Assembly (NCBI GenBank): GCA_043803465.1
Contig: JAZDKC010000074.1
Coordinates: forward strand, 1 to 60,784
Source of the DNA: Candidatus Micrarchaeota archaeon
GTDB lineage: Archaea > Micrarchaeota > Micrarchaeia > Norongarragalinales > SBBD01
Length of the DNA: 60,784 bases
Reading direction: 5' to 3'
Notes under the pieces: model-generated
The model's input: the letters and a program-made list of their open reading frames with translations, nothing else
Told to the model about the DNA's origin: nothing
Databases searched by the model: none
Part shown: piece after piece, positions 1-60,784 of the stretch
Layout of the letters: each line of letters opens with the position of its first letter
Position numbering within the stretch: position 1 is the stretch's first letter
Position numbers and translations under genes: made by a program

Positions 1-1
1 A

Positions 2-481
2 TTAGCCCAGCTGCACAGTTTCAATCCCCGCCTGCTCGAACAGCTCCTTCGTGAATTCGAACTCTTCCCGGTATTCCTCCCTATAATATAGTTCGCGGTA
101 AACTATTCGCTCGATACCCAGATTAGCCAGGATTTTGGCGCAGATTAAGCAGGGGAATGCAGTGGAATAGAGCGTCGCACCATTTACATTGATCCCATTT
201 CTCGCAGCAGAGATAATCGCATTCTGCTCTGCATGGATTGTCCGCACGCAATGGCCATGAATGAGCTTGCAGCCCGCTTCCGTGCAATGTGGCAGCCCCC
301 TTGCAGAGCCATTGTAGCCTGTTGCGAGCATGAAATGATCCCTTGCAAGGAGCGCACCGAATTTCCGCCTGTTGCAGGTTGCACGGGTCGCTATGGCGTC
401 AACCAATCTCATGAAATAGTGGTCCCAAGATTCGCGCGGCTCGTGCTTTTGCCCTTCCATGCGAACATTCTTTTCTGCCAT
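2..481 (-). CDS. dCMP deaminase (ComEB family)
   Basis: Zn motifs HAEQNA and PCLIC, plus ATC.RR..GA and TGYNG. Confidence 0.9.
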   Translation of the reverse strand: MAEKNVRMEGQKHEPRESWDHYFMRLVDAIATRATCNRRKFGALLARDHFMLATGYNGSARGLPHCTEAGCKLIHGHCVRTIHAEQNAIISAARNGINVNGATLYSTAFPCLICAKILANLGIERIVYRELYYREEYREEFEFTKELFEQAGIETVQLG

Positions 482-583
482 TTCAACCCACCCTCAATAA
501 ATAATATTGGCGGAATAGTAGGCGCGGGCACCATTAATAATGATTTTGGTAAAAACGGCCGCCCAACTACCAGCCCACGATTT

Positions 584-741
584 GACACATATAGGGGATG
601 ATCTAGAACCCCTTAGGTTCTAGTCATGCCAAGAAACTCTTGTTTCTTGAGCAACACATTTCCCCTGCTCGTGTTACGTAGGGCTCCACTCTACTAACAT
701 ACGAAGACATACGTCTTCGGCATGTCGCCTCCGCCCCTTTG
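584..741 (-). repeat. Long (158 nt) form of the GACAC/GTGTC hairpin element, directly after the kae1 stop
   Basis: Minus strand starts CAAAGGGGCGGAGGCGACATG, contains AACACGAGCAGGGG and several hairpins (CGAAGAC/GTCTTCG, CAAGAAAC/GTTTCTTG, CTAGAACC/GGTTCTAG), ends CCCCTATATGTGTC; followed by a copy of the kae1 3' end (567-583). Confidence 0.8.
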
Positions 742-1779
742 CTACCATCCAACGATTTCGGCATCAATCCTCGCCTTTTGGTTGTGCGAGGTGTCTTTCC
801 GATAGCAATTCGAGGCAAATTGGAGTGCGCCGGTTATTGTTATCATGCCCGCATTATCCCCCAATAATCCGAAGGGGGGGAAGCAACAGCCTATATCGTG
901 CTCCTTTGCCAATTCAATTGTCATCTCCTGCAACCGTTTATTCCGGTAATTCCCCCCGACTCCGATGATTTCCCTTTTTCTGGTCAAGGTGAGGGCACGT
1001 TCGGAAGCCTCAAGAAGCGCTGAGAACGCATATTCCTGCGCGGAATAGCAGATGTCGGAAATAGAATGCTTGGCAGGATTCAATTTTATTGCAGCTGTAA
1101 GCACACCGGAAAAGGATGCGTTCATCCCCTTGACGATATAGGGCAAATCGATGAGGTTTTTTCCATTAACCGCCTCGTTCATGACACCCACCGCATCAGG
1201 GGGCGAGAGCTGGAAATGCCTTCCAACGTGATCAAGAAAATTGCCCAATCCGATATCCAATGTTTCACCCAAAACCCGGTAATGCCTTTTCTTTTTCCCG
1301 TTTTCCAACACCATGATTTGCGTGTTCCCCCCTGAAACGTAAATAGCAAGCGGATCTTTGCAGCTGAAAAGGAAGCGCCCAATCTCGATGTGGGAAAGCG
1401 CATGGTTTACGGGCATTATGGGAATATTTTTTGAAACGGAGATGCTCTTTGCCGCAACATGGCCCAAATGGAGGCAATGCCCGATGCCCGGCCCGTAGGA
1501 ATAGCAAACAGCATCCAGATCCGAGAGCGTTATTTTAGCTTTTTCAAGGGTGGCATCCAAAATCCTATCAAAATTCTTCGCATGGAAATCAGCTAGCCTG
1601 CGGGGGATGAAGCCTTCCTTGAGGGAGGGGAACTTCATATCGGTTTCGGAAATGATTTTGGTGTTTTGCGGAGTAAGGGGGTGCGCCTTCGCTTTGCCCG
1701 CTGCTGAGAGGTCAACTTTGCTTTCAACAACTGCTGCGCCAAATGTATGTGCGGTACTTTCAAAACCAAGTATTAACAT
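742..1779 (-). CDS. kae1: tRNA t6A biosynthesis protein Kae1/TsaD
   Basis: ILGFESTAHT, GPG, NHALSHIE, YVSGGNTQ, GETLDIGLGN, DNAGMI; start moved to ATG 1779. Confidence 0.93.
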   Translation of the reverse strand: MLILGFESTAHTFGAAVVESKVDLSAAGKAKAHPLTPQNTKIISETDMKFPSLKEGFIPRRLADFHAKNFDRILDATLEKAKITLSDLDAVCYSYGPGIGHCLHLGHVAAKSISVSKNIPIMPVNHALSHIEIGRFLFSCKDPLAIYVSGGNTQIMVLENGKKKRHYRVLGETLDIGLGNFLDHVGRHFQLSPPDAVGVMNEAVNGKNLIDLPYIVKGMNASFSGVLTAAIKLNPAKHSISDICYSAQEYAFSALLEASERALTLTRKREIIGVGGNYRNKRLQEMTIELAKEHDIGCCFPPFGLLGDNAGMITITGALQFASNCYRKDTSHNQKARIDAEIVGW

Positions 1780-1823
1780 AATTGAAGTCACGCTGCGGAA
1801 ATTTAATAAACTTCTCAAATTAA

Positions 1824-1875
1824 GGGGGGTGGGGGGATGCTAACACGGGCAGGGGCAAAGCCCCCGGGAGGTGTC
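1824..1875 (+). repeat. Hairpin element copy in the divergent kae1/DP1 promoter region
   Basis: G-tract..GCTAACACGGGCAGGGGCAAAGCCCCCGGGAGGTGTC, with TTTAATAAA-containing copies at 1802 and 1877. Confidence 0.8.
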
Positions 1876-1939
1876 GTTTAATAAATTTCCGCAAATAATA
1901 CAATATCGATAGGGGGGAATTCCGGTTTTTTTCGAATTT

Positions 1940-3454
1940 GTGATAACCATGCCTATTGACAGGGCTCAAATTCTGCTCATGCTGAAGGAGAAGGAGCTGA
2001 TGGCATCCCCGGAGGCGTTGGACGCGCTAATCAATTCGGACAACCCCGAGGCGATAATTGGAGAGCTCGCAAAAAGGAATATCATTGTCGCTGATTTTGA
2101 GCAGGTGCACGACATCATTGAAAGCAGGGGGGTGGATGAGAAGGTCGTGCAGGTCGAGGTTCTGCAGGAAACGAGCTACAATCCTGCTGCAAAAGGCGTG
2201 GAGGCCAAGCTAAATCTGTCAATCCGGAACGATGTGACCGGAAAATCACGATGCACAGGCAGCGTGGATGATTTCGTGAGGTATTTCAATGACAGATACG
2301 ATAAGCATCGCAGGAGCCTGAGGGGGATGGCAACAAATGGAGGCGGGCTTTCAACCATTCGGGATGTGAAAAATTACCTCAAAAACAAGGAGGCGCGGAT
2401 CATCACGATGGTTTACGACAAGCGCATCACCAAAAACGGCCACCTGATGTTTGATGTTGAGGACGACCAAAGCACTGCAAGCGTATTGGTGCCGAAGGAC
2501 TCGCAGCTGTTCTACGAGGCATCGCAAATCCTCAATGACGAGGTGGTCGCATTCGATGTGTACCACTCGAACTCCTCGCTTCTTATCGCAAAGAATTTCG
2601 TGAGGCCCGGAAGGCTGCTTCAGGAGCGCACGAAAAAACTCATTGACGAGGATATTGGCATCGGCTTCCTTTCGGATTTGCATGTGGGCTCGAAATTCTT
2701 CATGCAGGAGAATTTCCAGAAATTCCTCGAGTTCATGAACGGGAAGGGCACTGCGGCGCAAAGGGAGGTCGCGGGCAAAATCAAATATTTATGCTTCGGA
2801 GGGGACAATGTGGACGGAATCGGCGTTTTTCCGGGGCAGGAAAAGCAGCTGGTCACAAAAGGGATCCATACGCAATACGAAATATTCTGCGAATTCATAA
2901 AGAACATCCCGGAGCATGTCGAGATAATCATTGCGCCCGGGAATCATGATGCGGTAAGGACTGCGGAGCCGCAGCCTGCGCTCCCGCAGGAGTTCTGGGA
3001 GGCACTGAAAGGCTATAGCAACGTTCATTTTGTCGGCAATCCATCCGCTCACAACGTGCATGGCTTGGAACTTTTGGTTTACCACGGCACTTCCCTTGAC
3101 GGGATAATTTCACACACGCAAATGTACAAGGACGGCTATATACATCCTGAAAAAGTCGCGGTAGGGCTTTTGCAAAGGAAGCACCTCGCCCCGCTTTACG
3201 GGGAGGATCCGTTGGTGCCAGAAGCGCACGATTTCATGGTGATAGAGGAAACGCCGGACATGTTCCATTTCGGGCATGTGCACAAGAATGGGCATATTGA
3301 GAATTACAATGGCACGTTGATTGTTAATTCGGGGACATGGCAGGATAGGACGGATTACCAGGTGAGGCTGGGGCACATGCCAACGCCATGCATCCTGCCG
3401 ATTTACAGCATGAAGAGCGGGAAGCTGCAGCACATTGATTTCAAGGGGGTATAA
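1940..3454 (+). CDS. polB: DNA polymerase D small subunit DP1 (proofreading exonuclease)
   Basis: OB fold plus phosphoesterase motifs SDLHVGS, GDNVDG, PGNHD, YHG, GHVH; adjacent to DP2. Confidence 0.95.
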   Translation: MITMPIDRAQILLMLKEKELMASPEALDALINSDNPEAIIGELAKRNIIVADFEQVHDIIESRGVDEKVVQVEVLQETSYNPAAKGVEAKLNLSIRNDVTGKSRCTGSVDDFVRYFNDRYDKHRRSLRGMATNGGGLSTIRDVKNYLKNKEARIITMVYDKRITKNGHLMFDVEDDQSTASVLVPKDSQLFYEASQILNDEVVAFDVYHSNSSLLIAKNFVRPGRLLQERTKKLIDEDIGIGFLSDLHVGSKFFMQENFQKFLEFMNGKGTAAQREVAGKIKYLCFGGDNVDGIGVFPGQEKQLVTKGIHTQYEIFCEFIKNIPEHVEIIIAPGNHDAVRTAEPQPALPQEFWEALKGYSNVHFVGNPSAHNVHGLELLVYHGTSLDGIISHTQMYKDGYIHPEKVAVGLLQRKHLAPLYGEDPLVPEAHDFMVIEETPDMFHFGHVHKNGHIENYNGTLIVNSGTWQDRTDYQVRLGHMPTPCILPIYSMKSGKLQHIDFKGV

Positions 3455-3642
3455 AAATGCAAAATCAGGGGGGTAGGCGGCAAAACGAGTGGGGAACCGA
3501 AGGTGCCCCGGAGGTGTCGAGCACATTGATTTCAAGAAGTTTTAATTTACGCAAAACGGGGAGGGGAGAGGCGACACGAGTGGGGAACCGCAGGTGCCCC
3601 GGAGGTGTCGAGCACATTGATTTCAAGGGGGTATAAAAATGC
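3429..3642 (+). repeat. Tandem array with 91-bp period: two hairpin elements (3468-3518, 3558-3609) and three copies of the DP1 3' end
   Basis: AGCACATTGATTTCAAG at 3429, 3520 and 3611; 32-bp identity between 3429-3460 and 3611-3642. Confidence 0.92.
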
Positions 3643-6600
3643 CAGAAGCCAGCGAGATGATGCAGAAATATTTTACCGAGCTTGAAGGGAAGTTCGCTGA
3701 TGCGTGGGCCATCGCATCAGAGGCCAGGAAGAGGCATCTCGATCCGGCGGACATAATTGAAACGAGGCCCGCAAAGAACATTTTCAGCAGGGTGGAAGGA
3801 TTGGTGGGGCCAGTTGGGGTCGCCGCCAGAATAGAGGAGATAAGCGAAGGGAAATCGAGGGAGGAGCTGGTATTCGAGATTGCCAGGGAAATCATGGATG
3901 AGTTGGCATACAAGCCGGCAGGTTATGAAAACGAGCACGAAAAAAAGGAAAAGCTAATAGAGCAGGCAATAAGGACCGGCCTCGCATTATTCACGGAAGG
4001 GGTTGTGAGCGCGCCCATCGAAGGGATTTCACAGGTGAGGCTGAAAAAAAACGCGGATGGGACGGACTTCTTGGCGGTATATTTTGCCGGCCCGATCAGG
4101 GGCGCTGGCGGAACAGGCCAGGCATTTTCAGTGCTGCTTGCGGATTTTTGCAGGCAACATTTGCACATCGGGAATTACAGGCCCTCGGAAACGGAAATCG
4201 AGAGGTATATCGAGGAATCGAACCTGTATGCGATCAAAACGCGCGCAGGCCAATATGTGCCAACTGATGATGAGATCAGGCATATTGTGACCAATTGCGC
4301 GGTATGCATCACCGGGGAGCCAACTGAGGATTACGAGATCAACGTGCACAAGGACACATACAATGTGGAGAGCAACAGGGTAAGGGGCGGAATGTGCCTT
4401 GTTGTTTCGGAAGGGATCTGCCTGAAGGCTGCGAAGGTTTTGAAAATCTCAAGGAAGCACAACATTCAATGGGATTGGCTTGAAGCGCTGATCAAGGTAG
4501 CGAAAAAAGCAGCTGCTAAAACCGAGCTTAGGCCCATGGAAAAGTACATAGATGAAATCGTCGCAGGAAGGCCGATTTTCGCATACCCGATGGCTAGGGG
4601 CGGTTTCCGGTTGAGGTATGGAAGGACGAGATTCACAGGAATCGCGAGCAAGGCAGTTCATCCTGCGACAATGGTCGCGCTTGATGAGTTCCTTGCTTTC
4701 GGCACGCAGATGAAAATCGAGCGGCCCGGCAAGGGCTGCATTGTAACGCCATGCAGTGCAATCGAAGGCCCGACGGTAAGGCTGAAGAGCGGCGAAGTGA
4801 GGAAGCTTGAAACGAAAGAAGACGCATACCTATTGAAAAACGAGATTGAAAGGATCATTTTTGTGGGCGATCTGCTGGTTAATTACGGCGATTTCCTCAA
4901 GGCGAACCATCCATTGGTGCCTTCCGCATGGTGCGAGGAATGGTATCAGCTGGAATTGGACGCTAAGGGCGAGAAGAAAACAATAGAGCAGATAAAGCAC
5001 ATGACAGCGGATGAGGCATTTGCGCTTTCCCAAAAACTGCAAGTGCCGCTTGCGCCGAGCTACACGTACCATTACCACGATTTATCCGTGCAGGAATTAA
5101 GGCAGGCCGCGGAATGGCTTTGCAGCGGCAAGCTGATAAAGGAATGGTTTGATTTGAGGGGATACAGGGTCGAGAAAGCAGAAGGCGCAAAAAACAAGAA
5201 GGAATTGCTCGAAAGGCTGTGCGTTCCCCACAAAGTAGAGGGCGAATTCGTGGTAATCGAGAAAAACAATGCGATCGCACTCCTGAAAACCTTGGGGTTG
5301 CTCAAGGATACCCTGACAATGGACTTTTTTGACAAGCATTATTCCAAGGAAAAGGAGGTTATGGAGCTCGTGAATGAGCTTGCGGGAATCAAAATACACC
5401 GGAAAGTGGGGATTTACATCGGCGGAAGCCAGGGACGGCCTGAGAAGGCAAAGGAGCGCAAGATGAAGCCGCCCGTGCACTCATTATTCCCGGTCGGCGA
5501 ATGGGGCGGGAAATCACGCGGGCTCGTGAAGGCAAAGGGATTGCTCAAGGAGAAGGCAAACGGGATGATTGAAGAGGAAATGGAGATTTCAATCTGCCCA
5601 ATCTGCGGGAAAAAGGTGCTAGGAAGGATTTGCGAAAGCTGCAATGAGCTTGCGGAAAGGAGGAGCAAGTGCCCCAATCCAAGGTGCAATTCAGTTGGCG
5701 GGGCAAGCCAGGAAAAGTGCATCAAATGCGGCTCGAACATGCAAAAATATGAGAAGCAGGTCGTGGGTTTTGTGGATGCATTTGAAAGAGCCGAGGCGAA
5801 GGTGAGTTTCAAGCCGGAAGAAGTGAAAGGCGTGCAGGGATTGATTTCAGCGACAAAAACCCCCGAAGCACTTGAGAAAGGGATCCTCCGGGCGAAGCAT
5901 GGCCTTTCCGTTTTCCGGGATGGCACTTGCAGGTTTGATGCAACAGAAATTCCCTCCACCCACTTCATCCCTTCGGAAATCAACATTTCAATAGAAAAAT
6001 TGCATGAACTGGGGTATGGGAAAGATATACATGGCAATCCGGTCACATCCTTGGACCAGGTAATCGAAATGAAGGCACAGGACGTCATTATTTCGGACTA
6101 TGCGGCGGAATATTTCATGCGGGTTTCTAATTTCATCGATGACCTTCTTGTTTACCAGTATGGCGCCCGCGCATATTACAACGCAAAGAAATCCGAGGAC
6201 CTGATCGGGAAATTGCTCATTGGGATCGCGCCGCATACTTCCGCCGGAATCCTTTGCCGCGTGATCGGGTATTCCAAAATAAGGGGCATAATTGCGCACC
6301 CGTACCTGCATTGCGCCGCAAGGAGGAATTGCGATGGCGATGAATTGTCGTATATTTTGCTGCTGGATGCATTGCTTAATTTCTCCAAATTATTCCTGCC
6401 CGAAACGCGCGGCGGGCAAATGGATGCATTATTGGTATTGACCACCATCCTCGACCCGAATGAAATCGATGATGGGGCGCATGCAATGGACTGCACAACG
6501 CAATACCCGTTGGAATTCTATGAGATGAGCCTTAGGCTTGCAGCGCCAAGCGAGGCGAAAATCGAAAAGGTTGCGGACCGGCTCGGGACGCAGGCGCAAT

Positions 6601-7070
6601 ATGAAAATATCAATTACACCCATTTCGCGAAATTAGAAGGCCCGATTGAAACAAGGTACGTCCAGCTCACCAACATGAAGGAGAAGGTGGACGCGGAGTT
6701 GGAGCTGATGGGCAAAATTGCGGCGGTGGATGTGAGGAACGCGACGGAGCGGATCATACTCTCGCATTTCTTCCCGGACCTGTATGGAAACCTGCGCAAA
6801 TTCTCGAAGCAAAAATTCCGGTGCGTCGATTGCGGCATGAAATTCCGGAGGGTGCCCTTGCAGGGCAAGTGCTTCAAGTGCGGGGGGAAATTGCTGCTCA
6901 CGGTGAACAAGGGCGGGATCACCAAATACCTCGAACTCTCGAAATCGCTGGTGGAAAAATACGAGCTGCCCGACTACCTGAGGCAGAGGCTGATGCTGAT
7001 CGAGAGGGAGATCAAGAGCATTTTCGAGGATGAAAAAGTCAAACAATTCAGCTTGAGCGATTATGCATAA
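3639..7070 (+). CDS. polC: DNA polymerase D large subunit DP2
   Basis: AGPIRGAGGT, GGFRLRYGR, RRNCDGDE, CxxC zinc modules; no intein apparent. Confidence 0.96.
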   Translation: MPEASEMMQKYFTELEGKFADAWAIASEARKRHLDPADIIETRPAKNIFSRVEGLVGPVGVAARIEEISEGKSREELVFEIAREIMDELAYKPAGYENEHEKKEKLIEQAIRTGLALFTEGVVSAPIEGISQVRLKKNADGTDFLAVYFAGPIRGAGGTGQAFSVLLADFCRQHLHIGNYRPSETEIERYIEESNLYAIKTRAGQYVPTDDEIRHIVTNCAVCITGEPTEDYEINVHKDTYNVESNRVRGGMCLVVSEGICLKAAKVLKISRKHNIQWDWLEALIKVAKKAAAKTELRPMEKYIDEIVAGRPIFAYPMARGGFRLRYGRTRFTGIASKAVHPATMVALDEFLAFGTQMKIERPGKGCIVTPCSAIEGPTVRLKSGEVRKLETKEDAYLLKNEIERIIFVGDLLVNYGDFLKANHPLVPSAWCEEWYQLELDAKGEKKTIEQIKHMTADEAFALSQKLQVPLAPSYTYHYHDLSVQELRQAAEWLCSGKLIKEWFDLRGYRVEKAEGAKNKKELLERLCVPHKVEGEFVVIEKNNAIALLKTLGLLKDTLTMDFFDKHYSKEKEVMELVNELAGIKIHRKVGIYIGGSQGRPEKAKERKMKPPVHSLFPVGEWGGKSRGLVKAKGLLKEKANGMIEEEMEISICPICGKKVLGRICESCNELAERRSKCPNPRCNSVGGASQEKCIKCGSNMQKYEKQVVGFVDAFERAEAKVSFKPEEVKGVQGLISATKTPEALEKGILRAKHGLSVFRDGTCRFDATEIPSTHFIPSEINISIEKLHELGYGKDIHGNPVTSLDQVIEMKAQDVIISDYAAEYFMRVSNFIDDLLVYQYGARAYYNAKKSEDLIGKLLIGIAPHTSAGILCRVIGYSKIRGIIAHPYLHCAARRNCDGDELSYILLLDALLNFSKLFLPETRGGQMDALLVLTTILDPNEIDDGAHAMDCTTQYPLEFYEMSLRLAAPSEAKIEKVADRLGTQAQYENINYTHFAKLEGPIETRYVQLTNMKEKVDAELELMGKIAAVDVRNATERIILSHFFPDLYGNLRKFSKQKFRCVDCGMKFRRVPLQGKCFKCGGKLLLTVNKGGITKYLELSKSLVEKYELPDYLRQRLMLIEREIKSIFEDEKVKQFSLSDYA

Positions 7071-7102
7071 TAATAAATTCAAGAACTGTGTGAATTAGCA
7101 AT

Positions 7103-8362
7103 ATGTTCAAGGAACTCGACATTCGCGGAAAATACCCGTCAGAAATAAACGAGCAGAAAATGCTCGCCTTAGGTTCGGCGTTATCCAAATCTGCCCCAAA
7201 ACTAATCGCAGGGATGGATTATAGGAAAAACAACCACTCGCTGTTTAAATCATTCGCAGGGGGATTCGGGAAGGAAATAGTCTTTTTGGGCAACGTGCCG
7301 ACTCCGGCGCTCGCATATTCGGCAATATCGTTCGGAGCAATGTTCACCGCATCGCACAATCCGTCAGAATATGCCGGTGTTAAATTTTTCAGGAATAAAA
7401 CTTATTTGGCAAAAGCGGAAATTGAAAAAATCAAATCCGAGTTTGAAAAAATAAATGATGAGTTCGGAAAAAATGAAGGAAGAGGGGGAAAAATTGCCTC
7501 TGCACCGAAAATCAACACTTCGGACGGCATATTGCTCATCAACAATTACCTGGATTCGCTGCCCGATGTCGAGGGCGGCATTTTCGATTTGTGCGGGGGT
7601 GCGGTCTGCGCGTTGAAGGAGCTTTTCCCAAGACGCATTTTCGATTCGCCGGATCCGGAATATGAAAAGCATTCGGCCGAGCCCAAGGATGATACGCTAG
7701 GGGCTTTGAAGAAGGAGACGGACTCCCACGATCTTTTGGGTTTCGCATTTGATGGCGACGGGGACCGATTGCAGATTGTAGACAACGGAAAATTGATAGA
7801 GGGGGATGTGACAGCCGCATTTGTTGCCGAAAATCACCTAAAGGGAAGCGACCGGATTGTGCTGAGCATCGATTGCAGGCAGGAGGTGTTTGATTTTGTG
7901 GATGATCTGGGATTGAAAGCAATCACTTCCAAAGTCGGGGATGCGTACGTAGTGGAAAAATCTCTGCAAGTTTCCGCAATCTTTTCCGCAGAACGCTCGG
8001 GCCACTTCACATTCTACAATCATGCGCCGAATTCGGATGGGATTTATGCCGCGGCAATCTTGTCAGAAAATAAAGCAGGCGAATTCTTCAAGTTCGCTAG
8101 GCAATTCAAGAACATAACCTATAAGGAGGAGCTATTTTACAAGGCGGATTTCGAAAAATTAAAAGAGCTGCTGCAGGAAAAAGCGGAGAAAATCGAGATA
8201 ATCGACGGAGTGAAAGCGAAATTCGAGAATTTCACGCTTTTGATCAGGCAGTCGACCACGGAGCCGAAAATCCGGATAAATTCGGAGGCAAAGACGGCGG
8301 AGAAGGCGAAGGAGGGCATGGGGCTTGCAAAGGAGGCAATTAATAAATGTAAAACGAGGTAG
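7103..8362 (+). CDS. Phosphomannomutase/phosphoglucomutase family protein
   Basis: TASHNP phosphoserine loop, FDGDGDR metal loop, RQSTTEPKIR. Confidence 0.9.
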   Translation: MFKELDIRGKYPSEINEQKMLALGSALSKSAPKLIAGMDYRKNNHSLFKSFAGGFGKEIVFLGNVPTPALAYSAISFGAMFTASHNPSEYAGVKFFRNKTYLAKAEIEKIKSEFEKINDEFGKNEGRGGKIASAPKINTSDGILLINNYLDSLPDVEGGIFDLCGGAVCALKELFPRRIFDSPDPEYEKHSAEPKDDTLGALKKETDSHDLLGFAFDGDGDRLQIVDNGKLIEGDVTAAFVAENHLKGSDRIVLSIDCRQEVFDFVDDLGLKAITSKVGDAYVVEKSLQVSAIFSAERSGHFTFYNHAPNSDGIYAAAILSENKAGEFFKFARQFKNITYKEELFYKADFEKLKELLQEKAEKIEIIDGVKAKFENFTLLIRQSTTEPKIRINSEAKTAEKAKEGMGLAKEAINKCKTR

Positions 8363-8368
8363 ACGAGT

Positions 8369-9574
8369 ATGGCAATTGAATCCCCAAGAAGGTTATTTAA
8401 GACTGCAAAGATCGAGGAAATGGCAGAGCAGGCGCGAATAAGCCCAAAGGTCGGTGCAAAGCCTTACGAAGAACGATCTATCGACATCACTAGGAAAGGA
8501 CGGACTGAAAAAGTTAATTTTTCAACAATTACAATTTACCCCCATGACATTCCTTTCGGGACTGCTCGCTGGCAGCGTTTCCGAGGATTCGCAAAAAAAC
8601 TATATTCTGAGCAAAACCTGAAGGATAATCAAAAATATATTGAAGGATTGAAAACGGATATCAATGCCGAAACCAAGAAAAATAATTTGCAAAGGGCAAA
8701 CTGGCTTAGGGGGGAACTGGAAAGTTCCTTTGCGTATAGGGAAAAAATCAAGGCAGGCCTCAAATGGCAGGGGGACAATCCAGAAAAGGCCGCCGAGTTG
8801 CGGGGGCTTGCGGCGAGAAGGCAGGAAGAAAAGCGGCTGTTGAAGGAAAATTTGCCGAATGACGTAAGAATGCAACGGGCGCTCCTTGCAAGGGTCTACA
8901 ACAAATGGAGAAAGACATTCAGGGGGAATATCGAGGACTCGAGCGCCAGAATCTCGTCGTTTGAGGGCAATACTGCCGGTTGGAAGGGAGCACCGAGCTT
9001 TTCAATAGAGGTCGCTTGGACGGGTGCAAAAAAGAATCCGCAGATTATCGGGCACTCTTTCACGCAGACAAAGAAAGGCGCAGGCACGTTGATTGAATAT
9101 TTTGCGGTTAATAGGGCATGGCAAAGATCGGGTGTTGCAGGCGTAATGATGAATAGGATCGAAAGGCGCACAGGAGAGCATGGCGAACGGCACCTGTTCT
9201 GGGAATATGAGCCTGAGGAAGGCGTCGGCATTTTAAACGCAATTGGGAGGCATTTCAGAACTACTGTGCAAAATTACAGGGATTTGAGCACTGAAAATGA
9301 GGAGGGCGTCAAAGGCGCGCAGTTCAGGGGCGAAGGCAAGGGAAGGCTTGCAGATCCCGTAAGAGCCGGGATTCCGATGCTTTTGGCCATCAGGGACATT
9401 AAAAATATAAGAAGAGTAATGACGGAGCGTGAGGCCAATGACGCTAGATATAAGATGATTTTGCACCTGCAGGATATTCATGGAGCGGATGTTAGGAGGC
9501 ACCTGAAAGCGATCGGCACATCCAAAGCGATAGATTCATTAGAAATGCTGCAAAGAATGAAGAAGCCCGCATAG
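8369..9574 (+). CDS. Basic orphan protein with a putative C-terminal GNAT domain
   Basis: IEYFAVNRAWQRSGVAGVMM resembles GNAT motif A (V..xxQxxGxA). Confidence 0.55.
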   Translation: MAIESPRRLFKTAKIEEMAEQARISPKVGAKPYEERSIDITRKGRTEKVNFSTITIYPHDIPFGTARWQRFRGFAKKLYSEQNLKDNQKYIEGLKTDINAETKKNNLQRANWLRGELESSFAYREKIKAGLKWQGDNPEKAAELRGLAARRQEEKRLLKENLPNDVRMQRALLARVYNKWRKTFRGNIEDSSARISSFEGNTAGWKGAPSFSIEVAWTGAKKNPQIIGHSFTQTKKGAGTLIEYFAVNRAWQRSGVAGVMMNRIERRTGEHGERHLFWEYEPEEGVGILNAIGRHFRTTVQNYRDLSTENEEGVKGAQFRGEGKGRLADPVRAGIPMLLAIRDIKNIRRVMTEREANDARYKMILHLQDIHGADVRRHLKAIGTSKAIDSLEMLQRMKKPA

Positions 9575-9592
9575 ATTAAACGGAAATAGAAT

Positions 9593-10729
9593 CTATTTCT
9601 TTATCGGATCCTTCCTTAGCCGTTCCAGAACAGCTTTTATAATCAGGGGCCATGCGATCGTGGCATCATCGAGCACCTCGGACCACATCCCGCCCTCATC
9701 CTTGGGAACAAATTTGCCCCAGGAGACGCCTTCGGAGTAAGTGCAGCCGGAAAGCCCGCCCCAATGAACCGGCTCGGGGCAGATCCTAACAGCATACTGG
9801 AAACGCTTGAAATATTTCGATTTCTCGCCTAATGCCTTCTCCGGAACGCCCGCCTTGATCTGCCTGAAAAATGCCAGATCGAGATACGGCCCGACCTGCT
9901 GCGCCCAATTCCTGGGAACGCCGCCGCCAATGGTGAAAATGCCCAGGCGATCCGCCTTGTAAACGTTGTTCGCGTAATGCTCCAGGTCCTTCATGCCATC
10001 ATAAAGGTAGGGCGTTTTTCCGTAATATTTCCGCACGCGGTTGTAAGAGGCAAAATCCAACCCCATTTCCGAATCGGAAAAGGCCGGGATGTAGAAGGGC
10101 ACGTTCTTTTCGAATGCGGATTTCAGGATCCCCTTTCCCTCGAATTTATTATGAAGGAACTTTCCAAGCTCACGAGTGATTTCATGGCTTGCAATCGGCT
10201 CCTTCGGATCGAATGTTTCCAGCACATCCTTGAAAAGCACGAATGCCTCATCCAGATTTACCTCCAATTCGAGCGTGTCATAAACCCTATCGTAGCCCGC
10301 ATAATACAATTTCTTGTCATCCATGTTAGATTCATATTTGAAGTGCTTCATGCCGGCCGATTCAACAAAGCCATGAGCAACGAGAGCGCCTGTTGAAATT
10401 ACCGCATCCACCATTCCCTCATCGATCATTTTGCAGATTACAAGCCCCATCTTCGCGACTGTCATCGCTCCCGAGAGTGTGAGCACCTTGAAGCAGCGCT
10501 TGTCCCTGACCATAGCTTCGAGCACATCAGCTGCCTCGCCGAGATTGCGGCCGCCGAATGCCGTGCCCTTCATTCCGGTGACCATCTCATCAAAATCGCT
10601 AATCTTATCAAGGTCAAGCGGCACAACCGGCTTTAGATGATGCGAATAGCCCGTGCCAAGGCCGACGGAGTTGCGCGCCTTCGGATGCGTAAGGATGTTT
10701 TTTTCTTTTTTTGCCCCCACAGGAATCAA
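9593..10729 (-). CDS. dys: Deoxyhypusine synthase
   Basis: GGGVPRN, GGLSGCTYSEGVSWGK (active-site Lys), DATIAWP. Confidence 0.9.
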   Translation of the reverse strand: MIPVGAKKEKNILTHPKARNSVGLGTGYSHHLKPVVPLDLDKISDFDEMVTGMKGTAFGGRNLGEAADVLEAMVRDKRCFKVLTLSGAMTVAKMGLVICKMIDEGMVDAVISTGALVAHGFVESAGMKHFKYESNMDDKKLYYAGYDRVYDTLELEVNLDEAFVLFKDVLETFDPKEPIASHEITRELGKFLHNKFEGKGILKSAFEKNVPFYIPAFSDSEMGLDFASYNRVRKYYGKTPYLYDGMKDLEHYANNVYKADRLGIFTIGGGVPRNWAQQVGPYLDLAFFRQIKAGVPEKALGEKSKYFKRFQYAVRICPEPVHWGGLSGCTYSEGVSWGKFVPKDEGGMWSEVLDDATIAWPLIIKAVLERLRKDPIKK

Positions 10730-10839
10730 ACTTAGTAGGAGCCGCTGATTTTTATCTTTTTGGGTGGAATCGGGCCGGATTCATATTTTGAAAAAGCGCA
10801 CAAAAGCAAGCTTTTTAACCGGGGAGGGGGTTATGTATT

Positions 10840-11322
10840 TTGATGCCGATGGGATTCTCCCTTTTACTTTCATTCATGCCGCTCCTTGGGATAATCCAGA
10901 CCCTCGAGGACCTGGGGTTCGTGTTCAAATTGGTCGTCTTCTCCTATATGGTTTTTTGGCTGTATATGAACTTGCGCGAGAATCCCATTCTTTTCGGGAT
11001 GGGCGTGATCATCGCGTCATTCTTTACGCTGGTGCAGCCGCTGCCGACAATAATCCTTGTGGTGATATTCGTGATATTCTTCACGATGGGCTACCACTTG
11101 CAGTTCCTCATACAGTTCGGGCTCTACCCGCTGCTTAGGATATTCGGGATTGAAATGGAGCATCCCGAGATGATCGAACAGCAGAAGATACATGGGATAG
11201 AGCAGAAGCTTCGGAAGGGCTTGGAAATCTCGGATGAGGAGGAGAAATTCATGGAGGATTTGCACAAACGGGAGGCGACTTACCAAAAGAAGATGCAGGA
11301 AAGGATGATGAGATATTCTTAG
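10840..11322 (+). CDS. Membrane protein with charged C-terminal tail
   Basis: Several hydrophobic helices; first of three co-oriented small membrane ORFs. Confidence 0.7.
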   Translation: MMPMGFSLLLSFMPLLGIIQTLEDLGFVFKLVVFSYMVFWLYMNLRENPILFGMGVIIASFFTLVQPLPTIILVVIFVIFFTMGYHLQFLIQFGLYPLLRIFGIEMEHPEMIEQQKIHGIEQKLRKGLEISDEEEKFMEDLHKREATYQKKMQERMMRYS

Positions 11323-11615
11323 TGATAAACATGGAATACTTGGTCCTGGGAATCGTTGACGACATCATATTCTGGGTGCAGTTCCTATGGTGGCTATGGC
11401 TATTCGTGGTCGCATATTTCCTTTATGCTTGGGCTAGGGATCATCTGGGATTTTCCCCCCTGCTCACGCTTACAGTCGCAGGGATATTGATTTTTTACCT
11501 GGTGTTCGAGCACCCGATTTTTGGCAGCATGGGATTGTTGCTGTATGGCTTGATTTACGGCGGGCTCCTGTTCCTGTTGCCTTTGGTATTGCCGTTTTTC
11601 AAAAGGAGGCCATAA
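11322..11615 (+). CDS. Small membrane protein
   Basis: About 3 TM segments; overlaps upstream stop; LYxxxRxx.......xxGxxI pattern similar to the previous ORF. Confidence 0.65.
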   Translation: MINMEYLVLGIVDDIIFWVQFLWWLWLFVVAYFLYAWARDHLGFSPLLTLTVAGILIFYLVFEHPIFGSMGLLLYGLIYGGLLFLLPLVLPFFKRRP

Positions 11616-11656
11616 GCGCAAAAAGGAAGGCTTTAAATCCAAGGAAAAATAACAGA

Positions 11657-12040
11657 ATGGTGATCGTTATGGGTGAAGTCAGGGAAATACTTCGGGCGTA
11701 CAAGGTCGCGCATAAATACCGCGAGGAATGGTATAATGTCAAATGGCGCCTTGTTGTGGTTGCGCTTTCAGTGCTATTCATCTGCTTCGTTTACTGGTAC
11801 CTTAACAGTTACAAGCCGTACGCATACTTCATCGAGGAGTTTGGGTTCTTGCTAAGCGACCGGCTGTTCTACTGGTTCATGATCGGCGCATTGTTCGGGA
11901 TAATCTCAGTCGGGCTCATTTTCGAGGGCGAATTCCTTTTGGGCCTTAGGAATATTGCAAAGGAGATTAACCAAACGGAGAAGGCGCTTATTGAAAGGGG
12001 AAAGCCGCCGGCAAGGAAGCCATCTAAAAGGAAGAGATAA
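11657..12040 (+). CDS. Membrane protein (2 TM)
   Basis: Two hydrophobic segments and a basic tail. Confidence 0.65.
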   Translation: MVIVMGEVREILRAYKVAHKYREEWYNVKWRLVVVALSVLFICFVYWYLNSYKPYAYFIEEFGFLLSDRLFYWFMIGALFGIISVGLIFEGEFLLGLRNIAKEINQTEKALIERGKPPARKPSKRKR

Positions 12041-12123
12041 AACCCTTTGGATGGATAAATAGACTGTTTGCAAACTTTAAACAAACTAATCCGTTTTTTC
12101 AGGATTGTTTGGAGGAGATTATA

Positions 12124-13290
12124 ATGGCAGTGCAGTTTGAATTAGAGCAGGACAAGGCGCTTATTGTCAAAGATCTGATTTCCGTGCAGGCGCTCGATCG
12201 GGGATATTTCGGGAAGGAGTCGCCGCTAACCAAGGCGCACCTGATTTTAATGCCCGAGGAGGCGCTTTACCTGATGGATGTGAGGGGCGCAACAGCAATC
12301 CACAAGGGAAAAAACGTATCCTTCAACAGGGTGGCTAGGGAATTCATAAACAACAAGAAATTCCTTGCGCGCTATTTCTGCTATCGGGATTGGAGGGACA
12401 GGGGGATCATTGCAAGGCCAATCGAGGAGGCCAAGGAGAATTACGGAAGGAGCCCGGTTGTGAAATACCCCTCGAAGGATTTTGAGTCCCCGAAAGTGAA
12501 TAGCAAGGCGCTATTCTTTTCTGATGACCTGATGAGCATCATCGACGAGGATGAGGAAGGCAGATTGCTGTATGAGGCCAATTGGTTTGGGCAATACGGC
12601 ACCTACAAGGCAAAAAAGCATGGCAGGTATTTGAAATTGGATGCATACGAAACGCTGTTCCTGATGAAGCACGGGAACATGAAGGCGAACATCGGAGAGA
12701 AAAAAATCATCAAGGAGTGCATGAAGAGGAGGAGTGATTTCCTCGCATTATATGAAGTGTATGAGGATTGGAGGATGCGGGGTTTCGTGGTCAAAAGCGG
12801 CTTCAAATTCGGGACGCATTTCAGGCTGTATTTCCCGGGCGCAGCGCCAACTCTTGCAAATGAGGAGTGGATGCATTCGAAGCACGTGATCCATGTTTTT
12901 CCGAGGAGCGCAAAAATGCTGATTTCCGAGTGGAGCCGTGCTATCCGTGTTGCACATGGCGTGAAAAAAACATTCATTCTCGCGATACCGGGTGAGAAGA
13001 AGCAGGCTGCGGGGGAGCTCGATTTCGTGCTGTATCACCGGAAAAAGGGCGGGTTGATTGAGAATCCCAAGGAGGATAAGCCGAAATTTGTCATGCTTGC
13101 ACTTAGCGAGGAGGAGGAGATCGGCGGCGAGGAGCTTTCTGAATCCATCCAGAAATCAAAGAGCTTCGGCCTCGACCTGATACTTGCGATCTGCGATCGG
13201 GAGAGCAGCATAACCTATTACAGGGTTAAGCGCATCGAGCTGCCCAAATCGAAATATGAGTATTATGAGATTGAATGGAAGCAACCATAA
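12124..13290 (+). CDS. endA: tRNA splicing endonuclease, multi-unit (probable epsilon2 type)
   Basis: EEALYL / YETLFL units, Y.DWR.RG, KSGFKFGTHFRLY..H..VAHGVKK catalytic unit, C-terminal DRESSITYY; ~390 aa. Confidence 0.88.
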   Translation: MAVQFELEQDKALIVKDLISVQALDRGYFGKESPLTKAHLILMPEEALYLMDVRGATAIHKGKNVSFNRVAREFINNKKFLARYFCYRDWRDRGIIARPIEEAKENYGRSPVVKYPSKDFESPKVNSKALFFSDDLMSIIDEDEEGRLLYEANWFGQYGTYKAKKHGRYLKLDAYETLFLMKHGNMKANIGEKKIIKECMKRRSDFLALYEVYEDWRMRGFVVKSGFKFGTHFRLYFPGAAPTLANEEWMHSKHVIHVFPRSAKMLISEWSRAIRVAHGVKKTFILAIPGEKKQAAGELDFVLYHRKKGGLIENPKEDKPKFVMLALSEEEEIGGEELSESIQKSKSFGLDLILAICDRESSITYYRVKRIELPKSKYEYYEIEWKQP

Positions 13291-13433
13291 GACCCAAGGG
13301 GAGGACCCCCTAGTTCTTATCAACTGCCCAAACCCCCTAATTGAGTTGCAAACCTGAACCGCGGGGGAAGCATCCCCCTCAGTTTGAAGGTCTTCCGGAT
13401 CCCCCTCTAATTTGATTTGCAAACCTGAACCGC
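13288..13433 (-). repeat. Two GGGGG-hairpin units with a 17-bp direct repeat between convergent endA and purD
   Basis: TTGCAAACCTGAACCGC at 13346 and 13417; GGGGGA-TGCT-TCCCCC and GGGG-TCCT-CCCC stems. Confidence 0.75.
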
Positions 13434-13465
13434 TGATTATACGGTAAAGCTTTCGTTTGAGGGCA

Positions 13466-14809
13466 TCAGAATCTTTTGGCCCTGCTCCGGAGCTCGGCGA
13501 TGTGATTTATCCGCTTCCGTATCAGTTCCTTGGTACCAATGTCCTTGCGATGGAAAACAGGGCCCTTGACCTGCCTCATTGTATGCTCGGCGATCTGCTC
13601 CGCCTCTTCAATGGAATCCGCAATGCCGACGCACGCAACAGCGCGCGAGGAGCCCATCCGCAATTTCCATGGCGAGGCCTCATCAAATTCCTCGACTGCC
13701 CCCAAATAATATTTCACGGATGAATTTGCGAGCTCGGAAATGTCGACAATTTCGCCCTTCTTTGGATGTTCGGGGTAGCCTTCGGGCACCGCATATTTGC
13801 ATACGGTCGCCTTCTCCTCGAATTGCAATTTGATCCTGCTCAAATGGCCGTTGGCAGCGGCATCGCATACCTCCACAAAATCATTCTTCAGGATTGGGAG
13901 AATATTCATGATTTCGGGGTCGCCAAAGCGCGCGTTGTACTCGATCAGCTTCACGCCGTCTGCCGTAAGCATGAAGCCGCCATACATTATTCCCCGGAAA
14001 TATTCATTCAGTTCTTCCTTCAAGGCAAACGCAACCTTGTGAGTCATATGCTCCGCTTGATTCAGGTCCGCTTTTGTAAGAAAGGGGAGCAGATGGTTTG
14101 CAGCGGAGTATGAGCCCATGCCGCCGGTATTGGGCCCTTTGTCGCCATCGTAAGCGCGCTTGTGGTCCTGCACAATCGGCGGGGATAGGACCGTCCTGCC
14201 GTCGGTGAAAAATTGCACGCTGAACTCCTCGCCCTCTAGCCGCTTCTCGATCACCACCTTGCTCTTTGCATTCAGGATTTCCCCGCAATATTTCAGCGCC
14301 TCGTCGATGGTCTTCATGTGCTCGCCAAACACCCTCACCCCCTTGCCGCCTGTGAGGCCATCGGGCTTCACAACGAAATCCTTCAGGTAAATCATATAAT
14401 CCTTGATTCCATCAATCGAATCGAAAACCTTGTGCTCCGGGGAGCCCTCGATCTCATAGCGGTCCATCAAGTTCCTAGTGAAAGCCTTGCTGCTCTCGAG
14501 CCTCGCAAGCGATTTCTTCGGCCCGAACGAGGGGATCTCTAGCTCTGCGAGCACATCCGCAACCCCGATGGCTATCGCATAATCTGGGGAAATTATCGCG
14601 AGATCCGGCTTCACTTGCTTCGCGAAATTTTTCAATGAGGCGAAATCATCCAATTTCCCTAGGCAATGCGACTTTGAGCGCCGGATAACGGAAGGGTTGG
14701 GGCTCTGTATGTACGAGTAGAGGTCCGCGTCGGCGCTTTTTTCTATTGCTTCCGCAAGGCAATCCGCCCTTGCAGTGCTCCCAAGTGCGACAAGCAGGAC
14801 CTTTTTCAT
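13466..14809 (-). CDS. purD: Phosphoribosylamine-glycine ligase
   Basis: VVKPDGLTGGKGV, QDHKRAYDGDKGPNTGGMGSYS, EYNARFGDPE. Confidence 0.95.
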   Translation of the reverse strand: MKKVLLVALGSTARADCLAEAIEKSADADLYSYIQSPNPSVIRRSKSHCLGKLDDFASLKNFAKQVKPDLAIISPDYAIAIGVADVLAELEIPSFGPKKSLARLESSKAFTRNLMDRYEIEGSPEHKVFDSIDGIKDYMIYLKDFVVKPDGLTGGKGVRVFGEHMKTIDEALKYCGEILNAKSKVVIEKRLEGEEFSVQFFTDGRTVLSPPIVQDHKRAYDGDKGPNTGGMGSYSAANHLLPFLTKADLNQAEHMTHKVAFALKEELNEYFRGIMYGGFMLTADGVKLIEYNARFGDPEIMNILPILKNDFVEVCDAAANGHLSRIKLQFEEKATVCKYAVPEGYPEHPKKGEIVDISELANSSVKYYLGAVEEFDEASPWKLRMGSSRAVACVGIADSIEEAEQIAEHTMRQVKGPVFHRKDIGTKELIRKRINHIAELRSRAKRF

Positions 14810-14857
14810 ATCAACCCACAATAATAATTACCGGCTAAACCTTTTTAACCAAAATGT

Positions 14858-16462
14858 TCATGCGATGTCCTTCCTATCAGCTGCTTGGGAGGATTTCCGG
14901 CCCTCTTCCTCCTCCGCCTTCACGATTTTCCTCTGCACTTCCTTCAGCTGGTTAAGGTAGTCCCTTTGCGCATTCCTAAGCGCCTGCTCTATATCAGTAA
15001 TGTGATGCTCCAGCTTAATGAGGGACATGTCGAATGTGATGAGCTTTTCGTTCACGGATTTCTGGTAGTTCGAAAGGTCGTTCCGGGTCAGGGCATTCGC
15101 GGAATGGGTCTTGATTGAATAAACCTCCTTCACCAAATCCCGTATCACGGCAGTATTGTCCTGCACATCAGAAACATATGCGTCGAGCTTCCTGTTCACT
15201 TTGGTCGCAGCCTCGTCGCCCCTCGACTCCAGCACCTTGAGCCTTTTTTCGAGTTCTGAGGACTTATCCTGCATCTTCCCCGCCCCGGTTTCCATTGCGG
15301 CAAGTTCCTTCCTGTTTTTGTCCGTTTGGGTTTTCAGGGGGTCCAGGTCCTTAATTTCAACAGCGATTTCCTCAATCATCTTTTTGTCGGATTGCCAGCG
15401 CTCGAGCCAACCCTCCAGCTTTGAGATCCGGGAATCAAAATCCTTCTTGTATACCGCGCTCTCGGATGAGATCATCTTCTCCAGCTCCTGGCGCATGCCA
15501 TCTATTTTTGCCTTCGCCTCCTCTGCGGTTGCGATTTTTTGGAGTATTTCCTTCTTGCCCTCCTCGACCTTATCCATGAGCTCATTTTGGATGTCCTCCT
15601 TCGCCATCCCCGCTTTTTCAATTGATTTGTCGACCTCGATTATTTTCTCATCAAGCTGATTGCCGTATTCCTTCAGATCGTTCTTGAATTTTAGAAAATC
15701 GGATTTGCTGGCCGCGCTCTCGATCTTCACCTTGAAAACATTGAATTCCTTCGAGATGTCCTTGAATTCACCATCGAGCTCCTTGAGCCTGTCGAACACC
15801 TTCTGGTATTCGTAGAAATGCTGCTGGAATTCGGCGAACATCGCCTCGACCTTGTCGGCGCGCTGCTCCATCTTTCCCTGCACCTGCATGGCGGTTGAAA
15901 GTTCCTCGCGCACCTCCTCGTTCAATTTCATGATGGTGTCCGCGCCCCGGATCGCCTCGGTGCGCTGGCGCAAATCCTTCAATTCCGAAACGAGCTTCTG
16001 CTGCATTGCGGAGAATTTCTCATCAACGGCCTGCTGTTCCTCGAGCTTCAGCTCTATTTTCTTTACAGCCTGCATCAGCCTCTCGGGCTGCACCATCGAA
16101 ATCAGTTCGGTTGCCTTCTCGGCCTGCATCTTGATGGTCGCGGCATCCCTTTCCGAATCAAGCACGGTTGCACGGATCTCGCCAATCTGCTCGGAAATTT
16201 TCGTGAACCGCTCGTCGGAAACCTGCTTTGCCTGCTTGATAAGTTCTATTTGCACTTTCAAAAGTTCCACATCCCGCTCCATCCGCACGAGATCCTTGTC
16301 CGCAGCCCCATATGGTTGCCGGCGGGATGAAGCCTCATCCGATTCGCGCGACTTTGCATCCTCCTCGTATTTTTCCTCGGAGGATTTCATCATCAGGTCC
16401 TCCTTCGCCTGCAGCTCCTCCTCTGTCGGCTCTTTTTTGAAAACCTTGTCAAATACCCCCAT
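14858..16462 (-). CDS. Long coiled-coil protein
   Basis: E/K/L-rich heptads over ~500 aa, no ATPase motif; MGVFDKVFKK amphipathic N-terminus. Confidence 0.8.
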   Translation of the reverse strand: MGVFDKVFKKEPTEEELQAKEDLMMKSSEEKYEEDAKSRESDEASSRRQPYGAADKDLVRMERDVELLKVQIELIKQAKQVSDERFTKISEQIGEIRATVLDSERDAATIKMQAEKATELISMVQPERLMQAVKKIELKLEEQQAVDEKFSAMQQKLVSELKDLRQRTEAIRGADTIMKLNEEVREELSTAMQVQGKMEQRADKVEAMFAEFQQHFYEYQKVFDRLKELDGEFKDISKEFNVFKVKIESAASKSDFLKFKNDLKEYGNQLDEKIIEVDKSIEKAGMAKEDIQNELMDKVEEGKKEILQKIATAEEAKAKIDGMRQELEKMISSESAVYKKDFDSRISKLEGWLERWQSDKKMIEEIAVEIKDLDPLKTQTDKNRKELAAMETGAGKMQDKSSELEKRLKVLESRGDEAATKVNRKLDAYVSDVQDNTAVIRDLVKEVYSIKTHSANALTRNDLSNYQKSVNEKLITFDMSLIKLEHHITDIEQALRNAQRDYLNQLKEVQRKIVKAEEEEGRKSSQAADRKDIA

Positions 16463-16471
16463 AATATCAAC

Positions 16472-16537
16472 TTACTTTAATGCTGCATTCGGATCAGGAT
16501 CAGTTTTGTCCAAAAAGGCCATGAACATATCCGCCAT
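16472..16537 (-). CDS. Possible 21-aa peptide MADMFMAFLDKTDPDPNAALK
   Basis: Open frame filling most of the gap between the giant gene and the coiled-coil gene; no homology evidence. Confidence 0.25.
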   Translation of the reverse strand: MADMFMAFLDKTDPDPNAALK

Positions 16538-16555
16538 CCCTTTTTTAAAAATAAT

Positions 16556-19500
16556 TTATGCGATGTCCTTCTTTTCCGCATCCGTCTTTGCATCCTTTCC
16601 GGCGGCTTCATCCGCTTTCTTTTCGCCCAAAATATCCCCGATCCCAAAATCCAGCATGTCAATCCGGGGAGAAGGCTTCTGGCCGGATTTCTTCCTCATG
16701 CTCTCTATCTTCTGCGACAGGGAGTCCAGGTATATTTCAACTATATTGAACGCCCCCTTCTTAACTTTATCCCTCGCGAGGTTGATTTCAAGCTCTAAAT
16801 CGAGCACATCATGGCCTTCCTGCCTAAGCTGCTCCATATCCGCCTCGAGCTTCTCGACCTTGTCATTATAGGTTTCGTATTGCGAGAGCTCCGTATCCGA
16901 AAGCCTCACAACATTGTGCAAAAGCGGCCTGAACGACACGAAGTACGGCTGGCCGTTGTTGTATTCGGAGTTCTGCACCATCCCCGAGCCGATGCTCTCC
17001 TTCACGATTGAGCGCGCCGAATCCTCCCCATATTTGAGCTTGAGCCTCTCCAGGTCGCCTTCGTATTTTGTTCGCATTTGGATTTCAGTTCCGATGTTGG
17101 CCTTGATTTCACCGACAAAATCGGAGAGCACCTGCGAAATAAGCAGCATGCCGACTCCCCACTTCCGGTATTCGCGGGCGCCCCTTTCAATCTGGATGAA
17201 GCCCTCGCCCCTGCCTCCGAATTTTGGAAGCAGGCGGTGAACCTCGTCGTATACGCAAAGCAGCTTCAATTGCGGGGATTCCGGAAGGCCCGCAGCAAAC
17301 ACCTGTTTGACGGTATTTGAAATGAAAGTTTCGTGATCCGCAAATGAAAGCTTGTTCATCACAAAAACGGTGATCTCGCCGGGCTTCATCAGTTTCTTGA
17401 TGTCTATTGCCATGTTAGGATCGCGAACAACGTAGATGTTGCCCTTGAACGCCTTCGCCTCATCCGTATTCATCCCGAAACGCCTGTAATTCAGGAGCAT
17501 GTCACGGTTCTTCTGGGCACGCAGGAAGCCGGTCCATTGCGCTGTCGGGTCGAAAACCAATACAGCAGTGTTCTTTTGCAGCGCCTCCTCGACAATCACC
17601 TGCGCCGCAACTGTTTTTCCGGAACCCGTTGCGCCAGCGATGAGGGTGTGCATCTGCAATTTGTCTATTGCGGCAAATGAGCGAACCTTTGTTTCGGCAA
17701 TAAGGCCCAGGAAGCCTGCACGCAGCCCTGGCTCGGGCAATTTGGTGAAGTCGACTTTCGCAACGTAGCGCCGCTTTGATTTCGTTACAGAATATTGGCG
17801 ATAATATGTGAAAATTGTTGCCAGCAATATGAGGAGCAGGGGAATGAATTGCCAGATTGAAATCATCCCAAACAGTTTGTTGCTCCAGAATGAGGTCTGC
17901 ACGCGCACGTAGGCTATTGCAGTGACGTCACGTTTTTTCAGGGTTTCGCCGACTGAATAATCGAATACGCCACGTATGACGAGCCTGCCAGTGTGCGCAT
18001 CGCTTGGGATCTTGATTGGCTTGATGCTATTATAGGTATTTTGCAATGTGATTTCCTCCTCTTGGGTCTGCTCCAGGACACTATCGGTAACCGGATCGAC
18101 CGCTTCCAAGTGGAAGATGCCTTTTATTTCGGACGCCTCGGCAAGATTGTAGATGTTTACCTCGACCCGAAGGGTTTCGCCGGGGTCGATTGTATCGACC
18201 AAAGGCTGAAGCCTCAAATCAAGCGAGCGCTCCTCCTTCCTGTCGAGCACCCGAACCGTTACCGGGATGGAAATCTTGCCAACCTCATTTTGGAGCTGCA
18301 ACTCCCCGTAATAGTTGCCGGTCTTGGCCTTATCCGGAATTGTGGCGAAGATCATCAGGTCTGTTTCATGCATCCTGTTGAGGCTGATCTGTTTTGAGCT
18401 CGCGGTTATGAAATCCCTTATGACACCGACAAGTGTTACGTTGATTTTCGAGGTCGCATTAAGCGTGTTCTTGATGTGCACGGAGGTTTGGCTGCTTTCG
18501 CCGGGGTAGAGCTCGAAAACTATGCTCTGCACGCCGGGCTCGAGGCCCATGTCCTTTGTCTTATTTTCCTGCAAAAGCTTTTTGAGCTCCTCAATCTGCT
18601 TGCTTACGTTATCCGTCGGGGCAGGAATGGGAGTTGGCGAGGCAGCCGGAGGCTGCGGAGGGGTATAGCCGCCGGTGCTGCCTACTGAGCCGCCGGATGG
18701 AGGATTGTAGGGAGGCAAGGTTGTGGGAGTGGGGGTCGGAACAGTGTATTGCACGAGCGCATACGCGACGGTCGTGTTGGCAAAAGCGGAAATCGTGCCA
18801 TTGATTGTGTTCCCGATGGTATTCAGGGAGGTGTTTTGCATCTGCGACCAGCTTTCCACGCAACTCCTTGATGCATACGTGTAGTTGTGGCAATTATAAA
18901 TGCGAAGCAGTGTTTCATCCGTAATAGTGGCCAGCAGGTCGGCATATTCAATTATCAGGGTGCCGTTCGTAGGCATGTTAGAAATTACCGCGAAGCCAGC
19001 TTTTGCGCCTAATATCTGCGAGGAAATATCCGAGCCCGAGAAGTTGTCGAGGGAGAGGAGGCTTTGGTTGATCGTGTTGAAATCCACCCTGTCCGCGGTG
19101 ACGTTATAGAATAGGAATTTGAGGTTGAGCTCGTACCATTTTGCCCTTAGTGATTTGTTGTAGGTACCGCTGCTATTTGTCGAGAATGCCTCATAATTGC
19201 TTTCAGAGGTATTGCGGACTGTGAAATTGACCACTATAGGATTGCCTTCGAGATTTGAAATTGTGCCGCTGAAAATGCGGGTCTCGTAGATTTCAAACGA
19301 CCCGGCAGAGGAATAATTCATGTTGCCGGTGGTGTCGTTAACGAAATAAACTAAAGAATAGTAGCCGAGGGCGGTTAAGTTGAACTGATTTGCAAACAGG
19401 TTGGTGCCGGGGTTGTACAGAAGCGTGTAGTTTGCCGCAGTAAGGTTGGGGAATGTGACCTGAACCGTTGCGTTTGCAAGTGCTAGGTTGTCGGTTGCGT

Positions 19501-22500
19501 TTATTGAAAGGGTTATGTTTTCATACCTTTCCGTGTCATTCGAATATTCCGCGATGATCTGGGGGGGAGTGATGTCCTTGTAGAAAATGTACCCAGAATT
19601 GGTGGTGTTTTTTACCAGATAGCTCGAGCCGGTCGAATAATTCGCACGAACTGTCAAATCATAATAGACCGCGTCCAGCAGGGCAGGCGCAGTGCATGCG
19701 AGCCGGGATTCGTTATCAAAGGTGGTGTTGCTCAGGAGAGGGCATTGGGTGGAATTGAGGAACATGCTCCAAGTCGTGTTGGATGTGGTGTTCTGGCCGC
19801 CAAAAATGAGGAGCACGGATTCGTTGATGATGTCTCCTGCGATTACTTGAAGGGGCGCGGTGATATTGACGACGCTCAATTCAACCGTGAATGAGCGGAA
19901 GGTAATATTGACGAGCTGGTAGGAGGAGGAGTTCTTCTCGGTAATATTGAGGCAGCCCACATAGAGATAATTATTGTCGGGGGCGGTGTAATTGATGCCG
20001 ATATCATATGATTGCGTTGTGTTGAGGTATTTTGAGGTGTTTACCAGATTGGAGAAATCGGTCATGTTGCCCGTAAGGTTGAAAGTGAAATTGAGGAACG
20101 CATCCCCGGTTCCATAGTGGGCGATGAGAGTCCGGTTATCGAGGCTATTTTCACCTGCGATTCCATCAAGAGTGAACAAATTGGTGTTTGCCGCCCAGGT
20201 GTTGTTGAACGGAACCGTCAGGTTGACAACGAAGGATTTGCTGTAGTTCCCCCCGGTTACGTTAACCGTGAAATTGCGGAAACCTGAATTCGCGCCGTAA
20301 ACAACGGAAATATTCATTGAAACGTTTGCAAGGCCATCAAGCGTCAGGTTTCCGGACGTGTGGTTGAAGGTAACGGAAAAGTTCGCGTAGTTGGTGCTTA
20401 AGGAAATGGTGTAATTAGTAATGTTGTCGTTTCCAACCGGAGTGATGGAGAACCATTCCGTTTGGTTGAAGCCGTGCGGGATTGCAAGCGATTGGTTTGA
20501 GGCGGTAACATTGAAATCGGGGTTGGAGGTGATGTTTATCGTGAGGTTCGGACCCCAAATCACTTCAATTGTCCCATTCGGCTGGGCCCAGGTGGCATTG
20601 GGTGTGAAGTAGTAAATCCCGAGTGAGCGCTGCCCTACGGTAATATTGAACGTGGTAAGGTTTTGGAGCGTTCCGTTGATGTAGGGAATTGTTGGAATGG
20701 CATTAAAGCTCCAGTTTGAAAGCGTGTCCGCTGCGCCTGCCTGGCGCGCGAACATCCCGGATAAATTAATAGAATAGGCACTCACCAAACCGGTATTATT
20801 CGCCGATAGGTTGAGCAACAAAGTTGAATTGATATTCCGTTGGGCGTTTGTGATATTGCTGCCGTTCCCCGACAGCGTCAAATTGGTAATGGTAATTACG
20901 GTGAAATAGAAGGAGGTCATGTTTTGTTGGCTGAGCGCATCCTGAACCTGGAAGGTCACGTTGAACCTGCCGCTCATGTTGGTCGCATTGTATGCAAGGT
21001 TGTAACTCTGCGCGTCCTGGCACGTGCCACCGCAGGCAGTGAACGGATTTAAGGTAAGGTTAAGTGCATTGTAGGTTTCATTGGTTCCGTCCGGCCGCGA
21101 GATGTTGAAAATCGCGGTGCTCGGATTCAGCCCGTAGGATTCATCATCGGTTGCGGTCACATTGAGCGTCACGGTTTGGTTGTATTCCACATAAGGGCGC
21201 TGGGCCGTATTGACATAGGTCGCCGCAAGACGGAATTGGGGGAAGGCATTTGTAATATTGAAGTATAAAACCGTAGAGTTGGAGGTTGGCACGCCGGAAT
21301 TGTTGGCCATCGTGATCTGCAGGGCATACCCGTCGGAATTATTTGAAAAGCCTGCTGCGACCTTGCTTATGGTGAATGAGGTGGTCGTATTCTTGGTTGC
21401 ATTCAGGAGGGTTGGGTTCGAGGGAACTACCGCCTGCGTGCAGAGGTCCTGGAAGTAGGGGTCGCCGCCGATGCAGCTTGCCCTTCCGCCGAAATCGCCG
21501 TACCCGATGTCAAAACTGAGGTTGGCGTTTCCGGTGTTGTTGATGGTGATCGTCCCGATTGCGCCCGATTCCGCCAACCCGAATTCCTTGTATTGGTCGC
21601 CAAACGGAAGGAAATACCAGGTGGCATTTTCAGGCACCTCAACAGAAATCCCTATTGTTCTATTCGCATTGTAGCCGGAAATGTTGATTTGCCCGGAGTA
21701 GTTGCCCGGAGGGGTGCCGAAGGGTACCGTGACATTGAATTGAACGGAATAGTTGACGAATTCGGTGATATTTTCTATGAAGGTGGTGTTGAAAGCCAAC
21801 CAGCTGCCTGGTAAAGTGGTCTCATTGTAGGAAATCATGAGGTTGACGAGCTTCACATTGCCGGTAGAGTTGATGTAAAATTCCGTTGCATTTGCGAATC
21901 CGTGCTGGATCGTAAGGTTGATAGTGCTGACGGCATCCAGCCGGGGCGTCACATTAACGGTCACGTTCACATAAGTCGCAACCCCCTCGTCGGAAACGAT
22001 TTTGATTATTGCGGAAAACACCCCCTCAATGAAATCCAATATGGTCACAATGATCTGCAGGACCGCCTCGGTCCCCTCGGTAATCGAGGTCCACGAGTTC
22101 GTCAGGGAATCCCACGCGGGATCAATTGAATCGAATGAAATCCAGCCGTCCGGAATTGTGCTGTTTTCGAGGGTCACAGACACATTTGTGACGGGCGCAT
22201 TGCCGGGATTGCTGATATTGGCCGCAAGCGTGGGGTTGGAGGTGAGGTTTTGGTCGGCAATAAGGACAGTTGGCGTTGCGGTAACTTGGGGTTCCGAAAT
22301 CACCATGATGTCTATGGATGTTGCGGTGGTGTTGGGGCCGTTGATGAGGTCATCCGCGGTTATGTTTACTTTGCCGGTATAGACGCCGGGGGTGAAGGGC
22401 GCAAGCGCTTGGATCATTACATCCAAATCGAAGTTCATGTTCGGGAAAAGGCCGCCGAAGTCATACGGATCGAATGTGATCCAGGCACCGTCCATCGTGG

Positions 22501-25500
22501 AGGGAACAAAGGAAATTGTGATGTTCGCGAGGTTGGTGTTCCCGGTGTTTGTAATGGTAACTAGCGTGGTGTTCATTTGGCTGAGGTTGCCGGTAATATT
22601 GATCAGGGAAACGCTTGCTGATAGGGTATGGGTCGACTGCACTATTACCGAGGAAGAATTGGAAATGGTCATGTTGGTTTGATTGTTGTTCCGGTAGGAA
22701 GCATTCCAGGTAACGGTGTAGCTAGATACCGGGAGGTTCGGAACAGTCACATTGAATGTCGCATTGCAATGCGAGTATGTCGGAACCGATGCCCCGCAGG
22801 TTGTGGAAAGCTTGTCAATAGAGGCCATCTGGCCTTTGCTCAAGTATGAGATCAGGGGTTCGAACATCGTCGCATTGTTCCTGTTCGTAAGCGTGACATT
22901 GATCAGGAACCATGTGGGTGGCGAGACAGTTTTAGCTGAGGCAAGAAGGCTTCCACGCGTGATCGCCTCCTCGAATGAGGTTTCGTAGAGTACCGATGCG
23001 GGTTCGTAGAATGCGGAATTATTCGTTGCTGTGATATTGACGGAATAATTGCCGCCGATGAGCTCTGAAGCGAATATGAAGCCGACAGTGCAATTGCCGT
23101 CGATAGTGCTGCAGCTCTTTGCAAGCGAGTAAGCTGAATTCAGATTTGTAAGGTTGACCGTTATGTTTGAATTCAGACCGTACAACGCGGTTGCGTTTAT
23201 TTCATTGAGGAAAGCGGTGACGCTTCCATTCGAGCCGAAGGTGATGCGGTATTTCATGTACCTTGCAGGCGTGCCGTTCAATACGGATCCTGCGCTGTTA
23301 GTGAGGTTTTCAAATGTGGAATAGGTGACATTGTCCTGTGAAATTGCGGCCTCGATCAAAAGAGTTGAATTCTCAACAACCACCGAATCCCAGCCCACCT
23401 TCCAATGCGTTTGCGCATTTCCCGAATCGAACCCCCGCTCGAAGATGCCCGAATTGAAGAATTCGGTGTCAGCAGGAGAATCGGAGAAGTTGAGGCTGAT
23501 GTTGTTTGAGTTGATCGTGATGTTCGTCCCGTTGCCGTAATTGAAATCAGCTTCTGCGGAATCGATGGTCAGATTGCTCAGGTCAAGGGACGCAAAAATC
23601 GCGGTTATGTTGGCATTTCCGAACCTGTTGTAGAATTGGGCGCGAGGCTTGTAATTCAGGGCGGTATTTTCCCAGAGCTGAACCTGTAAAGTTCCGTTCT
23701 CACCCAAATTGCCGGTCGTGTCATTTACAATAATAGTATAATTGTGGATGCCCAGGGGCTGCCCGGTGACGTTGAGATAACAATTGTTTCCTGATCGGGC
23801 CATGGTGAGGTTCTGGGAGGAGCCGTTGAGCCAATAGAGGATGCAATTGTTCGGATTCATTTCCGTAAAAGTCGCATTGACATAAACCCAATCGTAGTGA
23901 ATTCTGGAATAGTTTTCAGGAGTGGGAAAGACGGCGGTAATTTCCGAAGGATTAATGGTGTCGATGAATGCGCTTCTTGCGGATGTCTGGTTGCTGTTGC
24001 CTGCCGAATCGTTCAGGAAAACATAATACGAATATGCCCCTTCTGCAAGGGAGGTTTTATTCAGGAAGCATGCGTGCGCGTTGCAGGTAAGTGGCTCTGC
24101 AATGCTGTTCCAATAGAGCAATGCGGTGTGGAGGTTTGCATCCGTGTAGGAAGTGTTCACGTAAATCCAATTCCTTGAGAGGTTGATTTCATCATCCGGG
24201 GTTGGCAGGATATAATCCACCATCGGGAAGGTCGTATCGATCGTAAGGTTGAAAGTGCCGTTCCCTCCAATGTTTCCGGAGGAATCGTTCGCAAAAACCG
24301 TGTAATTCCAGATCCCATCCGCATGGCCGGTTATGTTCAGGTAGCAATTGTTGCCGGTCATGCCTGCGGTGATGTTGTAAACCGAGGTGTTGGCCCATTG
24401 CACCCAGCAGTTGTAGGGGTTGATTTCCGTGAAAGTGTAATTTATGTAAACCCAGCTATAATTGAGGAAGGAGTTGTTGGCAGGCGTCGGATAGATCGTA
24501 TTGATATTTGCGGGCGGATTGCCATCCATGCTGATGTAGAAAGTTCCGTTTTGTGCGGAATTGGCTGAAGTATCATTAACGATAATAGTATAGTTCCAGT
24601 AGCCGTCAGGTTGATCGGTCACATTCAAATAGCAATTATTGTTGGACCGGGTCATGGTGAGGTTCATCAGGCTCCCGTTATTCCATTGCAAAACGCACGC
24701 ATTCGGGAAAAGTTCCGTGAAGGTCGCGTTAACATAGACCCAATTCCTATAGGTGAAAGAGAGGTTTGCGAGAGTGGGGGAAACCATTGCAATGTTGGAG
24801 GGCGCAAGAGTGTCAACTGTGACAGTAAATGTGCCGTTCTGCGCAATATTGCCAGCCGAATCATTTACAATAATAGTGTAATTCCAAACACCGTCAGGCT
24901 GGCTTGTTAGGTTCACATTGCAAGTGCCGTCCAATCTTGCCATCGAATAGTTCGCGATCGATCCATTGTAATATTGCAGGGTGCATGCGCCGGGGTTGGG
25001 CTCGTTGAAGCTTGCATTCACATAGACCCAGCCGTACCCCCAATGGGAATTGTTTGAAAGTGTGGGCGATTCGGTTTTTATGCTGGAAGGCGGCAGGGTA
25101 TCAACAGTAACGGTGAATGTGCCATTGTAGCCGAGGTTACCGGCAGAGTCGTTCACGAACAAGGTGTAATTCCAGTTGCCGTCGGTTTGGCCGGTGATGT
25201 TGAGGAAGCAATTGGAATTGCTTAACGTTGCGGTAAGGTTGTAGGTGCTGGTGTTTACCCATTGCACCCAGCAGTTGAATGCGTTTAATTCCGTAAAGGT
25301 GTAATTAGCATACACCCAATTCCTGCTCGTATTGCTGCTGTTTCCAAGAGTGGGCCCGATAGTTTGAATGCTTGATGGCCCGGTCGAATCCACCCTCACA
25401 GTGCGATTTGCTGCAGAGAAGTTGCTGCTGGAAGGGATAGCATTATCGTAGCATTGCACGTTCCATAAATAGTCTCCGTCCGCTGCAAATGTGTAGCTGA

Positions 25501-28500
25501 TGGTGTTTGCGGAGTTGTTCAAAATGGCGGATTGGTTGAGCTGCGTGTACTCGAACGTTCCGGTGGCGTTGGTCCAAATGCTGCAATTATTGTAACCGCC
25601 GTCATCAACTGGCGCGTATGAGAAGGTAACCGTTTTGCTGCTGCTCGCCTGCAGATCATTGGGCGAGTTAAGGGAAATAGAGGGTAGTGCATTAAGGTAC
25701 AATATTACTGATGAGCTAGTGTTTAGCACGGAACTGTTGCTTGCCCTGTAACTAAGCAAGCCTACTGTTTTGGTTGCACTCACATTGTACGGGATGTAAC
25801 AGTTGATTCCATCATCGCTGCCGGTGCAACCCGGAACGTAGGCAGCCTCGGCAACTTGATCATACTCCTGAAGGACCTGATTCGCAATTCTGCCGTTCGC
25901 ATCTGAAGTGCCGCTTCCCATTGATGCGCCGGTAACATTCGCTATGTTTACGGAAGCTGATTGCACGGGATTATTCGATTGATCCCTCACAATTACACCC
26001 ATGAACCAGAAAACGGTCATGTTGTTTCCGGCCGTGCCATTCTTGGTGGTGGAACGGTTGAATGCGGTGTTGATGAAATGGCTGCCGGTTGCGGAGTTGT
26101 TCATGTAAATGTCGCCGTAGGCAAGCGAGATGTTGCCAAACGAGCTGTTGGTGAAATTCGTGTAGGTGGCGTTGTTGAGGAAGAGGTTGTATTGCGTGCT
26201 GTTTGTCAGATTGACACCGTTGAAAGTCGCATTAACCGTATTATTCAGGAAGATGCCATTGGTGAAATTCAATATTCGGCAATTGTTCGCCCGGAAATCG
26301 CGGAAACCGTTGCTGGCAATTCCGTAGCTATCTGCTGATGCGTTGCCCGAAATTTTGTAGCCGTTGCAATCGAGCTGGATGTTGTCCGCACCGATAGTAT
26401 AGCAGGTGCCTCTCGTTGTGCTCACATCCGCACTGAGGGAAAGATCGGTTGTGATGGTGCCGCAGGGGGATAATGTAAGGGTCAGGAGCCTATAGGAGGA
26501 AATGTCAAAAAGCTGGGAAACGGGCAAATAAGGCGAAAGGGTCGCTGTCAGGTTGTAGGAATTATACGTGGTATTGGCCGTGTCGTTGCCCGTGAATTCC
26601 GTGACTGCCTGGGTCGTATTGTAGCCGGTTGCGCCCGTCAAGCCGGTATACTGGGGGACGCCGGATGTAGAATTCCGGATCGTGATGTTCGCACCGTTAG
26701 CAGGGCTGTTGTCCTCGAAGCCGACGAAAATATCCACATTCCACCTTACGGTAAGATTGTTGTTGCCGCTTCCCCATCCGTATTTCCGGTTAGTAATCGA
26801 TAGGTTCTGAAGGAGGTTGTTCTGCGAGTTGGCTTCGGAATAAACCGAGTAATTGTTGCCGGAAGCCGGCAGGTAATTGAAAACCGAATTGAAAGCGTTG
26901 TTGTTCGAGCTCCCAAGGAAGTGGAGGCCGATTACCAATCCCCCAGTCCCGTTGCTGTTGTTCACAATTCCATCAAAATAAGATGAATTTACCAGGGTAA
27001 AGTTTGTGGACAGAAGCTGCAGGCCGAACGCGGAGCCCCTGCCGCCAAGGGTGCTGCCGTTGCCGCCCACACCTGCAGAGGAATTGCTGAAATTCGAGTC
27101 AAGTATGGTCGTATTGAGTGAGGAGTTGGAAATGAATAATGTCGAATTTCCCGCGTCGCCCCCAATCCCATACAAATTCACTGCGCCGCCTTTTGCACCA
27201 TCCCCGCCTGAACCGGCAATTACCTTCGATATATTGAAGCTGTTGAACCAGATGCTGTCGGAGGAGTTCAGTGCTATGCCTATCGCCGAACCTCCCGCGC
27301 CTCCTGCAGCGCCATTGCCTGCAGGAATATCATTGGCCGCACTCCCCTTGCCGCCGAATATCCCGGTTACTGAGTTATTGCTGAAGGTGTTGTTGCGGGA
27401 TGAATCCAAAATAATTGCGAACGCCTTTCCCCCAGCGCCTCCGGTGTTCGATGCTGCCGTAGTCTGGAAAGGCGCGCCGCCGTTCCCGCCGGAAATATTC
27501 ACGATCCGGTTGCCGGAAAAGGTATTATTGGTACCATTGACCAGGAAAATCCCGATTGCGCCGCCGCCGTTCTTTCCCGGCCTGCTGGAATCCGTACCTA
27601 CGGGACCCCTACCGCCGATCACTGTGGAAATGGCGTTATTGGTTATGCTGGAGTTGGTCAGATTTAAAAAGTAAAATGCGGTCGCATTCAGGCCAAACGA
27701 TGAATAATTGCCTCCAAATTGGCTGCTTACATTGTTGGAGGTAATGTTCGAATTGCCGCTCCAGTCTACGAGGATCGAGTAATTCCCATTTGAAATGAAT
27801 TTGTTGCCCCGGATTAGAAGCGTGTTAGCGGATCCGTTCACGTAAATCCCGGCATTCGAGTTGTTGGTCAAGGTATTGTTTGAAAGGTTGGCGATGTGCG
27901 AACCCGGAAGGAGCTCGATTCCGTTTGAGAAATTGACGAGATGGCAATTGGTGATGTTGACCCCGGTTACGCCGTTCACGACAATTCCGGAGCCGTTCTG
28001 CTGAGTACCGGTAATATTGAAGTTGTTGCAGTTGAAATTGATGTTTGAGGCCGAGATGGTGTAGCACGTGCCATTCGATGCGATGCTTCCGGGCAGGGTT
28101 GTGGAGGCAGCGATCGTGCCGCAGGGGACGACCGGAAGCACCATCAAAATGGTCTTCGAATCGTTGATAGGAAGCAAAGTCGAATTCACGGCGCCGGAAT
28201 AGGCGACGGTGAAATTGTAGATGCCGTAACTCGTATTGGAGCTGCTGTTGCCAATGAATTCGTTGGCTTCCTGCCAGTCCGTGAGGCCGTTGGCATCCGT
28301 TAGCATGTTGGTGAAGTTTGTGGCGCCAAAAGAGGAGTTTGTCATGTTCACATTTGCATTGACTATTGCGGTGCCTGCAGTGCTTCGGACGTAAATTCGG
28401 ACGTAGTCCCGGATCGTGACATTCCCGTTCGAGAAGCCTATCCGGCTGCGGTTGAATGAATTGTTCAGGAGGATGTTCGTGGATTGGTTGATATTGGTGA

Positions 28501-31500
28501 TGTTGATATCGAAGCCCCGCGGGGAGAAGTAAAAGAGGTTGCCGATGAAATTGTTGTATTTGGTCAGGTTCCCATTGGAAACCGAAGTGGTTGTCAGGAA
28601 GAGATTGGAAATTGTGCTATTTCGGAAGGTGTTGTTCTCTATCGTGTTATTGTTGCAGCCGTTCGAACCCGAAAGGCAGGAGATCTGCAGCGCATAATAG
28701 GAATTGTTGTTGAAGGTATTGTTGTATATCCTCGAGAAATTGAGGTAGCCGCCTGAAGTCGAGGAAAGGTTGACACCGACAGTGTTGTTGTAAAAGAAGC
28801 TGGCGGAAATGTTGTGGAACTGGCCGTTGCGGAGCATGATCCCGTTTGTGGAATTTGAGACGTTGGAGCCCAGCATGGTGAAATTATTGGCATCGATTCC
28901 CTGGACGCCGTTCGTGAAGTTCGTTATCCTGCAATTCTTGACGGTCACGTTGGTCCTGGAGCCGACATCCACGCCGATGCCGCTCCCGTTGCCGGTCACG
29001 AAATAATTGTTGCAATCGATGGCGATATTGTCCGCATTCGCGGTGAAACAGGTGCCTTGTGCGTTCAGGCTTACAGTCAATGCCGTCGAAGTGGCAATCG
29101 AACCGCAGGTGATTATTGGGAGTACCACCAATACTTCGGCGGATTGGTTCGTGGGATAGGTGGTCCAGTTGGTAACCCCCGAATAATTTGCGGTGAAATT
29201 GTAATTGGCAAAAGAGGTGTTAATGGAATTATTACCGAAAAACTCCGTAACCGCAACCCAGGCAGTATAGCCGTTTGCGTCCGTAGGGAGATTGCGATGA
29301 TTTGATGCGCCGCTGCTCGTATTGGTTATGTTCGCATTTGCGCTCTCAATGCCGGCCAGATTCGAACCGGTCACATAAACCCTGAAATAATCCTGGATTG
29401 TGAAGTTGTTGATCCCGCTGGCATATAGCATATTGCTGCGGTTGAATGAATTGTTTATGAAGTAATTGTTCCAGGAACTGGCGAAAGTGATATCCGAGCC
29501 GGTTGGGGATGAAATGATTATGTTGTTTGTGAAATTGTTGAACATAGTGTATTCGGGATTGCCGGCAGGCCCGTTCAGATGGAATCCCTTTGAACTGCTA
29601 TTCCTCACCGTATTGTTGGCAATGGTGTTGTTCTGGGCCCTTCCGCCTACGGCGGTGAAAAATTCGATGCCATCGGAATTGTTATCAAAAATATTGTTTG
29701 CAATGGTGTTATTTACATTATTACCAACAAAACTGAACAGGCCCAGGCCATTCGAATTATTGTAAATCGAATTGTTGGTCACATTAGAAAATGCATTGTT
29801 TTGCAATAAGACCCCATAAGTGGAGTTCCAAATCGAATTATTGGCAATAGTAAGGTTATTCCCTTCGCTGTCGATCCCGCGGTCGAAGGAGGATATGTTG
29901 CAATTACGGATGGTTACGTTGGAGTAAGACGTAATATCCACGCCGTTTCCCGTGCCATCGCCCGATATGGCATGGCCGGCACAATCCAAAACAATATTGG
30001 AGGAAGTAACGGTAAAACAGGTGCCATTCGCGAAAAGCGGAACTGCCAAAGTCGCAGAATATCCGAGGTTGCCGCAGACTGTAACCGGGATGATGATCGG
30101 AACGGCCTGGGAATAGTTGATCATGCTTAAGGTCGAATTCGTATAGCCGTTCCAGGTTGCAGTAACATTGTAATATGAATAATTCGTGTTAACCGAGTAA
30201 CTACCGATGAATTCGTTCAGGGGCACATAGGCAGTCAAGCCATTGGCACCCGTTATTTGGTCCGTATAATTGATTGCGCCGAAACTCGAGTTGGTTATAT
30301 TGACAAAGGCAGACCCAAGGCTGACGCCATTAGAACTGGTGACATTCACCCGGACATAATTCTGCAAGGTCATGTTCCCGGAAGTGAAACCGAGCCTTGA
30401 GCGGGTGAATGAATTGTTGAGGAAGATATTGGTAGAGAAGTTTACATCAGAAATGTTGATGTCGCTGCCGATGCTCGCATTGTAAAAAATATTGTTGGTG
30501 AAATTATTATCCGCTATGAGTTCCGGGTAACTGGAATAGCCAAGCAAATACAAGCTGGTTGTGCTGCTGTTGCGGAAGGTATTGTTTATGAATGAATTAT
30601 TCTGTATGTAATAAAGGGACGTTATAAACAGCTTAATGCCGATGCTGTTGTTCTGGAAAGTATTCGAAAATAACTTGTTTGAGCGGGTCAATGTGCCAAC
30701 CAAGCTCCACGACCTGAAGGTAATCGCGTCGTCATTGCCTGAAAAGGAGTTGTTTGAAAAATTGGAATGCCCAAGGCCGTAGAAAAATACCCCGCGGGTG
30801 CTATTTATGAAGGTGGAATTGATTACGCTTAAATAAGTATTATCCGAGTTGCCACCCACAATGCCCGACGAGAGGTTGATGAAGCTCGAATTGATAATAG
30901 TGACATTGTGGGCAGCAAGCATGTTGACCCCCGCGCCTGTGCGCTGATTGTGGTCGAATACGCTCGAATTGATCAATGCGAAATAGGAGGATCCGATATC
31001 CACGCCATCCGAATTATTGTAGAAAGTAGAATATTCCAGCGTGAAATTGTCAGAGCTGCGGCCATAGATGCCGTCGGTGAAATTCGAAATGACGCAGTTC
31101 TTCACGACGACGTTGTCGAAACCGTTGAGGTCTATTGCGGCACCGGAGCCGCTGCCCATAATTTGCTTGCCCTTGCAGTCGATTGTAACGTCGTTCGCCT
31201 GCAATGTAAGGCAGGACCCCCTTGCATCAAGAATTCCGGTGCTCAAATTGAAATTGCTGGAGACGTTGCCGCACCAATCTACGGTCTCGTTGCTGAATTC
31301 CATGTAGGTGTCCGTCCGATTCCAGAAGAGCGCTATGTTCGCGCAATTCTTCTGGATGGTGCAAGTCCGGAAGCCTAGCCTTTCGCCTGGGTAAAGGGTG
31401 GCGTTTTCGCCCGGGCCCATGGTCATAGTTGCAAAGGCGCCTATGAAGGCCTTGTAACAATCAATTGTGGTATTCGTGCGGTTGATTTCATAAACCGAGC

Positions 31501-33223
31501 CGGTGCTATTGTATTTCAAAAGGCTAACGGTGAAATTTGAGGATTGCCCGGTAACACCCTCATTGCCCTTGAAGCCCAGGTAAATGTAAATTGTCCCATT
31601 CACCAGTTCTTTCTCCAAACCGGCACTTTGATTGAATTGGGGGGTAAACCAGGTTTCGTTGAAGCAGGTCAGGGTTGTTGCATTCGATACATGGGTCCAG
31701 GGGTCGTTATTGGGAGTAGTAACTTGCAAGCTCTTGTTCAGAGTGGCGACATCGCTTGTGGAATTAGACAGGAACCATCGGATTTGGGACGCCGTATTGT
31801 TCGCATATGCGACCGCGTCACCAAAGCGGAATTCGAGGCGATGCGGCCCGGATGTGCGGACGGCGCTTTCCTCCGAGCCCTCGAGTTCGCAGGAATAGTC
31901 TGCAATGAATGCGGAGGTGCCATTGAAACTCGCGCCGGCATCCGCTTCGCCGCACTTGATGAATTTGAACTCCAGGTCATGGTCGAAGGTGGTGTTGTCA
32001 ATTGCAGTTACCGTAAGGGGGGCGGAGCCGGTTGTCGTGAACCGCACGGTCCAGTTGCCTCCGACTGCAGGGAAGCTTTGGAGATTCAGGATCGTGATAT
32101 TCACGCCCGCATAGCCGGAGAAGTGGTCCACCTTGAAATTGATACGGCCATCGGTTTCGGCGAATGCCGCGTCGATCATTTCCCATTTTGCGCAGAGGTT
32201 GGATGCGGCGTCGTAATTGGTGCAGGAAACAATCCGTTCGGTCTTGGAATTTGCCGGGAGGGAAATTAAGGCCTCCTCGAATTCCAGCGAGTTCAGTCCG
32301 ATGAAATCGGTTGTAAAGTAGCCTATGATGTTCGCCCTTTCCGATTGGAAGATGTTTGCAAATTTGGAGGGGGGCTCGCCATTGATATGATCGAGGCTTG
32401 TTGGGTCCCTGAGCCCCAGAATTTCAATGGAGGATCCGTCAAATTCCCCGGAATTCGATTTTTTCCGTTTATCCGAGGCAATGGAGAGCCCGAGGTCATA
32501 AACGGTTTCGTTCGTGCCATTTACGTTTTTCACCCGTTTTTTAAGCGAGGTGAATTTCAATTTTTTCAGATGCTTGAATTTTTCCTTCAGGATCCCCAAT
32601 TCCGGAAGCTCGGCGATGCGGCCGGTTTCGTTCAGATCGGTTTCATTTAGGGAAGTCTGATTGAGGCCGGTCTGGTTGAAAAACGATTCATTCAAAAAGG
32701 TGTTGTTGGAAATAGTCCCATTAAGAATGGTTTCATCCATCAAGGTTTGATTCGCGATTGTATCGTTCGCAATGGTTTGATTTGTGATTGATTCGTTCAT
32801 CCCGGTTTGATTGAGGAATGTTGAATTGGAAATCGTTTCGTTTGCGTCGGTCTCGTTCAGGATCGTTTGATTGACAATCGAATCGTTCGCGCCCGTTTGG
32901 TTGGAAATCGTTTCATTCGGGGAAATGGGATCGCCCGGTTGGGTCTGATTTTCCGAGGTCTGATTGGTCGCATTCGCATCGGGGAAATCAGCGTTTAGCT
33001 CAAGCAGGCCGGAATCGGTGAAATTCGAAAGGTTCGAAAGGGTAAAATTGAAGTCGGTAAGGTTGAGGAATTCCGGTGCAATGCTTGCTGTCGGGTATGT
33101 AAGATTCGTGGAGTTGGAGCTCTCGTTTTGGATGGTTTGATTGATGCTGTCAATAGTGGTTAAAGAGAGAAGTGAAAGCAGGGCTAATGCGAACGGGGCG
33201 AATAAGTAGACCTTGCCGCGCAT
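16556..33223 (-). CDS. Giant (~5,555 aa) membrane-anchored surface protein: beta-helix and Ig-like repeats, TM helix, cytoplasmic HerA/FtsK-like (DUF87) ATPase
   Basis: Signal peptide; NxT/S-rich region; C..I....V..DC.G beta-helix repeats; ~97-aa repeats at ~23.7-25.4 kb; P/T linker; TM ~17800-17865; Walker A GATGSGKT (17612-17635); VLVFDPT; Walker B CVYDEVH; RKWGVGMLLISQ. Confidence 0.88.
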   Translation of the reverse strand: MRGKVYLFAPFALALLSLLSLTTIDSINQTIQNESSNSTNLTYPTASIAPEFLNLTDFNFTLSNLSNFTDSGLLELNADFPDANATNQTSENQTQPGDPISPNETISNQTGANDSIVNQTILNETDANETISNSTFLNQTGMNESITNQTIANDTIANQTLMDETILNGTISNNTFLNESFFNQTGLNQTSLNETDLNETGRIAELPELGILKEKFKHLKKLKFTSLKKRVKNVNGTNETVYDLGLSIASDKRKKSNSGEFDGSSIEILGLRDPTSLDHINGEPPSKFANIFQSERANIIGYFTTDFIGLNSLEFEEALISLPANSKTERIVSCTNYDAASNLCAKWEMIDAAFAETDGRINFKVDHFSGYAGVNITILNLQSFPAVGGNWTVRFTTTGSAPLTVTAIDNTTFDHDLEFKFIKCGEADAGASFNGTSAFIADYSCELEGSEESAVRTSGPHRLEFRFGDAVAYANNTASQIRWFLSNSTSDVATLNKSLQVTTPNNDPWTHVSNATTLTCFNETWFTPQFNQSAGLEKELVNGTIYIYLGFKGNEGVTGQSSNFTVSLLKYNSTGSVYEINRTNTTIDCYKAFIGAFATMTMGPGENATLYPGERLGFRTCTIQKNCANIALFWNRTDTYMEFSNETVDWCGNVSSNFNLSTGILDARGSCLTLQANDVTIDCKGKQIMGSGSGAAIDLNGFDNVVVKNCVISNFTDGIYGRSSDNFTLEYSTFYNNSDGVDIGSSYFALINSSVFDHNQRTGAGVNMLAAHNVTIINSSFINLSSGIVGGNSDNTYLSVINSTFINSTRGVFFYGLGHSNFSNNSFSGNDDAITFRSWSLVGTLTRSNKLFSNTFQNNSIGIKLFITSLYYIQNNSFINNTFRNSSTTSLYLLGYSSYPELIADNNFTNNIFYNASIGSDINISDVNFSTNIFLNNSFTRSRLGFTSGNMTLQNYVRVNVTSSNGVSLGSAFVNITNSSFGAINYTDQITGANGLTAYVPLNEFIGSYSVNTNYSYYNVTATWNGYTNSTLSMINYSQAVPIIIPVTVCGNLGYSATLAVPLFANGTCFTVTSSNIVLDCAGHAISGDGTGNGVDITSYSNVTIRNCNISSFDRGIDSEGNNLTIANNSIWNSTYGVLLQNNAFSNVTNNSIYNNSNGLGLFSFVGNNVNNTIANNIFDNNSDGIEFFTAVGGRAQNNTIANNTVRNSSSKGFHLNGPAGNPEYTMFNNFTNNIIISSPTGSDITFASSWNNYFINNSFNRSNMLYASGINNFTIQDYFRVYVTGSNLAGIESANANITNTSSGASNHRNLPTDANGYTAWVAVTEFFGNNSINTSFANYNFTANYSGVTNWTTYPTNQSAEVLVVLPIITCGSIATSTALTVSLNAQGTCFTANADNIAIDCNNYFVTGNGSGIGVDVGSRTNVTVKNCRITNFTNGVQGIDANNFTMLGSNVSNSTNGIMLRNGQFHNISASFFYNNTVGVNLSSTSGGYLNFSRIYNNTFNNNSYYALQISCLSGSNGCNNNTIENNTFRNSTISNLFLTTTSVSNGNLTKYNNFIGNLFYFSPRGFDINITNINQSTNILLNNSFNRSRIGFSNGNVTIRDYVRIYVRSTAGTAIVNANVNMTNSSFGATNFTNMLTDANGLTDWQEANEFIGNSSSNTSYGIYNFTVAYSGAVNSTLLPINDSKTILMVLPVVPCGTIAASTTLPGSIASNGTCYTISASNINFNCNNFNITGTQQNGSGIVVNGVTGVNITNCHLVNFSNGIELLPGSHIANLSNNTLTNNSNAGIYVNGSANTLLIRGNKFISNGNYSILVDWSGNSNITSNNVSSQFGGNYSSFGLNATAFYFLNLTNSSITNNAISTVIGGRGPVGTDSSRPGKNGGGAIGIFLVNGTNNTFSGNRIVNISGGNGGAPFQTTAASNTGGAGGKAFAIILDSSRNNTFSNNSVTGIFGGKGSAANDIPAGNGAAGGAGGSAIGIALNSSDSIWFNSFNISKVIAGSGGDGAKGGAVNLYGIGGDAGNSTLFISNSSLNTTILDSNFSNSSAGVGGNGSTLGGRGSAFGLQLLSTNFTLVNSSYFDGIVNNSNGTGGLVIGLHFLGSSNNNAFNSVFNYLPASGNNYSVYSEANSQNNLLQNLSITNRKYGWGSGNNNLTVRWNVDIFVGFEDNSPANGANITIRNSTSGVPQYTGLTGATGYNTTQAVTEFTGNDTANTTYNSYNLTATLSPYLPVSQLFDISSYRLLTLTLSPCGTITTDLSLSADVSTTRGTCYTIGADNIQLDCNGYKISGNASADSYGIASNGFRDFRANNCRILNFTNGIFLNNTVNATFNGVNLTNSTQYNLFLNNATYTNFTNSSFGNISLAYGDIYMNNSATGSHFINTAFNRSTTKNGTAGNNMTVFWFMGVIVRDQSNNPVQSASVNIANVTGASMGSGTSDANGRIANQVLQEYDQVAEAAYVPGCTGSDDGINCYIPYNVSATKTVGLLSYRASNSSVLNTSSSVILYLNALPSISLNSPNDLQASSSKTVTFSYAPVDDGGYNNCSIWTNATGTFEYTQLNQSAILNNSANTISYTFAADGDYLWNVQCYDNAIPSSSNFSAANRTVRVDSTGPSSIQTIGPTLGNSSNTSRNWVYANYTFTELNAFNCWVQWVNTSTYNLTATLSNSNCFLNITGQTDGNWNYTLFVNDSAGNLGYNGTFTVTVDTLPPSSIKTESPTLSNNSHWGYGWVYVNASFNEPNPGACTLQYYNGSIANYSMARLDGTCNVNLTSQPDGVWNYTIIVNDSAGNIAQNGTFTVTVDTLAPSNIAMVSPTLANLSFTYRNWVYVNATFTELFPNACVLQWNNGSLMNLTMTRSNNNCYLNVTDQPDGYWNYTIIVNDTSANSAQNGTFYISMDGNPPANINTIYPTPANNSFLNYSWVYINYTFTEINPYNCWVQWANTSVYNITAGMTGNNCYLNITGHADGIWNYTVFANDSSGNIGGNGTFNLTIDTTFPMVDYILPTPDDEINLSRNWIYVNTSYTDANLHTALLYWNSIAEPLTCNAHACFLNKTSLAEGAYSYYVFLNDSAGNSNQTSARSAFIDTINPSEITAVFPTPENYSRIHYDWVYVNATFTEMNPNNCILYWLNGSSQNLTMARSGNNCYLNVTGQPLGIHNYTIIVNDTTGNLGENGTLQVQLWENTALNYKPRAQFYNRFGNANITAIFASLDLSNLTIDSAEADFNYGNGTNITINSNNISLNFSDSPADTEFFNSGIFERGFDSGNAQTHWKVGWDSVVVENSTLLIEAAISQDNVTYSTFENLTNSAGSVLNGTPARYMKYRITFGSNGSVTAFLNEINATALYGLNSNITVNLTNLNSAYSLAKSCSTIDGNCTVGFIFASELIGGNYSVNITATNNSAFYEPASVLYETSFEEAITRGSLLASAKTVSPPTWFLINVTLTNRNNATMFEPLISYLSKGQMASIDKLSTTCGASVPTYSHCNATFNVTVPNLPVSSYTVTWNASYRNNNQTNMTISNSSSVIVQSTHTLSASVSLINITGNLSQMNTTLVTITNTGNTNLANITISFVPSTMDGAWITFDPYDFGGLFPNMNFDLDVMIQALAPFTPGVYTGKVNITADDLINGPNTTATSIDIMVISEPQVTATPTVLIADQNLTSNPTLAANISNPGNAPVTNVSVTLENSTIPDGWISFDSIDPAWDSLTNSWTSITEGTEAVLQIIVTILDFIEGVFSAIIKIVSDEGVATYVNVTVNVTPRLDAVSTINLTIQHGFANATEFYINSTGNVKLVNLMISYNETTLPGSWLAFNTTFIENITEFVNYSVQFNVTVPFGTPPGNYSGQINISGYNANRTIGISVEVPENATWYFLPFGDQYKEFGLAESGAIGTITINNTGNANLSFDIGYGDFGGRASCIGGDPYFQDLCTQAVVPSNPTLLNATKNTTTSFTISKVAAGFSNNSDGYALQITMANNSGVPTSNSTVLYFNITNAFPQFRLAATYVNTAQRPYVEYNQTVTLNVTATDDESYGLNPSTAIFNISRPDGTNETYNALNLTLNPFTACGGTCQDAQSYNLAYNATNMSGRFNVTFQVQDALSQQNMTSFYFTVITITNLTLSGNGSNITNAQRNINSTLLLNLSANNTGLVSAYSINLSGMFARQAGAADTLSNWSFNAIPTIPYINGTLQNLTTFNITVGQRSLGIYYFTPNATWAQPNGTIEVIWGPNLTINITSNPDFNVTASNQSLAIPHGFNQTEWFSITPVGNDNITNYTISLSTNYANFSVTFNHTSGNLTLDGLANVSMNISVVYGANSGFRNFTVNVTGGNYSKSFVVNLTVPFNNTWAANTNLFTLDGIAGENSLDNRTLIAHYGTGDAFLNFTFNLTGNMTDFSNLVNTSKYLNTTQSYDIGINYTAPDNNYLYVGCLNITEKNSSSYQLVNITFRSFTVELSVVNITAPLQVIAGDIINESVLLIFGGQNTTSNTTWSMFLNSTQCPLLSNTTFDNESRLACTAPALLDAVYYDLTVRANYSTGSSYLVKNTTNSGYIFYKDITPPQIIAEYSNDTERYENITLSINATDNLALANATVQVTFPNLTAANYTLLYNPGTNLFANQFNLTALGYYSLVYFVNDTTGNMNYSSAGSFEIYETRIFSGTISNLEGNPIVVNFTVRNTSESNYEAFSTNSSGTYNKSLRAKWYELNLKFLFYNVTADRVDFNTINQSLLSLDNFSGSDISSQILGAKAGFAVISNMPTNGTLIIEYADLLATITDETLLRIYNCHNYTYASRSCVESWSQMQNTSLNTIGNTINGTISAFANTTVAYALVQYTVPTPTPTTLPPYNPPSGGSVGSTGGYTPPQPPAASPTPIPAPTDNVSKQIEELKKLLQENKTKDMGLEPGVQSIVFELYPGESSQTSVHIKNTLNATSKINVTLVGVIRDFITASSKQISLNRMHETDLMIFATIPDKAKTGNYYGELQLQNEVGKISIPVTVRVLDRKEERSLDLRLQPLVDTIDPGETLRVEVNIYNLAEASEIKGIFHLEAVDPVTDSVLEQTQEEEITLQNTYNSIKPIKIPSDAHTGRLVIRGVFDYSVGETLKKRDVTAIAYVRVQTSFWSNKLFGMISIWQFIPLLLILLATIFTYYRQYSVTKSKRRYVAKVDFTKLPEPGLRAGFLGLIAETKVRSFAAIDKLQMHTLIAGATGSGKTVAAQVIVEEALQKNTAVLVFDPTAQWTGFLRAQKNRDMLLNYRRFGMNTDEAKAFKGNIYVVRDPNMAIDIKKLMKPGEITVFVMNKLSFADHETFISNTVKQVFAAGLPESPQLKLLCVYDEVHRLLPKFGGRGEGFIQIERGAREYRKWGVGMLLISQVLSDFVGEIKANIGTEIQMRTKYEGDLERLKLKYGEDSARSIVKESIGSGMVQNSEYNNGQPYFVSFRPLLHNVVRLSDTELSQYETYNDKVEKLEADMEQLRQEGHDVLDLELEINLARDKVKKGAFNIVEIYLDSLSQKIESMRKKSGQKPSPRIDMLDFGIGDILGEKKADEAAGKDAKTDAEKKDIA

Positions 33224-33360
33224 AAACACCAAAACTGCAAAATTACCTCTAATAGAGGCATTTGGGTTACTCTTCCCGCCTTTAAAACCCCTCTGCCTAA
33301 AACCACTAGTTTATAATAAGAATAGTTATTAATAGTTAATAGCTTTATTGAGGTGAAAAG

Positions 33361-33669
33361 ATGGTATCAAGCTTTAGTTTGCCAAGATTGATGGAAGAGG
33401 AGATTGCCGCACTGGTCAGATCGGGCCATTTTTCAAGCAAATCAGATGTGGTAAAGGATGCAATGCGATTGCTTATGAAGAACCGGCCGAACCTTAGGCA
33501 CGCCGCTGCAATTGAGCTGATGAAAGAGGGGAAAATCAGCGTGGGAAAGGCTGCCGAAGTGGCTGAAATATCTGTTGAAGAGCTGCAGAAAATGATGGAG
33601 CACCACAAGGTTTTCAGGGAGACGAAGGCGGACAAATCCGACTTGGAGAGAATTACTGAAACCGGATGA
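33361..33669 (+). CDS. RHH + UPF0175-type antitoxin-like protein
   Basis: LVRSGHFSSKSDVVKDAMR and GKISVGKAAEVAEIS. Confidence 0.75.
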   Translation: MVSSFSLPRLMEEEIAALVRSGHFSSKSDVVKDAMRLLMKNRPNLRHAAAIELMKEGKISVGKAAEVAEISVEELQKMMEHHKVFRETKADKSDLERITETG

Positions 33670-33675
33670 TCTTGA

Positions 33676-34152
33676 ATGGAAATTGTCATTGATTTGGGAT
33701 TGCTGCACAAGCTGGTTTCGGTTGAGATGATCAGCAGCCTGAACGAATTGTTCGGCGAGCCTTCCTGGATCATCGCGCCGTCAGCTGCAACCAAGTTGAA
33801 GCGGGAGAAAAAGGAAACGAGGTTCAAGCATATTCATATCGCCAGCAGGAAATTGCATTATAAGGAGAGGGAGCTCGTTGCAAAAATGCGGGGAAAATTT
33901 TTCATGCTCTCAAAGGAGGAGCTGGAAGGGATCGCGATTGCAAGGAATCGGGGCGTGATCTATTCCACCAACGAGGAGGCTGCGAAGCTGGCGTGCAGAG
34001 GCCTGGAGGTAAGGTACATGACATTGCCGATGCTGCTTAAGGCGCTTTGGGCGAAGAAAATACTCACTAAAAAGGGCGTGTGGGAGATAATCGATAAGAT
34101 GGATAGGGCCAATTTGGCAAAATTTGAAAAAGTTGAAAAGATTTTCGAGTAG
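33676..34152 (+). CDS. PIN-like (DUF3368-type) protein, apparently degenerate
   Basis: IVIDL, LSKEELEGIAIA, STNEEAA..AC..L.V; paired with UPF0175. Confidence 0.65.
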   Translation: MEIVIDLGLLHKLVSVEMISSLNELFGEPSWIIAPSAATKLKREKKETRFKHIHIASRKLHYKERELVAKMRGKFFMLSKEELEGIAIARNRGVIYSTNEEAAKLACRGLEVRYMTLPMLLKALWAKKILTKKGVWEIIDKMDRANLAKFEKVEKIFE

Positions 34153-34160
34153 AATTCAAT

Positions 34161-34490
34161 TTACCCGAAAATCGAGCCCAGGCCTGCCGCTGCCGAATCT
34201 TCCTCGGCCTCGATTTGCGAGATGATTTTTTCCCTCTCCTCACCGTCAAGCTCCTTTGCTGTCAGCAGCACATTGAGCTTCTCCTTGAGCTTTGCGACAA
34301 GTTCGGGGTCCTCAGCCTTGAAGAATAGCACATAAAAGCCGCCCTTCATCCCGGCTGCCTTGCTGTCCTTGAGGGTATAGCCCACAACTGCAAATGAATC
34401 CTTCTCATACGGATTTGCGGCTACAATATCCTTCAGCTTGCCGTATTCCTTCATTTCCACCAGGTAAACGCATTTTTGCATCTTAATCAC
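34161..34490 (-). CDS. Hypothetical protein
   Basis: Plausible codon usage; acidic EEDSAAAGLGSIFG tail. Confidence 0.7.
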   Translation of the reverse strand: MIKMQKCVYLVEMKEYGKLKDIVAANPYEKDSFAVVGYTLKDSKAAGMKGGFYVLFFKAEDPELVAKLKEKLNVLLTAKELDGEEREKIISQIEAEEDSAAAGLGSIFG

Positions 34491-34567
34491 CGTTAATGAT
34501 AATTGTAGGGTGTTTTACTCTTCCCAAGAATATTAAATGTTTGGGGAGTAATCAAAGCCGGGTAAAT

Positions 34568-35662
34568 ATGAAATTCACAAACAAGCAGGTGCTGGTGCAT
34601 TATTTCGACGGGAAGACGAAGGCGAGGCTGGAGGAGCCCGCAAAATACGAGCAGTTCTTCAAGATGGACAGGCTTTACGGCGAAACCAAGAAAACCGGGG
34701 AGAGGGGCTGGATATATGCGAATATCACGAACAAGGACCTCTCGGCATACATCACCCTCGGCTATGATGATTTCCAGCGGTACCTTTTCCATGAGCTTAG
34801 GTACAAGGGGAAAACTTACAAGCTGGGGGAGGGATTTTGCAACAACACCACGAAATTCGGGGAAGGGAAATTTTCAATAAAAGAAGGCGAAAGGGAGGTC
34901 GAATGGAGGGGAATGCCTTCCGAATATGAGATTTCCGCGAAATTCATGAAGAAGGGGCCCACAAGCGAAGGCGAGCTCAGCCTTACATATAAATTCGAAA
35001 AAATATCCGAGGAGACCGGCAGGAATAAATGCGTCTTCAATGAATATGGCCAGATTTTCGCATACTGGATGATTTCGCCTGCAAAAGGGACCCTTGAAAT
35101 CGAGGGGAAGGGGGATGTTTCACTTTTCAAATTGGGGGAGGCGGAGGAGCTGATCGGAAAGAACATTGCAAGCAATTTCGGGTATAATGAGAACATACAC
35201 ATGCGGGCGCCGATGATTTCCGAAGGATGGCATTGGAGTGTTCTTGATTGCTACCAGGATGACGACCAAAAAATCGAGAAAATAGTTAGCTTCATGAATT
35301 TCTTCTTCAAGAAGGGCAAAATCAACATCCCGATTTATGCACAGCTGCTTTCATGGGACCCTGCAACCGGCGAGGGGGAGCTGTATGAAGAGCCCGAAGT
35401 GAAATTGAAATGGGAATCGCCAAAAACGCCGTTGCTTTCCGTGAAAACGAAGGATGGGAAGGTGGAATTGAAAATTTCGCCAAAATATGAAATAGATATC
35501 CATTCCATCAGGGGAACCAAACTTGCAAACCTCATCCTGAAGACGGATATAGACTATAACACCTATCCGTGCAACGCGGAAGTGGTGATTGAAGGGAAGA
35601 AGTACAATGCGATCGGCTCATCGGAGATAACCGGCGAGGGAAGGACGGGGTATTGGCTTTGA
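34568..35662 (+). CDS. Hypothetical beta-rich protein
   Basis: Long ORF; AKGTLEIEG, GYNEN and WHW features loosely like AttH/tocopherol-cyclase barrels. Confidence 0.65.
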   Translation: MKFTNKQVLVHYFDGKTKARLEEPAKYEQFFKMDRLYGETKKTGERGWIYANITNKDLSAYITLGYDDFQRYLFHELRYKGKTYKLGEGFCNNTTKFGEGKFSIKEGEREVEWRGMPSEYEISAKFMKKGPTSEGELSLTYKFEKISEETGRNKCVFNEYGQIFAYWMISPAKGTLEIEGKGDVSLFKLGEAEELIGKNIASNFGYNENIHMRAPMISEGWHWSVLDCYQDDDQKIEKIVSFMNFFFKKGKINIPIYAQLLSWDPATGEGELYEEPEVKLKWESPKTPLLSVKTKDGKVELKISPKYEIDIHSIRGTKLANLILKTDIDYNTYPCNAEVVIEGKKYNAIGSSEITGEGRTGYWL

Positions 35663-35746
35663 TTGCATAAATCATCGGATTGCCAATATTTAATAAATTT
35701 GCCATTTAAAACAATAATTGCCAATTTATGGCGAAAAGTGGTAAAT

Positions 35747-35998
35747 ATGGAAGCACTTGGCTGGGTTCGCGGAAGGATTGACAATTACGGCAGGGTACTG
35801 ATCCCTCGAAGGCTAAGGGGAGGCTTTGCGAAAGATATACTGATAACAAGGACGGAGGACGAAATCCGCATCAGGCGCCGAACCCATGGCAGCTTTCGGA
35901 AATGGATGGGAAAATTGAAAATCGATGTCGGCGATGTCAAGAGTATTGATGACGTCATAGCCGAGGACGCTGAACAGGAGGCATTTGGGGGGGATTAG
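35747..35998 (+). CDS. AbrB/MazE-type antitoxin
   Basis: GRIDNYGRVLIPRRLR; directly upstream of a PIN toxin. Confidence 0.8.
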   Translation: MEALGWVRGRIDNYGRVLIPRRLRGGFAKDILITRTEDEIRIRRRTHGSFRKWMGKLKIDVGDVKSIDDVIAEDAEQEAFGGD

Positions 35999-36418
35999 AT
36001 GATAGCAGCAGACACGAATGTACTAATTTATTACATGCTCGACCAGCCACAAGGCTCGAATACCTCGGTCAAAAAAATCATCCGGGAAACGAAGGAAAAG
36101 CTCACAGAATTGTTCGATAAAAAAGAACGCATAGCACTTCCGATGCCGGTATTGATCGAATTCGCCAATTTTGCAAAGAGACGGACAAGCAAGGAAACAT
36201 GCAACCAAATAATCGATTCGCTGATCGCGGACAAAAACTTCGAATTACTGCCGGTTTCCCAAAAAAGCGCGGAGGATGCGATGAATCTTGCAAATAGGAC
36301 CGGAACTGATTTTTCCGATGCCTTGATTTGCATCACAATGCAGGAGAGTGGAATCAAAAGTATTTTTACTTGGGATTCGGACTTTGAAAAATTCAAAGAG
36401 ATAGAGATAATTAGGTAG
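35999..36418 (+). CDS. vapC: VapC PIN-domain toxin
   Basis: DTNVLI, E, DFSDALI, IFTWDSDF. Confidence 0.88.
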   Translation: MIAADTNVLIYYMLDQPQGSNTSVKKIIRETKEKLTELFDKKERIALPMPVLIEFANFAKRRTSKETCNQIIDSLIADKNFELLPVSQKSAEDAMNLANRTGTDFSDALICITMQESGIKSIFTWDSDFEKFKEIEIIR

Positions 36419-36427
36419 GTGATCGGA

Positions 36428-36820
36428 ATGGCCATAGTTGAAATTCAAAGCCCGGAAAAATTCAGAAAATTGGTGGCCTCCGGCAAGCCCCTCGTGGTTA
36501 AATTCGGCGCGACATGGTGCGGTGATTGCAAGGAGCTACAGCCCCATTTCGAATCGAATGTCGGGCTATTGGAAGAGGCAGGAATTACAGTCGCTAGGTT
36601 TCATTTGTCCCATGAAAGGAAAGAAGTTGAAGGTGGAGGAAAAAAAGCCGTTTACCCAACAATGGATCACGAAGCATTGAGGAAAAAATACGCACCGGAC
36701 GGATTTCCGACAGTAGTATTCATCCGGGAAGGAAGGGTATTTTTATCTTCTCTTGAGGACAACAAGCAAACTCTGGGCCATTTCGTGACAAATGTGCTCC
36801 AACGGATGAAGAAATCATAA
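36428..36820 (+). CDS. Thioredoxin-family protein
   Basis: KFGATWCGDC and GFPTVVF cis-Pro loop. Confidence 0.85.
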   Translation: MAIVEIQSPEKFRKLVASGKPLVVKFGATWCGDCKELQPHFESNVGLLEEAGITVARFHLSHERKEVEGGGKKAVYPTMDHEALRKKYAPDGFPTVVFIREGRVFLSSLEDNKQTLGHFVTNVLQRMKKS

Positions 36821-38413
36821 TTTCTTCTCCATATAAACTCCTTCCAGCGCATAACCCCTTTTTCGGTAATATTCGCGCACGCCCACTCCTGAAATAATCA
36901 GCATCTTTTTCGCGTCGAATTCCTCTTTTGCGATGCGTTCTGCCTGCGCAAGTAGCTGCGTGCCATAGCCCTCGTGCTGGACGGGGTCGAATTTGCCGGT
37001 CCCTTTTTTGCCGAGAGGAATTTGCTCGCCATATACGTGCAATTCGCGGATTCCAAAAGCACGCCCATCCATTTGCGGCATGAACTGATGATTTGAATTT
37101 TTCCTTAGGCGGAGGAATCCCATCAATGCGTCATTGGTTTTATCCTCGAAACTCAGAAAGATTTCTTTTCCTCCCGAAGCATCGTACTCCCTGCGAATTA
37201 GCTCTACCGCATCATAGTCGGGCGTTATCTTCTCTTTCAACATTTTAATGCCAATCTCCCTGCATCTGATGCATCTGCACTTTACCTTTTTCTTTTTCAA
37301 TATTTCGGCAACAAGCTCGCGCAGGTTGCTCTTTTTCACTCCGTCGGCTATCAGGTTGGCGGGAATGTCGCGGTTTATGCGCATGATGCGGCACCATTCG
37401 GGCACGAACCGTTTTGCCTCTGCAATCACTTCCGCTGCCTCATCTGCAGTATAGGGCGTATAATCGCCCTTTTTCCACATCTCATAAAGCTCGGTGCCGG
37501 GCATCACCAAAGTGGGGTAGATTTTGAGCATATCCGGCTGGAATGAGGGGTCGGTGAATAGTTTTTTGAAATAGCCGACATCCATTTTCGGGGTTGCGAA
37601 AAGCCCGGGCATCATATGGTAGCAAATTTTCAGCAAGGAATCCTTGCATCTGCGGGTAGCATCGACAACTTGCTCCAAATTATGGCCCCGCTTGCTCTTC
37701 AACAATATTCCATCGTCCAGGCTTTGGACCCCCAATTCTATTCTCGTGGTTCCGAACTCCAGCAATTTCGAGAGCTGTTCTTCCGAGCAGAAATCGGGCC
37801 GGGTTTCGATGGTCAGCCCGATCACGCGGTGTTTTGCGGTTTCGTTGAGCTTGATTGCATTTTCCAATGAATCCGACCTTTTTTCATTGAACGCATCATA
37901 CGCGCCCTTGATGAAATCCGCCTGATATTCATTCGGAAGTGAATTGAGCGTGCCGCCCTGGATGATTAGCTCGTTCTTTTCAGCCGTATGCCCGATAATG
38001 GAGAATTGATGCAGCCGTGCTTGCACCTGTCTGAAGGGATCGAAATCGTTTTGCTCTGCCCGCCTTGCAGCGGGCTCCTTGCCGGTGTAGGATTTGGGGG
38101 AATTGAAGGCGGGACCGCCGGGACAGTAGATGCACCTGCCGGGGCACGGAAGCGGAGCGGTCATTATGGCGATATTCGAGATGCCCGAAAGAGACCTGAT
38201 GTGCTTGATTTTGAGCGCTTTTTTCATTGCAGGCGTAAGTAGCCCAAGCGAATCCAACCTGCCCAATATTTCAGGGTTCTTGATTGCCCGAGATTGCTTG
38301 TATTTGCTTGCCAGTTTGTTCTTCAGGCGTAAAAGCTCCTGCGGGGTAAGATCGGGATTTTCCAGAAGCTCTTCGTAAATTTCGGCAATGATTTTGTTGG
38401 TGGTTTCACTCAT
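36815..38413 (-). CDS. elp3: Elp3 tRNA uridine(34) modification radical SAM/GNAT enzyme
   Basis: CPGRCIYCPGG, SYTGKEP, ETRPD, LKIYPT, RELHVYG, QHEGYG, ISGVGVREYY. Confidence 0.95.
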   Translation of the reverse strand: MSETTNKIIAEIYEELLENPDLTPQELLRLKNKLASKYKQSRAIKNPEILGRLDSLGLLTPAMKKALKIKHIRSLSGISNIAIMTAPLPCPGRCIYCPGGPAFNSPKSYTGKEPAARRAEQNDFDPFRQVQARLHQFSIIGHTAEKNELIIQGGTLNSLPNEYQADFIKGAYDAFNEKRSDSLENAIKLNETAKHRVIGLTIETRPDFCSEEQLSKLLEFGTTRIELGVQSLDDGILLKSKRGHNLEQVVDATRRCKDSLLKICYHMMPGLFATPKMDVGYFKKLFTDPSFQPDMLKIYPTLVMPGTELYEMWKKGDYTPYTADEAAEVIAEAKRFVPEWCRIMRINRDIPANLIADGVKKSNLRELVAEILKKKKVKCRCIRCREIGIKMLKEKITPDYDAVELIRREYDASGGKEIFLSFEDKTNDALMGFLRLRKNSNHQFMPQMDGRAFGIRELHVYGEQIPLGKKGTGKFDPVQHEGYGTQLLAQAERIAKEEFDAKKMLIISGVGVREYYRKRGYALEGVYMEKKL

Positions 38414-38454
38414 CCAAATTACCTTCCAAAAAAGGAATATCCAGAAAGCCCCCC

Positions 38455-38790
38455 CTAATGCTCCTTAGGATAGGTAAAGATGCCGGCAAAAAGCAGCACC
38501 AATGCGAGGATCCCGTCTATCAATGAGGTCAGCATATAGGAATTGCTCATGGCTGCAGCAGTCTTATCAATCAAAGCACGCGCATCAGCGGATGATTTGG
38601 CGATTTCAGCTTCGGTTTGGCCGTAGCTCCGGGCATACTCTTCTGACGCAACAATCTGCGCCTCTGCGATCGGCTTTGCGATCTCGGTTTGCGCGTTGCT
38701 TACGACCATCGAATTAAGCTGGTTCACGGTAAGCGCTGCAAATGCGACGCCCAGTAGAATCAATGCCATGCCAATTGCCTTCATGTTCAT
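38455..38790 (-). CDS. Small 2-TM membrane protein
   Basis: Hydrophobic N- and C-terminal helices. Confidence 0.7.
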   Translation of the reverse strand: MNMKAIGMALILLGVAFAALTVNQLNSMVVSNAQTEIAKPIAEAQIVASEEYARSYGQTEAEIAKSSADARALIDKTAAAMSNSYMLTSLIDGILALVLLFAGIFTYPKEH

Positions 38791-38834
38791 TCCATCCCCA
38801 CCTCGTTTATTACAAAACTCTCACAAATATATAA

Positions 38835-38906
38835 AGCCCCCGGCGAGGATTGCACTCGCGACCTTTCGCTTACAAGGCGAACGCTCTACTACTGAGCTAC
38901 GGAGGC
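38835..38906 (-). tRNA. tRNA-Thr(UGU), intronless, CCA not encoded
   Basis: GCCTCCGTAGCTCAGTAGTAGAGCG-TTCGC-CTTGTAA-GCGAA-AGGTC-GCGAG-TGCAATC-CTCGC-CGGGGGCT cloverleaf. Confidence 0.93.
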
Positions 38907-38953
38907 ACGGTTATTATGGGCAAAAGAATGAATAAAAAAGGATAAGAAGAGAA

Positions 38954-39799
38954 ATGGATTCCAATTATTACATAATTTATGCAAAAGAGCTGATTATTCT
39001 GAAAAAGCCAATAATTGTCATTATTCTGCTAATTGCCTGCGTTTTTGCCTTAGGCTGCCTCGAGTCAAGAACCGAAATGTCACCACCGTCGCCCTCGCCA
39101 ACAGGGGGGCTCTCGAAATGCGAGAGGATGCAGGATTTGAACGAGCGTTCCGCATGCCTGCTTGAGATGGCAAGCTTCAACGATGATCCGGGATTGTGCG
39201 CAAAAATGCCAATAATTTATACGGCAGATGACTGCTACGCGTATTTTGCAAACAAGAGGGGGGATGAGAATTTCTGCTACAATATCCAGGGCGATCTGAA
39301 AGCAGATTGCATATCGAAAATCGCGTTGGGAAAGCAGGATTTTGGCCTTTGCAGCGAAATTGAAGACGAGGGGAAAAATAAGGAATGCATGGAAGAAATC
39401 GGGAAATCGCAGCCGGATTTATGCGGCAAAATGCCTACAGCTGCGGAAAAGGATGATTGCATGTTCAAGGCGGCGACGCAAAACAACAGCACGGTGCTGT
39501 GCAACAGGATCCAGAACCCCGATGCAATATTTCGATGCCTGCTTTTCGTATCCCCCGGCGAAATCACAATGGATCTGTGCAACAAGACAACTAGCCCGGA
39601 TCCGAGAGTGGATTGCTACAAAAATAGGGGCATTTACGCGGGCGATTTCAGTGCGTGCATGATAATAAATGACTGGCTGGTGAAGGGCGAATGCCTCAAC
39701 CAGCTCGCAATCATGACGAAGAACGCGACCGTGTGCAAATCGCTTGATTCGGAAAAGAAAACGAATGCGTGCATTGAGGCAGTGAACAAGGCAGGATGA
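38954..39799 (+). CDS. Secreted/lipoprotein with ~25-aa Cys-pair repeats
   Basis: FALGC lipobox-like signal; repeated C..I......C....A....D...C; exact start uncertain. Confidence 0.75.
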   Translation: MDSNYYIIYAKELIILKKPIIVIILLIACVFALGCLESRTEMSPPSPSPTGGLSKCERMQDLNERSACLLEMASFNDDPGLCAKMPIIYTADDCYAYFANKRGDENFCYNIQGDLKADCISKIALGKQDFGLCSEIEDEGKNKECMEEIGKSQPDLCGKMPTAAEKDDCMFKAATQNNSTVLCNRIQNPDAIFRCLLFVSPGEITMDLCNKTTSPDPRVDCYKNRGIYAGDFSACMIINDWLVKGECLNQLAIMTKNATVCKSLDSEKKTNACIEAVNKAG

Positions 39800-39842
39800 T
39801 TGATTTCGGATTTATTAGAGATATTTAATTTTAGGAACCCTT

Positions 39843-39886
39843 GACACCTAGGGAATACGAATCCCCCATCGTGTCGCCTTGCCCCC
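39843..39886 (-). repeat. Hairpin element after the phosphoesterase stop
   Basis: GGGGGCAAGGCGACACGATGGGGGATTCGTATTCCCTAGGTGTC, followed by a copy of the gene 3' end (39815-39842). Confidence 0.9.
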
Positions 39887-39888
39887 TC

Positions 39889-40677
39889 TTAGAGATATTT
39901 TATCTTTGGAAACTCCTTGACGCCGCCTTCCTCATCGATCACTGTTGGAACGAATTCATCGATGTTGCAATCCTTTAGGATCGGCGACACCAGATCGTTG
40001 TCATAATGGCCGGAAACAAGGTCCGTGCCAGATGCAAGCGGGGATAAGGAGGGGAGTACCAGCAGCTCCTTCCGGTTGAATTCGCCCCTAAGCGCGCAAT
40101 TGTATTTATGGGGCACATTTATCTCATCGCGCAGCGAAACAGCGGGGTGCACATGCCCGATCACAAGGGTTTTGTATTCCTTGAATTCCGGAATATCGCC
40201 GTATTCCTCCAATTTCTTGTGCCCGTGGACGAATAACACGCCCTTTTCGAAAAAATAGTCGTGCATTTTCAGGTTCTGGTTGCGCAATATCTTTTGCACG
40301 TAATTGTCATGGTTTCCGCGCACCAAAATCAGCTCGATTTCCCGCTTCTTGAAAAAATTAAGCAATTGCAGCACTTCATCCCATTCCTGCTGCAGCGGCT
40401 TTGAGAATTCGTGCTTGAGATCGCCGTTGATCAGGACGCGTTTTGCCTTGGTTCCCTTGAGCATCGCCTCAAGCCGTTCAATAATTATCGGGAATTGGGG
40501 GGCAGGCACCTCGATGCCGATATTATGAAGCACCGCCTCATGCCCCATCTGAATGTCGGAAACCGCAAGCAGCCCAAGCTCTTCGAAATAAACCCCGCTT
40601 TCCTTGAGGACCTTGATTTTTGCACCTTCCCTTTTTTTGAAGAAATTATCGATTCGAGAGCGCATATCCATTTTCAA
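39889..40677 (-). CDS. Lhr-associated metallophosphoesterase
   Basis: SDIQMG, NGDLKH, RGNHD, VHGH, GHVHP; downstream of lhr. Confidence 0.88.
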   Translation of the reverse strand: MKMDMRSRIDNFFKKREGAKIKVLKESGVYFEELGLLAVSDIQMGHEAVLHNIGIEVPAPQFPIIIERLEAMLKGTKAKRVLINGDLKHEFSKPLQQEWDEVLQLLNFFKKREIELILVRGNHDNYVQKILRNQNLKMHDYFFEKGVLFVHGHKKLEEYGDIPEFKEYKTLVIGHVHPAVSLRDEINVPHKYNCALRGEFNRKELLVLPSLSPLASGTDLVSGHYDNDLVSPILKDCNIDEFVPTVIDEEGGVKEFPKIKYL

Positions 40678-40689
40678 CCCGAATTGCCA

Positions 40690-43317
40690 TTATTCATCCC
40701 TTATTTTGCCAATCCTTTTTAGCACCAATGTGTGCAGCTGCTCTAAAATTGCCTTCCTATCCGTAAGAAGGACCACATCCGAAATTCCCTGGGTGATCAG
40801 GAGCTGCGCGAATGGCGAGGGAAGGTCATATGAAGGAAGGACGGTCACTTGAAGCTCTCCATCCTTGAGCCATTTTTGCACGACCTGCGCGTTTTTCAGG
40901 TCCATGTGGTCCTCGAGGATTTCTCGGAAGGTTTCCGTTATAACAGGAAAATCGGGAAGCCGGCTAGAAATGCCAAGCATTATGTGCGCGCTCATCTGCT
41001 GCTTCCCAACAGAGCGCTTCCGCCCCAAATAGTTGCGCAAAATCATCAAAGACCTCACGGCAACATCGCGGAATTTGCGCTTAAGGGTTTCGGTTTGCTT
41101 GATTGCCTCTTTGGCCTCCTCTTCTAAATTGAGATTGGCAACCAGGAAGAGCTCCTTTTTGATCTCGACGTTGATCGCACGGCTCATTGTAAGCACGAAA
41201 CCGTTGTCATTTAAGGAGATGACTACATTGCGGTTGATGCGATGCGAAATCCTTGCGGCAAGCACTTTCGCAAGCACCTCGTTCACGCGCCTGCCGAACA
41301 ATGAATGGAAAATGAAATGCCTTTTCCCCTCGGAAAGGAACTCCTCGATAATGAGCTGCTTTTCAGAGTGGAAGGTATGGCTGCGCAAAAGGTTCAGGAA
41401 TGCCATCTGCTCGGCAAAATAATCGTAAATTACAATTGCCGCATCCTCATTGCAATGGCAGCTCTTTTGTATGAATGCGAGCGCTTCCACCCTGCTCTTG
41501 TTGCGCAGCATCTCGCCAAGTGTGCCACGGAACCTGCTGATTGCGGATGCAAGATCGAAGCTTAAGGGAAGCATCTCGGAAAACCATTGGGGTATCGTGG
41601 GCTTTTGGCCCTCGGCAAGCGAAACATACGCATTCATGCCTTTCGCATATTCATAGCCATAGGTTTTCCCTCCAAGGACGAATCGGTCGCCCTTGCGCAA
41701 TCGCTCAAGGAAATCCTCCTCAATGTTGCCTATGTGCCGTCCAAGCGGAAGAAGGAGGACGGAAATGGAAACCGAATCGGGGATGGTGCCGATATTGGTC
41801 GCATATAGCACGCGCAGCAATTTGCCGCGCCTTCCGAACTCCTGCGCAGTTTCATCATACCATATTTTGCCGTAAACGCGGTATTTTTCCAGGGAGGCGT
41901 AGCTGCCCGAAAGGAATAGGAGCACGCTCCTGAAATCCTTTTCAGCCAAATTGCGGTAACAATAGCTCTGCCTCACGAGCTTGAGTGCCTCTTCGAATTT
42001 CCATTGCCTCTCAACGGCCATGCCGATCACGTGCTGCGCAAGCACATCAAGGCAGTTCTGCGGTATCTGCACACGGTCGATGTGGCCCTTGTAGGCCTCC
42101 TGGAGCATCACACCCACCTCAACCAGGTCATCCCGGTCCAGCGCGATCATTTTGCTTTCGGAAATTTTGTAGATGTCATGCCCGCTCCTTCCAGTTCGCT
42201 GCAATGCGCGCGAAACGCTCTTGGGCGAGCCCATTTGGATCACGAGGTCTATGTAGCCGATATCGATTCCAAGTTCTAGGCTGGTGGAACTCACGACCAC
42301 TTTCAGCTCGCCGTTTTTGAGCTTTGTTTCCACACCCTTGCGCTCTTCCCTCGAGAGGGAAGAGTGATGCGCTTCAATGCGGTCGAGGTAATTTTTCGGG
42401 AAATATTCCTTCAGATGATGCACCAAGCGCTCGGTTCCGCTGCGGGTGTTGGTAAAAATGAGCGTGGTGCGGTGAAGCTGTATCAATGCATCGAGAATTT
42501 TGTAAGTGCGCCTTAGCATCTCATCCTGGGCGGTATGGATCAGGTCGGAAGATGGGGAGAGCAGCTCCAGTTTCATTTCCTTCGCATACTGCGCATTCAC
42601 AATTATGCAATCCTTTGGCTTGCCATCGCAATAGCCCGTGAGGAATTCCGAAATTTGATCAAGCGGCGCAATTGTCGCGGAGAGGCCGATGCGCGCGATT
42701 GGCAGCTCATTGAGGTTTTGCAGCCGTTCCAATGAGAGCGAAAGGTGCACGCCGCGCTTTCCGCTTGCGAGTTCGTGTATTTCATCCACAATCACCCATT
42801 TGACCCATTTGAAATTCTCTATGAATTTCGGGGCGGAGAGGATTATCGCAAGGGATTCCGGCGTTGTGATCAGGATGTGGGGGGGGTTGCGGGCCATTCT
42901 TGCCCTTTCCGAGGGGGTGGTGTCGCCGGAGCGCATTGCAACCCGGATGTGGTGCTCCTTTCCGCTTTTTTTCCTGCGGATCCCCTCAATTTCGGAAAGC
43001 GGGCCATTGAGGTTCTTTTCAATATCAGCTGCGAGGGCGCGCAGGGGGGACACATAGATGCAATAAATCCGGTCCTCGAGGTTCCCCTTTTCCGCGAGCC
43101 CGACCAGCTCGTTGATGATGCTCAGGAATGCCGTTAGCGTCTTTCCCGAACCGGTTGGGGCGGAGATCAAGACATTCCTGCCCTCGTGGATCAATTTGAT
43201 TCCGTATTTTTGGGGCATCGTAAGTTCTTTGAAATTCGAGAACCACTCCCGCACATTGGGGTTCAGGATGGAGAGCACTTCTTCTTTGGTATTTTCCTTT
43301 GACGCATACTCGGCCAT
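40690..43317 (-). CDS. lhr: Lhr-like SF2 helicase
   Basis: APTGSGKT, DEIH, GLSAT, AHHSSL, SLELGID, QRTGRSGH, IGTIPD. Confidence 0.93.
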   Translation of the reverse strand: MAEYASKENTKEEVLSILNPNVREWFSNFKELTMPQKYGIKLIHEGRNVLISAPTGSGKTLTAFLSIINELVGLAEKGNLEDRIYCIYVSPLRALAADIEKNLNGPLSEIEGIRRKKSGKEHHIRVAMRSGDTTPSERARMARNPPHILITTPESLAIILSAPKFIENFKWVKWVIVDEIHELASGKRGVHLSLSLERLQNLNELPIARIGLSATIAPLDQISEFLTGYCDGKPKDCIIVNAQYAKEMKLELLSPSSDLIHTAQDEMLRRTYKILDALIQLHRTTLIFTNTRSGTERLVHHLKEYFPKNYLDRIEAHHSSLSREERKGVETKLKNGELKVVVSSTSLELGIDIGYIDLVIQMGSPKSVSRALQRTGRSGHDIYKISESKMIALDRDDLVEVGVMLQEAYKGHIDRVQIPQNCLDVLAQHVIGMAVERQWKFEEALKLVRQSYCYRNLAEKDFRSVLLFLSGSYASLEKYRVYGKIWYDETAQEFGRRGKLLRVLYATNIGTIPDSVSISVLLLPLGRHIGNIEEDFLERLRKGDRFVLGGKTYGYEYAKGMNAYVSLAEGQKPTIPQWFSEMLPLSFDLASAISRFRGTLGEMLRNKSRVEALAFIQKSCHCNEDAAIVIYDYFAEQMAFLNLLRSHTFHSEKQLIIEEFLSEGKRHFIFHSLFGRRVNEVLAKVLAARISHRINRNVVISLNDNGFVLTMSRAINVEIKKELFLVANLNLEEEAKEAIKQTETLKRKFRDVAVRSLMILRNYLGRKRSVGKQQMSAHIMLGISSRLPDFPVITETFREILEDHMDLKNAQVVQKWLKDGELQVTVLPSYDLPSPFAQLLITQGISDVVLLTDRKAILEQLHTLVLKRIGKIRDE

Positions 43318-43408
43318 AAGGCTCAGCTTTGATGGGCAAAAACAGCGGGGTAGGTTTGTGGCTTATCAGTAATATATTACTTCTGTTTAATCCCGCCATA
43401 TGGAAGGA

Positions 43409-44878
43409 CTAATGCTGCTTCCGCGCTTTTTCATCATCGTCCTTCTCAAGGATCATTTCAGCGTAGTATTTGCGCATGAACAGGTTCACATCCTCAATTT
43501 TCGTGACCTTGTTCTCGACCAGGTAGGAAAGCATTTTCCGTCTTTGCGCAATCTCGGCGGTCACCTCACTTGGCGACCTGGCGGTCACGCGCGCGAGCTT
43601 TTCAAGTGATTGCGAGGGCAGGTTGGTTTTTTCCGGTGCGAGATGCTCGTAGTTGAACCTGTAAAGCTCATTTTGCGTGACCACATTGTCGAGCCAGTCA
43701 AGCTCTGCAATCTGGGTCACCCGCCTCACAAGGCCGTCCTTCTTTGTGTAAATCCTATGCTGCACCAAAACTATATCAACAAGCGGGATCAGGTTTGGCG
43801 GCACATTCATCGGGAAGTTCTCAAGCCGCTGGATCGTATCCTTCGCATCCTGGGCATGCAATGTGGCAAGCATGCCGCGGGAGCCGATATTCATGGCGGT
43901 AAATAATGGATGCGCTTCACTGCCCCGAACCTCCCCGATGATCAGGCGGTCGGGCCGCATACGAAGCGAATTCTTCACAAGCCCTTCCAGATCCACATGC
44001 TCCGTGGTTTTTGTGGCAACCCAGTTTTCCATCCCATACAGGCTGATTTCCCTAGTATCCTCCATGCTCACGATCCTTTCGGAGGGGGGGATGAAGCTGC
44101 TTAGGGCATTGATCGTGGTGGTTTTGCCGCTTGCGGTTTCACCCACAATCAACAGGTTCATGGGATGGAGCCGGAAGCCTTCGATCATGACCCAAAGGAA
44201 TGCGGCGATGTCCAGGTTCATGGTGCCGTTTATTATCAAATCGATCACGGTCATGGGCTGCTGCTTGAATTTACGGATTGTCAATGTGACCTGATCAACT
44301 GCCGGCGGGAAGAGCACATTCGCACGGCTGCCATCCGGCATCCGGATGTCTTCGGTTGTCCTGCGCTCATCCGGGAGGATTTGCTGGAGCAATTCGAGCA
44401 TGTGCTTCTCATCCCGAAATTTCAGGTTGGTTTTGCACATCCCCACTTTCCTGTGGAAAACGTAAATATCGTACGGGCCGTTGACCATTATTTCCTCGAG
44501 CTCATCATCCTCGAATAAAGGCTCAAGCAGGGCAATCCCAAACATCCGGGAAATCAGCTGCTGCACCATCAGCTTCTGCGAGACCGGATCCGGGAGCACC
44601 TGCGAAAAAAGCACAATCAGCTGCTCGCGCATCTTCCTGCGTTCCTCCGTCGGCAACGGCTTGCCGATTATGCCTTGATCAAAGCCGGATAGGAATTCCT
44701 TGAAGAAGCGCTCCTTTTCCTCGAGCTTGTAGGTGCGGCTGAAATCCTTCAATTGGGTTTTTTGCGAGATCAGCTTGATGAAGTCATTCATGATGTATTC
44801 GAGATCCGCCGAGAGCGGCTTCTCCTCGATGACGTAATTGGAAAAAGGGTAGTCAATTTCAACGCGCGCTTCGTACAT
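43409..44878 (-). CDS. TadA/CpaF/VirB11-family secretion ATPase
   Basis: EEIMVNG, GETASGKTT, EDTRE, LRMRPDRLIIGEVRG; true start likely ATG 44878. Confidence 0.9.
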   Translation of the reverse strand: MYEARVEIDYPFSNYVIEEKPLSADLEYIMNDFIKLISQKTQLKDFSRTYKLEEKERFFKEFLSGFDQGIIGKPLPTEERRKMREQLIVLFSQVLPDPVSQKLMVQQLISRMFGIALLEPLFEDDELEEIMVNGPYDIYVFHRKVGMCKTNLKFRDEKHMLELLQQILPDERRTTEDIRMPDGSRANVLFPPAVDQVTLTIRKFKQQPMTVIDLIINGTMNLDIAAFLWVMIEGFRLHPMNLLIVGETASGKTTTINALSSFIPPSERIVSMEDTREISLYGMENWVATKTTEHVDLEGLVKNSLRMRPDRLIIGEVRGSEAHPLFTAMNIGSRGMLATLHAQDAKDTIQRLENFPMNVPPNLIPLVDIVLVQHRIYTKKDGLVRRVTQIAELDWLDNVVTQNELYRFNYEHLAPEKTNLPSQSLEKLARVTARSPSEVTAEIAQRRKMLSYLVENKVTKIEDVNLFMRKYYAEMILEKDDDEKARKQH

Positions 44879-44912
44879 GAATTGAATAAGCAGAAGTGGT
44901 TTAAAAAAGTGA

Positions 44913-45168
44913 GCAACGCCTCCGGGGGACCGGTTGCCCCTACTCGTGTTGCCCCTACCCCTTCTGATTTTGAATACCTTTATAACCGGCAACTCCCAAA
45001 ACAATAACGCAGTCTTCCAGATAGCCGGGGAGCTAAGGGATTCGACACCCACAGGGGAATGGCTTCCCCTCCACGTGTCGCCGCCACCCCTTCCGATTTT
45101 GAATACATTTATAACCGGCAACTCCCAAAACAATAACGCAGTCTTCCAGATAGCCGGGGAGCTAAGGG
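44913..45168 (-). repeat. 129-bp period duplication: two hairpin elements (44913-44961, 45044-45090) plus a duplicated SRP promoter/5' end
   Basis: 83-bp repeats at 44957-45039 and 45086-45168, 2 mismatches. Confidence 0.92.
45108..45114 (+). promoter_or_regulatory. TATA box of the SRP RNA gene (duplicated at 44979)
   Basis: TTTATAA ~24 nt upstream of the predicted RNA 5' end. Confidence 0.7.
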
Positions 45169-45416
45169 TTCCTTACAATCGCCAATCCCTTTGAGGCGAG
45201 TGAAAGCTGCGGGAAGGGTGGGAAGCGTTTCTTCAGCCCGTTGCGGTGCCGTCGAAGCGTTGCCTTGCGTTATGCGTTTACCTGTGAATGAGCCAGGCCG
45301 GAAGGAGCAACTATAAACGGACAAATGCATGCTCGCAAGACACAACGTGGAGGCGCCGGAGCGGACTTAGCTGAAGGGAAATTTCCAATTCGACCCGCTG
45401 CGCGCTGGGGGGCTGC
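45138..45416 (+). ncRNA. ffs: Archaeal SRP (7S) RNA
   Basis: Helix-8 motif CCAGGCCGGAAGGAGCA; Alu-like GCCGGGGAGCTAAGGGTTCCTTACAA; terminal helix GCAGTCTTCCAG/CTGGGGGGCTGC; ~280 nt. Confidence 0.88.
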
Positions 45417-45521
45417 ACTCACTAACACTGCGGAGAAGGTGTATCCCAAGTCGCGTTACCTTCATCCCTGCCTACATCTGCGAACCGGATATGCTTTAAT
45501 TCTTATTATCTGAATAATCCT

Positions 45522-46238
45522 ATGCAGTCATTGCCCGCGCCCTACCAGACATTCAGGCATTATCAATTGCCTCCGATTGCAAGGGAGCTCTATACCGAAA
45601 TATCCAGGCTATCAAAAATCCCCATCGTGCGTTTGACTCCGATGAACCTCCATCCTACGAGGGAAAACCAGTATGAGGTAAAGGCCCATACCGTTGCATT
45701 TCAAAAGGGGGTGAACGAATCCTTCCTGAGGCATGAGCTGATACATTCCGTATTGTTCCTAGCAAACGATATGCATATGCGCGAGTCTATGGGCGAGCTT
45801 CCGACCTTGGGTTTCATTGAGCCGATCGCGCAGATATTCCATCCTCCAAGCAGGAGAATTACGGACGACTATTACAGCGAGATCCAGTTCCCCAACGAGC
45901 ACCCCGTAAAATTCGATGAGAAGCTTTCGAAAGCGCAATTTCGCGTTCATTCTAAACGGATTTCCCTTGTTTCGAATTTCTATTTGAGGCGGGGACCGCA
46001 AGCGTTCCTACTATTAATGACCCGTCCGATAACCGAGATTATGGCCCTTCAGTCGTGGGAGGAAAGGATGATTAGGGGAGCGCTGCTTCCAAAGAAAGCA
46101 TGGGGAATAACAAAAAAAGGCCACGAAGCGCTTAGGCGGGTATTTTCGAAGGAAAGGTTGGCACGGAGGTTGAAATCAATCGAAATGGTCAGGGAAATGG
46201 AAGACACCGGCACGAAATATATAAAAGGGCCCGCATAA
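45522..46238 (+). CDS. Orphan protein with an HExxH motif (putative Zn peptidase)
   Basis: FLRHELIHSV with downstream Glu (GFIEP). Confidence 0.55.
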   Translation: MQSLPAPYQTFRHYQLPPIARELYTEISRLSKIPIVRLTPMNLHPTRENQYEVKAHTVAFQKGVNESFLRHELIHSVLFLANDMHMRESMGELPTLGFIEPIAQIFHPPSRRITDDYYSEIQFPNEHPVKFDEKLSKAQFRVHSKRISLVSNFYLRRGPQAFLLLMTRPITEIMALQSWEERMIRGALLPKKAWGITKKGHEALRRVFSKERLARRLKSIEMVREMEDTGTKYIKGPA

Positions 46239-46302
46239 AATTCAAGAAGCTTAAAAAATTCACAACTCCTAGCATTTTCAACTTAGTACTTGAGGGATAA
46301 AC

Positions 46303-47217
46303 ATGGTCAGGCATCTAATAGGAATGGGCGATCTTTCGCCGCAGGAAGTCGGGAAAATCATCGACAAGGCGATCGAGCTCAAGAAAAACAAGGAGAAGTA
46401 TTATCACGAACTCGATCATAAGAGCCTGGTGATGCTTTTCGAGAAAACCTCAACGAGAACAAGGCTTTCATTTGAAATAGGAATGACGCAGCTTGGAGGG
46501 CACGCGGTCAATTTCACCGGTTCGCAGCTTTCTGCCGGGAAGGAGGATATCGCGGATACGGCAAGGACTATGGCCGCTTACGCGGACATCGTGATGGCGA
46601 GGGTGTACAAGCATAAAACTGTGGAGGACCTGGCCAAATTTTCAAAAGTGCCGATCATAAATGCCCTATCCGAAATAGAGCACCCTTGCCAGGCGCTTGC
46701 GGATATCATGACGGTAAAGGAAACCAAGGGCTGGAAAAACGTGAAGGTCGCACATGTGGGCGACGGCAATAACGTATGCAATTCGCTTATGCTCGCATGC
46801 GCGATGGTCGGAATTGATTTCTCGACCGCAACCCCGGAGAAATATCCTCCGAATCCAGAACTTGTGAAGAAAGCGGAAGAATATGCGAAAATATCCGGCA
46901 GTAAAATCGAAATCTCCAATTCCCCCCAAGCATCCGTGAAGGACGCGGATGTGGTTTACACCGATGTCTGGGTTTCGATGGGGGAGGAGGGCATGAAGGA
47001 CGAGAAAATGGGGGAGTTCGAGGGATTTCAGGTGAATGCGCAGCTGATGGAACTCGCTAAAACGGATGCGGCGTTCATGCACGATATGCCGGCGAACAAG
47101 GGAATCGAAGTGACGCGGGAGGTCTTCGAAGGGAAGCAGTCGGTCGTGTTCCAGCAGGCGGAGAACCGGATGCATGCGCAGAAGGCGCTGATGTTGTTCC
47201 TGCTAGGAAAAATTTGA
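46303..47217 (+). CDS. argF: Ornithine carbamoyltransferase
   Basis: FEKTSTRTRLSF, HPCQALAD, GDGNNV, YTDVWVSMG, QAENRMH. Confidence 0.95.
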   Translation: MVRHLIGMGDLSPQEVGKIIDKAIELKKNKEKYYHELDHKSLVMLFEKTSTRTRLSFEIGMTQLGGHAVNFTGSQLSAGKEDIADTARTMAAYADIVMARVYKHKTVEDLAKFSKVPIINALSEIEHPCQALADIMTVKETKGWKNVKVAHVGDGNNVCNSLMLACAMVGIDFSTATPEKYPPNPELVKKAEEYAKISGSKIEISNSPQASVKDADVVYTDVWVSMGEEGMKDEKMGEFEGFQVNAQLMELAKTDAAFMHDMPANKGIEVTREVFEGKQSVVFQQAENRMHAQKALMLFLLGKI

Positions 47218-47233
47218 CTTTTTTTCGCGGTGT

Positions 47234-48163
47234 TCAGCCCAGTTTGGTCACGATGAAAGCGGAGGGGTAGTGATTATCCCTGCGAAAAAGGGGGTCCTTG
47301 GACCGAATGACCTTGGCCCGGGCTATATGGACCTTTCCTGTTTTCATCAATATCTTCAGCTGGGGAATCAGGAATTCTTCGTTGCGTGAGAAGAATACCA
47401 GTTTTCCGCCTTTTTTAAGCAATTCAAGGTAGTGTTTTACCGAGTCTTGCAGTTTATTCTGGGCGGTTAAATAGTCGTGGGTGCCCTTGTCAACAAGCAG
47501 GTCTACGGTCCCGGGTTTGATGCCGGTATCCCATGCAAGCCCTATTTGGAAGCGGACGTTGTTTTTCTTGCCCGCATGAGTAAAGCCGCGCAATAAATCG
47601 CGAATGCTATCCCGGTATTGCTTTAAACTTCCTATCCCCAAAGGCGATTCAGCCCGAGCAACCCTCCACTTCGGGCGATGCGGCAAAAACCCGAGATCTT
47701 GACGTCCACTCACCATTTTGCCATTAATTTTATTAGTAAAATTGCCTATGCTGATCAGGCGCCCATACAGAGAATGCAGGCCTGTTGGGGTGGCACGGGC
47801 GTCCTTCCTGCCCTTATTAGACTTCGCGGCATCTTGACGCTTCAAATTCCGTATCTCCTCAGCGAGCAATTTCTTCAACGCCTCCTCAATAGATAACCGG
47901 ATGCCCTGAGGTTCTACGACAGTCAGGTTTCGACTCCTCACTTCCTGCGCAATAAAGAACGGCAATGGGTCCTTCCAAACATGTGCGCCGGAGCCCACGT
48001 ATACGACTTTTGACCGCCAGGCAAGGAGTCCTTTGAGAATATCGAGCAGGGGCATGTCGCGGTCCTCATGCACCCAGCCGGGTTTGAGGGGGTTGCTTTC
48101 AGCGTACTTCCTGCGCAGCTCCGCTTTGTCCGCTAAAGGGCTCCTTTCGCTTCGCTTGTTCAT
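47234..48163 (-). CDS. Basic orphan with a putative class I SAM methyltransferase fold
   Basis: VVYVGSG motif I; VDLLVDKGTHDYL; LLKKGGKLV. Confidence 0.55.
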   Translation of the reverse strand: MNKRSERSPLADKAELRRKYAESNPLKPGWVHEDRDMPLLDILKGLLAWRSKVVYVGSGAHVWKDPLPFFIAQEVRSRNLTVVEPQGIRLSIEEALKKLLAEEIRNLKRQDAAKSNKGRKDARATPTGLHSLYGRLISIGNFTNKINGKMVSGRQDLGFLPHRPKWRVARAESPLGIGSLKQYRDSIRDLLRGFTHAGKKNNVRFQIGLAWDTGIKPGTVDLLVDKGTHDYLTAQNKLQDSVKHYLELLKKGGKLVFFSRNEEFLIPQLKILMKTGKVHIARAKVIRSKDPLFRRDNHYPSAFIVTKLG

Positions 48164-48179
48164 TGGGCATACCTGCTGA

Positions 48180-48998
48180 TCAGTTGATTCCGGAGCTGCC
48201 CGGCAGCATCTGGAGCAGCTGTTCGTACGCGAGCTCGACCCCGTCGGCGCCGAGCTTGTGGATTATTGATTTGGCGACCTCCTTCTTTTCAATATCGCCG
48301 GGAATAATCGTCACCTTCTTGATCATTGCACGGGAGGAATGCATGAAATCAAAATAGCCGGGCACGACCGAGAGCTTTTCCACGTTGTTTATGCGTTCCA
48401 TAAGCATCATCAATTTCAGTTCAATGTTCTTGAACCATTTCTTCTCGCCCTTGATCATGAACCCGCCTTTCGGAACATATTCGCCTGTCGAATATTTGCT
48501 GACATGCTCCTTGTCCGTATAGAAAACATCGGCGACATTGATTCCCGCTTTCCAAGCCGAGGAATAGCATGCTGCGAATTGGGCCGCTTCCTTTAGGGAT
48601 TGGCCTTTTGCGCTCAGTCCATTCTTGAGTATCACGGCTGAAGCGCCATGGATGTCGGCGTGGAAGAACAAATCATTAGGCTCGAAGTATTTTGAGAAGA
48701 GGATGTCGTTTTGCTGTGCATCCCTTCCTGCGATCACAAGAAGCCCTTCGGAGGTAAAGAAGGTGTGGAATTTCTGGTACCATTCGCGCTGCTCAAGAAT
48801 GCGGATTTTCTTCTTGAAATCCTCTTTTTCCTTGTCTTGCGAAAATTTCAGGCGGTTCTTCTCGCTGTCGAGCTCCTTTTGAGTTCTCGCAATTTCCTTC
48901 TCGAGATTTTCCTTCCTCCTTTTCGCACCCTTGGACCTGCGGAAGAGCTCCTGCGCGTTCTCATTTGGGGTTTTCGTTAGGTCTAGCTCTACTTTCAT
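48180..48998 (-). CDS. NFACT-R (Rqc2/NEMF C-terminal) domain protein
   Basis: IAGRDAQQND, FHADIHGAS, AACYSSAWK, GEYVPKGGFMIKG. Confidence 0.88.
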   Translation of the reverse strand: MKVELDLTKTPNENAQELFRRSKGAKRRKENLEKEIARTQKELDSEKNRLKFSQDKEKEDFKKKIRILEQREWYQKFHTFFTSEGLLVIAGRDAQQNDILFSKYFEPNDLFFHADIHGASAVILKNGLSAKGQSLKEAAQFAACYSSAWKAGINVADVFYTDKEHVSKYSTGEYVPKGGFMIKGEKKWFKNIELKLMMLMERINNVEKLSVVPGYFDFMHSSRAMIKKVTIIPGDIEKKEVAKSIIHKLGADGVELAYEQLLQMLPGSSGIN

Positions 48999-49039
48999 TG
49001 CAAATCAGCTCCATTAATTGAAGTAAAGTTAACTTAATT

Positions 49040-49783
49040 ATGCTTTTAAATATGGCAACATATCAATTTTGGGATGTTCCCATGGAATTCAACTTGGACC
49101 TGATGAAAACGCTGTTCCCCCAAAGCGGGAAGCCGATGCACATGCTCAAATGGGGCTACCCCGAATCGCGGTACACAGCACCGGTCGGGGATATTGAAAA
49201 GAAAATCCCAATCCTCAAGAAGAGCTGCAAATTTTCTGGAGGGGGGGAGTTTATGGAGGAAGTGCATGCGAAGGAATACGGGCAGGGGGTTTTTGCTTAT
49301 TTCGTAGTGAGGACCGATAAGAAGACCGAGCAGGAGTCGATGTTTGCTGATGCTTATATGCTAAGGGAGGATGATAAGCTGGGGTTTGATGTGCAGCAGG
49401 CGTTCAAGATCTCGGAGGACCTCGATAAGATGGGATATAGGCATGCGTTCGACCGAGAGATCATCGTGTGGAGCTTCCGATCAATCGCAAAAACCGTGAA
49501 CGCGTTTTCAGTTGCGGATTTCGGCGATTTCATCGAAGTAGGATTGCCCGCAACGAAAATGAAAAGCATGCGGGATTTGGATGAGAAGTGGGTCTTTCCG
49601 TTCTTTGAAAGGCTCGGGATCAGGAAGGAGGAGGTGATCCCGACTGATTTGCTCACGCTGCAGCTCATGACAATGCTCCAGGCACAACAGGAAGCGGATG
49701 CGCAGCCAAAGGGAGGGGAAGCGAAGGGGAGGGGGGGGAAAGTGCTCGGAATGGGCGGCGGGCAAAAAGGCAACTTGTTCTAA
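49040..49783 (+). CDS. Degenerate CYTH-like domain protein
   Basis: LDKMGY....R..W, V.DFGDFIEV, F..LGI pattern of CyaB/CYTH, but no ExExK. Confidence 0.45.
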   Translation: MLLNMATYQFWDVPMEFNLDLMKTLFPQSGKPMHMLKWGYPESRYTAPVGDIEKKIPILKKSCKFSGGGEFMEEVHAKEYGQGVFAYFVVRTDKKTEQESMFADAYMLREDDKLGFDVQQAFKISEDLDKMGYRHAFDREIIVWSFRSIAKTVNAFSVADFGDFIEVGLPATKMKSMRDLDEKWVFPFFERLGIRKEEVIPTDLLTLQLMTMLQAQQEADAQPKGGEAKGRGGKVLGMGGGQKGNLF

Positions 49784-49792
49784 GGGGAGAAA

Positions 49793-51322
49793 ATGTCCTA
49801 TAAAAAGTACAACTGGAGCATAATCGCCTCCGACATCAATTCGCCGTTCTTCCGGAATTACATCTGGATAGGCTCGTTCTACAAGCAGGCGGAAATATTC
49901 GGCATAACTAGGGCGAAACTCGGGATATATTCGGCAAAAAACCAGATCGCATATGTAAGCGACATGGATTCATGGGAGCAGGCGCATCAGGGGCTGAGGC
50001 TTAAAATTGAGCAGGACTGCCATTTTCTGGATAAGCTGATAGATAGGACGAATGCAACGGGGGAGGCGTTCAACAGCTGGAGCGAAAAAAGCATCTGGAA
50101 GAGGGATTTGAAGAAACTCGAAAATGCCGAATTGATTGGATTGCTCAATGAATTCTCGGATAAGCAGGCGGAGATGTATGCGCTAGGCACTGCCATTCCA
50201 ATAATGGATTTCCAGGGGTTCGCATTCGTGGAGGGGAATCTGCAGAAATTCCTGAAAGAAAAGGTGCCTGAGGGGAAATATGCGGAATTCTACAAAATTT
50301 TTACCGAGCCAACTTACAATTCCTTTTCGCAGGACCAGGAGGAGGGCCTTTTCAAATTGATGGATAAATTTTTTGGAAAGGGAGATTGGAGGAAGGACGT
50401 GCTGAAATTCGATTTGGAGGATCTAAACCGGAAATATCCGGATTTCGCGACGGATTTGAGAAGGCACACGGAAAAATACGCATGGGTATATTATGCGTAT
50501 GCCGGCCCGGCATTCAAGGAGGAGCAGTTTTTGGAGTTCATAAGGGATTATTTGGTCAAGAAAGTCGAACCAGGGAAAAAGCTTAAGGAAATCGCAAGAA
50601 GGAAAAAGGAATTCCTAGTTGCAAAGAAAAAGCACATCAAAGCCCTAAAACCGGATGCGTTCAACCATGCGATCCTGAATCTTGCGGGCAAGGTCGTATG
50701 GGGGAAGCCGCGCAGAAAGGATTATCAGAGCCGTTCCTATTATCATTCGGAAAAATTGTTGATTGAAATCGGCAGACGGTTGGGGTTATCGTTAAACCAG
50801 GCCAGATCTGCGCCATTCGATGTGCTGGAAACGGGGCTTCTTGGAAAATCTGTCGATAGCGATTTGTGCAATAAGATTTTTGAGAAGCATTTGGTGCTGC
50901 CGAATGATGACGGAAAAATCTCCATACTTATTGGGAGGGAGGCTGATGAGTTTTTTGAGAGGGTGCCAAAACCCGTTGAAAATGTAAAACTGCATGCAAG
51001 CAGGGAGTTTCTGGGATCGTGCGCTTGCGCGGGTTTTGCGAAAGGAAGGGTAAAAATTATCAACCTGCCAGGCGACATGGAAAAGATGGAATACGGGGAT
51101 ATCCTGGTTTCCAAGGCGACTACGCCGCCGATTGTGACTGCGATGAAAAAAGCTGCCGCAATTGTGACTGATGAGGGCGGGCTCACGTGCCATGCGGCGA
51201 TTGTGAGCAGGGAGCTGAATATTCCGTGCGTTGTGGGGACGAAAATCGCGACTGCTGTGCTTAAGGATGGGGATCTGATTGAAGTTGATGCAACGAAAGG
51301 GCTAATTCGAATAAAAAAATAG
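49793..51322 (+). CDS. Helical domain + PEP-utilising swivelling phosphohistidine domain protein
   Basis: GDILVSKATTP, TDEGGLTCHAAIVSRELNIPCVVG; no ATP-grasp domain. Confidence 0.85.
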   Translation: MSYKKYNWSIIASDINSPFFRNYIWIGSFYKQAEIFGITRAKLGIYSAKNQIAYVSDMDSWEQAHQGLRLKIEQDCHFLDKLIDRTNATGEAFNSWSEKSIWKRDLKKLENAELIGLLNEFSDKQAEMYALGTAIPIMDFQGFAFVEGNLQKFLKEKVPEGKYAEFYKIFTEPTYNSFSQDQEEGLFKLMDKFFGKGDWRKDVLKFDLEDLNRKYPDFATDLRRHTEKYAWVYYAYAGPAFKEEQFLEFIRDYLVKKVEPGKKLKEIARRKKEFLVAKKKHIKALKPDAFNHAILNLAGKVVWGKPRRKDYQSRSYYHSEKLLIEIGRRLGLSLNQARSAPFDVLETGLLGKSVDSDLCNKIFEKHLVLPNDDGKISILIGREADEFFERVPKPVENVKLHASREFLGSCACAGFAKGRVKIINLPGDMEKMEYGDILVSKATTPPIVTAMKKAAAIVTDEGGLTCHAAIVSRELNIPCVVGTKIATAVLKDGDLIEVDATKGLIRIKK

Positions 51323-51354
51323 TCAATCTGATCGGCAATATCAGCAAAGCTAAA

Positions 51355-51777
51355 TTATGCGGCAATTGTTTTCGCGGCCTTCTCAAGCAGCTTCACACCG
51401 GTTTTCGTAATAATTCTTCCGGCCTTGCCTTTCTTGACCAAACCCGCTTTTTCCATCTGCTGCATGGCCAATCTGATAACCTTCCCGCCAGCTTTGCGGT
51501 GGTGCGCCCGCCCAACTGTATGCTGCGTCCTGCCGCCGTATTTCTGCTGCAGCCTGCGCACGCCGATCATGGGGCGCTTTGCAATCAGGAGAGTGCGCAG
51601 AATTGATGCGCACCTCTTGAAAAAGAAATCCTCGTCCTCGGGGACACGCTCGTTGTGCGAGCCGCTTTTTACCATCAAAACCCAATCCGGCGCCTTGATT
51701 TCGGGAATTGATTTGAGTTCCTTCGCAGTGGCATCAACCAGCTTGTTCGCAGACACTTCCAAACTCTTCATTGTCAT
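51355..51777 (-). CDS. rps19e: 30S ribosomal protein eS19
   Basis: PDWVLMVKSGSHNER.P, RCASILR, KYGG, GKVIRLAMQQMEKAG. Confidence 0.93.
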   Translation of the reverse strand: MTMKSLEVSANKLVDATAKELKSIPEIKAPDWVLMVKSGSHNERVPEDEDFFFKRCASILRTLLIAKRPMIGVRRLQQKYGGRTQHTVGRAHHRKAGGKVIRLAMQQMEKAGLVKKGKAGRIITKTGVKLLEKAAKTIAA

Positions 51778-51850
51778 AGATAATCTACCTAAAAATAGAA
51801 AATTAGGACTACTTTTGAGGAAAATAAGATATTTAAAGGCTTGTTTTAGG

Positions 51851-52309
51851 TCACAAATCGTGCTTTTCCCAAAGCCGCTCGTCCATCGCATGGGTCCAAT
51901 GCTTCAATTTTCCATTAATCATGAATGCTGGCTGCTCGCCGTATTTTTGCCGGAGCAGGTGGTAGCCGAATTCGTGCGCCAGATCGATAACGAATGCCAA
52001 TGGTTTTCTGGCAAGCTGCTCTTCAATATGGAGGACTCCGGGTTCAATATTGATGGTGGCATAATTTCTGGCGCCCGCCCTATTTTGGACTTCATTTTCC
52101 TTGACGAATTGCACCTTCAGGCCATGAAGTTCCGCCATCATCCTGATTAGCGCCGCAACTTCGTTCTTCTGGCTTTTGGGCTTGATTTCCCCCTCATGAA
52201 TCTGGCGCCTTAGGAGATGCAGCCTCTGGAGGACCGGGCTGCTGTGGTAAACCGCCTTGATTTTCAGTAGCGCATCGCGAGCCTCCGGGCTCAGTTCTTC
52301 GGCAGTCAT
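51851..52309 (-). CDS. Orphan with an ImmA/IrrE-like AHEFGYH motif
   Basis: FVIDLAHEFGYHLL; ATGA overlap with the rpp21 stop. Confidence 0.55.
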   Translation of the reverse strand: MTAEELSPEARDALLKIKAVYHSSPVLQRLHLLRRQIHEGEIKPKSQKNEVAALIRMMAELHGLKVQFVKENEVQNRAGARNYATINIEPGVLHIEEQLARKPLAFVIDLAHEFGYHLLRQKYGEQPAFMINGKLKHWTHAMDERLWEKHDL

Positions 52310-52599
52310 GCTTTTCGCCTGGAATAAGGATATTTCTTTTCTGCCTTGCAATTATTGCAGATGAAAATCACAGCTTTTTTGGAGGGCGCGATCCTGACCT
52401 TGAGCGTTTTTCCGTGGATGAAAATCGTGCTGCATTTCTTGCAGAAGAGTTTTGAGCCTAACGGAATCCTGTGCCTCATGGCGATTCGCCTGGCTAATTG
52501 CACATACCTTTTCGAGAGCGCCTTGTCGGAATCGTAGATCTCGGCAGCCATTTTGAGAAGCTTGCCGCACCTCCTCGAAGCAATCTGGTCCAGGTTCAT
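52306..52599 (-). CDS. rnp4: RNase P protein Rpp21
   Basis: RYVQLARRIAMR, FCKKC, C.NC....YP. Confidence 0.9.
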   Translation of the reverse strand: MNLDQIASRRCGKLLKMAAEIYDSDKALSKRYVQLARRIAMRHRIPLGSKLFCKKCSTIFIHGKTLKVRIAPSKKAVIFICNNCKAEKKYPYSRRKA

Positions 52600-52715
52600 A
52601 AAATTCACGAAATTTGCGATGCGTCCAGGGCATGGCGTTCAGCTGAAAAAAATAAATTCCGACCGACTCAAAGGTCATTCATAATTCCGAAAATGCCCGA
52701 TTCGCCGGAACAGCG

Positions 52716-54269
52716 TTAATGCCTGAAGTGCCGAATGCCGGTCGTTATCATCGCGATCTTGTGCTCGTCGGCAGCCGCAATTACCTCCGAATCCCTAATG
52801 GAGCCGCCGGGCTGTATGATTGCAGCTATCCCTGAGCTTGCGGCAAAATCAACCGTATCCCTGAATGGGAAGAATGCCTCTGATGCCATCACAGCGCCCT
52901 TGACGTCAAATTTGGCGCGCTTTGCCTTTTCAATGCATATCTGGCACGAATCCACACGGCTTTGCTGCCCCGCTCCGACAGCTAGCAGCTGCTCATCCGT
53001 TGCAAAAACAACGCAATTGCTCTTGATGTGGCCCATGAACGTCCACGCGAATTCGAGCGCCCGAAGCTCCTTCCCGGTAGGTTGCCTCTTCGTGACAATT
53101 TTGAATTTCTTCATGTCGAACTCCTTCTCCAAGTAATCCGGGCTTTGCACGAGCATTCCGCCGGTGATTGAGACGCGCTTTTTCTCCGCATAAATATCCG
53201 AAACCATGAATTTGCCAGAGGCCATCACGCGCAGGTTCTTCTTGGTCTTGAAAACCTCAAGAGCGGCCGCATCATATGCGGGCGCGACGACTATTTCCAT
53301 GAAATTCTTGATCATTTCCTCCGCAGTTGGCTTGTCGACCTTTTTATTGAATGCAACTATGCCGCCGAATGCGGAAAGTGAATCAGCAGCGTATGCCATT
53401 TTGAATGCCTCGAGCGGGGTTTTCGACCTTCCCGCTCCAGTAGGGTTGGTGTGCTTGAAGACTATCGCGACTGCTTCGCGCTCATCGCGGAAATGGTGTA
53501 TCAGCTCGAGCGACGCCTGGATGTCGAGAATATTGTTGTAGGAAAGCGCCTTGCCATTGAGCTTTTCGAGATCCCCATAAGTGAGGGGCGCATCCGCAAA
53601 ACTATAGCTCGCTGCCTTTTGGTGAGGGTTCTCGCCATATCGAAGGTCTTGTATCTTCTTGAGGTGGATAAAATCGGATTGCGGGAATTCCGCATTCTCT
53701 AATATTTTTCCGAGGTAATTTGCAATTGCGATGTCGTAGCCGGCAACATGATTGAATGCTTCAGCGGCAAGCTTTTTCCGGGCCTCAACGTCAAGCTTCC
53801 CGTGCTTCAGCTTTGCCGCAATGTCATCATACTGTTGGGGCGAGGTTATCACAACCACATCGTGGAAATTCTTTGCAGCTGCCCGGACTAACGCAGGCCC
53901 GCCGATATCGATTTGCTCCACTATCTCATCTAGCTTGTCGGTTTTTTTGATGGTTTGCTCGAATGGGTAGAAGTTCACGCAAACAAGATCGATGGCATAT
54001 TCGGATGCGATTGCAGCATGCTCAAGTTTATCCCGCCGGTACAATATTCCGCCATGGATCTTGGGGTGGAGGGTTTTTACCCTGCCCTCGAGAACCTCGG
54101 GTGAGCCGGTGAATTCGGAAACATCCTTGACCGGAAGCTTTGCATCCCGGAGTGCTTTTGCGGTATTGCCTGATGCAAGCAGCTCGTACCCCAAGGTATG
54201 GAGCGCAGTGGCGAAACGCACAATGCCCTGCTTGTCATGCACGCTCAGAAGCGCGCGTTTTGTTGCCAT
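52716..54269 (-). CDS. purH: Bifunctional AICAR formyltransferase/IMP cyclohydrolase
   Basis: GRVKTLHPKIHGGIL, IDIGGP, LRYGENPHQ, SEAFFPF, GIRHFRH. Confidence 0.96.
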   Translation of the reverse strand: MATKRALLSVHDKQGIVRFATALHTLGYELLASGNTAKALRDAKLPVKDVSEFTGSPEVLEGRVKTLHPKIHGGILYRRDKLEHAAIASEYAIDLVCVNFYPFEQTIKKTDKLDEIVEQIDIGGPALVRAAAKNFHDVVVITSPQQYDDIAAKLKHGKLDVEARKKLAAEAFNHVAGYDIAIANYLGKILENAEFPQSDFIHLKKIQDLRYGENPHQKAASYSFADAPLTYGDLEKLNGKALSYNNILDIQASLELIHHFRDEREAVAIVFKHTNPTGAGRSKTPLEAFKMAYAADSLSAFGGIVAFNKKVDKPTAEEMIKNFMEIVVAPAYDAAALEVFKTKKNLRVMASGKFMVSDIYAEKKRVSITGGMLVQSPDYLEKEFDMKKFKIVTKRQPTGKELRALEFAWTFMGHIKSNCVVFATDEQLLAVGAGQQSRVDSCQICIEKAKRAKFDVKGAVMASEAFFPFRDTVDFAASSGIAAIIQPGGSIRDSEVIAAADEHKIAMITTGIRHFRH

Positions 54270-54325
54270 ATTGCAAACGCAGCCCTGCCTAACCGTTAAG
54301 TTTATAAACCTGATTGCAGTAGAAA

Positions 54326-54368
54326 TGTCACGACAATGTCATGACAATAACAAAAGGTTGTCATGCGA
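54326..54368. promoter_or_regulatory. Three TGTCAYGACA-like palindromes next to the TATA box (54301)
   Basis: TGTCACGACA 54326, TGTCATGACA 54337, TGTCATGCGA 54359. Confidence 0.6.
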
Positions 54369-54424
54369 ACGAACGCACAACAAAACCCGCCTGAATAGAA
54401 ACGCAATGGAGGTTTAAAAGAGTT

Positions 54425-54898
54425 ATGGAGAACAAGGAAGAATTCGCCAAAGTCACGGAAGAATTCCAAAGGTTCCAAGAGCAGGTGAACAACCCGGTTT
54501 TCATAGCCACATTGATGCACAAACTAAGCGAGGAGCGAAGTTCCACCAATTTGCTGTTCAAGGAATTGAACCAGAAGCTGGATAGGCTTTTGGCGCTGGA
54601 GGACAAAATCAAGGCGCTGGAACAAAAGCTCGAAACCGCAAGCACAAAGGCGGCAACACCCATTGCGACACGTGATGCATTGCTTTTACCGAAAATTGAC
54701 GAGACAATCCTGAATTACGTGCAGAAAAAAGGCAAGGTTTGCGCCGAACAGGTGCAAATGAAGTTCAAGTACAAGGGAACGAACGCAGCCTCTTCGAGAT
54801 TGAATAGGCTCGTGAAGGAAGGCGTTCTTAGGAAGCAACAGGTAGGCAGGAAGGTATTCTTCCTTCCGACCCAGCTTTTCTTTCCGAAAGAAAAGTAG
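54425..54898 (+). CDS. Coiled-coil + winged-HTH protein (putative regulator)
   Basis: ILNYV..KGKV.A..V.......NAASSRLNRLVKEGVL.K..VGRKVFF. Confidence 0.75.
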   Translation: MENKEEFAKVTEEFQRFQEQVNNPVFIATLMHKLSEERSSTNLLFKELNQKLDRLLALEDKIKALEQKLETASTKAATPIATRDALLLPKIDETILNYVQKKGKVCAEQVQMKFKYKGTNAASSRLNRLVKEGVLRKQQVGRKVFFLPTQLFFPKEK

Positions 54899-55067
54899 GG
54901 TCGTTACAAAAGAAAGGAATTTGAGTTGAAAATAAAGGTAATTTCGGAACAAAATTGACACCATAGGCTTTGATAACCTAATTTAAAATGAAAAGCCGAC
55001 GGTTCAACCCACATGGGGGCGCTTCGGCGCCCCCACCCCTCTTTTATGACCCTAGAGGGAGGAACGC

Positions 55068-55166
55068 ATGAACCCGATTCCATGGATACGGCTGGGGCAG
55101 CTTATAGTTGTGATTGCGTTAATTGCCGCGCTATACTGGATCCTGGCAATTATCCTGAAATTCTGA
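55068..55166 (+). CDS. 32-aa single-TM peptide MNPIPWIRLGQLIVVIALIAALYWILAIILKF
   Basis: GGAGG 5 nt before ATG; hydrophobic helix; below the ORF-track size cutoff. Confidence 0.65.
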   Translation: MNPIPWIRLGQLIVVIALIAALYWILAIILKF

Positions 55167-55379
55167 TTCACGGAATGGCGGATGTGCCAGGCGGACCCGG
55201 CTTCCGGAACCGGATTTTCAAAAATCGGCCCACTGTTTGACAATTTCTCCGTCGCAATACGGAAAAAAAATAAAATATCGGAACCGATATGGGGAAAAAT
55301 TTTACGAGAGAGGATTATGGATTTTCAGGAAAAACCGCCATTTTCGGTTTTTTTTACGAGCGCCGCAAAAAGCTTTATA

Positions 55380-55459
55380 TATCCATCTATAGTATGTACT
55401 GCAGGTTTGAAATACAACCTATAGTATCCGAAGAGGCGCAAAATACCAACATTTAGTAC
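55380..55459. promoter_or_regulatory. Three NrdR-box-like operators with 32-bp spacing
   Basis: TATCCATCTATAGTAT 55380, ATACAACCTATAGTAT 55412, TACCAACATTTAGTAC 55444. Confidence 0.75.
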
Positions 55460-55488
55460 CCCTTACGCCTTTTTTTGCGGTGGTTAGA

Positions 55489-55959
55489 ATGCGATGCCCG
55501 TACTGCACACATATGGAAACGAAGGTTCTCGATTCAAGGGATGCGGAGGACCTGGCGGTTACAAGGCGCAGAAGGGAGTGCGAAAAGTGTGAGAAGCGTT
55601 TCACAACATATGAGCGGGTGGAATTCCTGGACTTGGTTGTCAGGAAGAAGGATGGCAAGACCGAGCCCTTTGACCGAAAGAAGATTGAAACGGGAATGCT
55701 CAAGGCGTGCGAGAAGCGGCCAATAAGCCGGGAGAAGATCGAGGAGCTCGTGGATGAGATGGAGCGCGACATCCGCAAGAAGGAGGGCACAGAGATCCCA
55801 ACACAGGAGATTGGGGAGCTTGTTATAGAGAAGCTCAAGAAGCTCGACAAGGTCGCATACATCAGGTTCGCAAGCGTGTACCGTGAATTCACGGACCTGA
55901 ATGAGTTTGAATCGGAAATGAAGAAATTGCTCAAGAAGAGCGAAAGAGTGGAGAAATGA
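55489..55959 (+). CDS. nrdR: Transcriptional repressor NrdR
   Basis: MRCPYC..TKVLDSR..RRRECEKCEKRFTTYE, ATP cone, VAYIRFASVYREF. Confidence 0.95.
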   Translation: MRCPYCTHMETKVLDSRDAEDLAVTRRRRECEKCEKRFTTYERVEFLDLVVRKKDGKTEPFDRKKIETGMLKACEKRPISREKIEELVDEMERDIRKKEGTEIPTQEIGELVIEKLKKLDKVAYIRFASVYREFTDLNEFESEMKKLLKKSERVEK

Positions 55960-56081
55960 AATGGCAAATATGAAGGGGTAAGGCGACACGATAGGGGAAA
56001 CGTAGTTGCCCCTCAGGTGTCATGAAGAAATTGCTCAAGAAGAGCGAAAGAGTGGAGAAATGAAATGGCAAATATGAAGGG
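55918..56081 (+). repeat. Perfect 60-bp duplication of the nrdR 3' end around a hairpin element (55975-56021)
   Basis: 55918-55977 = 56022-56081; element GGGGTAAGGCGACACGATAGGGGAAACGTAGTTGCCCCTCAGGTGTC. Confidence 0.93.
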
Positions 56082-56182
56082 ATTCGTTGGAGTTCAGGCA
56101 TTTTGCAGCGGAAATTGGGGGCCAGGTCCATGTTAATAAATACAATAATTCAGCAAATTCACGCACAGGGGGGTGATATTGC

Positions 56183-58903
56183 ATGCCGGAGAAAAAGATT
56201 GTTTATTTCAACGTACCCGCAGGTGGAAATGACATGAGTGGAAACGGAAGCAGCACCATCATAAAAATCAAGAAGCGGGACGGAAGGATTGTGGCATTCG
56301 AAAAGGACATGATCACCATCGCAATTTGGAAGGCTGCGAAGGCAGTCGGAGGGAAGGACAAGGCGCTTGCAATTGCGCTGACGGACACGGTGATAGACCA
56401 GCTTGAAAAGCAATTCAGGAACGGGGAGGTGCCCGAAGTCGAGGATGTGCAGGATATTGTAGAAAAAGTGCTGATCGAGGGCGGGTATGCGAAAACCGCG
56501 AAGGCGTACATCCTCTACAGGCAGCAGCGCGCCGAATTGAGGGAGGAAAAGAAGCGCGTGCTCGACAAGGAGGAAATCGACGAGGTCGACAAGAAATTCG
56601 ACCTGAATGCGCTTAGGGTTTTGAAGGCGAGGTATCTGCGGAAAAATGACGAGGGCAAATTGATTGAAACACCAAAGCAGCTATTTACGAGAGTTGCGAT
56701 CCACACCACATTGCCCAACCTGTTCTATGATCCGCGTGTGTTCGATTTGAAAGCAGGCCAAAAGGAGCAGCAAAACGAGGACTTCGACGCCGCATCCTAT
56801 GATGATAAATTCTCAATTGGCAAATACCCCCTGAACCGATACCACCTGGAGGGCTTGAAACGCATTTACAATAGGATGAACAGGCAGCACACGATGCGGA
56901 TGCCGCTAAGCAAATTCATGGAGATGGCGGGGAAGGGCGAGTTCAATAATTACGAAAAGGAAATCGACCTGAATTACGATTTGATGGTCAGCAAGAAATT
57001 CATGCCCAACACTCCCGCAATAGCGAATTTCGGCAATTCCCTGGGGATGGGCTCAGCATGCTTTGTAATCGGAGTCGATGACTCCATTGAAAGCATCATG
57101 GAAGGCCTGAAAAACACCGCCATTGTCTTCAAATCGGGCGGGGGGATGGGCTACAACTTCTCGAAACTCCGGCCGGAGGGCGATTTCGTCAGCACAACTT
57201 CAGGAATTGCAAGCGGGCCAATCAGCTTCATGCGCCTTTTTGACACGATGACCGAAGTGATCAAGCAGGGCGGGATCCGCAGGGGCGCAAACATGGGCAT
57301 CCTCAACAGCAACCATCCGGATATTGAAAAGTTCGTGAAGGCAAAAGAGGGCAACAAGGCGCTTAGGAATTTCAACATTTCAGTGCTGCTCATGCCCGAT
57401 TTCTGGGAATACTATGAGAAGGATGAGCCGTATCCGCTGGTTAACCCAAGGACCAAGGAAGTTGTGCGCACAGTGAACCCGCGCAGATTGTTCGACATGA
57501 TCGTTTATCAGGCCTGGGAATCGGCTGAGCCGGGGGTAATTTTCTATGACGCGGTCAACAAGTACAACCCCTTCCACGAGCATCTTGGGCCGATAGTCGC
57601 AACCAACCCGTGCGGCGAGGTGCTGCTTTACCCGTACGAATCATGCAATCTTGGAAGCATCAACGTGTGGGCATTTGCAAAGGAGGACGAGAATGGGAAG
57701 GCTTATTTCGATTGGGAAGGGTTGAAGGAAACAGTGACGCAAACAACCGAGTTCCTCGACAATGTAATGGATGTGAGCAGGCACCCGCTGCCGCAATTTG
57801 AGGAAATGACCCTCGCAACAAGGAAGGTGGGGCTTGGCCTTATGGGATTTGGCGATTTGCTTTTTGAGCTGCGCATCCCATACAACTCGGAGGAGGGCCG
57901 CAATTTTGCGGAAAAGCTGATGGAATTCATCAACTACTGGAGCAAATTCAAGAGCATCGAGCTTGCAAAGGAAAGGGGCGCATTGCCCTTCTACAGCAAG
58001 AGCTTCTACCCCCAAGGAAAGCTGCCGCTTGCAGGCGCGTATTTCCACAATAAGCAGCTTGACTGGAATAAAATTTCCGAGGATGTGAAAAAATACGGGA
58101 TCCGGAACGGATTCACAACAGTAATCGCGCCGACCGGAAGCATATCAATGATTGCAGGCTGCAGCTCCGGGATCGAGCCCATTTATTCGCTCGTATTCGA
58201 GAAGAATGTAAAGGTCGGATCCTTCTACTATGTTGACGGCGCATTTGAGAAGGCAATGAAGGATGAAGGCCTATACGATGAGAAATTGATGGCCGAAGTT
58301 AACGAGAATGGCGGCACCGTGCAAACCATCGCATACATCACGCCCTCCCTGAAAAGGGTATTCGTGACGGCAATGGACATCAAGCCGGAAGACCACATCC
58401 GCATGCTCGCTGCTTTCCAGAGATGGACCGATTCATCGATCAGCAAAACGAACAACTTCCCGGCTGACGCCACAGTGGATGACATGCGCGAGAGCTACCT
58501 GCTTGCATACAAGCTCGGATGCAAGGATGTGACAGTTTTCAGGGACTCTTCAATCAAGGACCAAGTGCTTGTCGCGCCTGCGAAAAAGGCGGTGCCGCAG
58601 CAGCAGAACGCGGATGCGGAACGCCGCAACACCCCCTCAAGCAAGCCCCAAACAATTGATTCCGCAATCTCTCCGGCAATCACACCCGAATCATTATTGC
58701 AAAAACATGAGACAACCATGAAGGTGATGGCGCAAAGTAACATTGCGGCTGCAGCGTTTGCGGCGCAGAACGCGCCGTTTGCAGACGTGCAGTTCGGGGA
58801 CAAGGGCATAAAGGAATGCCCCGCGTGCGGCTCCGAGCAGCTGGCCAAGAAGGAAGGATGCCTTAATTGCAGTGAGTGCGGCTGGGGCTATTGCTCGGCT
58901 TAA
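56183..58903 (+). CDS. nrdJ: Class II (AdoCbl-dependent) ribonucleotide reductase with ATP cone and C-terminal Zn ribbon
   Basis: ATP cone, PNTP, SACFV, RRGANM, TNPCGE, APTGSIS, SISKT, CPAC..CSECG. Confidence 0.93.
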   Translation: MPEKKIVYFNVPAGGNDMSGNGSSTIIKIKKRDGRIVAFEKDMITIAIWKAAKAVGGKDKALAIALTDTVIDQLEKQFRNGEVPEVEDVQDIVEKVLIEGGYAKTAKAYILYRQQRAELREEKKRVLDKEEIDEVDKKFDLNALRVLKARYLRKNDEGKLIETPKQLFTRVAIHTTLPNLFYDPRVFDLKAGQKEQQNEDFDAASYDDKFSIGKYPLNRYHLEGLKRIYNRMNRQHTMRMPLSKFMEMAGKGEFNNYEKEIDLNYDLMVSKKFMPNTPAIANFGNSLGMGSACFVIGVDDSIESIMEGLKNTAIVFKSGGGMGYNFSKLRPEGDFVSTTSGIASGPISFMRLFDTMTEVIKQGGIRRGANMGILNSNHPDIEKFVKAKEGNKALRNFNISVLLMPDFWEYYEKDEPYPLVNPRTKEVVRTVNPRRLFDMIVYQAWESAEPGVIFYDAVNKYNPFHEHLGPIVATNPCGEVLLYPYESCNLGSINVWAFAKEDENGKAYFDWEGLKETVTQTTEFLDNVMDVSRHPLPQFEEMTLATRKVGLGLMGFGDLLFELRIPYNSEEGRNFAEKLMEFINYWSKFKSIELAKERGALPFYSKSFYPQGKLPLAGAYFHNKQLDWNKISEDVKKYGIRNGFTTVIAPTGSISMIAGCSSGIEPIYSLVFEKNVKVGSFYYVDGAFEKAMKDEGLYDEKLMAEVNENGGTVQTIAYITPSLKRVFVTAMDIKPEDHIRMLAAFQRWTDSSISKTNNFPADATVDDMRESYLLAYKLGCKDVTVFRDSSIKDQVLVAPAKKAVPQQQNADAERRNTPSSKPQTIDSAISPAITPESLLQKHETTMKVMAQSNIAAAAFAAQNAPFADVQFGDKGIKECPACGSEQLAKKEGCLNCSECGWGYCSA

Positions 58904-58918
58904 AATTGGTGGTTTTTT

Positions 58919-59338
58919 ATGAAATCCGCTTATGCTTTTATTCCTATTTTAGCCCTTTCGCTGCTTCTGCTTGGCTGCACCCAAACAAATCCGCAAACAG
59001 AGGGCGCCTCAATTTCAACTGTGACCGCACAGCCGATAAAAATCAATGTGGTAATTTACGACGGGGAAAGGAATCTGTCGCAGCAAATTGATGCGGAACA
59101 GGGAATCAGCGCGCTTCGGGCTTTCCAAAAAGTGGCTAACCTCACGATTAAGCAATATTCTTTTGGTGCCTACGTATCAGCCGTGAATGGCCTTGCTGAA
59201 AACAAGGGGAACAACGGAAAATATTGGCAATACTATGTGGATGGGAAGCTACCGATGGTGGCAATAGACAATTACTTGATCAATTCGAGCGCAAAATTGG
59301 AGTTCAGGTACGAGATTCCGCAGCCCGAGATAAAGTGA
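58919..59338 (+). CDS. DUF4430/transcobalamin-C-like lipoprotein (putative cobalamin binding)
   Basis: LLGC signal; FGAYVSAVNG..YWQYYVDGK. Confidence 0.75.
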   Translation: MKSAYAFIPILALSLLLLGCTQTNPQTEGASISTVTAQPIKINVVIYDGERNLSQQIDAEQGISALRAFQKVANLTIKQYSFGAYVSAVNGLAENKGNNGKYWQYYVDGKLPMVAIDNYLINSSAKLEFRYEIPQPEIK

Positions 59339-59342
59339 TGGA

Positions 59343-59888
59343 ATGAAATTGTTCAATCCAATAAAATTCCTGCTGGGGCTTTTTGCCGTAATCCTGATCA
59401 GGCTCATCCAGATGCCCTTGCCCAATTTCGAGCCCATAATGGGCGCCATGCTCCCGTTTGCCAAAAAATACGGCAGGCTGGCAGGCTTCATTTTCGCTTC
59501 CCTAGCCCTTGCCTCGTTTGATCTCATTTCCGGCAGGCTGGGGATGTGGACGCTATATTGCGCTTTGACATACGGGCTTATCGGAATCGCAGCAGGGAAA
59601 TATTTCGGAGCGGAAAAAAGGCGCCGGATGAAATATTATTTGGGATTCGGGGCCATCGGCACCGTTTTCTATGATGCAGCAACCGCTTTGGTTTTCGGAT
59701 GGCAATTTGGGCAACCGCTGGAAATGACCATTCTCGGACAGATCCCATTCACGATTTACCATCTGATGGGATCAACGGCATTCATTCTGGTTCTGACGCC
59801 GCTAGTCAATAACTACATCGTGGAAAATCCGATGCTCGAATTGAATCTGATGGGGGAGCCGGCCAGAAACAATTACCATTACAAATAG
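59343..59888 (+). CDS. ECF transporter S-component-like membrane protein
   Basis: R..P.PNFEPI motif, ~6 TM, PF..H; next to DUF4430 and nrdJ. Confidence 0.7.
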   Translation: MKLFNPIKFLLGLFAVILIRLIQMPLPNFEPIMGAMLPFAKKYGRLAGFIFASLALASFDLISGRLGMWTLYCALTYGLIGIAAGKYFGAEKRRRMKYYLGFGAIGTVFYDAATALVFGWQFGQPLEMTILGQIPFTIYHLMGSTAFILVLTPLVNNYIVENPMLELNLMGEPARNNYHYK

Positions 59889-59897
59889 GCAGTTTAC

Positions 59898-60473
59898 TCA
59901 AGTTTTGGGATGCTCGTGTTCCTTGTGCTCGTCCTTATGCTCCGGCTTATGCTCTAGTTTTATCGCCGCAGCAGGCTCCTTCCTGTCCATCAGCCCGCCT
60001 TCCGCTTTAAGGTCGATCACAATGTCCGCGGTATTTTTCAGTGCTGATGAAAAGTCCGGCTCCGTGCCCACGATTATCGTGTCCCTGCCGTGCTCCTTTG
60101 CTTTTGTTAAAACCGGCTTGAAGTCCGAATCGCGCGAAACTATCGCAATGGTATCAATGTGCGGCGAAAACATGTACTCGGATGCATCCAAGGCAAGCGC
60201 GACATCCACATCCGACGGAACGATCACCACCTCATAACCCTGATTCGTGACCGCCTCTATTAGCTTATCCGATGCGAACTGGTCCAGGAACACTTTCGCA
60301 ACCTTGATTTTGCCGTATTTTTGCAGCTTTTTCTTGACCTTGTCAAGGTCAATCCCCAGCTCCTTGCGGATCATGTTGGGGCCGTCGACCAACACAGCTA
60401 TATTTTTCTCCTTGGGTTTCTTGACCATATCCTTTATCTGGTCAAGCACATTAGGCATTGCCATTTTGACCAC
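59898..60473 (-). CDS. NYN domain protein (TIGR00288-like)
   Basis: VDGPNM, DVDVALA, SRDSDFKP, SALKNTAD. Confidence 0.88.
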   Translation of the reverse strand: MVKMAMPNVLDQIKDMVKKPKEKNIAVLVDGPNMIRKELGIDLDKVKKKLQKYGKIKVAKVFLDQFASDKLIEAVTNQGYEVVIVPSDVDVALALDASEYMFSPHIDTIAIVSRDSDFKPVLTKAKEHGRDTIIVGTEPDFSSALKNTADIVIDLKAEGGLMDRKEPAAAIKLEHKPEHKDEHKEHEHPKT

Positions 60474-60563
60474 CTATCGAAATAATCGAAGTTATACGCG
60501 AATTGAAATAATATGAACATTATGCGGCGTCATAATTTAAACCTGAGGGTCGATTAATCCAGT

Positions 60564-60784
60564 ATGACCATTTACGAATTCATCAATAGGCTCTCCATCA
60601 GGACCGTTAGCCAATTTTCAAGCGAACGGTATTCAAATGCGCTCAAGGACAAGCGCCTAAGGCCGGCATACGAGCAGAAAACCCTCGTGCAATACCTATC
60701 CTTACCCGAATGGGGAAGGTCGGAACTGGATGCAATGATCAATAAGGCAGTAATGATGTTGGGGGAATTGAGGGTAGAAAAAAA
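60564..60784 (+). CDS. Partial hypothetical protein (runs off the window)
   Basis: Open frame from ATG 60564 to the window end. Confidence 0.45.
   Translation, partial: MTIYEFINRLSIRTVSQFSSERYSNALKDKRLRPAYEQKTLVQYLSLPEWGRSELDAMINKAVMMLGELRVEK

Follow-up and report, generated by a model that had tools for sequence, protein, structure and literature searches.

The dispersed hairpin unit designated E here is, with somewhat better than even probability, a non-autonomous repetitive insertion element of Micrarchaeota that resembles REPs and MITEs and makes long target duplications, as judged from sequence comparison. It was encountered in a stretch of 60,784 nucleotides (the window), which is part of a 1.40 Mb Candidatus Micrarchaeota (DPANN) MAG (G000). 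Units measured ~50-70 nt, and G000 held 60 copies according to nhmmer (E-value < 0.01), 76 according to a covariance model and 30 according to a strict motif search. The sequence-only reading of the window had listed eight related units, all of which exist, and had proposed a dispersed structured non-coding family, which was borne out by copy number and covariation. The covariance model search of the genome and its relatives that it recommended retrieved, besides the 76 copies of G000, E in every one of the ten family genomes searched, at 5-78 copies each, and a match in 20 of the 61 searched genomes; outside the family, matches were sporadic within the order. Copy number ranged from 8 to 78 inside one genus. 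No Rfam family matched E.

In the core of E, a 5-bp lower stem (GACAC/GTGTC, or variants with compensating changes) was separated by a symmetric 3x3 internal loop from a G/C upper stem; a conserved unpaired G-rich arm preceded this core on its 5' side. Compensatory changes were found in eight of 13 pairs among 26 copies. Over 96 copies from six genomes, 96.4% of the stem cells were paired as against 82.4% in shuffles, and cells with double changes numbered 188 as against 50.8; none of 500 shuffles reached the observed paired fraction or double-change count, and slid controls gave at most 58.7% pairing. The compensatory change noticed earlier in the window copy at 44913 proved to belong to a family-wide covariation (outermost pair GC in 61, AU in 29).

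The E copies of the window and their flanking repeats were as follows.

584..759 (-): composite E copy, read from the sequence (partial covariance model match at 706-759, 17.1 bits)
742..758 (-): repeat copy upstream of E with the genuine Kae1/TsaD 3' terminus and stop (gene at 742-1779), by eye
567..583 (-): repeat copy downstream of E, matching the Kae1 end over ~17 nt apart from three mismatches, by eye
1804..1875 (+): degenerate E copy with Kae1 and DP1 diverging on either side (covariance model, 30.8 bits)
3429..3460 (+): upstream repeat copy, 32 nt, with the DP1 stop and an unused copy of the next gene's start
3449..3518 (+): E copy 1 at the junction of DP1 and the next gene (covariance model, 55.7 bits)
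3520..3536 (+): middle repeat copy, 17 nt
3540..3609 (+): E copy 2 at the same junction, with full 5' arm (covariance model, 66.2 bits)
3611..3642 (+): downstream repeat copy, 32 nt
39843..39908 (-): E copy after the metallophosphoesterase gene (39889-40677; Pfam Metallophos) (covariance model, 45.2 bits)
39889..39911 (-): repeat copy upstream of E with the genuine phosphoesterase 3' terminus and stop
45044..45112 (-): E copy beside the SRP RNA gene (covariance model, 67.6 bits)
45099..45180 (-): gene-attached repeat copy, covering the start of the SRP RNA gene (~38 nt) and the region ahead of it
44958..45039 (-): spare counterpart of 45099..45180
44915..44983 (-): second E copy, in tandem and of another subfamily (covariance model, 59.3 bits)
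55918..55977 (+): repeat copy upstream of E, the 13 final codons plus stop of nrdR (55480-55959; Pfam NrdR) and 18 further nt
55952..56021 (+): E copy in which host sequence with a terminal G-run takes the place of the 5' arm (covariance model, 60.4 bits)
56022..56081 (+): repeat copy downstream of E, a spare end of nrdR ahead of the RNR gene (56183-58903)

The composite copy (158 nt in the sequence-only listing), whose 5' part gave the partial covariance model match, combined a 5' arm with two additional hairpins placed behind the GGCGAC motif, a widened loop that contained two more, and a terminal GTGTC at 584 (RNA fold of 584-730: -57.3 kcal/mol, z -5.3); such composites also occurred on other contigs. 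All three mismatches of its downstream repeat were silent in the frame of Kae1/TsaD (Pfam TsaD, 2.3e-55), as were the three that separated the phosphoesterase end from its 23-nt partner at 39815-39837. The repeats at nrdR were 60 nt long and 100% identical, those at the SRP RNA gene 82 nt long with two mismatches. This RNA gene (45143-45411, +) matched Rfam Archaea_SRP at 74.9 bits (E-value 1e-16), below the gathering score of 96.5. The last repeat copy at the DP1 junction carried the working ribosome-binding site and start of a 1143-aa ORF (3639-7070). Seven of the eight window copies had been credited with a repeat; six were clear, the copy at 1804..1875 was borderline (13 nt; score 10 versus a control maximum of 9) and that at 44915-44983, downstream member of the tandem pair, had no repeat after it.

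The earlier observation that E has a sharp 3' junction, with upstream host sequence repeated behind it, was confirmed at the repeat-bearing copies. At these, a flanking direct repeat measured 11-99 nt and its downstream copy came after the terminal GTGTY, with a filler of 0 nt in 33 and of 1-6 nt in 24 of the 57 repeat-bearing loci, and 43 of them lacked extra identity at this junction. At the other end the junction was variable: the upstream repeat copy stopped at differing places along the 5' arm, and in 17 of the 57 loci the junction lay within the G-run or arm. Repeats scored at least 10 at 30 of the 60 copies in G000 (mismatched-flank control maximum 9) and at 33 of 67 copies in five relatives (control 99th percentile 8.7, maximum 11), and with gapped alignment 31 of the 60 exceeded the control 99th percentile. 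Nine of the 30 repeat pairs in G000 were 100% identical. The remaining copies (30 of 60 in G000, 34 of 67 in the relatives) had no repeat, and few of these appeared half-decayed. No consistent adjacent motif beyond a purine after GTGTY was found, in agreement with the earlier failure to see a consistent TAM.

Copies were located at gene boundaries, as the sequence-only reading had stated of the window, where Pfam and Rfam matches supported Kae1/TsaD, PolD DP1, metallophosphoesterase, NrdR, RNR and SRP RNA as contexts. Since the repeats span these boundaries, both neighbouring units stay intact; every gene end was complete, as expected from the earlier proposal that the element supplies a replacement end. 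At many loci it was the downstream copy that formed the working part, be it a start codon, the 3' end of a gene on the opposite strand or a tRNA. Genes with E on both sides were ordinary housekeeping genes. Comparison with related species, likewise advised beforehand, uncovered clean empty sites: at the DP1/DP2 junction in relative G006, at the UppS end in five of five relatives, and at the Hsp20-like end in G004 and G001. The same gene ends were occupied repeatedly by different E subfamilies in different species, with differing repeat start points too.

From this layout we propose that E would enter as DNA where a break or flap leaves a wide stagger. Blunt joining would attach its 3' end at a position p, and its 5' arm would be joined further downstream, at q, often through microhomology with the G-run; filling in of the p-q interval on both sides would then give the duplication. 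In this tightly packed genome, surviving insertions would be those with a whole boundary inside the duplication, which leaves neither neighbour with a truncated end. The activity responsible may come from conserved host replication or repair, or else from an unrecognised trans-acting protein reading the invariant positions of E. The same p was used by at least two insertions in the window (3519 and 3610), in an array of G003 and in G002, which suggests target choice or array growth.

Whereas the earlier reading had seen no TnpB, TnpA, RT or integrase in the window, enzyme searches now covered the whole of G000. No TnpB-type domain passed the cut-off in any of the seven genomes of the genus, and RT, Cas1 and tyrosine integrase were not found in G000; a Y1 transposase was present in two of the seven genomes and absent from G000. 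The single DDE transposase of G000 was IS5-like (111 bits versus a cut-off of 140; IS1634 model 27 bits versus a cut-off of 100). One E copy lay 24 nt from one end of it and none at the other, and the ends of this element were unrelated to E. The search found no autonomous IS related to E.

The two repeat arms differed almost only synonymously (summed amino-acid differences 21 observed versus 60.9 simulated), with stop-to-stop and start-to-start changes among the differences. Spare arms bore derived silent changes of their own and amino-acid variants peculiar to their own species, and one relative displayed five copies of a gene end, each with its terminal stop codon. The two arms thus differ like two functional alleles and spare arms do not decay as junk would, an outcome not expected of a simple "insert and forget" transposon. 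Ranked first, and tentatively, the attached copy may have been replaced through homologous recombination with diverged alleles, or E may have been copied together with one arm between lineages. Ranked second, and nearly as likely, selection may maintain the spare arm, since the gene would regularly acquire it through excision or through recombination between arms. Use of the arms at the RNA level, ranked third, is very doubtful. Observations that speak against an insertion element are the missing partner enzyme, the age and diversity of the copies, the repeat-less half, these non-decaying arms and the shared p.

The first of the rival explanations, possible though unlikely, is that E serves the host as an RNA or DNA signal (mRNA-end protector, processing site or protein-binding site) without a dedicated transposase, new copies and duplications arising from template switching or unprocessed flaps during replication or repair at hairpins. 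Its sequence and structure are indeed conserved across a taxonomic family without recognisable transposase. Copies are old and diverse: identity to the nearest neighbour had a median of ~0.89, and those with identical repeats were no nearer to another copy than the rest, so nothing points to a master copy that spread in a recent burst. E was co-oriented with both neighbours in 20 cases and opposite in eight (on crude gene calls). Joints with 5' G-run microhomology and short 3' filler are like those of repair, and at the DP1/DP2 junction G004 and G005 have duplicated gene ends without E. Yeast rad27/FEN1 mutants produce duplications of ~5-108 bp, which adds to this account; Fen1 was, however, detected in 56 of 61 searched genomes, including all that bear E, so its simple loss is no explanation. 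A 3' end exact to one base at dozens of loci would also be unusual under pure template switching, and a required signal would not predict a ten-fold range of copy number within a genus.

Less probable again is homing, in which E and one arm would be copied by homologous recombination between diverged lineages into the same gene end, the arms being resident and donor alleles and the latter a "replacement end". The synonymous differences of the arms, stop-to-stop and start-to-start changes included, the derived silent changes of the spare arm and the occupation of the same gene ends in different species would fit, and contig pairs of the bin overlapping at 90-96% identity indicate that diverged strains coexist in the sample. 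The own-species variants of spare arms argue against it, as donors would have to be unsampled close kin that nevertheless differ by up to 23-30% in DNA, where homologous recombination is inefficient. Shared sites, moreover, hold different subfamilies with different repeat start points, and we know of no nuclease that cuts about 60 different empty sites.

An RNA-guided system, with E as scaffold and the sequence after GTGTC as guide for a trans-encoded homing nuclease or repressor, had been put forward earlier and is now highly improbable. Host-derived sequence after a sharp 3' junction, a hairpin kept by covariation and invariant unpaired positions of the 5' arm, which suggest a bound partner, are in its favour, and the gene-attached copy might in principle have diverged synonymously to escape self-targeting. 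Yet the supposed guide varies from 11 to 99 nt, is missing at half of the copies and is often a working gene start, gene end or tRNA flank. In nine of 30 repeat pairs of G000 the upstream copy would be a perfect self-target, which implies targeting of the own chromosome. The lack of a TnpB-type domain in the genus, of RT and Cas1 in G000, of any Rfam match and of a consistent adjacent motif past the purine speaks against it as well. On sequence evidence, the "guide" is the downstream arm of the flanking duplication.

An assembly artefact of a mixed-strain metagenome is hardly credible: G000 is a 91-contig MAG with 3.6% contamination and the contig overlaps mentioned above, but the repeat-E-repeat layout recurred at 63 loci in six MAGs representing separate species, one with only seven contigs, the inserted sequence is a conserved covarying family, and a de Bruijn strain switch should be unable to make a duplication absent from both strains.

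Read as a probable insertion element, E comes close to several known systems. Bacterial REP/BIME/REPIN sequences, mobilised by the Y1 transposase RAYT, are likewise short imperfect palindromes (35-60 nt) that number from tens to hundreds and lie between genes as well as inside operons, with subfamilies, tandem or mosaic arrangements and compensatory hairpin changes (see PMC2817692, PMC3116915 and PMC3733652). E differs in lacking a GTAG/CGTC tag, in its conserved unpaired 5' arm and in the patchy occurrence of Y1 genes (two of seven genus genomes, none in G000). To our knowledge, REPs have not been described with flanking duplications of 11-99 nt. MITEs are also small, non-coding, multi-copy sequences flanked by direct repeats of target sequence and devoid of a gene of their own; their target duplications are short and of fixed length, and E is a single hairpin without terminal inverted repeats matching an IS. 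Strand-specific hairpins near one end, with a sharp boundary followed by flank, recall IS200/IS605 ends, PATEs and the omega RNA of TnpB; elements of IS200/IS605 type, however, insert without target duplication, whereas the flank copy of E is a direct repeat and not a single flank, and TnpB was found in none of seven genomes. Phages e14 and 21 in icd and the insertion in Allomyces atp6 supply diverged replacement gene ends and thus, like E, leave two copies of a gene 3' end, mostly silent differences and an intact gene; these are elements of kilobases with an integrase or endonuclease and one site, in contrast to E with its ~50-70 nt at some 60 sites. The long and variable direct repeats are shared with IS1634 and IS1549 of family IS1634 (8-514 bp; PMC2266710, with no mechanistic model proposed), the sole insertion sequences for which we could document that trait; these are, unlike E, elements of 1.5-2 kb with a DDE transposase.

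All eight units listed in the sequence-only reading were recovered by sequence reading and by a covariance model; they belong to a family of hairpin elements of about 50-70 nt ending in GTGTY. Genome G000, of which the window is contig C74 (1.40 Mb in 91 contigs, 49% G+C, 90.7% complete), is a MAG, as is every genome used here. It contained 30 copies by strict motif, 60 by profile (E below 0.01) and 76 by the covariance model, which was built from 26 copies. All ten searched genomes of the same taxonomic family were matched by the model (5-78 copies each; 8-78 within the genus), while matches beyond that family were only scattered and weaker; in total, 20 out of 61 genomes had a match. Elements are small, non-coding and multi-copy, and their presence differs between relatives. 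Rfam returned no match at gathering score in the window, nor, for ten loci, at E up to 1. The pattern had 0 matches in IMG/VR, and a viral origin was dropped. A recent burst was unsupported, since nearest-neighbour identity was the same for copies with identical, diverged or absent flanking repeats. Searches of open-access text returned no account of an element like this from Micrarchaeota or DPANN archaea. It adds an abundant, conserved repeat family to the DPANN archaea, a group with small genomes usually viewed as poor in mobile DNA.

The 5' arm of the element is unpaired and G-rich, and an ATTCGCA-type motif and an A/T-rich stretch often stand ahead of it. The lower stem (GACAC/GTGTC) is followed by a 3x3 internal loop and a G/C upper stem, which carries a variable, often palindromic loop. 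A purine followed the terminal GTGTY in 58 of the 59 copies read. Simple elements consist of a single hairpin; composite ones display two further hairpins inserted after a GGCGAC motif.

Composite and stacked elements in G000
Window, 584-759: composite element
Contigs C18, C21, C25, C29 and C48: composite elements
C30, 6749-6892 (locus L174): three stacked 5' arms, each broken after GGCGAC, ahead of one hairpin

The break in the C30 stack coincides with the insertion point of the composite hairpins and thus marks a recurrent internal breakpoint.

The hairpin is under selection. RNAalifold, run on a MAFFT alignment, gave 13 pairs, eight of them with compensatory changes. Among 96 copies from six genomes, 96.4% of cells were paired (82.4% in shuffles) and 188 showed double-sided changes (50.8 in shuffles); none of 500 shuffles equalled either value, and slid registers reached at most 58.7% pairing. 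The 96-copy alignment was fitted to the model and is hence biased toward structure, but the independent MAFFT alignment and the slid control both agree with the model-fitted structure. Single-sequence folds of simple copies were moderately better than shuffles (z from +1.1 to -3.0), and the minimum-energy fold differed from the consensus in three of the seven simple copies of the window. The covariation is compatible with the folded strand being either RNA or single-stranded DNA. An ATTCGCA-like motif followed by a G-run was also encountered upstream of ordinary genes without any hairpin, in the nrdR-RNR spacer of G005 (L154) and at 56140-56185 in the window. Native upstream regions therefore look like the 5' arm, and theirs is perhaps a promoter or ribosome-binding-site pattern of the clade.

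Flanking repeats were sought by comparing, for each copy, 200 nt upstream with 200 nt downstream, the downstream match starting at most 8 nt from the element end. In G000, 30 out of 60 copies scored at least 10 while mismatched flank pairs reached at most 9; gapped alignment placed 31 of the 60 above the 99th percentile of the control. Five other species of the genus, whose copies were picked from the best-scoring covariance-model matches and not at random, gave 33 out of 67 copies (60 loci) with at least 10 (control 99th percentile 8.7, maximum 11). Overall, repeats were 11-99 nt long, variable in length and missing at roughly half of the copies; half-decayed-looking repeats were few. Among the 57 pooled loci scoring at least 12 (repeats of 14-99 nt), the downstream arm started directly after GTGTY in 33 loci and 1-6 nt further in 24, and 43 displayed no extra identity at this 3' junction. 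The end of the upstream arm ranged from 14 nt inside to 124 nt before the profile start, which lies 22 nt upstream of ACACG in the lower stem. In 17 of the 57 loci, the 5' junction fell inside the 5' arm or its G-run, so that host G's replace element G's. These tallies indicate an exact 3' end and a variable, microhomology-prone 5' end.

The sequence-only reading had interpreted the sequence right after GTGTC as a guide. Tabulated against its host match, this sequence did display a sharp 3' junction followed by a copy of upstream host sequence at about half of the copies. It forms, however, one of the two arms of an 11-99 nt direct repeat which is often missing, and with no TnpB-type domain over cut-off in seven genomes of the genus the guide-RNA interpretation was rejected.

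According to our own crude gene calls, elements lie between genes. Their repeats span a gene boundary, one arm (the attached arm) always being part of a working unit; the other copy is the spare arm.

Units to which the attached arm belongs
3' terminus of the gene lying upstream: in the window, Kae1, DP1, the phosphoesterase and NrdR
Start of the downstream gene: C6 and C59, where a terminal GGAGGTG-like stretch of the element lies 6 nt before ATG
3' end of a gene on the opposite strand
5' region of a unit on the opposite strand: SRP RNA gene in the window

Elements also adjoin the 5' end of a tRNA-Arg and the 3' end of a tRNA-Thr, at most 1 nt away. Two further features of the window were noted.

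Window, 45143-45411 (+): SRP RNA gene over full model length, 74.9 bits against an Rfam gathering score of 96.5 (E 1e-16), missed in the default Rfam scan
Window, 56064-56135 (+): 23-codon ORF (candidate gene) beginning directly behind the stop of nrdR; the element insertion duplicated its initial six codons

Full-length copies carrying a mobility ORF were searched for among genes bracketed by two elements, and only housekeeping or family-less genes were encountered (E1 dehydrogenase, fumarase, a KH protein, a KaiC-like protein, or no family). On the practical side, these units will lead gene callers and annotators to extend ORFs wrongly across them, an error that the crude caller used here also made.

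Occupied sites could be compared with orthologous ones in the related genomes G001 to G006. At the junction between DP1 and the next gene, the empty site in G006 consists of a stop, five bases and a start; G000 displays two elements and three repeat copies there, both element 3' ends being joined at one host position. At the same DP1/DP2 junction, G005 (L002), G004 (L004) and G003 (L007) carry degenerate extra DP1 ends or an A-rich stop/start repeat with no element between, indicating that duplicated ends can outlive the element or arise without it.

Occupied and empty sites at other gene ends
UppS end: element in G000 only; clean sites in all five other genomes
nrdR end: simple element and 60-nt identical repeat in G000; in G003, composite element flanked by a separate 42-nt repeat; absent from four others
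Zinc-ribbon gene end: elements in G000, G005 and G006, differing in subfamily and repeat start; none in G002, G003 and G004
Junction of a thiolase-like and the next gene: elements in G000 and G002, sharing the 5' junction and differing in subfamily and repeat start
Hsp20-like end: elements in G003 and G002, differing in start and subfamily; clean in G004 and G001; none in G000
A further gene end: four elements and five gene-end copies in G003; in G002, a single element whose repeat has the same limits; absent from four others

Clean empty sites were thus available at the DP1 (G006), UppS and Hsp20-like ends, and the different elements at shared gene ends across species indicate that some ends are used repeatedly. 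At the thiolase-like junction, G004 (L116) and G006 (L118) carry a small membrane-protein gene of about 90-110 codons, which is absent from G000 (L105, C70:8500-8620) and G002, where the element stands instead. Scanning metagenomes with the UppS protein yielded distant relatives only (best identity 41%).

The two arms of a repeat differ in the manner of alleles. Read in the frame of the gene to which one arm is attached, the differences are silent and include stop-to-stop (TAA/TAG/TGA) and start-to-start (ATG/GTG) changes. Amino-acid differences were taken as the minimum over all six frames, by the same rule for data and null, in 27 repeat pairs with at least two mismatches (132 mismatches in total). 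They summed to 21 against a simulated mean of 60.9, the lowest of 2000 simulations being 48; G000 alone gave 6 against 28.0 and the relatives alone 15 against 33.1. Choosing the longest open frame gave 41% non-synonymous changes against 81% simulated, a figure which is unreliable because spurious ORFs cross the element. Two loci were extreme: the Hsp20-like end of G003 displayed 14 mismatches in 61 nt and contig C60 of G000 11 in 55 nt, each with a single amino-acid change. All five gene-end copies of the G003 array retained an open frame and a stop, and neighbouring spare copies differed by about 17 silent and 4 replacement codons (hand count). Spare arms have derived silent changes of their own and, at the amino-acid level, share the variants particular to the species in which they lie. 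Although only one of the duplicated arms is attached to a gene, both behave like coding sequence.

Three explanations were retained, each of which has a difficulty. Recombination between diverged lineages may have turned over or transferred alleles of the arms, and contig overlaps at 90-96% identity in the G000 bin speak for this; the arms would then, as with homing, record recombination between unculturable lineages. Alternatively, selection may act on the spare arm if excision or arm-arm recombination makes it part of the gene, which would amount to a new evolutionary mechanism. Thirdly, the arms may be conserved through use at the RNA level. "Un-overlapping" of promoters or ribosome-binding sites fits the thiolase-like junction, whose downstream arm holds the start of the next gene, and fails as the sole cause of conserved spare arms at the zinc-ribbon locus: there, a TATA-like box stands beyond the arm, as does the start of the next gene. 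Plain neutral decay of the spare arm was ruled out by the deficit of amino-acid differences, and a frozen fossil, with change in the attached arm only, by the derived silent changes of spare arms. In-frame read-through or a ribosome hop was ruled out by stops within the element and by arm-to-arm spacings evenly spread over the three frames (19/18/20), the lack of a multiple-of-three bias arguing against translation through the element.

Contig overlaps within the G000 bin
C14/C87, C32/C37, C34/C53, C30/C68, C91/C26, C18/C72, C11/C85 and C43/C88: contig ends overlapping at 90-96% identity over 0.4-2.2 kb, so that two or more related strains must be mixed in the bin
Several further contig pairs: 72-80% identity over 1-2 kb, paralogues or a second species

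For TnpB and Y1, the search for an enzyme covered seven genomes of the genus. The TnpB-type domain PF07282 was over cut-off in none of them (eight of 14 reference genomes were positive as a control), and the Y1 transposase PF01797 was present in two. In G000, a 90.7% complete MAG, neither Y1 nor RVT_1, Cas1 or tyrosine recombinase domains were detected, XerA-type included; ARAGORN found only 12 tRNA genes. The low tRNA count and the lack of a XerA-type domain reflect either MAG incompleteness or unusual (split or intron-rich) genes. A single DDE transposase gene was found in G000.

C17, 8789-10000 (-), locus L044: IS5-like DDE transposase gene, below NCBIfam cut-offs, with repeated TGTGCA-type motifs near both ends

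Its ends are unrelated to the hairpin element, which stands on one side only and is inserted there with its own degenerate 32-nt flanking repeat; in the absence of a second end, the element was ruled out as an end of this IS5-like unit. The rad27 background has a duplication signature; a link to loss of Fen1 was ruled out, Fen1 being present in 56 out of 61 genomes.

On balance we lean towards a REP/MITE-like, non-autonomous insertion element which enters host DNA at widely staggered breaks or flaps. Joining would be exact at the 3' end, and the 5' end would be attached either in full length or through microhomology, whereupon fill-in of the interval would make the flanking repeat; surviving insertions would be those with a whole gene boundary inside the repeat. 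What was observed is the family with its structure, the anatomy of its junctions, its repeats and the empty sites; such an order of joining, a DNA (not RNA) intermediate and the involvement of an enzyme are what we infer behind them. The element illustrates how an insertion can enter overlapping gene boundaries harmlessly.

It is conceivable, if rather doubtful, that spare gene-end copies are kept working, not relics, and that the element inserts reversibly and "politely" or acts as a hotspot of recombination. Its removal would then rejoin the gene to the spare arm, and both arms, as well as entire arrays with as many as five ends, would experience purifying selection on the protein over periods similar to those separating species. 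Mobile elements would then relate in a new way to the coding sequence that they duplicate. As a variant of this idea, the element and one arm would home between lineages as a replacement gene end; prophages and mitochondrial inserts supply replacement gene ends.

Considered as a staggered-break insertion element, it works most like REP and MITE elements, yet lacks what defines them: neither a RAYT nor a matching IS was found for it, and its duplication is not short and of fixed length. It is, like MITEs, small, non-coding, multi-copy and variably present. MITEs, however, display terminal inverted repeats matching an autonomous IS and a short target-site duplication of fixed length, whereas the only DDE gene of G000 (C17) has different ends and the duplications are 11-99 nt, variable and absent at half of the copies. 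With REPs and REPINs it shares an imperfect extragenic palindrome, high copy number and conserved structure, but these have a cognate RAYT (a Y1 transposase) flanked by repeats, and no Y1 gene was detected in G000. IS200/IS605 elements encode TnpB/IscB-type nucleases, whereas PF07282 was over cut-off in none of the seven genomes, and their omega RNAs carry a guide of defined length from a single flank without target duplication, unlike the 11-99 nt direct-repeat arm. Diversity-generating retroelements require a reverse transcriptase, whereas no RVT_1 was detected in G000, and their repeats differ at adenines while the arms display silent third-position changes of all kinds. CRISPR arrays depend on a Cas1 integrase, not detected in G000, and combine a constant repeat with variable spacers; in the hairpin family it is the insert that stays constant, while the "repeat" consists of local host sequence.

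Family IS1634 has its own DDE transposase, while the G000 gene scores 27.4 bits on NF033559 (cut-off 100). The family does share long, variable direct repeats with the hairpin element (11-99 nt here): for IS1549/IS1634, PMC2266710 gives 8-514 bp, with no model proposed. It was the only documented parallel found for long variable duplications. The hairpin element adds a second case, independent of the first, of target duplications that are long and variable, the mechanism of which lacks an explanation even for IS1634.

Follow-up and report, generated by a model that had tools for sequence, protein, structure and literature searches.

What leaves the 3′ end of a gene standing twice around a short insert, in two versions that differ in DNA and agree in protein? 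The window analysed here, i.e., the whole stretch of 60,784 nucleotides from a Candidatus Micrarchaeota archaeon, raises this question at the open reading frame spanning positions 742–1,779 on the minus strand, which we take, on the basis of its protein as judged by eye, to be a putative kae1, coding a tRNA t6A synthesis protein of the Kae1/OSGEP family. Its start at MLILGFEST is the one found in relatives, and orthologues in same-genus genomes are 71–76% identical and start at identical residues. On the minus strand, the gene ends in GAA ATC GTT GGA TGG TAG (742–759, with the stop codon at 742–744). The last four codons, the stop codon and two nucleotides of the preceding codon make up an upstream, in-gene copy (AAATCGTTGGATGGTAG, 742–758, minus strand), and a downstream copy (AAATCGTGGGCTGGTAG, 567–583, minus strand) begins right after the GTGTC end of the intervening element.

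The two copies are identical at 15 of 17 positions. Both mismatches (GTT/GTG and GGA/GGC) are third-position and synonymous, and both copies encode I-V-G-W-stop, as a preliminary description of this DNA had claimed in reporting a duplicated kae1 3′ end with synonymous-only differences. An extra C/G one base upstream of the 17-nt repeat was discounted, since it is the last base of the GTGTC end and lies outside the repeat. In local alignments of 90 nt on each side, the kae1 flanks score 12, the 99th percentile of mismatched flank pairs being 11, and a chance origin of the duplication is unlikely. We show that the insertion leaves the gene and its downstream region intact, with the GGGG start of the element 4 nt past the stop codon. 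The 4-nt spacer in between (CAAA, 738–741, minus strand) is probably the stump of an A/T-rich 5′ arm of the element, because, compared across the family, the stretches that separate the upstream copy from GGGG can be ordered as successively shortened ends of a common arm. The kae1 locus contributes only 2 differences to the exchange argument developed below. A count of 2/2 synonymous differences carries little weight alone (about 1/9), and it is the family-wide test that decides.

The hairpin element and its repeat family

The element (584–737, minus strand) is a 154-nt member of a palindromic-repeat family, recognized by folding, BLAST and nhmmer. It comprises a leader running from GGGG to GGCGAC, an outer ACAC/GTGT stem, an inner GGGG/CCCC stem and the GTGTC end (584–588). 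It folds much more stably than shuffled sequences do: z is −6.9 (plus strand) and −3.6 (minus strand) for RNA and −5.7 for DNA. Extra module A (672–719, minus strand) consists of two hairpins (702–719 and 672–699) inserted in the 5′ strand of the outer stem; it is also present in copies on contigs C40, C42, C18, C25 and C61, and the stem changes between the aligned module A copies are compensatory. Extra module B (600–653, minus strand), again two hairpins (627–653 and 600–626), occupies the apical loop of the GGGG/CCCC stem and is common to copies on C42 and C60 and, in two related genomes, on G003:C31 and G001:C33. An Rfam search over the window returned a tRNA-Thr alone at the gathering threshold and, at 480–840, nothing at E up to 1. 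Likewise, no ORF of at least 40 aa lies wholly inside 584–741. The stretch at 584–737 is a non-coding, non-autonomous palindromic (hairpin) element, a long variant of a repeat of about 47 nt.

Related long copies were found on six other contigs of the source genome (hereafter G000; 1.4 Mb in 91 contigs, 90.7% complete) by BLAST and nhmmer, and a motif scan identified the long copies as expanded forms of the ~47-nt unit. This unit has a G-rich leader (GGGG..GGC), an outer GACAC/GTGTC stem, a purine-rich 5 × 5 internal loop and an inner GGGG/CCCC stem that carries a variable loop. The pairing partner of the GTGTC end sits 11 nt inside the opposite end, the 11-nt leader being unpaired, and an A/T-rich arm is optional. 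We considered whether the arm, which reads L-I-R-x-x-N-stop, was the C-terminus of an element-borne protein and rejected this: no upstream open frame exceeds 44 aa in the 13 listed copies, and the sequences upstream of the 13 arm-plus-GGGG copies in G000 are unrelated, so the arm is part of the element.

A covariance model built from 30 copies (R1) matched all 11 genomes of one archaeal family (f1), with 56, 47, 26, 26, 21, 18, 14, 11, 7, 5 and 4 copies; the 56 are those of G000, and each of the ten other genomes holds 4–47. Among the other families of the order, 3 of 57 genomes gave a single weak match apiece. An exact search for a 19-nt core in the species collection yielded 14 matches, 11 of them in records titled Candidatus Micrarchaeota and one each in Candidatus Norongarragalinales, an archaeal bin and a 2.4-kb contig of a bacterial bin. 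Judging from these searches, the element family appears to be confined to one archaeal family, with core matches elsewhere almost only in Micrarchaeota records. Five exact matches of the core motif in viral contigs lack the hairpin and were set aside as chance matches. No such element in Micrarchaeota or DPANN came up in our literature search.

The stems are well kept. Among 85 distinct copies, they are paired in 97.7% of cells in an alignment fitted to the model, which favours pairing, and double-sided stem changes number 129, compared with 33 ± 9.9 in shuffles (0 of 500 reach 129). Mispairs in the model-fitted alignment show no strand bias (G:T 8 vs A:C 6 among 926 cells). Because G:U/G:T and A:C are equally rare, Watson–Crick pairing appears to be kept on both strands, as would be expected of a DNA palindrome more than of an RNA made from one strand. 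According to crude gene calls, 49 of 63 copies in G000 are intergenic, the genome is about 90% coding, and the orientation of the elements relative to neighbouring genes follows no clear rule.

Target duplications at the insertion sites

We examined flank duplication by aligning, for every element, the 90 nt on one side with the 90 nt on the other, using a cut-off score of 12 and mismatched flank pairs as the null; the elements were collected with our own regular expressions (63 in G000). A score of at least 12 was reached by 24 of these 63 (null 99th percentile, 11), and the duplications are 13–91 nt long. Exact duplications include 48 nt on contig C30, 41 nt at the kae1 gene of the related genome G005 and, in the window, 57 nt (55,918–55,974 = 56,022–56,078) around the family member at 55,975–56,021 (plus strand). 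The near-identical elements on C23 and C43 are each flanked by a duplication of their own, unrelated target, indicating that duplication accompanies insertion; on C40 and C83, near-identical relatives of these two show none above the threshold. In 26 of 47 pairs, the downstream copy directly abuts GTGTC (0 nt), as it does at kae1; in 14 it begins 1–8 nt further on, and the other 7 are spurious or mis-registered alignments. The opposite end is uneven: the upstream copy is separated from GGGG by anything from 0 to about 36 nt, and these are nested truncations of one A/T-rich arm. Many duplications cover stop codons, spacers together with the next gene's start, or gene starts. Overall, these alignments firmly indicate that a palindromic non-coding element inserts at many targets, duplicating 13–91 nt. 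It is equally firm that the duplication makes insertion at gene ends and starts harmless, in a genome of which about 90% is coding.

Further family members in the window illustrate this range. A minimal one (1,831–1,875, plus strand; R1 38.9 bits) lies between the divergent kae1 and PolD small-subunit genes, with a flank repeat of 13 nt that scores 10.5, below the threshold. A decayed member (3,471–3,518, plus strand; R1 36.8 bits) after the stop codon of the PolD small-subunit gene and a member with an arm (3,562–3,609, plus strand; R1 52.3 bits) are sister copies, as their loops differ by one base. Copy 1 of the gene end at this locus (3,429–3,460, plus strand) takes in both the stop codon and the start codon of the following gene and is identical over 32 nt to copy 3 (3,611–3,642). 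The middle copy (3,520–3,536) is identical over 17 nt and is followed by AAG TTT instead of GGG GTA, a nonsynonymous change explained by that stretch belonging to the A/T-rich arm of the element. The preliminary description had arrived at 5/5 synonymous differences by adding this locus, under the name of phosphoesterase, to kae1; we could not reproduce that count, the outer copies being identical and the middle copy nonsynonymous. The member at 39,843–39,886 (minus strand; R1) has flank copies at 39,889–39,911 and 39,815–39,837, both encoding P-K-I-K-Y-L-stop with 3 synonymous differences. Finally, two members at 44,915–45,090 (45,044–45,090 and 44,915–44,961, minus strand; R1 and flank alignment) accompany a 78-nt duplication with 2 mismatches (45,091–45,168 vs 44,962–45,039).

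Empty kae1 sites are common among relatives: no element follows the gene in five of the six same-genus genomes (G001, G002, G003, G004 and G006). In G005, the exact 41-nt duplication belongs to an independent insertion of a different element variant. The 98-nt stretch before the core of that element (extension plus arm) was found only at its own site in G000, G001, G003 and G005, apart from one 23-nt match to the arm. A two-piece kae1 match in G001, G003 and G005 was considered as an element and turned out to be a variable protein loop.

Searches for an insertion enzyme in G000 (90.7% complete) returned no match for TnpB (PF07282 and PF01385; controls match in 8 of 14 genomes), Y1 transposase (PF01797; controls match in 6 of 14 genomes), reverse transcriptase (PF00078), tyrosine integrase (PF00589) or Cas1 (PF01867), and Prim-Pol was found in 0 of the 11 f1 genomes. 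A single IS4-type DDE transposase gene (DDE_Tnp_1) on contig C17 of G000 was rejected as a candidate, since its distribution does not track that of the element: its family is missing in G001, G002, G005 and G009, which carry 14–26 elements each.

Several known systems share part of this signature. REP/REPIN sequences are likewise short, G+C-rich imperfect palindromes in tens of copies, mostly intergenic and long kept within one host clade. However, their RAYT partner (a Y1 HUH transposase) was not found in G000, and the present element has 13–91-nt duplications, an unpaired 11-nt leader and an optional arm; to our knowledge, REPs have not been reported to make target duplications. Target-primed reverse transcription of SINEs and LINEs resembles our case in its precise 3′ end, nested 5′ truncations, variable and often long target duplications and short matches at the 5′ junction. 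In contrast to SINEs and LINEs, the element lacks an A-rich or other tail, its hosts are prokaryotic and G000 has no match to the reverse transcriptase profile; among prokaryotes, we know only of group II introns using this route. The TnpB-omega RNA arrangement of IS200/IS605 also places a structured non-coding end before sequence matching a target. It differs in that neither TnpB nor TnpA was found in G000, and that the archaeal element has 13–91-nt duplications, a repeat of no fixed length and stems resembling a DNA palindrome; IS200/IS605 elements, as far as we know, make no target duplication. A series of repeated gene 3′ ends downstream of the gene, one per integration, is also left by those integrated elements of archaea that rebuild their target's 3′ end. 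Such elements need a tyrosine integrase and one fixed att site, usually within a tRNA gene, whereas no tyrosine integrase was found in G000 and dozens of different targets are used here.

Three further candidates fit poorly. For a casposon or integrative element, neither Cas1 nor tyrosine integrase was found in G000, and targets and duplication lengths vary where a fixed att site or 14–15 bp would be expected. A MITE derived from a DDE transposon does not agree with a GTGTC partner 11 nt inside the other end or with a duplication of 13–91 nt that is neither short nor fixed. For a diversity-generating retroelement, the substitutions (T/G and A/C at kae1; T/C, A/G and G/T in G002) are not confined to adenine, and no reverse transcriptase was found in G000.

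Silent differences between flank copies

The preliminary description had named a random spread of differences over codon positions as the outcome that would contradict it. Such a spread is not seen: in 21 ungapped pairs from G000, the most frequent codon phase of each pair takes 42 of 56 mismatches (null 32.9 ± 2.05, P about 1e-4). We then pooled G000 with loci from relatives, which gave 159 distinct elements and 49 distinct ungapped pairs. Codon differences were counted in the 25 pairs with at least 2 mismatches, excluding the 24 of 49 with 0 or 1 mismatch as well as gapped pairs; the null reassigned each pair's substitutions at random among sites with the same base and was likewise scored in its best frame. 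In the best of six frames, the 25 pairs hold 102 synonymous and 19 nonsynonymous codon differences. The observed synonymous-minus-nonsynonymous value of 83 was reached in 0 of 2000 runs (null −2.5 ± 6.3, maximum 24), and the observed ratio of 5.4 compares with about 0.7 expected, by our own estimate, for a freely drifting fossil.

Individual loci show the same tendency. Over 21 codons at the end of a zinc-ribbon protein gene on C60, the copies differ by 10 silent changes and 2 replacements. At a gene start on C42, ATG becomes GTG between copies and five codons are silently changed, and on C76 (opposite strand) one copy encodes a serine by AGC, the other by TCC. In the two most contiguous assemblies, synonymous to nonsynonymous differences are 4 to 0 (L101), 7 to 0 (L141) and 5 to 0 (L147). 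A gapped pair on C57 has its indels past the stop codon, and its coding part is altered only silently. From these counts, we infer that the flank copies would be two alleles, each formerly under protein-coding selection, and not a gene end with its decaying fossil. This agrees with the preliminary description, which had held both versions to be functional gene ends; the 102 vs 19 differences and the 0 of 2000 simulations bear it out. Since the copies differ almost only silently, each would have been in use as a gene end during their divergence, which would hence have taken place in different lineages.

A further point is the direction of the replacement at kae1. It is plausible, as previously proposed, that the in-gene copy came in and that the downstream copy is the displaced original. 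If kae1 is taken alone, the downstream copy may instead be conserved while the gene drifts, the alternative given in the same description. In an alignment of the kae1 3′ ends of six same-genus genomes, silent sites are too diverged to assign the original copy, and 13 kae1 loci from metagenome contigs (the closest at 71% protein identity) do not decide it either; the available relatives would thus not tell the incomer from the original.

The most extensive case lies downstream of a secretion-type ATPase gene in G003, where five intact versions of the last 11–17 codons are stacked with four elements between them. At the same locus, G002 has one element, with a copy starting at the same codon as that of G003, and no element was found in G000, G004, G005 or G006. 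By hand count, the five G003 versions differ from each other, and from the closest species G005, at 10–15 of 54 nt, mostly silently. All five have Y at position 2, which occurs in none of the 9 other family genomes compared, so that any donor would need to come from unsampled close kin, a point against exchange. Three successive G003 units and the G002 unit begin their copy at exactly the same ATPase codon.

A parallel is known from fungal mitochondria. There, mobile endonuclease ORFs carry a foreign gene C-terminus that displaces the native one (atp6, atp9, cox2 and nad3 in Glomus; atp6 in Allomyces), and the copies, which differ much in DNA and little in protein, are read as transfer from another lineage (PMC3630166). 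The fungal elements also leave a gene end twice around an insert with the gene intact and mostly silent differences between copies. However, they encode a LAGLIDADG or GIY-YIG endonuclease and measure about 1 kb, compared with 47–154 nt and no ORF for the archaeal element, whose duplications also occur at gene starts and spacers. The fungal native copy was identified via a close relative, and no relative close enough for this was found at the archaeal locus.

Proposed routes of insertion and exchange

We favour, at a probability of about 0.5, a reading in which the hairpin element duplicates its target on insertion and one of the two copies is then exchanged with the allele of a related lineage. 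During insertion, the element would be copied into a staggered break, with the target priming synthesis at the GTGTC end and either RNA or DNA serving as template; a precise GTGTC end, a truncated other end and a duplication of variable length are together the signature of target-primed synthesis. After or during insertion, one flank copy would be replaced by the related lineage's allele. This might happen if the occupied site passed into a relative by recombinational break repair, in which the invading end would copy the element and anneal via the repeat, so that one resident and one donor copy would remain; an occupied site would gain a unit in this way. Alternatively, each side of the element might recombine separately with element-free alleles, the element acting as a non-homology barrier. 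Against this reading stand the expected rarity of recombination between sequences 10–27% apart, the failure to find either a donor lineage for any locus or, in G000, an insertion enzyme, and the fact that all genomes are metagenome assemblies. A bolder version, to which we give only limited credence, would combine, in an archaeal lineage lacking recognisable transposases and reverse transcriptases, a SINE-like hairpin, a new target-primed polymerase activity acting at staggered breaks and homing-type spread between species that leaves host gene ends behind; the G003 array would then be a fossil record of successive allele replacements, and the whole would amount in effect to a protein-free "drive with rescue".

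The gene end might also travel with the element. A mobile unit of element plus gene-end copy, as a small circle or a transcript, could integrate by pairing with the resident end (Campbell-like or by annealing), in which case the flank repeat is carried homology. Such a unit would explain why three successive G003 units and the G002 unit start their copies at the same ATPase codon, why arrays grow unit after unit, as expected from repeated integration by homology, and why the copies differ as alleles do. Nevertheless, we find it unlikely, because the near-identical C23 and C43 elements at unrelated loci each duplicate their own target, indicating that the element moves without a carried gene end. 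Furthermore, many duplications cover stop codons, spacers, the next gene's start or gene starts, and 17–60 nt at 75–90% identity is a poor substrate for ordinary recombination. The model of the preliminary description makes the downstream copy the 3′ part of a guide RNA, with which a nuclease would cut unoccupied or matching alleles while the silently recoded in-gene copy escapes, i.e., a gene drive with rescue. The layout of a scaffold followed by a copy of the target is suggestive, the differences are silent, the mismatch between in-gene and downstream copies would protect the former, and stacked alleles could mark successive rounds. We consider this quite improbable, given that G000 has no match to TnpB domains and the element none in Rfam, and that G:U-type mispairs are not in excess over A:C (8 vs 6, in the model-fitted alignment), which may favour a DNA palindrome over a guide RNA scaffold. 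Many pairs are, moreover, exact over 41–57 nt, that is, not recoded and hence self-targeting, and a copy length of 13–91 nt is unlike that of a fixed-length guide. Silent differences also occur where the working copy is downstream or on the other strand (C76, C42), although escape mutations should hit the free copy randomly.

Divergence in place requires the spare copy to be under coding selection, for example if frequent recombination between the copies removed the element and either copy could become the gene end. Direct repeats of 17–78 nt permit such scarless loss, relatives have empty sites, and downstream copies retain lineage-specific residues (e.g., in G002 and G003). Selection after excision, however, acts on element-free lineages and cannot protect a spare copy elsewhere, and five intact copies in one array are hard to maintain, making this explanation a weak contender. 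An assembly artefact would arise if contigs jumped from one co-assembled strain to another within the conserved element, each strain having identical copies. It has to be weighed because all genomes are metagenome bins and because the element is near-identical between loci and species and could merge assembly paths. Yet several assemblies made independently, among them one of 7 contigs and another of 20, repeat the pattern; a single strand switch cannot yield an array of five distinct alleles and four distinct elements; and flanks 10–27% apart imply genomes that would not otherwise co-assemble. We regard an artefact as very improbable.

The general view is that DPANN archaea with small genomes harbour few mobile elements. 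In our case, one archaeal family holds up to 56 or more hairpin copies in 1.4 Mb, with an insertion signature (long, variable duplications with one precise and one truncated end) that fits no known prokaryotic transposition route, and the enzyme behind it, once identified, could point to a mode of DNA mobility not seen before. For annotation, duplicated ends could be mistaken for small ORFs or frameshifts. Under the exchange reading, flank copies that differ only silently would document, directly in the sequence, that related lineages not yet in culture exchange parts of essential genes (kae1, DNA polymerase D, a secretion-type ATPase and small zinc-ribbon proteins), and the gene-end arrays would preserve past alleles, a rare kind of record.

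Genes flanking the kae1 element

The gene lying downstream of kae1 (742-1779, minus strand) occupies positions 2-481 on the same strand and, judging by its zinc motif, presumably resembles a dCMP/cytidine deaminase. We noticed that the order of kae1 and this putative deaminase gene is maintained in four genomes of the same genus (G001, G002, G003 and G004). Between conserved blocks, the kae1 proteins of G001, G003 and G005 (loci L045, L044 and L043, respectively) carry an additional stretch of 26-28 residues where the protein encoded in the window has 6; this stretch was considered as a possible element and rejected, as it is an in-frame variable protein loop. Another element lies within 1802-1889, where kae1 and the gene for the PolD small subunit diverge, with two near-identical A/T-rich 13-mers (TTTAATAAA.TTC) on either side of it, which to us look like TATA boxes, presumably one per gene.

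Family members elsewhere in the genome

G000, the window's own genome, contains a single IS4-type DDE transposase gene (C17:8729-9427), and the 3' end of this gene carries an inserted family member together with a gapped duplication of the gene end. Tyrosine recombinases (Pfam PF00589), Xer-type included, returned zero matches across the whole of G000, which is 90.7% complete. Clusters of several elements, whole and decayed, in tandem or nested, occur on five G000 contigs (C73:4074-4650, C28:3382-3700, C25:14243-14389, C90:7534-7650 and C21:1447-1614), and these may represent insertion hot spots. Module B, the two apical hairpins (627-653 and 600-626) of the kae1 element (584-737), recurs in a different, G/C-flanked context in G000 (C60:7652-7778) and in G001 (L049, contig C33), where a direct duplication of ~50 nt brackets the hairpins. 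The module B hairpins in this G/C-flanked setting may belong to a second, related element family.

PolD gene end and the element arm

Within 3429-3642, two sister elements (3471-3518 and 3562-3609, plus strand) are interspersed with three copies of the PolD small-subunit gene end. Each outer copy, 32 nt long, covers this gene's stop codon together with the start ATG of the gene for the PolD large subunit, and the duplication thereby leaves both genes intact. The arm of ~21 nt ahead of the GGGG leader, exemplified at window 3537-3557 and just before 3382 on G000 contig C28 (L112), translates as L-I-R-x-x-N-stop, and inspection of one copy by eye revealed stop codons in all three frames. Among arm variants, a small hairpin of 6 bp is maintained via paired changes. 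Where an element inserts within a reading frame, its arm may terminate translation.

Follow-up and report, generated by a model that had tools for sequence, protein, structure and literature searches.

REP sequences, BIMEs and REPINs are short extragenic palindromes of bacteria that are mobilised by RAYT (Y1) transposases, whose gene lies in the same genome and typically has the repeats on its flanks, and they are not known to be flanked by long duplications of gene ends. The MITEs and palindrome-associated transposable elements derived from IS200/IS605 are small and non-autonomous, Rickettsia palindromic elements insert in frame within coding sequences, and TnpB omega RNAs are encoded at, or overlap, the 3' end of tnpB within the transposon. 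Insertion with long target duplication, another route by which DNA enters a genome, was reportedly treated by Nobusato and colleagues in 2000. When restriction-modification genes enter in this way, the resulting repeats often span start or stop codons, which spares the target gene (Furuta et al. 2010, PMC2853133).

The locus analysed here is a 158-nt sequence with several hairpins (the long form), which lies at 741..584 on the minus strand of the window, that is, of the whole 60,784-nt stretch of Micrarchaeota DNA under analysis. We consider it, with a probability of roughly 80%, a non-coding, non-autonomous composite member of a lineage-restricted family of Micrarchaeota hairpin repeats, found in relatives of the Norongarragalinales, that come and go at gene boundaries. 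The composite would consist of the G-rich leader of the family, an optional HP1-HP2 domain, the two-tier core of the family and a separately distributed pair of hairpins, HP3-HP4, nested in the apical loop. The features of the locus, followed by the short family members of the window, are:

742..758, minus strand: upstream, functional gene-end copy AAATCGTTGGATGGTAG, the last codons and stop of TsaD/Kae1
727..741, minus strand: G-rich 5' leader CAAAGGGGCGGAGGC, family consensus GGGG(U)AGAGGC
696..726, minus strand: HP1, GACAUGCCGAAGAC-GUAU-GUCUUCGUAUGUU; helix 1, 100% of cells paired, 2 two-sided pair changes
676..695, minus strand: HP2, AGUAGAG-UGGAG-CCCUACGU, with one A.C mismatch in this copy; helix 2, 98.8% paired
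662..675, minus strand: core hairpin, 5' strand, with the outer stem AACAC, the internal loop GAGCA and the inner stem GGGG
653..661, minus strand: rest of the apical loop, AAAUGUGUU, which begins as it does in the short siblings (GGGGAAAUGUGUUCCCC)
598..652, minus strand: twin-hairpin module nested in the apical loop, HP3 CAAGAAAC/GUUUCUUG and HP4 CUAGAACC/GGUUCUAG, each with a short outer stem
584..597, minus strand: core hairpin, 3' strand, made up of CCCC, the internal loop UAUAU and GUGUC
567..583, minus strand: downstream "fossil" gene-end copy AAATCGTGGGCTGGTAG, flush with the 3' end of the element
1815..1877, plus strand: short family member located where TsaD/Kae1 and the PolD small-subunit gene diverge, 45.6 bits
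3459..3611, plus strand: two tandem short members (3459-3520 and 3551-3611) that separate the small- and large-subunit genes of PolD, where the stop/start junction occurs three times
39841..39897, minus strand: weak short member (E 5e-4) accompanied by a duplicated gene end
44913..45101, minus strand: two short members (44913-44972 and 45042-45101), the second with a 77-nt flanking duplication
55964..56023, plus strand: short member with an identical 56-nt flanking duplication, in which both a stop codon and the following start codon are included

On the minus strand, the long form starts with CAAAGGGGCGGAGGCGACA and finishes with CCCCTATATGTGTC, its 5' end being CAAAGGGG..GGCGACA and its 3' end CCCC..GTGTC. 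A pattern match places the exact core 14-mer AACACGAGCAGGGG at 675..662, and the sequence itself bears out the claim, made in an earlier note on this DNA, that the long form has its ends and its core in common with the short units. The three hairpins that the note had named, CGAAGAC-GTAT-GTCTTCG, CAAGAAAC-AAGA-GTTTCTTG and CTAGAACC-TAAGG-GGTTCTAG, are all present, the last two within the GGGG/CCCC stem. To these we add a fourth hairpin, HP2 (GUAGAG-UGGAG-CCCUAC, with one A.C mismatch), and an outer extension of HP1 (ACAUG/UAUGU). The order of the parts is thus a G-rich leader, HP1, HP2 and a two-tier core hairpin, with the HP3 and HP4 block in the apical loop of the core. Folding, proposed earlier as a check, yields -62.5 kcal/mol for the RNA of the minus strand, far more stable than shuffled sequences (z = -5.42, 0/200 shuffles equally stable); the plus strand of the same stretch gives z = -7.14 as RNA, and the minus strand gives z = -5.72 when folded as DNA.

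The short unit of the family, about 55 nt in length, comprises an A/T-rich stretch with stop codons, the leader GGGG(U)AGAGGC, the segments RACAC, GAGUA and GGGG, a loop, and finally CCCC, UGGAG and GUGUY. Within the window, the core 14-mer has six matches at up to two mismatches, compared to 0.29 expected, three of which are ordinary coding-like sequence without elements; across the 1.4 Mb genome, 24 matches are found at up to one mismatch, compared to 2 for a reversed-pattern control. In an alignment of 22 short units with two helices, 93.0% of the cells are paired (83.2% in shuffles) and five pairs have changed on both sides. The covariance model of the short form (R1) has 64 matches in this 1.4 Mb genome and is matched in 10/10 other genomes of the same taxonomic family, with 4 to 53 copies each, and in 0/30 genomes from ten other families of the order.

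Long and intermediate copies were found by BLAST with the 158 nt in this genome (contigs C40, C42, and C25) and in three others (G003, G005, and G001). Twelve of these copies align as leader, HP1, HP2 and core, with 98.7% of the cells paired, compared to at most 54.5% in a slid-partner control, and with six pairs changed on both sides; pair 62-70 in HP2, for instance, shows a GC/CG swap in 3/12 sequences. The corresponding model of the long form (R2) scores the copy at 741..584 with 81.8 bits (E 1.3e-18) and matches in all 11 genomes of the taxonomic family. Its matches span about 95 nt or more, including HP1-HP2, in genera g1, g3, and g4, and 150 nt or more (full-long copies) only in this genome (G000), G003, and G005, which belong to one genus. 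The leader together with the two-tier core (RACAC, 5x5 internal loop, GGGG) is the hallmark of the family, and it is present in the copy at 741..584. The earlier description of this sequence as the long version of the short-unit family therefore holds, since further long and intermediate copies occur here and in relatives and their helices covary; an absence of other long copies and of covariation had been named as grounds against it, and long copies and covariation were both found.

As for the wider distribution, the PolD small subunit has its closest named relatives in metagenome-assembled genomes labelled Candidatus Norongarragalinales and Candidatus Micrarchaeota. Metagenome contigs hold 20 matching stretches that look like relatives, and viral contigs have no exact match to the 23-nt degenerate core pattern. 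Among the titles and abstract openings listed in literature searches on Micrarchaeota palindromic repeats and on MITEs, none describes such elements; this analysis adds how the long form is built, that its site is empty in congeners and that the twin-hairpin module is independent.

Many copies also carry a 5' extension, (G)ATTGATTCGCARAAnnAAWTAAGG, with stops in up to three frames (e.g. G000:C28:3345-3380 and C49:24424-24445). Two or three frames are closed in the 32 nt before the leader in 43/71 elements, compared to 804/5000 random 32-mers, a control that ignores the neighbouring gene's own stop and AT-rich spacers, and all three frames are closed in 13/71 elements, compared to 54/5000 random 32-mers with this same imperfect control.

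The block formed by HP3 and HP4 (652..598) aligns with five other copies, with 91.9% of the cells paired and six pairs changed on both sides. Its model (R3) matches this locus at C74:597-654 with 73.4 bits and matches both strands of each site, the block being palindrome-like. We count about 5 R3 sites in this genome, only 2 of them within long forms, about 18 in G003 and about 10 in G005; 9/10 family genomes have matches, and so does a single genome from outside the family. The module is found in diverse contexts. It occupies the apical loop of the core or the space between RACAC and GGGG, and elsewhere it is embedded in a different repeat (GGGGGUUUGGGC..CGACCAAAC), adjacent to a tRNA gene, or placed at the 3' terminus of 16S. 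The different repeat is a second family, GGGGGUUUGGGC .. CGACCAAAC .. GGGG-loop-CCCC UUGGGUUGGUC, seen at G000:C60:7620-7830 and at sites in G001, G005, and G006. The 16S case is locus L132 (G012:C77, ~2700-2830), from another taxonomic family, in which an R3-type twin-hairpin, enclosed by two GGGGAACCTGCGGGTGGATCACCTCCT-like copies, occupies the 3' end of the 16S rRNA gene.

In the long form at 741..584, the block lies between GUGUU and CCCC with no evident duplication, a placement that follows from the loop start which the long form (AAAUGUGUU) shares with its short siblings (GGGGAAAUGUGUUCCCC). From these alignments, HP3+HP4 looks like a nested, independently distributed module, and its gain by nesting is a better reading than deletion. 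The HP1-HP2 domain behaves differently: all of the hits of its nhmmer profile (6/6) fall inside family members, and it is present in at least three genera. In G003 and G005, short and intermediate copies agree in their leader and internal loop, and what separates them is a block with repeated RACA at its borders; a loss of HP1-HP2 through this short bordering repeat is plausible.

These data also bear on the proposal, in the earlier note, that the short copies are internal deletions of the long form. It is at most half right: gain fits better for HP3+HP4, an independently distributed module with other hosts and positions, and for HP1-HP2 either gain or loss would fit. A broader version, in which the whole family descends from the long form, or from any form containing HP1-HP2, as its "master", and the short units arose by deletion, draws on the confinement of HP1-HP2 to family members (6/6 hits), on its presence in genera g1, g3, and g4, and on the RACA-bordered difference between the copies of G003 and G005. 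Nevertheless, full-long copies of 150 nt or more are restricted to three genomes of one genus, the HP3-HP4 module is independent and occurs at different positions, no locus among the 39 compared in 8 genomes is conserved in more than two of them, and the copy at 741..584 is itself a recent insertion. We regard such a progenitor as rather unlikely.

The long form begins right after the TAG of the TsaD/Kae1 gene (PF00814, E 2.6e-55), and its neighbours are this gene and a cytidine/dCMP deaminase gene. The element is inserted directly after the TsaD/Kae1 stop codon, with the last 17 nt of the gene on both sides, so the gene keeps its end. The two 17-nt copies are identical at 15/17 positions, and both differences (GTT/GTG and GGA/GGC) are synonymous. 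The repeat begins 2 nt before the end of the R2 model match and scores 24, between the 95th (19) and 99th (27) percentiles of a position-blind local-alignment null. Two congeners corroborate the repeat: in G001 and G002, only about 90-100 nt separate the deaminase gene from TsaD/Kae1, with a single gene end and no element. Given this presence/absence polymorphism, the long form at TsaD/Kae1 is a recent insertion.

This arrangement resembles the long target duplications of PMC2853133, in which, as far as the excerpted text of that paper goes, direct repeats of long and variable length also flank the insert, a related genome holds the empty site, and no transposase is present. The cargo described in that excerpt is a kilobase-scale set of restriction-modification genes in single copy, whereas here it is a gene-less hairpin repeat of 50-170 nt in dozens of copies. 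The same text requires a direct repeat to exceed 30 bp and to align with one copy in a genome with the empty site; at 741..584, the empty site is seen and the repeat is 17 nt, and the repeats of 56, 67, and 77 nt at other family copies exceed 30 bp, length alone being compared. A divergence between repeat copies that falls mainly at synonymous sites, as in the Micrarchaeota elements, is not described in the excerpted part of PMC2853133.

Across this genome, the flanking repeats of 31/71 elements score higher than the 99th percentile of a null built from mismatched pairs, and in most of these 31 elements the downstream copy starts within 4 nt of the element 3' end, as in the flush gene-boundary duplication at TsaD/Kae1. 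The repeats measure from 17 to ~95 nt. The differences between repeat copies comprise 42 synonymous, 12 non-synonymous and 6 non-coding changes, the 12 including some calls from doubtful ORFs that were kept in the count, and 41/54 of the coding differences fall at codon position 3. Multi-step synonymous switches, AGA/CGG and AGC/TCT (read by eye from the sequence), are among them. Since the divergence is biased to synonymous sites and includes such multi-step switches, the copies resemble a pair of alleles, each of which evolved under coding constraint.

Several loci show particular forms of these duplications. The junction between the stop of the PolD small subunit and the start of the large subunit (..CACATTGATTTCAAGGGGGTATAAAAATG) is found at 3428-3459 and again at 3611-3641; the duplication keeps the stop codon, the ribosome-binding site and the ATG, and between the two junction copies are two short elements and a third, partial copy of 18 nt. 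Degenerate repeats of this junction, without a recognisable hairpin, are present in G004 and G005, and the "foreign" small-subunit end (..KKF*) was found in none of 9 loci in relatives. At L050 (G003:C73, ~31200-31900), an array of at least four family elements has each element placed after a copy of the same gene end (..DYLAKPLLKK*), and these copies differ heavily at synonymous sites, so that the array looks like a stack of fossil alleles. L041 (G000:C40:200-600) is a chimeric long element, made of the 5' half of the long form followed by a complete short unit. It is flanked by ~95-nt repeats that hold the C-terminus of an acidic ribosomal-protein-like gene (..AAAGLASLFG*) and ~55 nt of spacer, and the coding differences between them, read by eye, are all synonymous, including AGC/TCT.

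The long form encodes nothing and no effector gene is found beside it. The search for candidate mobilising enzymes covered reverse transcriptase, TnpB and Y1 transposase, in a genome that is 90.7% complete and may thus lack a transposase that the organism has. In this assembly, neither reverse transcriptase (PF00078) nor the TnpB domain (PF07282) has a match, and the Y1 transposase (PF01797) has 0 matches. PF07282 is above cut-off in 1/11 family genomes (G009) and in none of the three genomes with full-long copies, and PF01797 occurs in 5/10 family genomes and also in other families without the element. At eight loci with these genes (7 Y1, 1 TnpB), the twin-hairpin model R3 has 0/8 matches and R1 has two clear matches, both at a distance of over 1 kb from the gene. 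None of the three enzymes, considered as mobiliser, fits the distribution of the element. A SINE-like retroelement repeat spread by target-primed reverse transcription would need a reverse transcriptase in the genome, and PF00078 has no match in this 90.7% complete assembly.

Further long copies do occur near protein genes, as the earlier note had proposed to look for, and no protein gene recurs beside them, either at 18 loci or at 39 loci from 8 genomes. The exceptions among the 39 are three cross-genome pairs that have ordinary neighbour genes in common, and no long-copy locus is conserved in more than two genomes. Rfam 15 at its gathering threshold gives no match to the element, the only match in the window being a tRNA elsewhere, and a search at E up to 10 of positions 400-2000 of the window returns nothing that overlaps it, so that no Rfam family corresponds to it.

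The suggestion that the sequence is a full-length scaffold RNA of the TnpB omega-RNA type is not supported by these results. The likeness consists of a length of ~150 nt and several hairpins, whereas here there is no tnpB gene, no IS200/IS605 context and no Rfam match, and the neighbours are the TsaD/Kae1 and deaminase genes. More generally, a scaffold that guides an RNA-dependent nuclease or recombinase, be it omega-RNA-like or of another kind (TnpB, IscB or IS110 type, of which the search covered TnpB), would be consistent only with the size, the multi-hairpin shape and the variable sequence that abuts a constant 3' end. That abutting sequence, however, is a duplicate of the adjacent gene end and not a transposon flank; the TnpB domain was not detected in this genome and is above cut-off in a single one of the 11 family genomes; no effector gene adjoins any of the long copies examined (18, then 39 loci), no Rfam family matches, and the site is empty in two congeners. 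The long form looks like the largest, nested version of a small gene-less repeat, and we consider a guide scaffold of any of these types very improbable.

Whether the family acts as RNA or as DNA is reflected in its stems and its orientation. The consensus stems comprise 629 Watson-Crick cells, 10 G.U and 12 A.C, with no strand signal. Very few wobble pairs are more typical of DNA palindromes than of RNA genes, and these near-pure Watson-Crick stems are a hint of DNA-level structure. The minimum free energy favours the sense strand in 61/71 elements, for which the G-rich composition may be the cause. In crude ORF calls, the orientation of the 71 elements relative to gene ends is sense only for 19, antisense only for 15, both for 11 and neither for 26, and elements are found after stop codons, between divergent genes (1815-1877 of the window), and antisense to the ends of tRNA genes.

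One alternative is that the elements are functional structured RNAs within transcripts, for example 3'-UTR stabilisers, terminators or protein-binding modules recruited by the host, of which the long form would be a more elaborate version. This would account for the strong RNA fold, the covariation of all helices across genera, the greater stability of the sense strand in 61/71 elements, the conserved single-stranded leader and internal loop, and the co-oriented stop codon just 5' of many copies. On the other hand, the elements are not conserved at orthologous loci, some copies lie between divergent genes or antisense to the ends of tRNA genes, orientation relative to gene ends is without clear bias, and G.U pairs make up only ~1.5% of stem cells. 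Taken together, a transcript-level role as the primary explanation seems distinctly unlikely. The conserved unpaired leader, the 5x5 internal loop and the cross-genus covariation could nevertheless point to a function beyond mobility, and the sense-strand stability in 61/71 elements would also fit an RNA role.

Compared to the small palindromic elements of bacteria, the Micrarchaeota repeats share some features with each class. Like REP, BIME and REPIN sequences, they are short extragenic palindromes with Watson-Crick stems that occur in many copies near gene ends and as mosaics of modules, but long duplications of neighbouring gene ends flank them, and Y1 was not detected in this genome, is present in only 5/10 family genomes and is accompanied by the twin-hairpin module at 0/7 Y1 loci. 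They resemble MITEs in being small, non-autonomous and built of hairpins, as does the twin-hairpin, which is nested without evident target duplication in its host loop. Nevertheless, no terminal inverted repeats are present beyond a 5-bp stem, target duplications are not of a short, fixed length, and no parent insertion sequence was found; with ends formed by the G-rich leader and GUGUY and with flanking repeats of 17 to ~95 nt, the elements differ from classical MITEs. Rickettsia palindromic elements are likewise small palindromic repeats of a reduced genome that leave essential genes undestroyed, whereas here the gene is spared through duplication of its end.

The reading of the long form as a composite mobile repeat at gene boundaries thus leaves the mode of entry to be explained. 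Against this reading, none of the enzymes searched for came to light as a mobiliser and insertion intermediates were not observed; the mechanism is one that we infer. The folded hairpins would act as DNA, either single-stranded or cruciform, to be cut and joined by a putative nuclease or recombinase of the host or acting in trans, and entry would be a form of insertion with long target duplication. Three routes could explain why the two copies differ mainly at synonymous sites. It is quite conceivable, if somewhat short of even odds, that alleles from related strains later took the place of the gene body and the upstream copy, as far as the element, and that the downstream copy persisted as a fossil. 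A second, more doubtful route is that a small fragment or circle with the gene end and the element, from a related cell, recombined at the homologous gene end. An RNA-mediated route appears improbable.

We tentatively propose, as a possibility that may well prove wrong, that these hairpin repeats form an undescribed class of mobile DNA that needs no protein of its own. A structured cassette, often with stops in several frames, would enter gene boundaries with, or by copying, 17 to ~95 nt of target and would thereby spare essential genes, and successive invasions would stack fossil gene ends of different alleles. The class would be hierarchical, the twin-hairpin, as a second and independent repeat, colonising the loops of the first and the composite persisting at gene ends. 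If this is true, reduced DPANN genomes with almost no recognisable transposases hold dozens of actively turning-over repeats, entry through long gene-boundary duplications avoids damage to tightly packed essential genes, and the fossil gene ends are a record of past alleles and of recombination in uncultured populations. The nested long forms would also indicate that complex RNA-like structures with several hairpins can be assembled from simple mobile modules, which calls for caution in the discovery of non-coding RNAs by folding and covariation alone.

We also observe two associations with stable RNA genes. Family elements adjoin tRNA genes at L094, L102, and L085 (G009 and G010) and at G000:C56:12519-12578; some of them are antisense to the tRNA 5' end and have 12-20 nt of the tRNA gene duplicated. 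In addition, the 3' strand of the element (e.g. 1866-1874 of the window) has a conserved internal loop and stem, UGGAGGUGU, that is complementary to the sequence with which 16S ends in a relative (..GGATCACCTCCT), and GGAGG-like runs are found in the leader of the element as well.

Follow-up and report, generated by a model that had tools for sequence, protein, structure and literature searches.

The genes for DP1 and DP2, the small and the large catalytic subunit of DNA polymerase D (PolD), lie on the same strand of the 60,784-nucleotide stretch of DNA analysed here (the window). These archaea depend on PolD as their essential replicative polymerase, and the genes for its two subunits normally lie side by side. 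The DP1 product matched the Pfam families DNA_pol_E_B (8.9e-13) and Metallophos (1.2e-08), and the DP2 product matched PolC_DP2_N, PolC_DP2_central and PolC_DP2_cat (E 4e-96 to 9e-122). Between the genes lies an array of repeated segments, the features of which are listed in Table 1. The repeat search recovered a 32-nt junction segment, AGCACATTGATTTCAAGGGGGTATAAAAATGC, as two identical outer copies (32/32; X1 and X3); it consists of the last 8 DP1 codons, TAA, AA and ATGC. A third copy in the middle (3520-3551) was 69% identical overall, with the first 17 nt identical. The start-to-start spacing of the three copies was 91 nt throughout, and the intervening segments 3461-3519 and 3552-3610 were 83% alike over 84 nt. 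The structure with a 91-bp period that a sequence-only reading had described at this junction was confirmed by the sequence and the repeat search. The reading frames were confirmed as well: DP1 ends in HIDFKGV*, the stop of the middle copy (HIDFKKF*) falls on the same codon position, and the DP2 ATG comes after the third copy.

Table 1. Features at and around the DP1/DP2 junction (window coordinates).
Feature	Position	Strand	Basis
Weaker, older element copy upstream of DP1, between the divergent DP1 and Kae1/TsaD genes	1819..1876	+	R1
DP1, PolD small subunit, ends HIDFKGV* (stop 3452-3454)	1940..3454	+	ORF; Pfam
X1, first junction copy; supplies the working DP1 end	3429..3460	+	repeat search, sequence
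59-codon ORF created by the array	3457..3636	+	ORF list; no Pfam family
E1, hairpin element with short leader and weakened outer stem (AAAAC/GUGUC)	3461..3519	+	R1, A1 alignment
X2, 17-nt partial junction copy AGCACATTGATTTCAAG	3520..3536	+	repeat search, sequence
E2, hairpin element: A/T-rich leader 3537-3554, core 3555-3610	3537..3610	+	R1, leader motif
X3, third junction copy, same as X1; supplies the DP2 ribosome-binding region and ATG	3611..3642	+	100% identity
DP2, large catalytic PolD subunit	3639..7070	+	ORF; Pfam, three DP2 domains

A 38-nt pattern of the element core had two matches in the window, against 0.00 expected from 100 shuffles, which excludes a chance origin of the array. 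Tandem Repeats Finder (min_score 30) returned 0 rows for 2500-4500, presumably because the array holds only ~2.3 partly divergent units. The distance from the DP1 stop to the DP2 start is 184 nt, compared with 2 nt in the inferred empty site. The array had been proposed to uncouple DP1 from DP2; the genes are indeed set further apart, but the uncoupling itself is uncertain, as the 59-codon ORF begins at the duplicated DP2 ATG and closes with the duplicated DP1 TAA, 2 nt short of the real DP2 ATG. The array is known from one metagenome assembly (G000; 91 contigs, 1.4 Mb, 90.7% complete). In metagenome contigs, an exact 27-nt junction pattern gave 0 matches, and a degenerate HIDFKGV* pattern gave 5 loci, all AT-rich, unrelated and without blastn similarity to the window.

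Both intervening units belong to a dispersed repeat family. The first matched model R1 with 46.6 bits (E 9.5e-13, 3464-3519) and the second with 62.8 bits (E 9.9e-18, 3555-3610), while the copy upstream of DP1 scored 24.8 bits (E 4.5e-06); R1 matches at the corresponding place upstream of DP1 were also present in G005 and G003. The 1.4-Mb genome contained 58 copies of the family (nhmmer, E<1e-3), or 67 matches with model R1. R1 matches were found in 10/10 other genomes of the same Micrarchaeota family and in 2/50 genomes from other families of the order, and from this distribution the element appears to be specific to one family of Micrarchaeota (DPANN archaea). Literature searches on repeats or MITEs of Micrarchaeota, on long target duplications and on non-autonomous elements in archaea found no published description of it.

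The element is ~55-75 nt long, non-coding, and forms a nested hairpin of 13 pairs, of which 9 showed compensatory changes. In the alignment 93.8% of cells were paired, compared with 41-57% when the partner was slid, and the hairpin contained 114 double changes versus 35.3 ± 5.5 in shuffles (0/500 reached 114). The thermodynamic stability of the hairpin was not higher than that of shuffled sequence (z 0.29 and -1.37), and G-U versus A-C counts, made by hand with one doubtful pair set aside, gave no clear RNA or DNA strand signal. The 5' end of the element is variable, since a complete leader was present in only 12/55 copies. The 3' end bears GGAGGTG (alignment A1), which we take to resemble a ribosome-binding site. 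Most copies have GTAG near one end (GGGGTAGAGGC); in the A1 consensus, GGGGTAGAGGCGACAC, several nt separate it from the outer stem on the 5' side, and the second unit lacks it (GGGGAGAGG). Rfam searches with 3300-3800 and with a long element variant yielded no relevant family (best E 3.4 and 0.53, far under the gathering scores).

Elements often lay where co-transcribed subunit genes adjoin (fumarase N/C, E1 alpha/beta, lipoyl synthase/E1 alpha), and the genes between nearby copies were housekeeping genes (fumarase, E1 dehydrogenase, lipoyl synthase, KaiC-like, flavodoxin and PEP-utilising enzymes). Their orientation to the upstream gene was mixed, with 32 on the same and 21 on the opposite strand according to crude gene calls.

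Flanking direct repeats of 18-93 nt, scored above the 99th percentile of 3000 random controls, accompanied 31 of 55 copies; the remaining 24 had no significant flanking repeat. The downstream repeat copy began 0-8 nt past the element 3' end in 27/31 cases. At the DP1/DP2 junction the duplications are 32 and 17 nt, and the same survey found the second element flanked by an 18-nt direct repeat at X2. The duplication boundaries showed no clear target motif; the first base was a purine in 23/27, which the element's own terminal purine may explain. Mismatches between the target copies at other loci were 3-periodic, with 54/75 in the dominant codon phase (null 39.3 ± 2.4; 0/20000 simulations reached 54/75), for example 5/7 at C40:16908 and 11/14 at C60:4868. 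A plain in-situ duplication with later decay of whichever copy is unused does not predict such differences; recombination with diverged alleles is needed in addition.

The two units at the junction have a mosaic relationship. At an offset of 91, 10/24 positions mismatched in the 5' part and 1/52 in the 3' half together with the 17-nt target (Fisher p 1.8e-5). The 3' half of each unit has its nearest relative in the other unit, which does not hold for the 5' halves. In the second unit the leader, TTTTAATTTACGCAAAAC, is a variant of the motif TAATTCGCA, which was found upstream of 12/55 family members compared with 106/20000 random windows, and it is this leader that yields 'KF*' in the DP1 frame. 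The middle HIDFKKF* is a by-product, in which 17 nt of target were joined to the A/T-rich leader. Other heterogeneous tandem units are present in the genome, for example at 45043/44914 of the window.

In six congeners, the DP1 orthologues of which are 75-80% identical, R1 with filters off gave no element match at the DP1/DP2 junction. The junction of G006 is compact and single-copy (TAAAAATTATG), with a DP1-DP2 spacing of 5 nt, and the spacing within the genus extends from there to about 240 nt. The expectation that the DP1 end is repeated in relatives was borne out in two of them: a diverged second DP1 end follows the DP1 stop in G005 (17/20 nt; 2/1000 shuffles scored as well) and in G009 (0/1000 shuffles).

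The assembly was searched for an enzyme that could mobilise the element. There were 0 matches in G000 to reverse transcriptase (RVT_1, PF00078), Y1/HUH transposase (Y1_Tnp, PF01797; RAYT), TnpB, Cas1 (PF01867), tyrosine recombinase (Phage_integrase) and IS110 transposase. DDE_Tnp_1 detected one gene only, which is IS5-like and adjoins an element copy; around it no inverted repeat resembling the element and no matching ends were found. The same gene scored 27.4 bits with the IS1634 model NF033559 (cut-off 100), and its best model was IS5. The only DUF559 domain in G000 was weak and lay at the C-terminus of a conserved ~1270-aa protein, and the 7 DUF559 loci examined in the Micrarchaeota family contained 0 R1 matches. 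A partner of the element might reside on unassembled DNA, in a virus or in a host cell.

We consider it probable that the array consists of two neighbouring copies of a small non-coding hairpin repeat that inserted between the PolD genes. The earlier proposal of repeated insertion at one point of the junction, each unit adding a junction copy, is supported. As a duplicated piece of the junction lies beside each element, DP1 and DP2 both stay whole. We infer the order of events and the enzymology as follows. The ancestral junction would have read HIDFKGV-TAA-AA-ATG, the ATG being that of DP2. In a first event, E1 would have entered and 32 nt of the junction would have been duplicated, the DP1 end and stop being retained in the upstream copy and the DP2 ribosome-binding region and start in the downstream one. 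In a second event, E2 with its A/T-rich leader would have been placed 17 nt into the downstream junction copy, and its 3' half with the following 17 nt may have been copied from the resident E1-junction, which would produce the exact 91-nt period. Several observations speak against this reading: the codon-phase bias at other loci, the 24/55 copies with no significant flanking repeat, the want of a clear target motif, a hairpin of no more than shuffled stability, and the negative searches of the assembly for all mobilising enzymes but the one IS5-like transposase.

Each unit could instead represent an invasion that carried in a foreign DP1 end and shifted the resident one further downstream, the array storing earlier or alternative C-termini, much as mobile ORFs in fungal mitochondria bring their own gene end and displace the resident one. 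The codon-phase bias of gene-end differences elsewhere in the genome is what alleles from diverged lineages would show, and the second DP1 ends in G005 and G009 point the same way. At the junction itself, however, the outer copies have 0 differences and offer no alternative coding end; being identical, they carry no allelic information. The middle copy shares 17 nt and then runs into the element leader, the element encodes nothing (no homing endonuclease), and the DUF559 nuclease loci lack R1 matches, so this explanation is unlikely. What had been read as a stored alternative DP1 C-terminus shrinks to 17 nt of target (AGCAC...CAAG), the 'KF*' coming from the second leader. A single insertion with its 32-nt duplication could also have been doubled by slippage or unequal crossing-over and then have diverged by mutation, which would account for the exact period and for the 1/52 differences in the 3' half and target. 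Such a doubling is quite unlikely, since divergence is uneven between the two parts of the unit, each 5' half is closest to a different copy elsewhere in the genome, and a family-typical leader follows the 17 nt, which mutation of GGGGTATAAAAATGC would not yield.

The conserved, covarying hairpin, the frequent location at junctions of co-transcribed subunit genes and the GGAGGTG at the 3' end are compatible with a functional RNA of the PolD operon, whether as an array processed into small RNAs, as a stabiliser or attenuator between the cistrons, or as a CRISPR-like array. A hairpin acting as DNA would show covariation too, however, and the element is absent from the junction in six congeners and is thus not needed for PolD expression. 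Together with the mixed orientation to the upstream gene (crude gene calls), the want of a matching Rfam family and the failure to find Cas1 in the assembly, this makes a role as operon RNA very unlikely. It is extremely improbable that a repeat-induced mis-join made the extra units, even though a multi-copy repeat in a 91-contig metagenome-assembled genome invites such an artefact: there are 11 differences between the units, and mid-gene sequence is joined to the element 3' end, neither of which a mis-join of dispersed copies would create, the layout of an element between two target copies recurs at 31/55 copies, and the family is present in independently assembled relatives.

For the insertion of the hairpin repeat between the PolD genes, we tentatively suggest that the element spreads with no transposase dedicated to it, and that its insertion is templated at a DNA end exposed by a break or nick. 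The free 3' end would anneal by microhomology within the leader of an element copy, and annealing anywhere in the leader would give the variable 5' end. The annealed end would then copy the element to the hairpin base, which would fix the 3' end, and the copied end would rejoin the chromosome upstream of the break, which would leave a long target duplication of variable length. Insertions would survive in this gene-dense genome since both gene ends are restored by the long duplication. It is possible, if rather doubtful, that the element marks an undescribed, transposase-independent movement of DNA in ultra-small archaea, in which resident elements would serve as re-entry points, so that heterogeneous tandem units accumulate, and exchange with diverged lineages would leave 'allelic' spare gene ends. 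The second unit may have been retained in this process, as it would return the decoy ORF to a frame stopping 2 nt before DP2 and so restore translational coupling of PolD.

If the junction is read in this way, repeat elements can enter between the genes of an essential polymerase twice without damage, and long target duplications would let selfish DNA colonise a genome that is ~87% coding by crude gene calls. Once worked out, the mechanism could point to DNA mobility by break repair or template switching, and the element could serve as a marker of recombination among uncultured DPANN lineages. Annotators should regard short ORFs and 'alternative' gene ends beside such elements as by-products. 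The combination of long variable duplications, spare gene ends with synonymous differences and no recognisable mobilising enzyme was not found in the available portions of papers on MITEs and REPs (PMC10969869, PMC3733652) or in the wider literature searched.

Two known arrangements fit the array poorly. The sequence-only reading had likened it to a CRISPR-like repeat/spacer array; its 'spacers' are 83% alike and come from a dispersed family of 58-67 copies, its 'repeats' are local gene sequence, and cas1 gave 0 matches. Gene-end replacement of the mORF type at the junction was set aside in view of 0 differences in 32 nt, allele-like differences occurring at other loci only. SINEs, which are small structured non-coding units, move by target-primed reverse transcription and have a fixed 3' end, variable 5' truncation and target duplications of variable length. 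The element shares the fixed 3' end, the 5' truncation and the variable-length duplication, but it has no A-rich 3' tail, and the assembly contains no reverse transcriptase. Insertion sequences of the IS1634 group leave long variable direct repeats and are autonomous, ~1.9 kb long and equipped with a DDE transposase. The duplications are long and variable in both systems, whereas the only DDE transposase of G000 is IS5-like. An insertion with long and variable target duplication was reportedly described by Nobusato et al. in 2000.

Prokaryotic MITEs are described, in the available part of the source, as non-autonomous, multicopy and hairpin-forming elements of <500 bp that have target direct repeats when young and that can create or cap small ORFs (PMC10969869). 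The element resembles them in being short, non-coding, multicopy and hairpin-forming. According to the same partial text, MITEs have terminal inverted repeats matching those of a parent IS and duplicate a short target of constant length; the element, in contrast, has a variable 5' end and duplications of 17-93 nt, and no parent IS was found. REPs and REPINs, as far as the available text goes, are short, abundant extragenic hairpins with compensatory stem changes that are mobilised by RAYT, a Y1 HUH transposase (PMC3733652). The element shares with these repeats the abundance, the hairpin with compensatory changes and the frequent position between convergent or co-transcribed genes. Most of its copies also have a GTAG near one end, set several nt away from the stem where the REP tag would adjoin the foot of the palindrome; E2 has none. 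Unlike in that description, the assembly has no Y1/RAYT gene. PMC3733652 uses neither the term 'target site' nor the term 'duplication'.

Insertion with long target duplication is the subject of Furuta et al. (2010; PMC2853133), in whose available sections the inserts lie between direct repeats of >30 bp, of which the empty site has one copy. These repeats are of variable length and often overlap gene 3' ends, and no transposase or mobile-element gene is involved; the inserted DNA consists of kilobase-sized complexes of restriction-modification genes in bacteria, and no archaeal case survived the selection made there. The PolD junction resembles the inserts so described in its 32-nt repeat and, in a between-species comparison, in the single, compact junction of G006. 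It differs from them in that 150 nt of non-coding repeat without restriction-modification genes lie at the junction, and in that the inserted unit is a small hairpin present in dozens of copies, with duplications from 17 nt.

A 32-nt sequence, AGCACATTGATTTCAAGGGGGTATAAAAATGC, was located at 3429-3460 and as an identical copy at 3611-3642 by sequence reading and a repeat finder. It comprises the last eight codons of ORF 1940-3454 (HIDFKGV), TAA, two A's and ATGC. An additional junction copy at 3520-3551 has its identity limited to the first 17 nt, and the start-to-start spacing of the three copies is exactly 91 nt each time, which confirmed the mini-array at the boundary of the two DNA polymerase D (PolD) genes; Tandem Repeats Finder reported nothing for it. 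The sequence-only reading had taken this array as a store for an alternative DP1 C-terminus. This reading was not supported: the junction copies contain no differences (32/32 and 17/17 nt identical), and the middle copy reads HIDFK-KF* because the leader of the second element (E2), TTTTAATTTACGCAAAAC, follows it. The proposed analogy with repeats and spacers was likewise not supported, since the presumed spacers (3461-3519 and 3552-3610) have 83% identity in an 84-nt alignment and are members of a dispersed element family rather than local oddities, and Cas1 had 0 matches. A 38-nt pattern of the element core matched twice in the window, versus 0.00 expected. The features are listed in the table.

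Features of the PolD region and selected copies of the hairpin element (R1, covariance model of the element; positions in the window unless a contig of the same genome is named)
Feature	Position	Strand	Basis or remark
PolD small subunit (DP1)	1940-3454		Pfam
PolD large subunit (DP2)	3639-7070		Pfam
Degenerate hairpin element	1819-1876	+	R1, 24.8 bits
First junction element (E1)	3464-3519		R1, 46.6 bits
Second junction element (E2), core	3555-3610		R1, 62.8 bits
Further R1 copies	55967, 45043, 44914, 39842; 1819		1819 weak
Second tandem element pair	44914-45097	-	Subfamilies GCGGC/ACGTG and GGGGC/ACGAG
Element between two perfect 60-nt gene-junction copies	55907-56082 (core 55967-56022)	+
Long element variant	C48:23155-23211, C17:1379-1435, C21 about 1500-1620

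In the genome that holds the window (G000; 1.40 Mb in 91 contigs, 90.7% complete), the element family occurs at 23 places by BLAST and at 58 places by an nhmmer profile (E<1e-3). The consensus of 55 aligned copies is A.TAAGGGGGGTAGAGGCGACACGAGTAGGGGA..TA..TCCCCT.GAGGTGTCG. RNAalifold on this alignment gave a nested hairpin of 13 pairs, nine of them with compensatory changes; at the outermost pair, 35 copies have G-C and 19 have A-U. The paired cells amounted to 93.8%, versus 41-57% when the 3' partner was slid by 1-3 columns, and the 114 double changes compare with 35.3±5.5 in column shuffles (0/500 shuffles reached 114). The stability of the fold was no greater than that of shuffles of the same G-rich sequences, and the evidence for structure is therefore the covariation, which fits an RNA hairpin and a single-stranded DNA hairpin equally. 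Neither the element nor its long variant matched any Rfam family. The covariance model R1 yielded 67 matches in G000 and 5-68 matches per genome in 10/10 other genomes of the same GTDB family, and had matches in only 2/50 genomes from other families of the order. Alignment columns 15-17 and 25-28 co-vary among three states that do not form Watson-Crick pairs (GAGGC with ACGAG, GGGGC with ACGCG, GCGGC with ACGTG) and may represent subfamily marks or a tertiary contact. The long variant has ~42 extra nt in the 5' side of the outer stem; read by eye, this insert forms two more small hairpins, whose stems vary between copies yet pair.

The flanks of the 55 copies were compared by aligning 110 nt upstream with 110 nt downstream. 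Flanking repeats above the 99th percentile of 3000 random genome positions were present in 31/55 copies, with lengths of 18-93 nt, and the remaining 24 had no significant flanking repeat. The downstream repeat copy starts 0-8 nt past the GGTGTY end of the element in 27/31, a count that leaves out E1, which was aligned to the far junction copy. The 5' side is variable, and in most copies the proximal part of the leader alone is kept; the complete A/T-rich leader TAATTCGCA, with one substitution allowed, was found in 12/55 copies versus 106/20000 random windows. Stops close three forward frames in four of these 12 copies, two in six and one in two; capping of a truncated reading frame by the leader is common, not universal. 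Copies without flanking repeats at C40:37121, C71:11796, C12:14626, C4:5307 and C76:235 overlap the stop of a converging gene, with the last bases of the element (GTGTCA/GTGTTA) on the stop (TGA/TAA, other strand) at a distance of -3 in our own gene calls. The genes between neighbouring element copies are housekeeping genes. As at DP1/DP2, the elements at C42:1249, C72:17333 and C72:18612 lie precisely where subunit or pathway genes meet (fumarase N/C, 2-oxoacid dehydrogenase E1 alpha/beta and lipoyl synthase/E1 alpha). The junction duplicated at 55907-56082 consists of one gene's end (...SERVEK*) and the next gene's start (MKG...), and a TAA of the element itself closes the duplicated start after three codons.

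DP1 orthologues were present in 40/40 relatives searched. Among six congeners, the DP1/DP2 junction is TAA-AAATT-ATG in G006, about 30 nt in G004, and an A/G-rich spacer of 124-239 nt in the other four. With filters off, R1 had no match at this junction in any of the six, and the insertion is therefore specific to the lineage of G000. The empty site we infer, TAA-AA-ATG, resembles the compact G006 junction. A second copy of the DP1 end was found in the spacers of G005 (17/20 nt; 2/1000 shuffles score as well) and G009 (21/23 nt, counted from the alignment; 0/1000 shuffles), with no recognisable element between the copies in either genome. By eye, the spare DP1 end of G005 is closer to the DP1 end of G006 than to its own. 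The junction is one that has been disturbed repeatedly in this Micrarchaeota family. The degenerate element upstream of DP1 lies in the divergent spacer between a Kae1/TsaD-like gene and DP1, with TTTAATAAA on both flanks. Because G005 and G003 have R1 matches at the corresponding place, the insertion appears to predate the genus.

In G000, the native end of DP1 is retained, and so are the native ribosome-binding region and start of DP2; a spacer of 184 nt now separates the two genes instead of one of 2 nt. A 59-codon ORF begins with the duplicated DP2 ATG (3457), runs through both elements and has no Pfam match; its stop is the duplicated DP1 TAA (3634-3636), which lies 2 nt ahead of the real DP2 ATG. 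By sequence arithmetic, with one unit only this ORF would be out of register and run into DP2, because 91-5 is not divisible by 3; selection for the two-unit register is speculation.

When the two units were compared at an offset of 91 nt, their 5' parts differed at 10/24 positions, and the stretch made up of the element's 3' half and the 17-nt target differed at 1/52 (Fisher p 1.8e-5). The 3' halves of E1 and E2 are mutual nearest relatives among the 55 copies (1 difference; next nearest 5), and the nearest relatives of their 5' halves are on other contigs. Such uneven divergence does not fit a plain tandem duplication of one unit. Had the two insertions been fully independent, both would have had to hit the same target boundary, yet no clear target motif was found at the duplication boundaries. 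In the simplest account, a first element would have entered with duplication of the 32-nt junction; a new leader and 5' half would then have been copied in after nt 17 of the downstream junction copy, and synthesis would have picked up again within the resident element, whose 3' half would thereby have been copied a second time along with the junction. The suggestion of serial events at one site was right in outline. Heterogeneous tandem units also occur elsewhere, for example at 45043/44914, where a 93-nt repeat accompanies elements of different subfamilies. The upstream element of that pair lies between 93-nt repeats with 5 mismatches, in the same architecture as at DP1/DP2.

At other loci the target copies differ from each other, and in pairs with at least 3 mismatches these were 3-periodic, with 54/75 in the dominant phase of the pair versus 39.3±2.4 at random (0/20000 simulations reached 54). 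Such a pattern is not what the decay of an unused duplicate would produce. Our own rough gene calls classified 34 differences as synonymous, 18 as non-synonymous and 34 as outside genes, some of the last two classes being visibly mis-framed by the gene caller; at C33:46758 and C60:4868, read by eye, the changes are mostly synonymous. The two target copies give the impression of having diverged as coding sequence, and the family's history therefore includes recombination with diverged lineages.

A mechanism has to explain why the 3' end of the element is fixed and its 5' end varies, why the duplications are long and of variable length, how a resident element came to be re-used, and the lack of a transposase. 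We tentatively favour templated insertion in which the template is switched at an end left by a break or nick, and a long duplication would arise when synthesis returns upstream of the break. Target-primed reverse transcription would call for an unseen reverse transcriptase; G000 had 0 matches for reverse transcriptase, as for Y1/HUH transposase, TnpB, Cas1, tyrosine recombinase and IS110. Cutting with a wide stagger would call for a transposase, and the only DDE transposase of G000 (IS5-like, 403 aa, C17:8721-10021) is without ends matching the element. An element copy lies 14 nt past the stop of that gene, and several TTTATGTGCA-like short repeats adjoin the gene. DUF559 nucleases showed no association with the element (0 R1 matches in 7 loci). 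As a further alternative, the gene end and element could have been imported together from diverged strains. Under template switching or any of these alternatives, inter-lineage recombination is needed to account for the 3-periodic differences.

Full-text literature searches returned no description of this element family. Among published patterns, insertion with long target duplication comes closest (PMC2853133); in the available text of that study, the cases are kilobase restriction-modification units in bacteria, and no archaeal case passed its selection. As far as the available part of a 2026 survey of archaeal IS extends (PMC13343696), Micrarchaeota appear only for their IS and eukaryote-like transposon content. 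REP/RAYT elements (PMC3733652) and MITEs (PMC10969869) are, like this family, small multicopy hairpins, but as described in the accessible portions of these papers they do not share its long duplications of variable length, and G000 yielded none of the enzymes that define them. The family is a new variant of small non-autonomous repeat elements, and the DP1/DP2 locus is a new instance of this unusual and, as far as we found, unpublished family.
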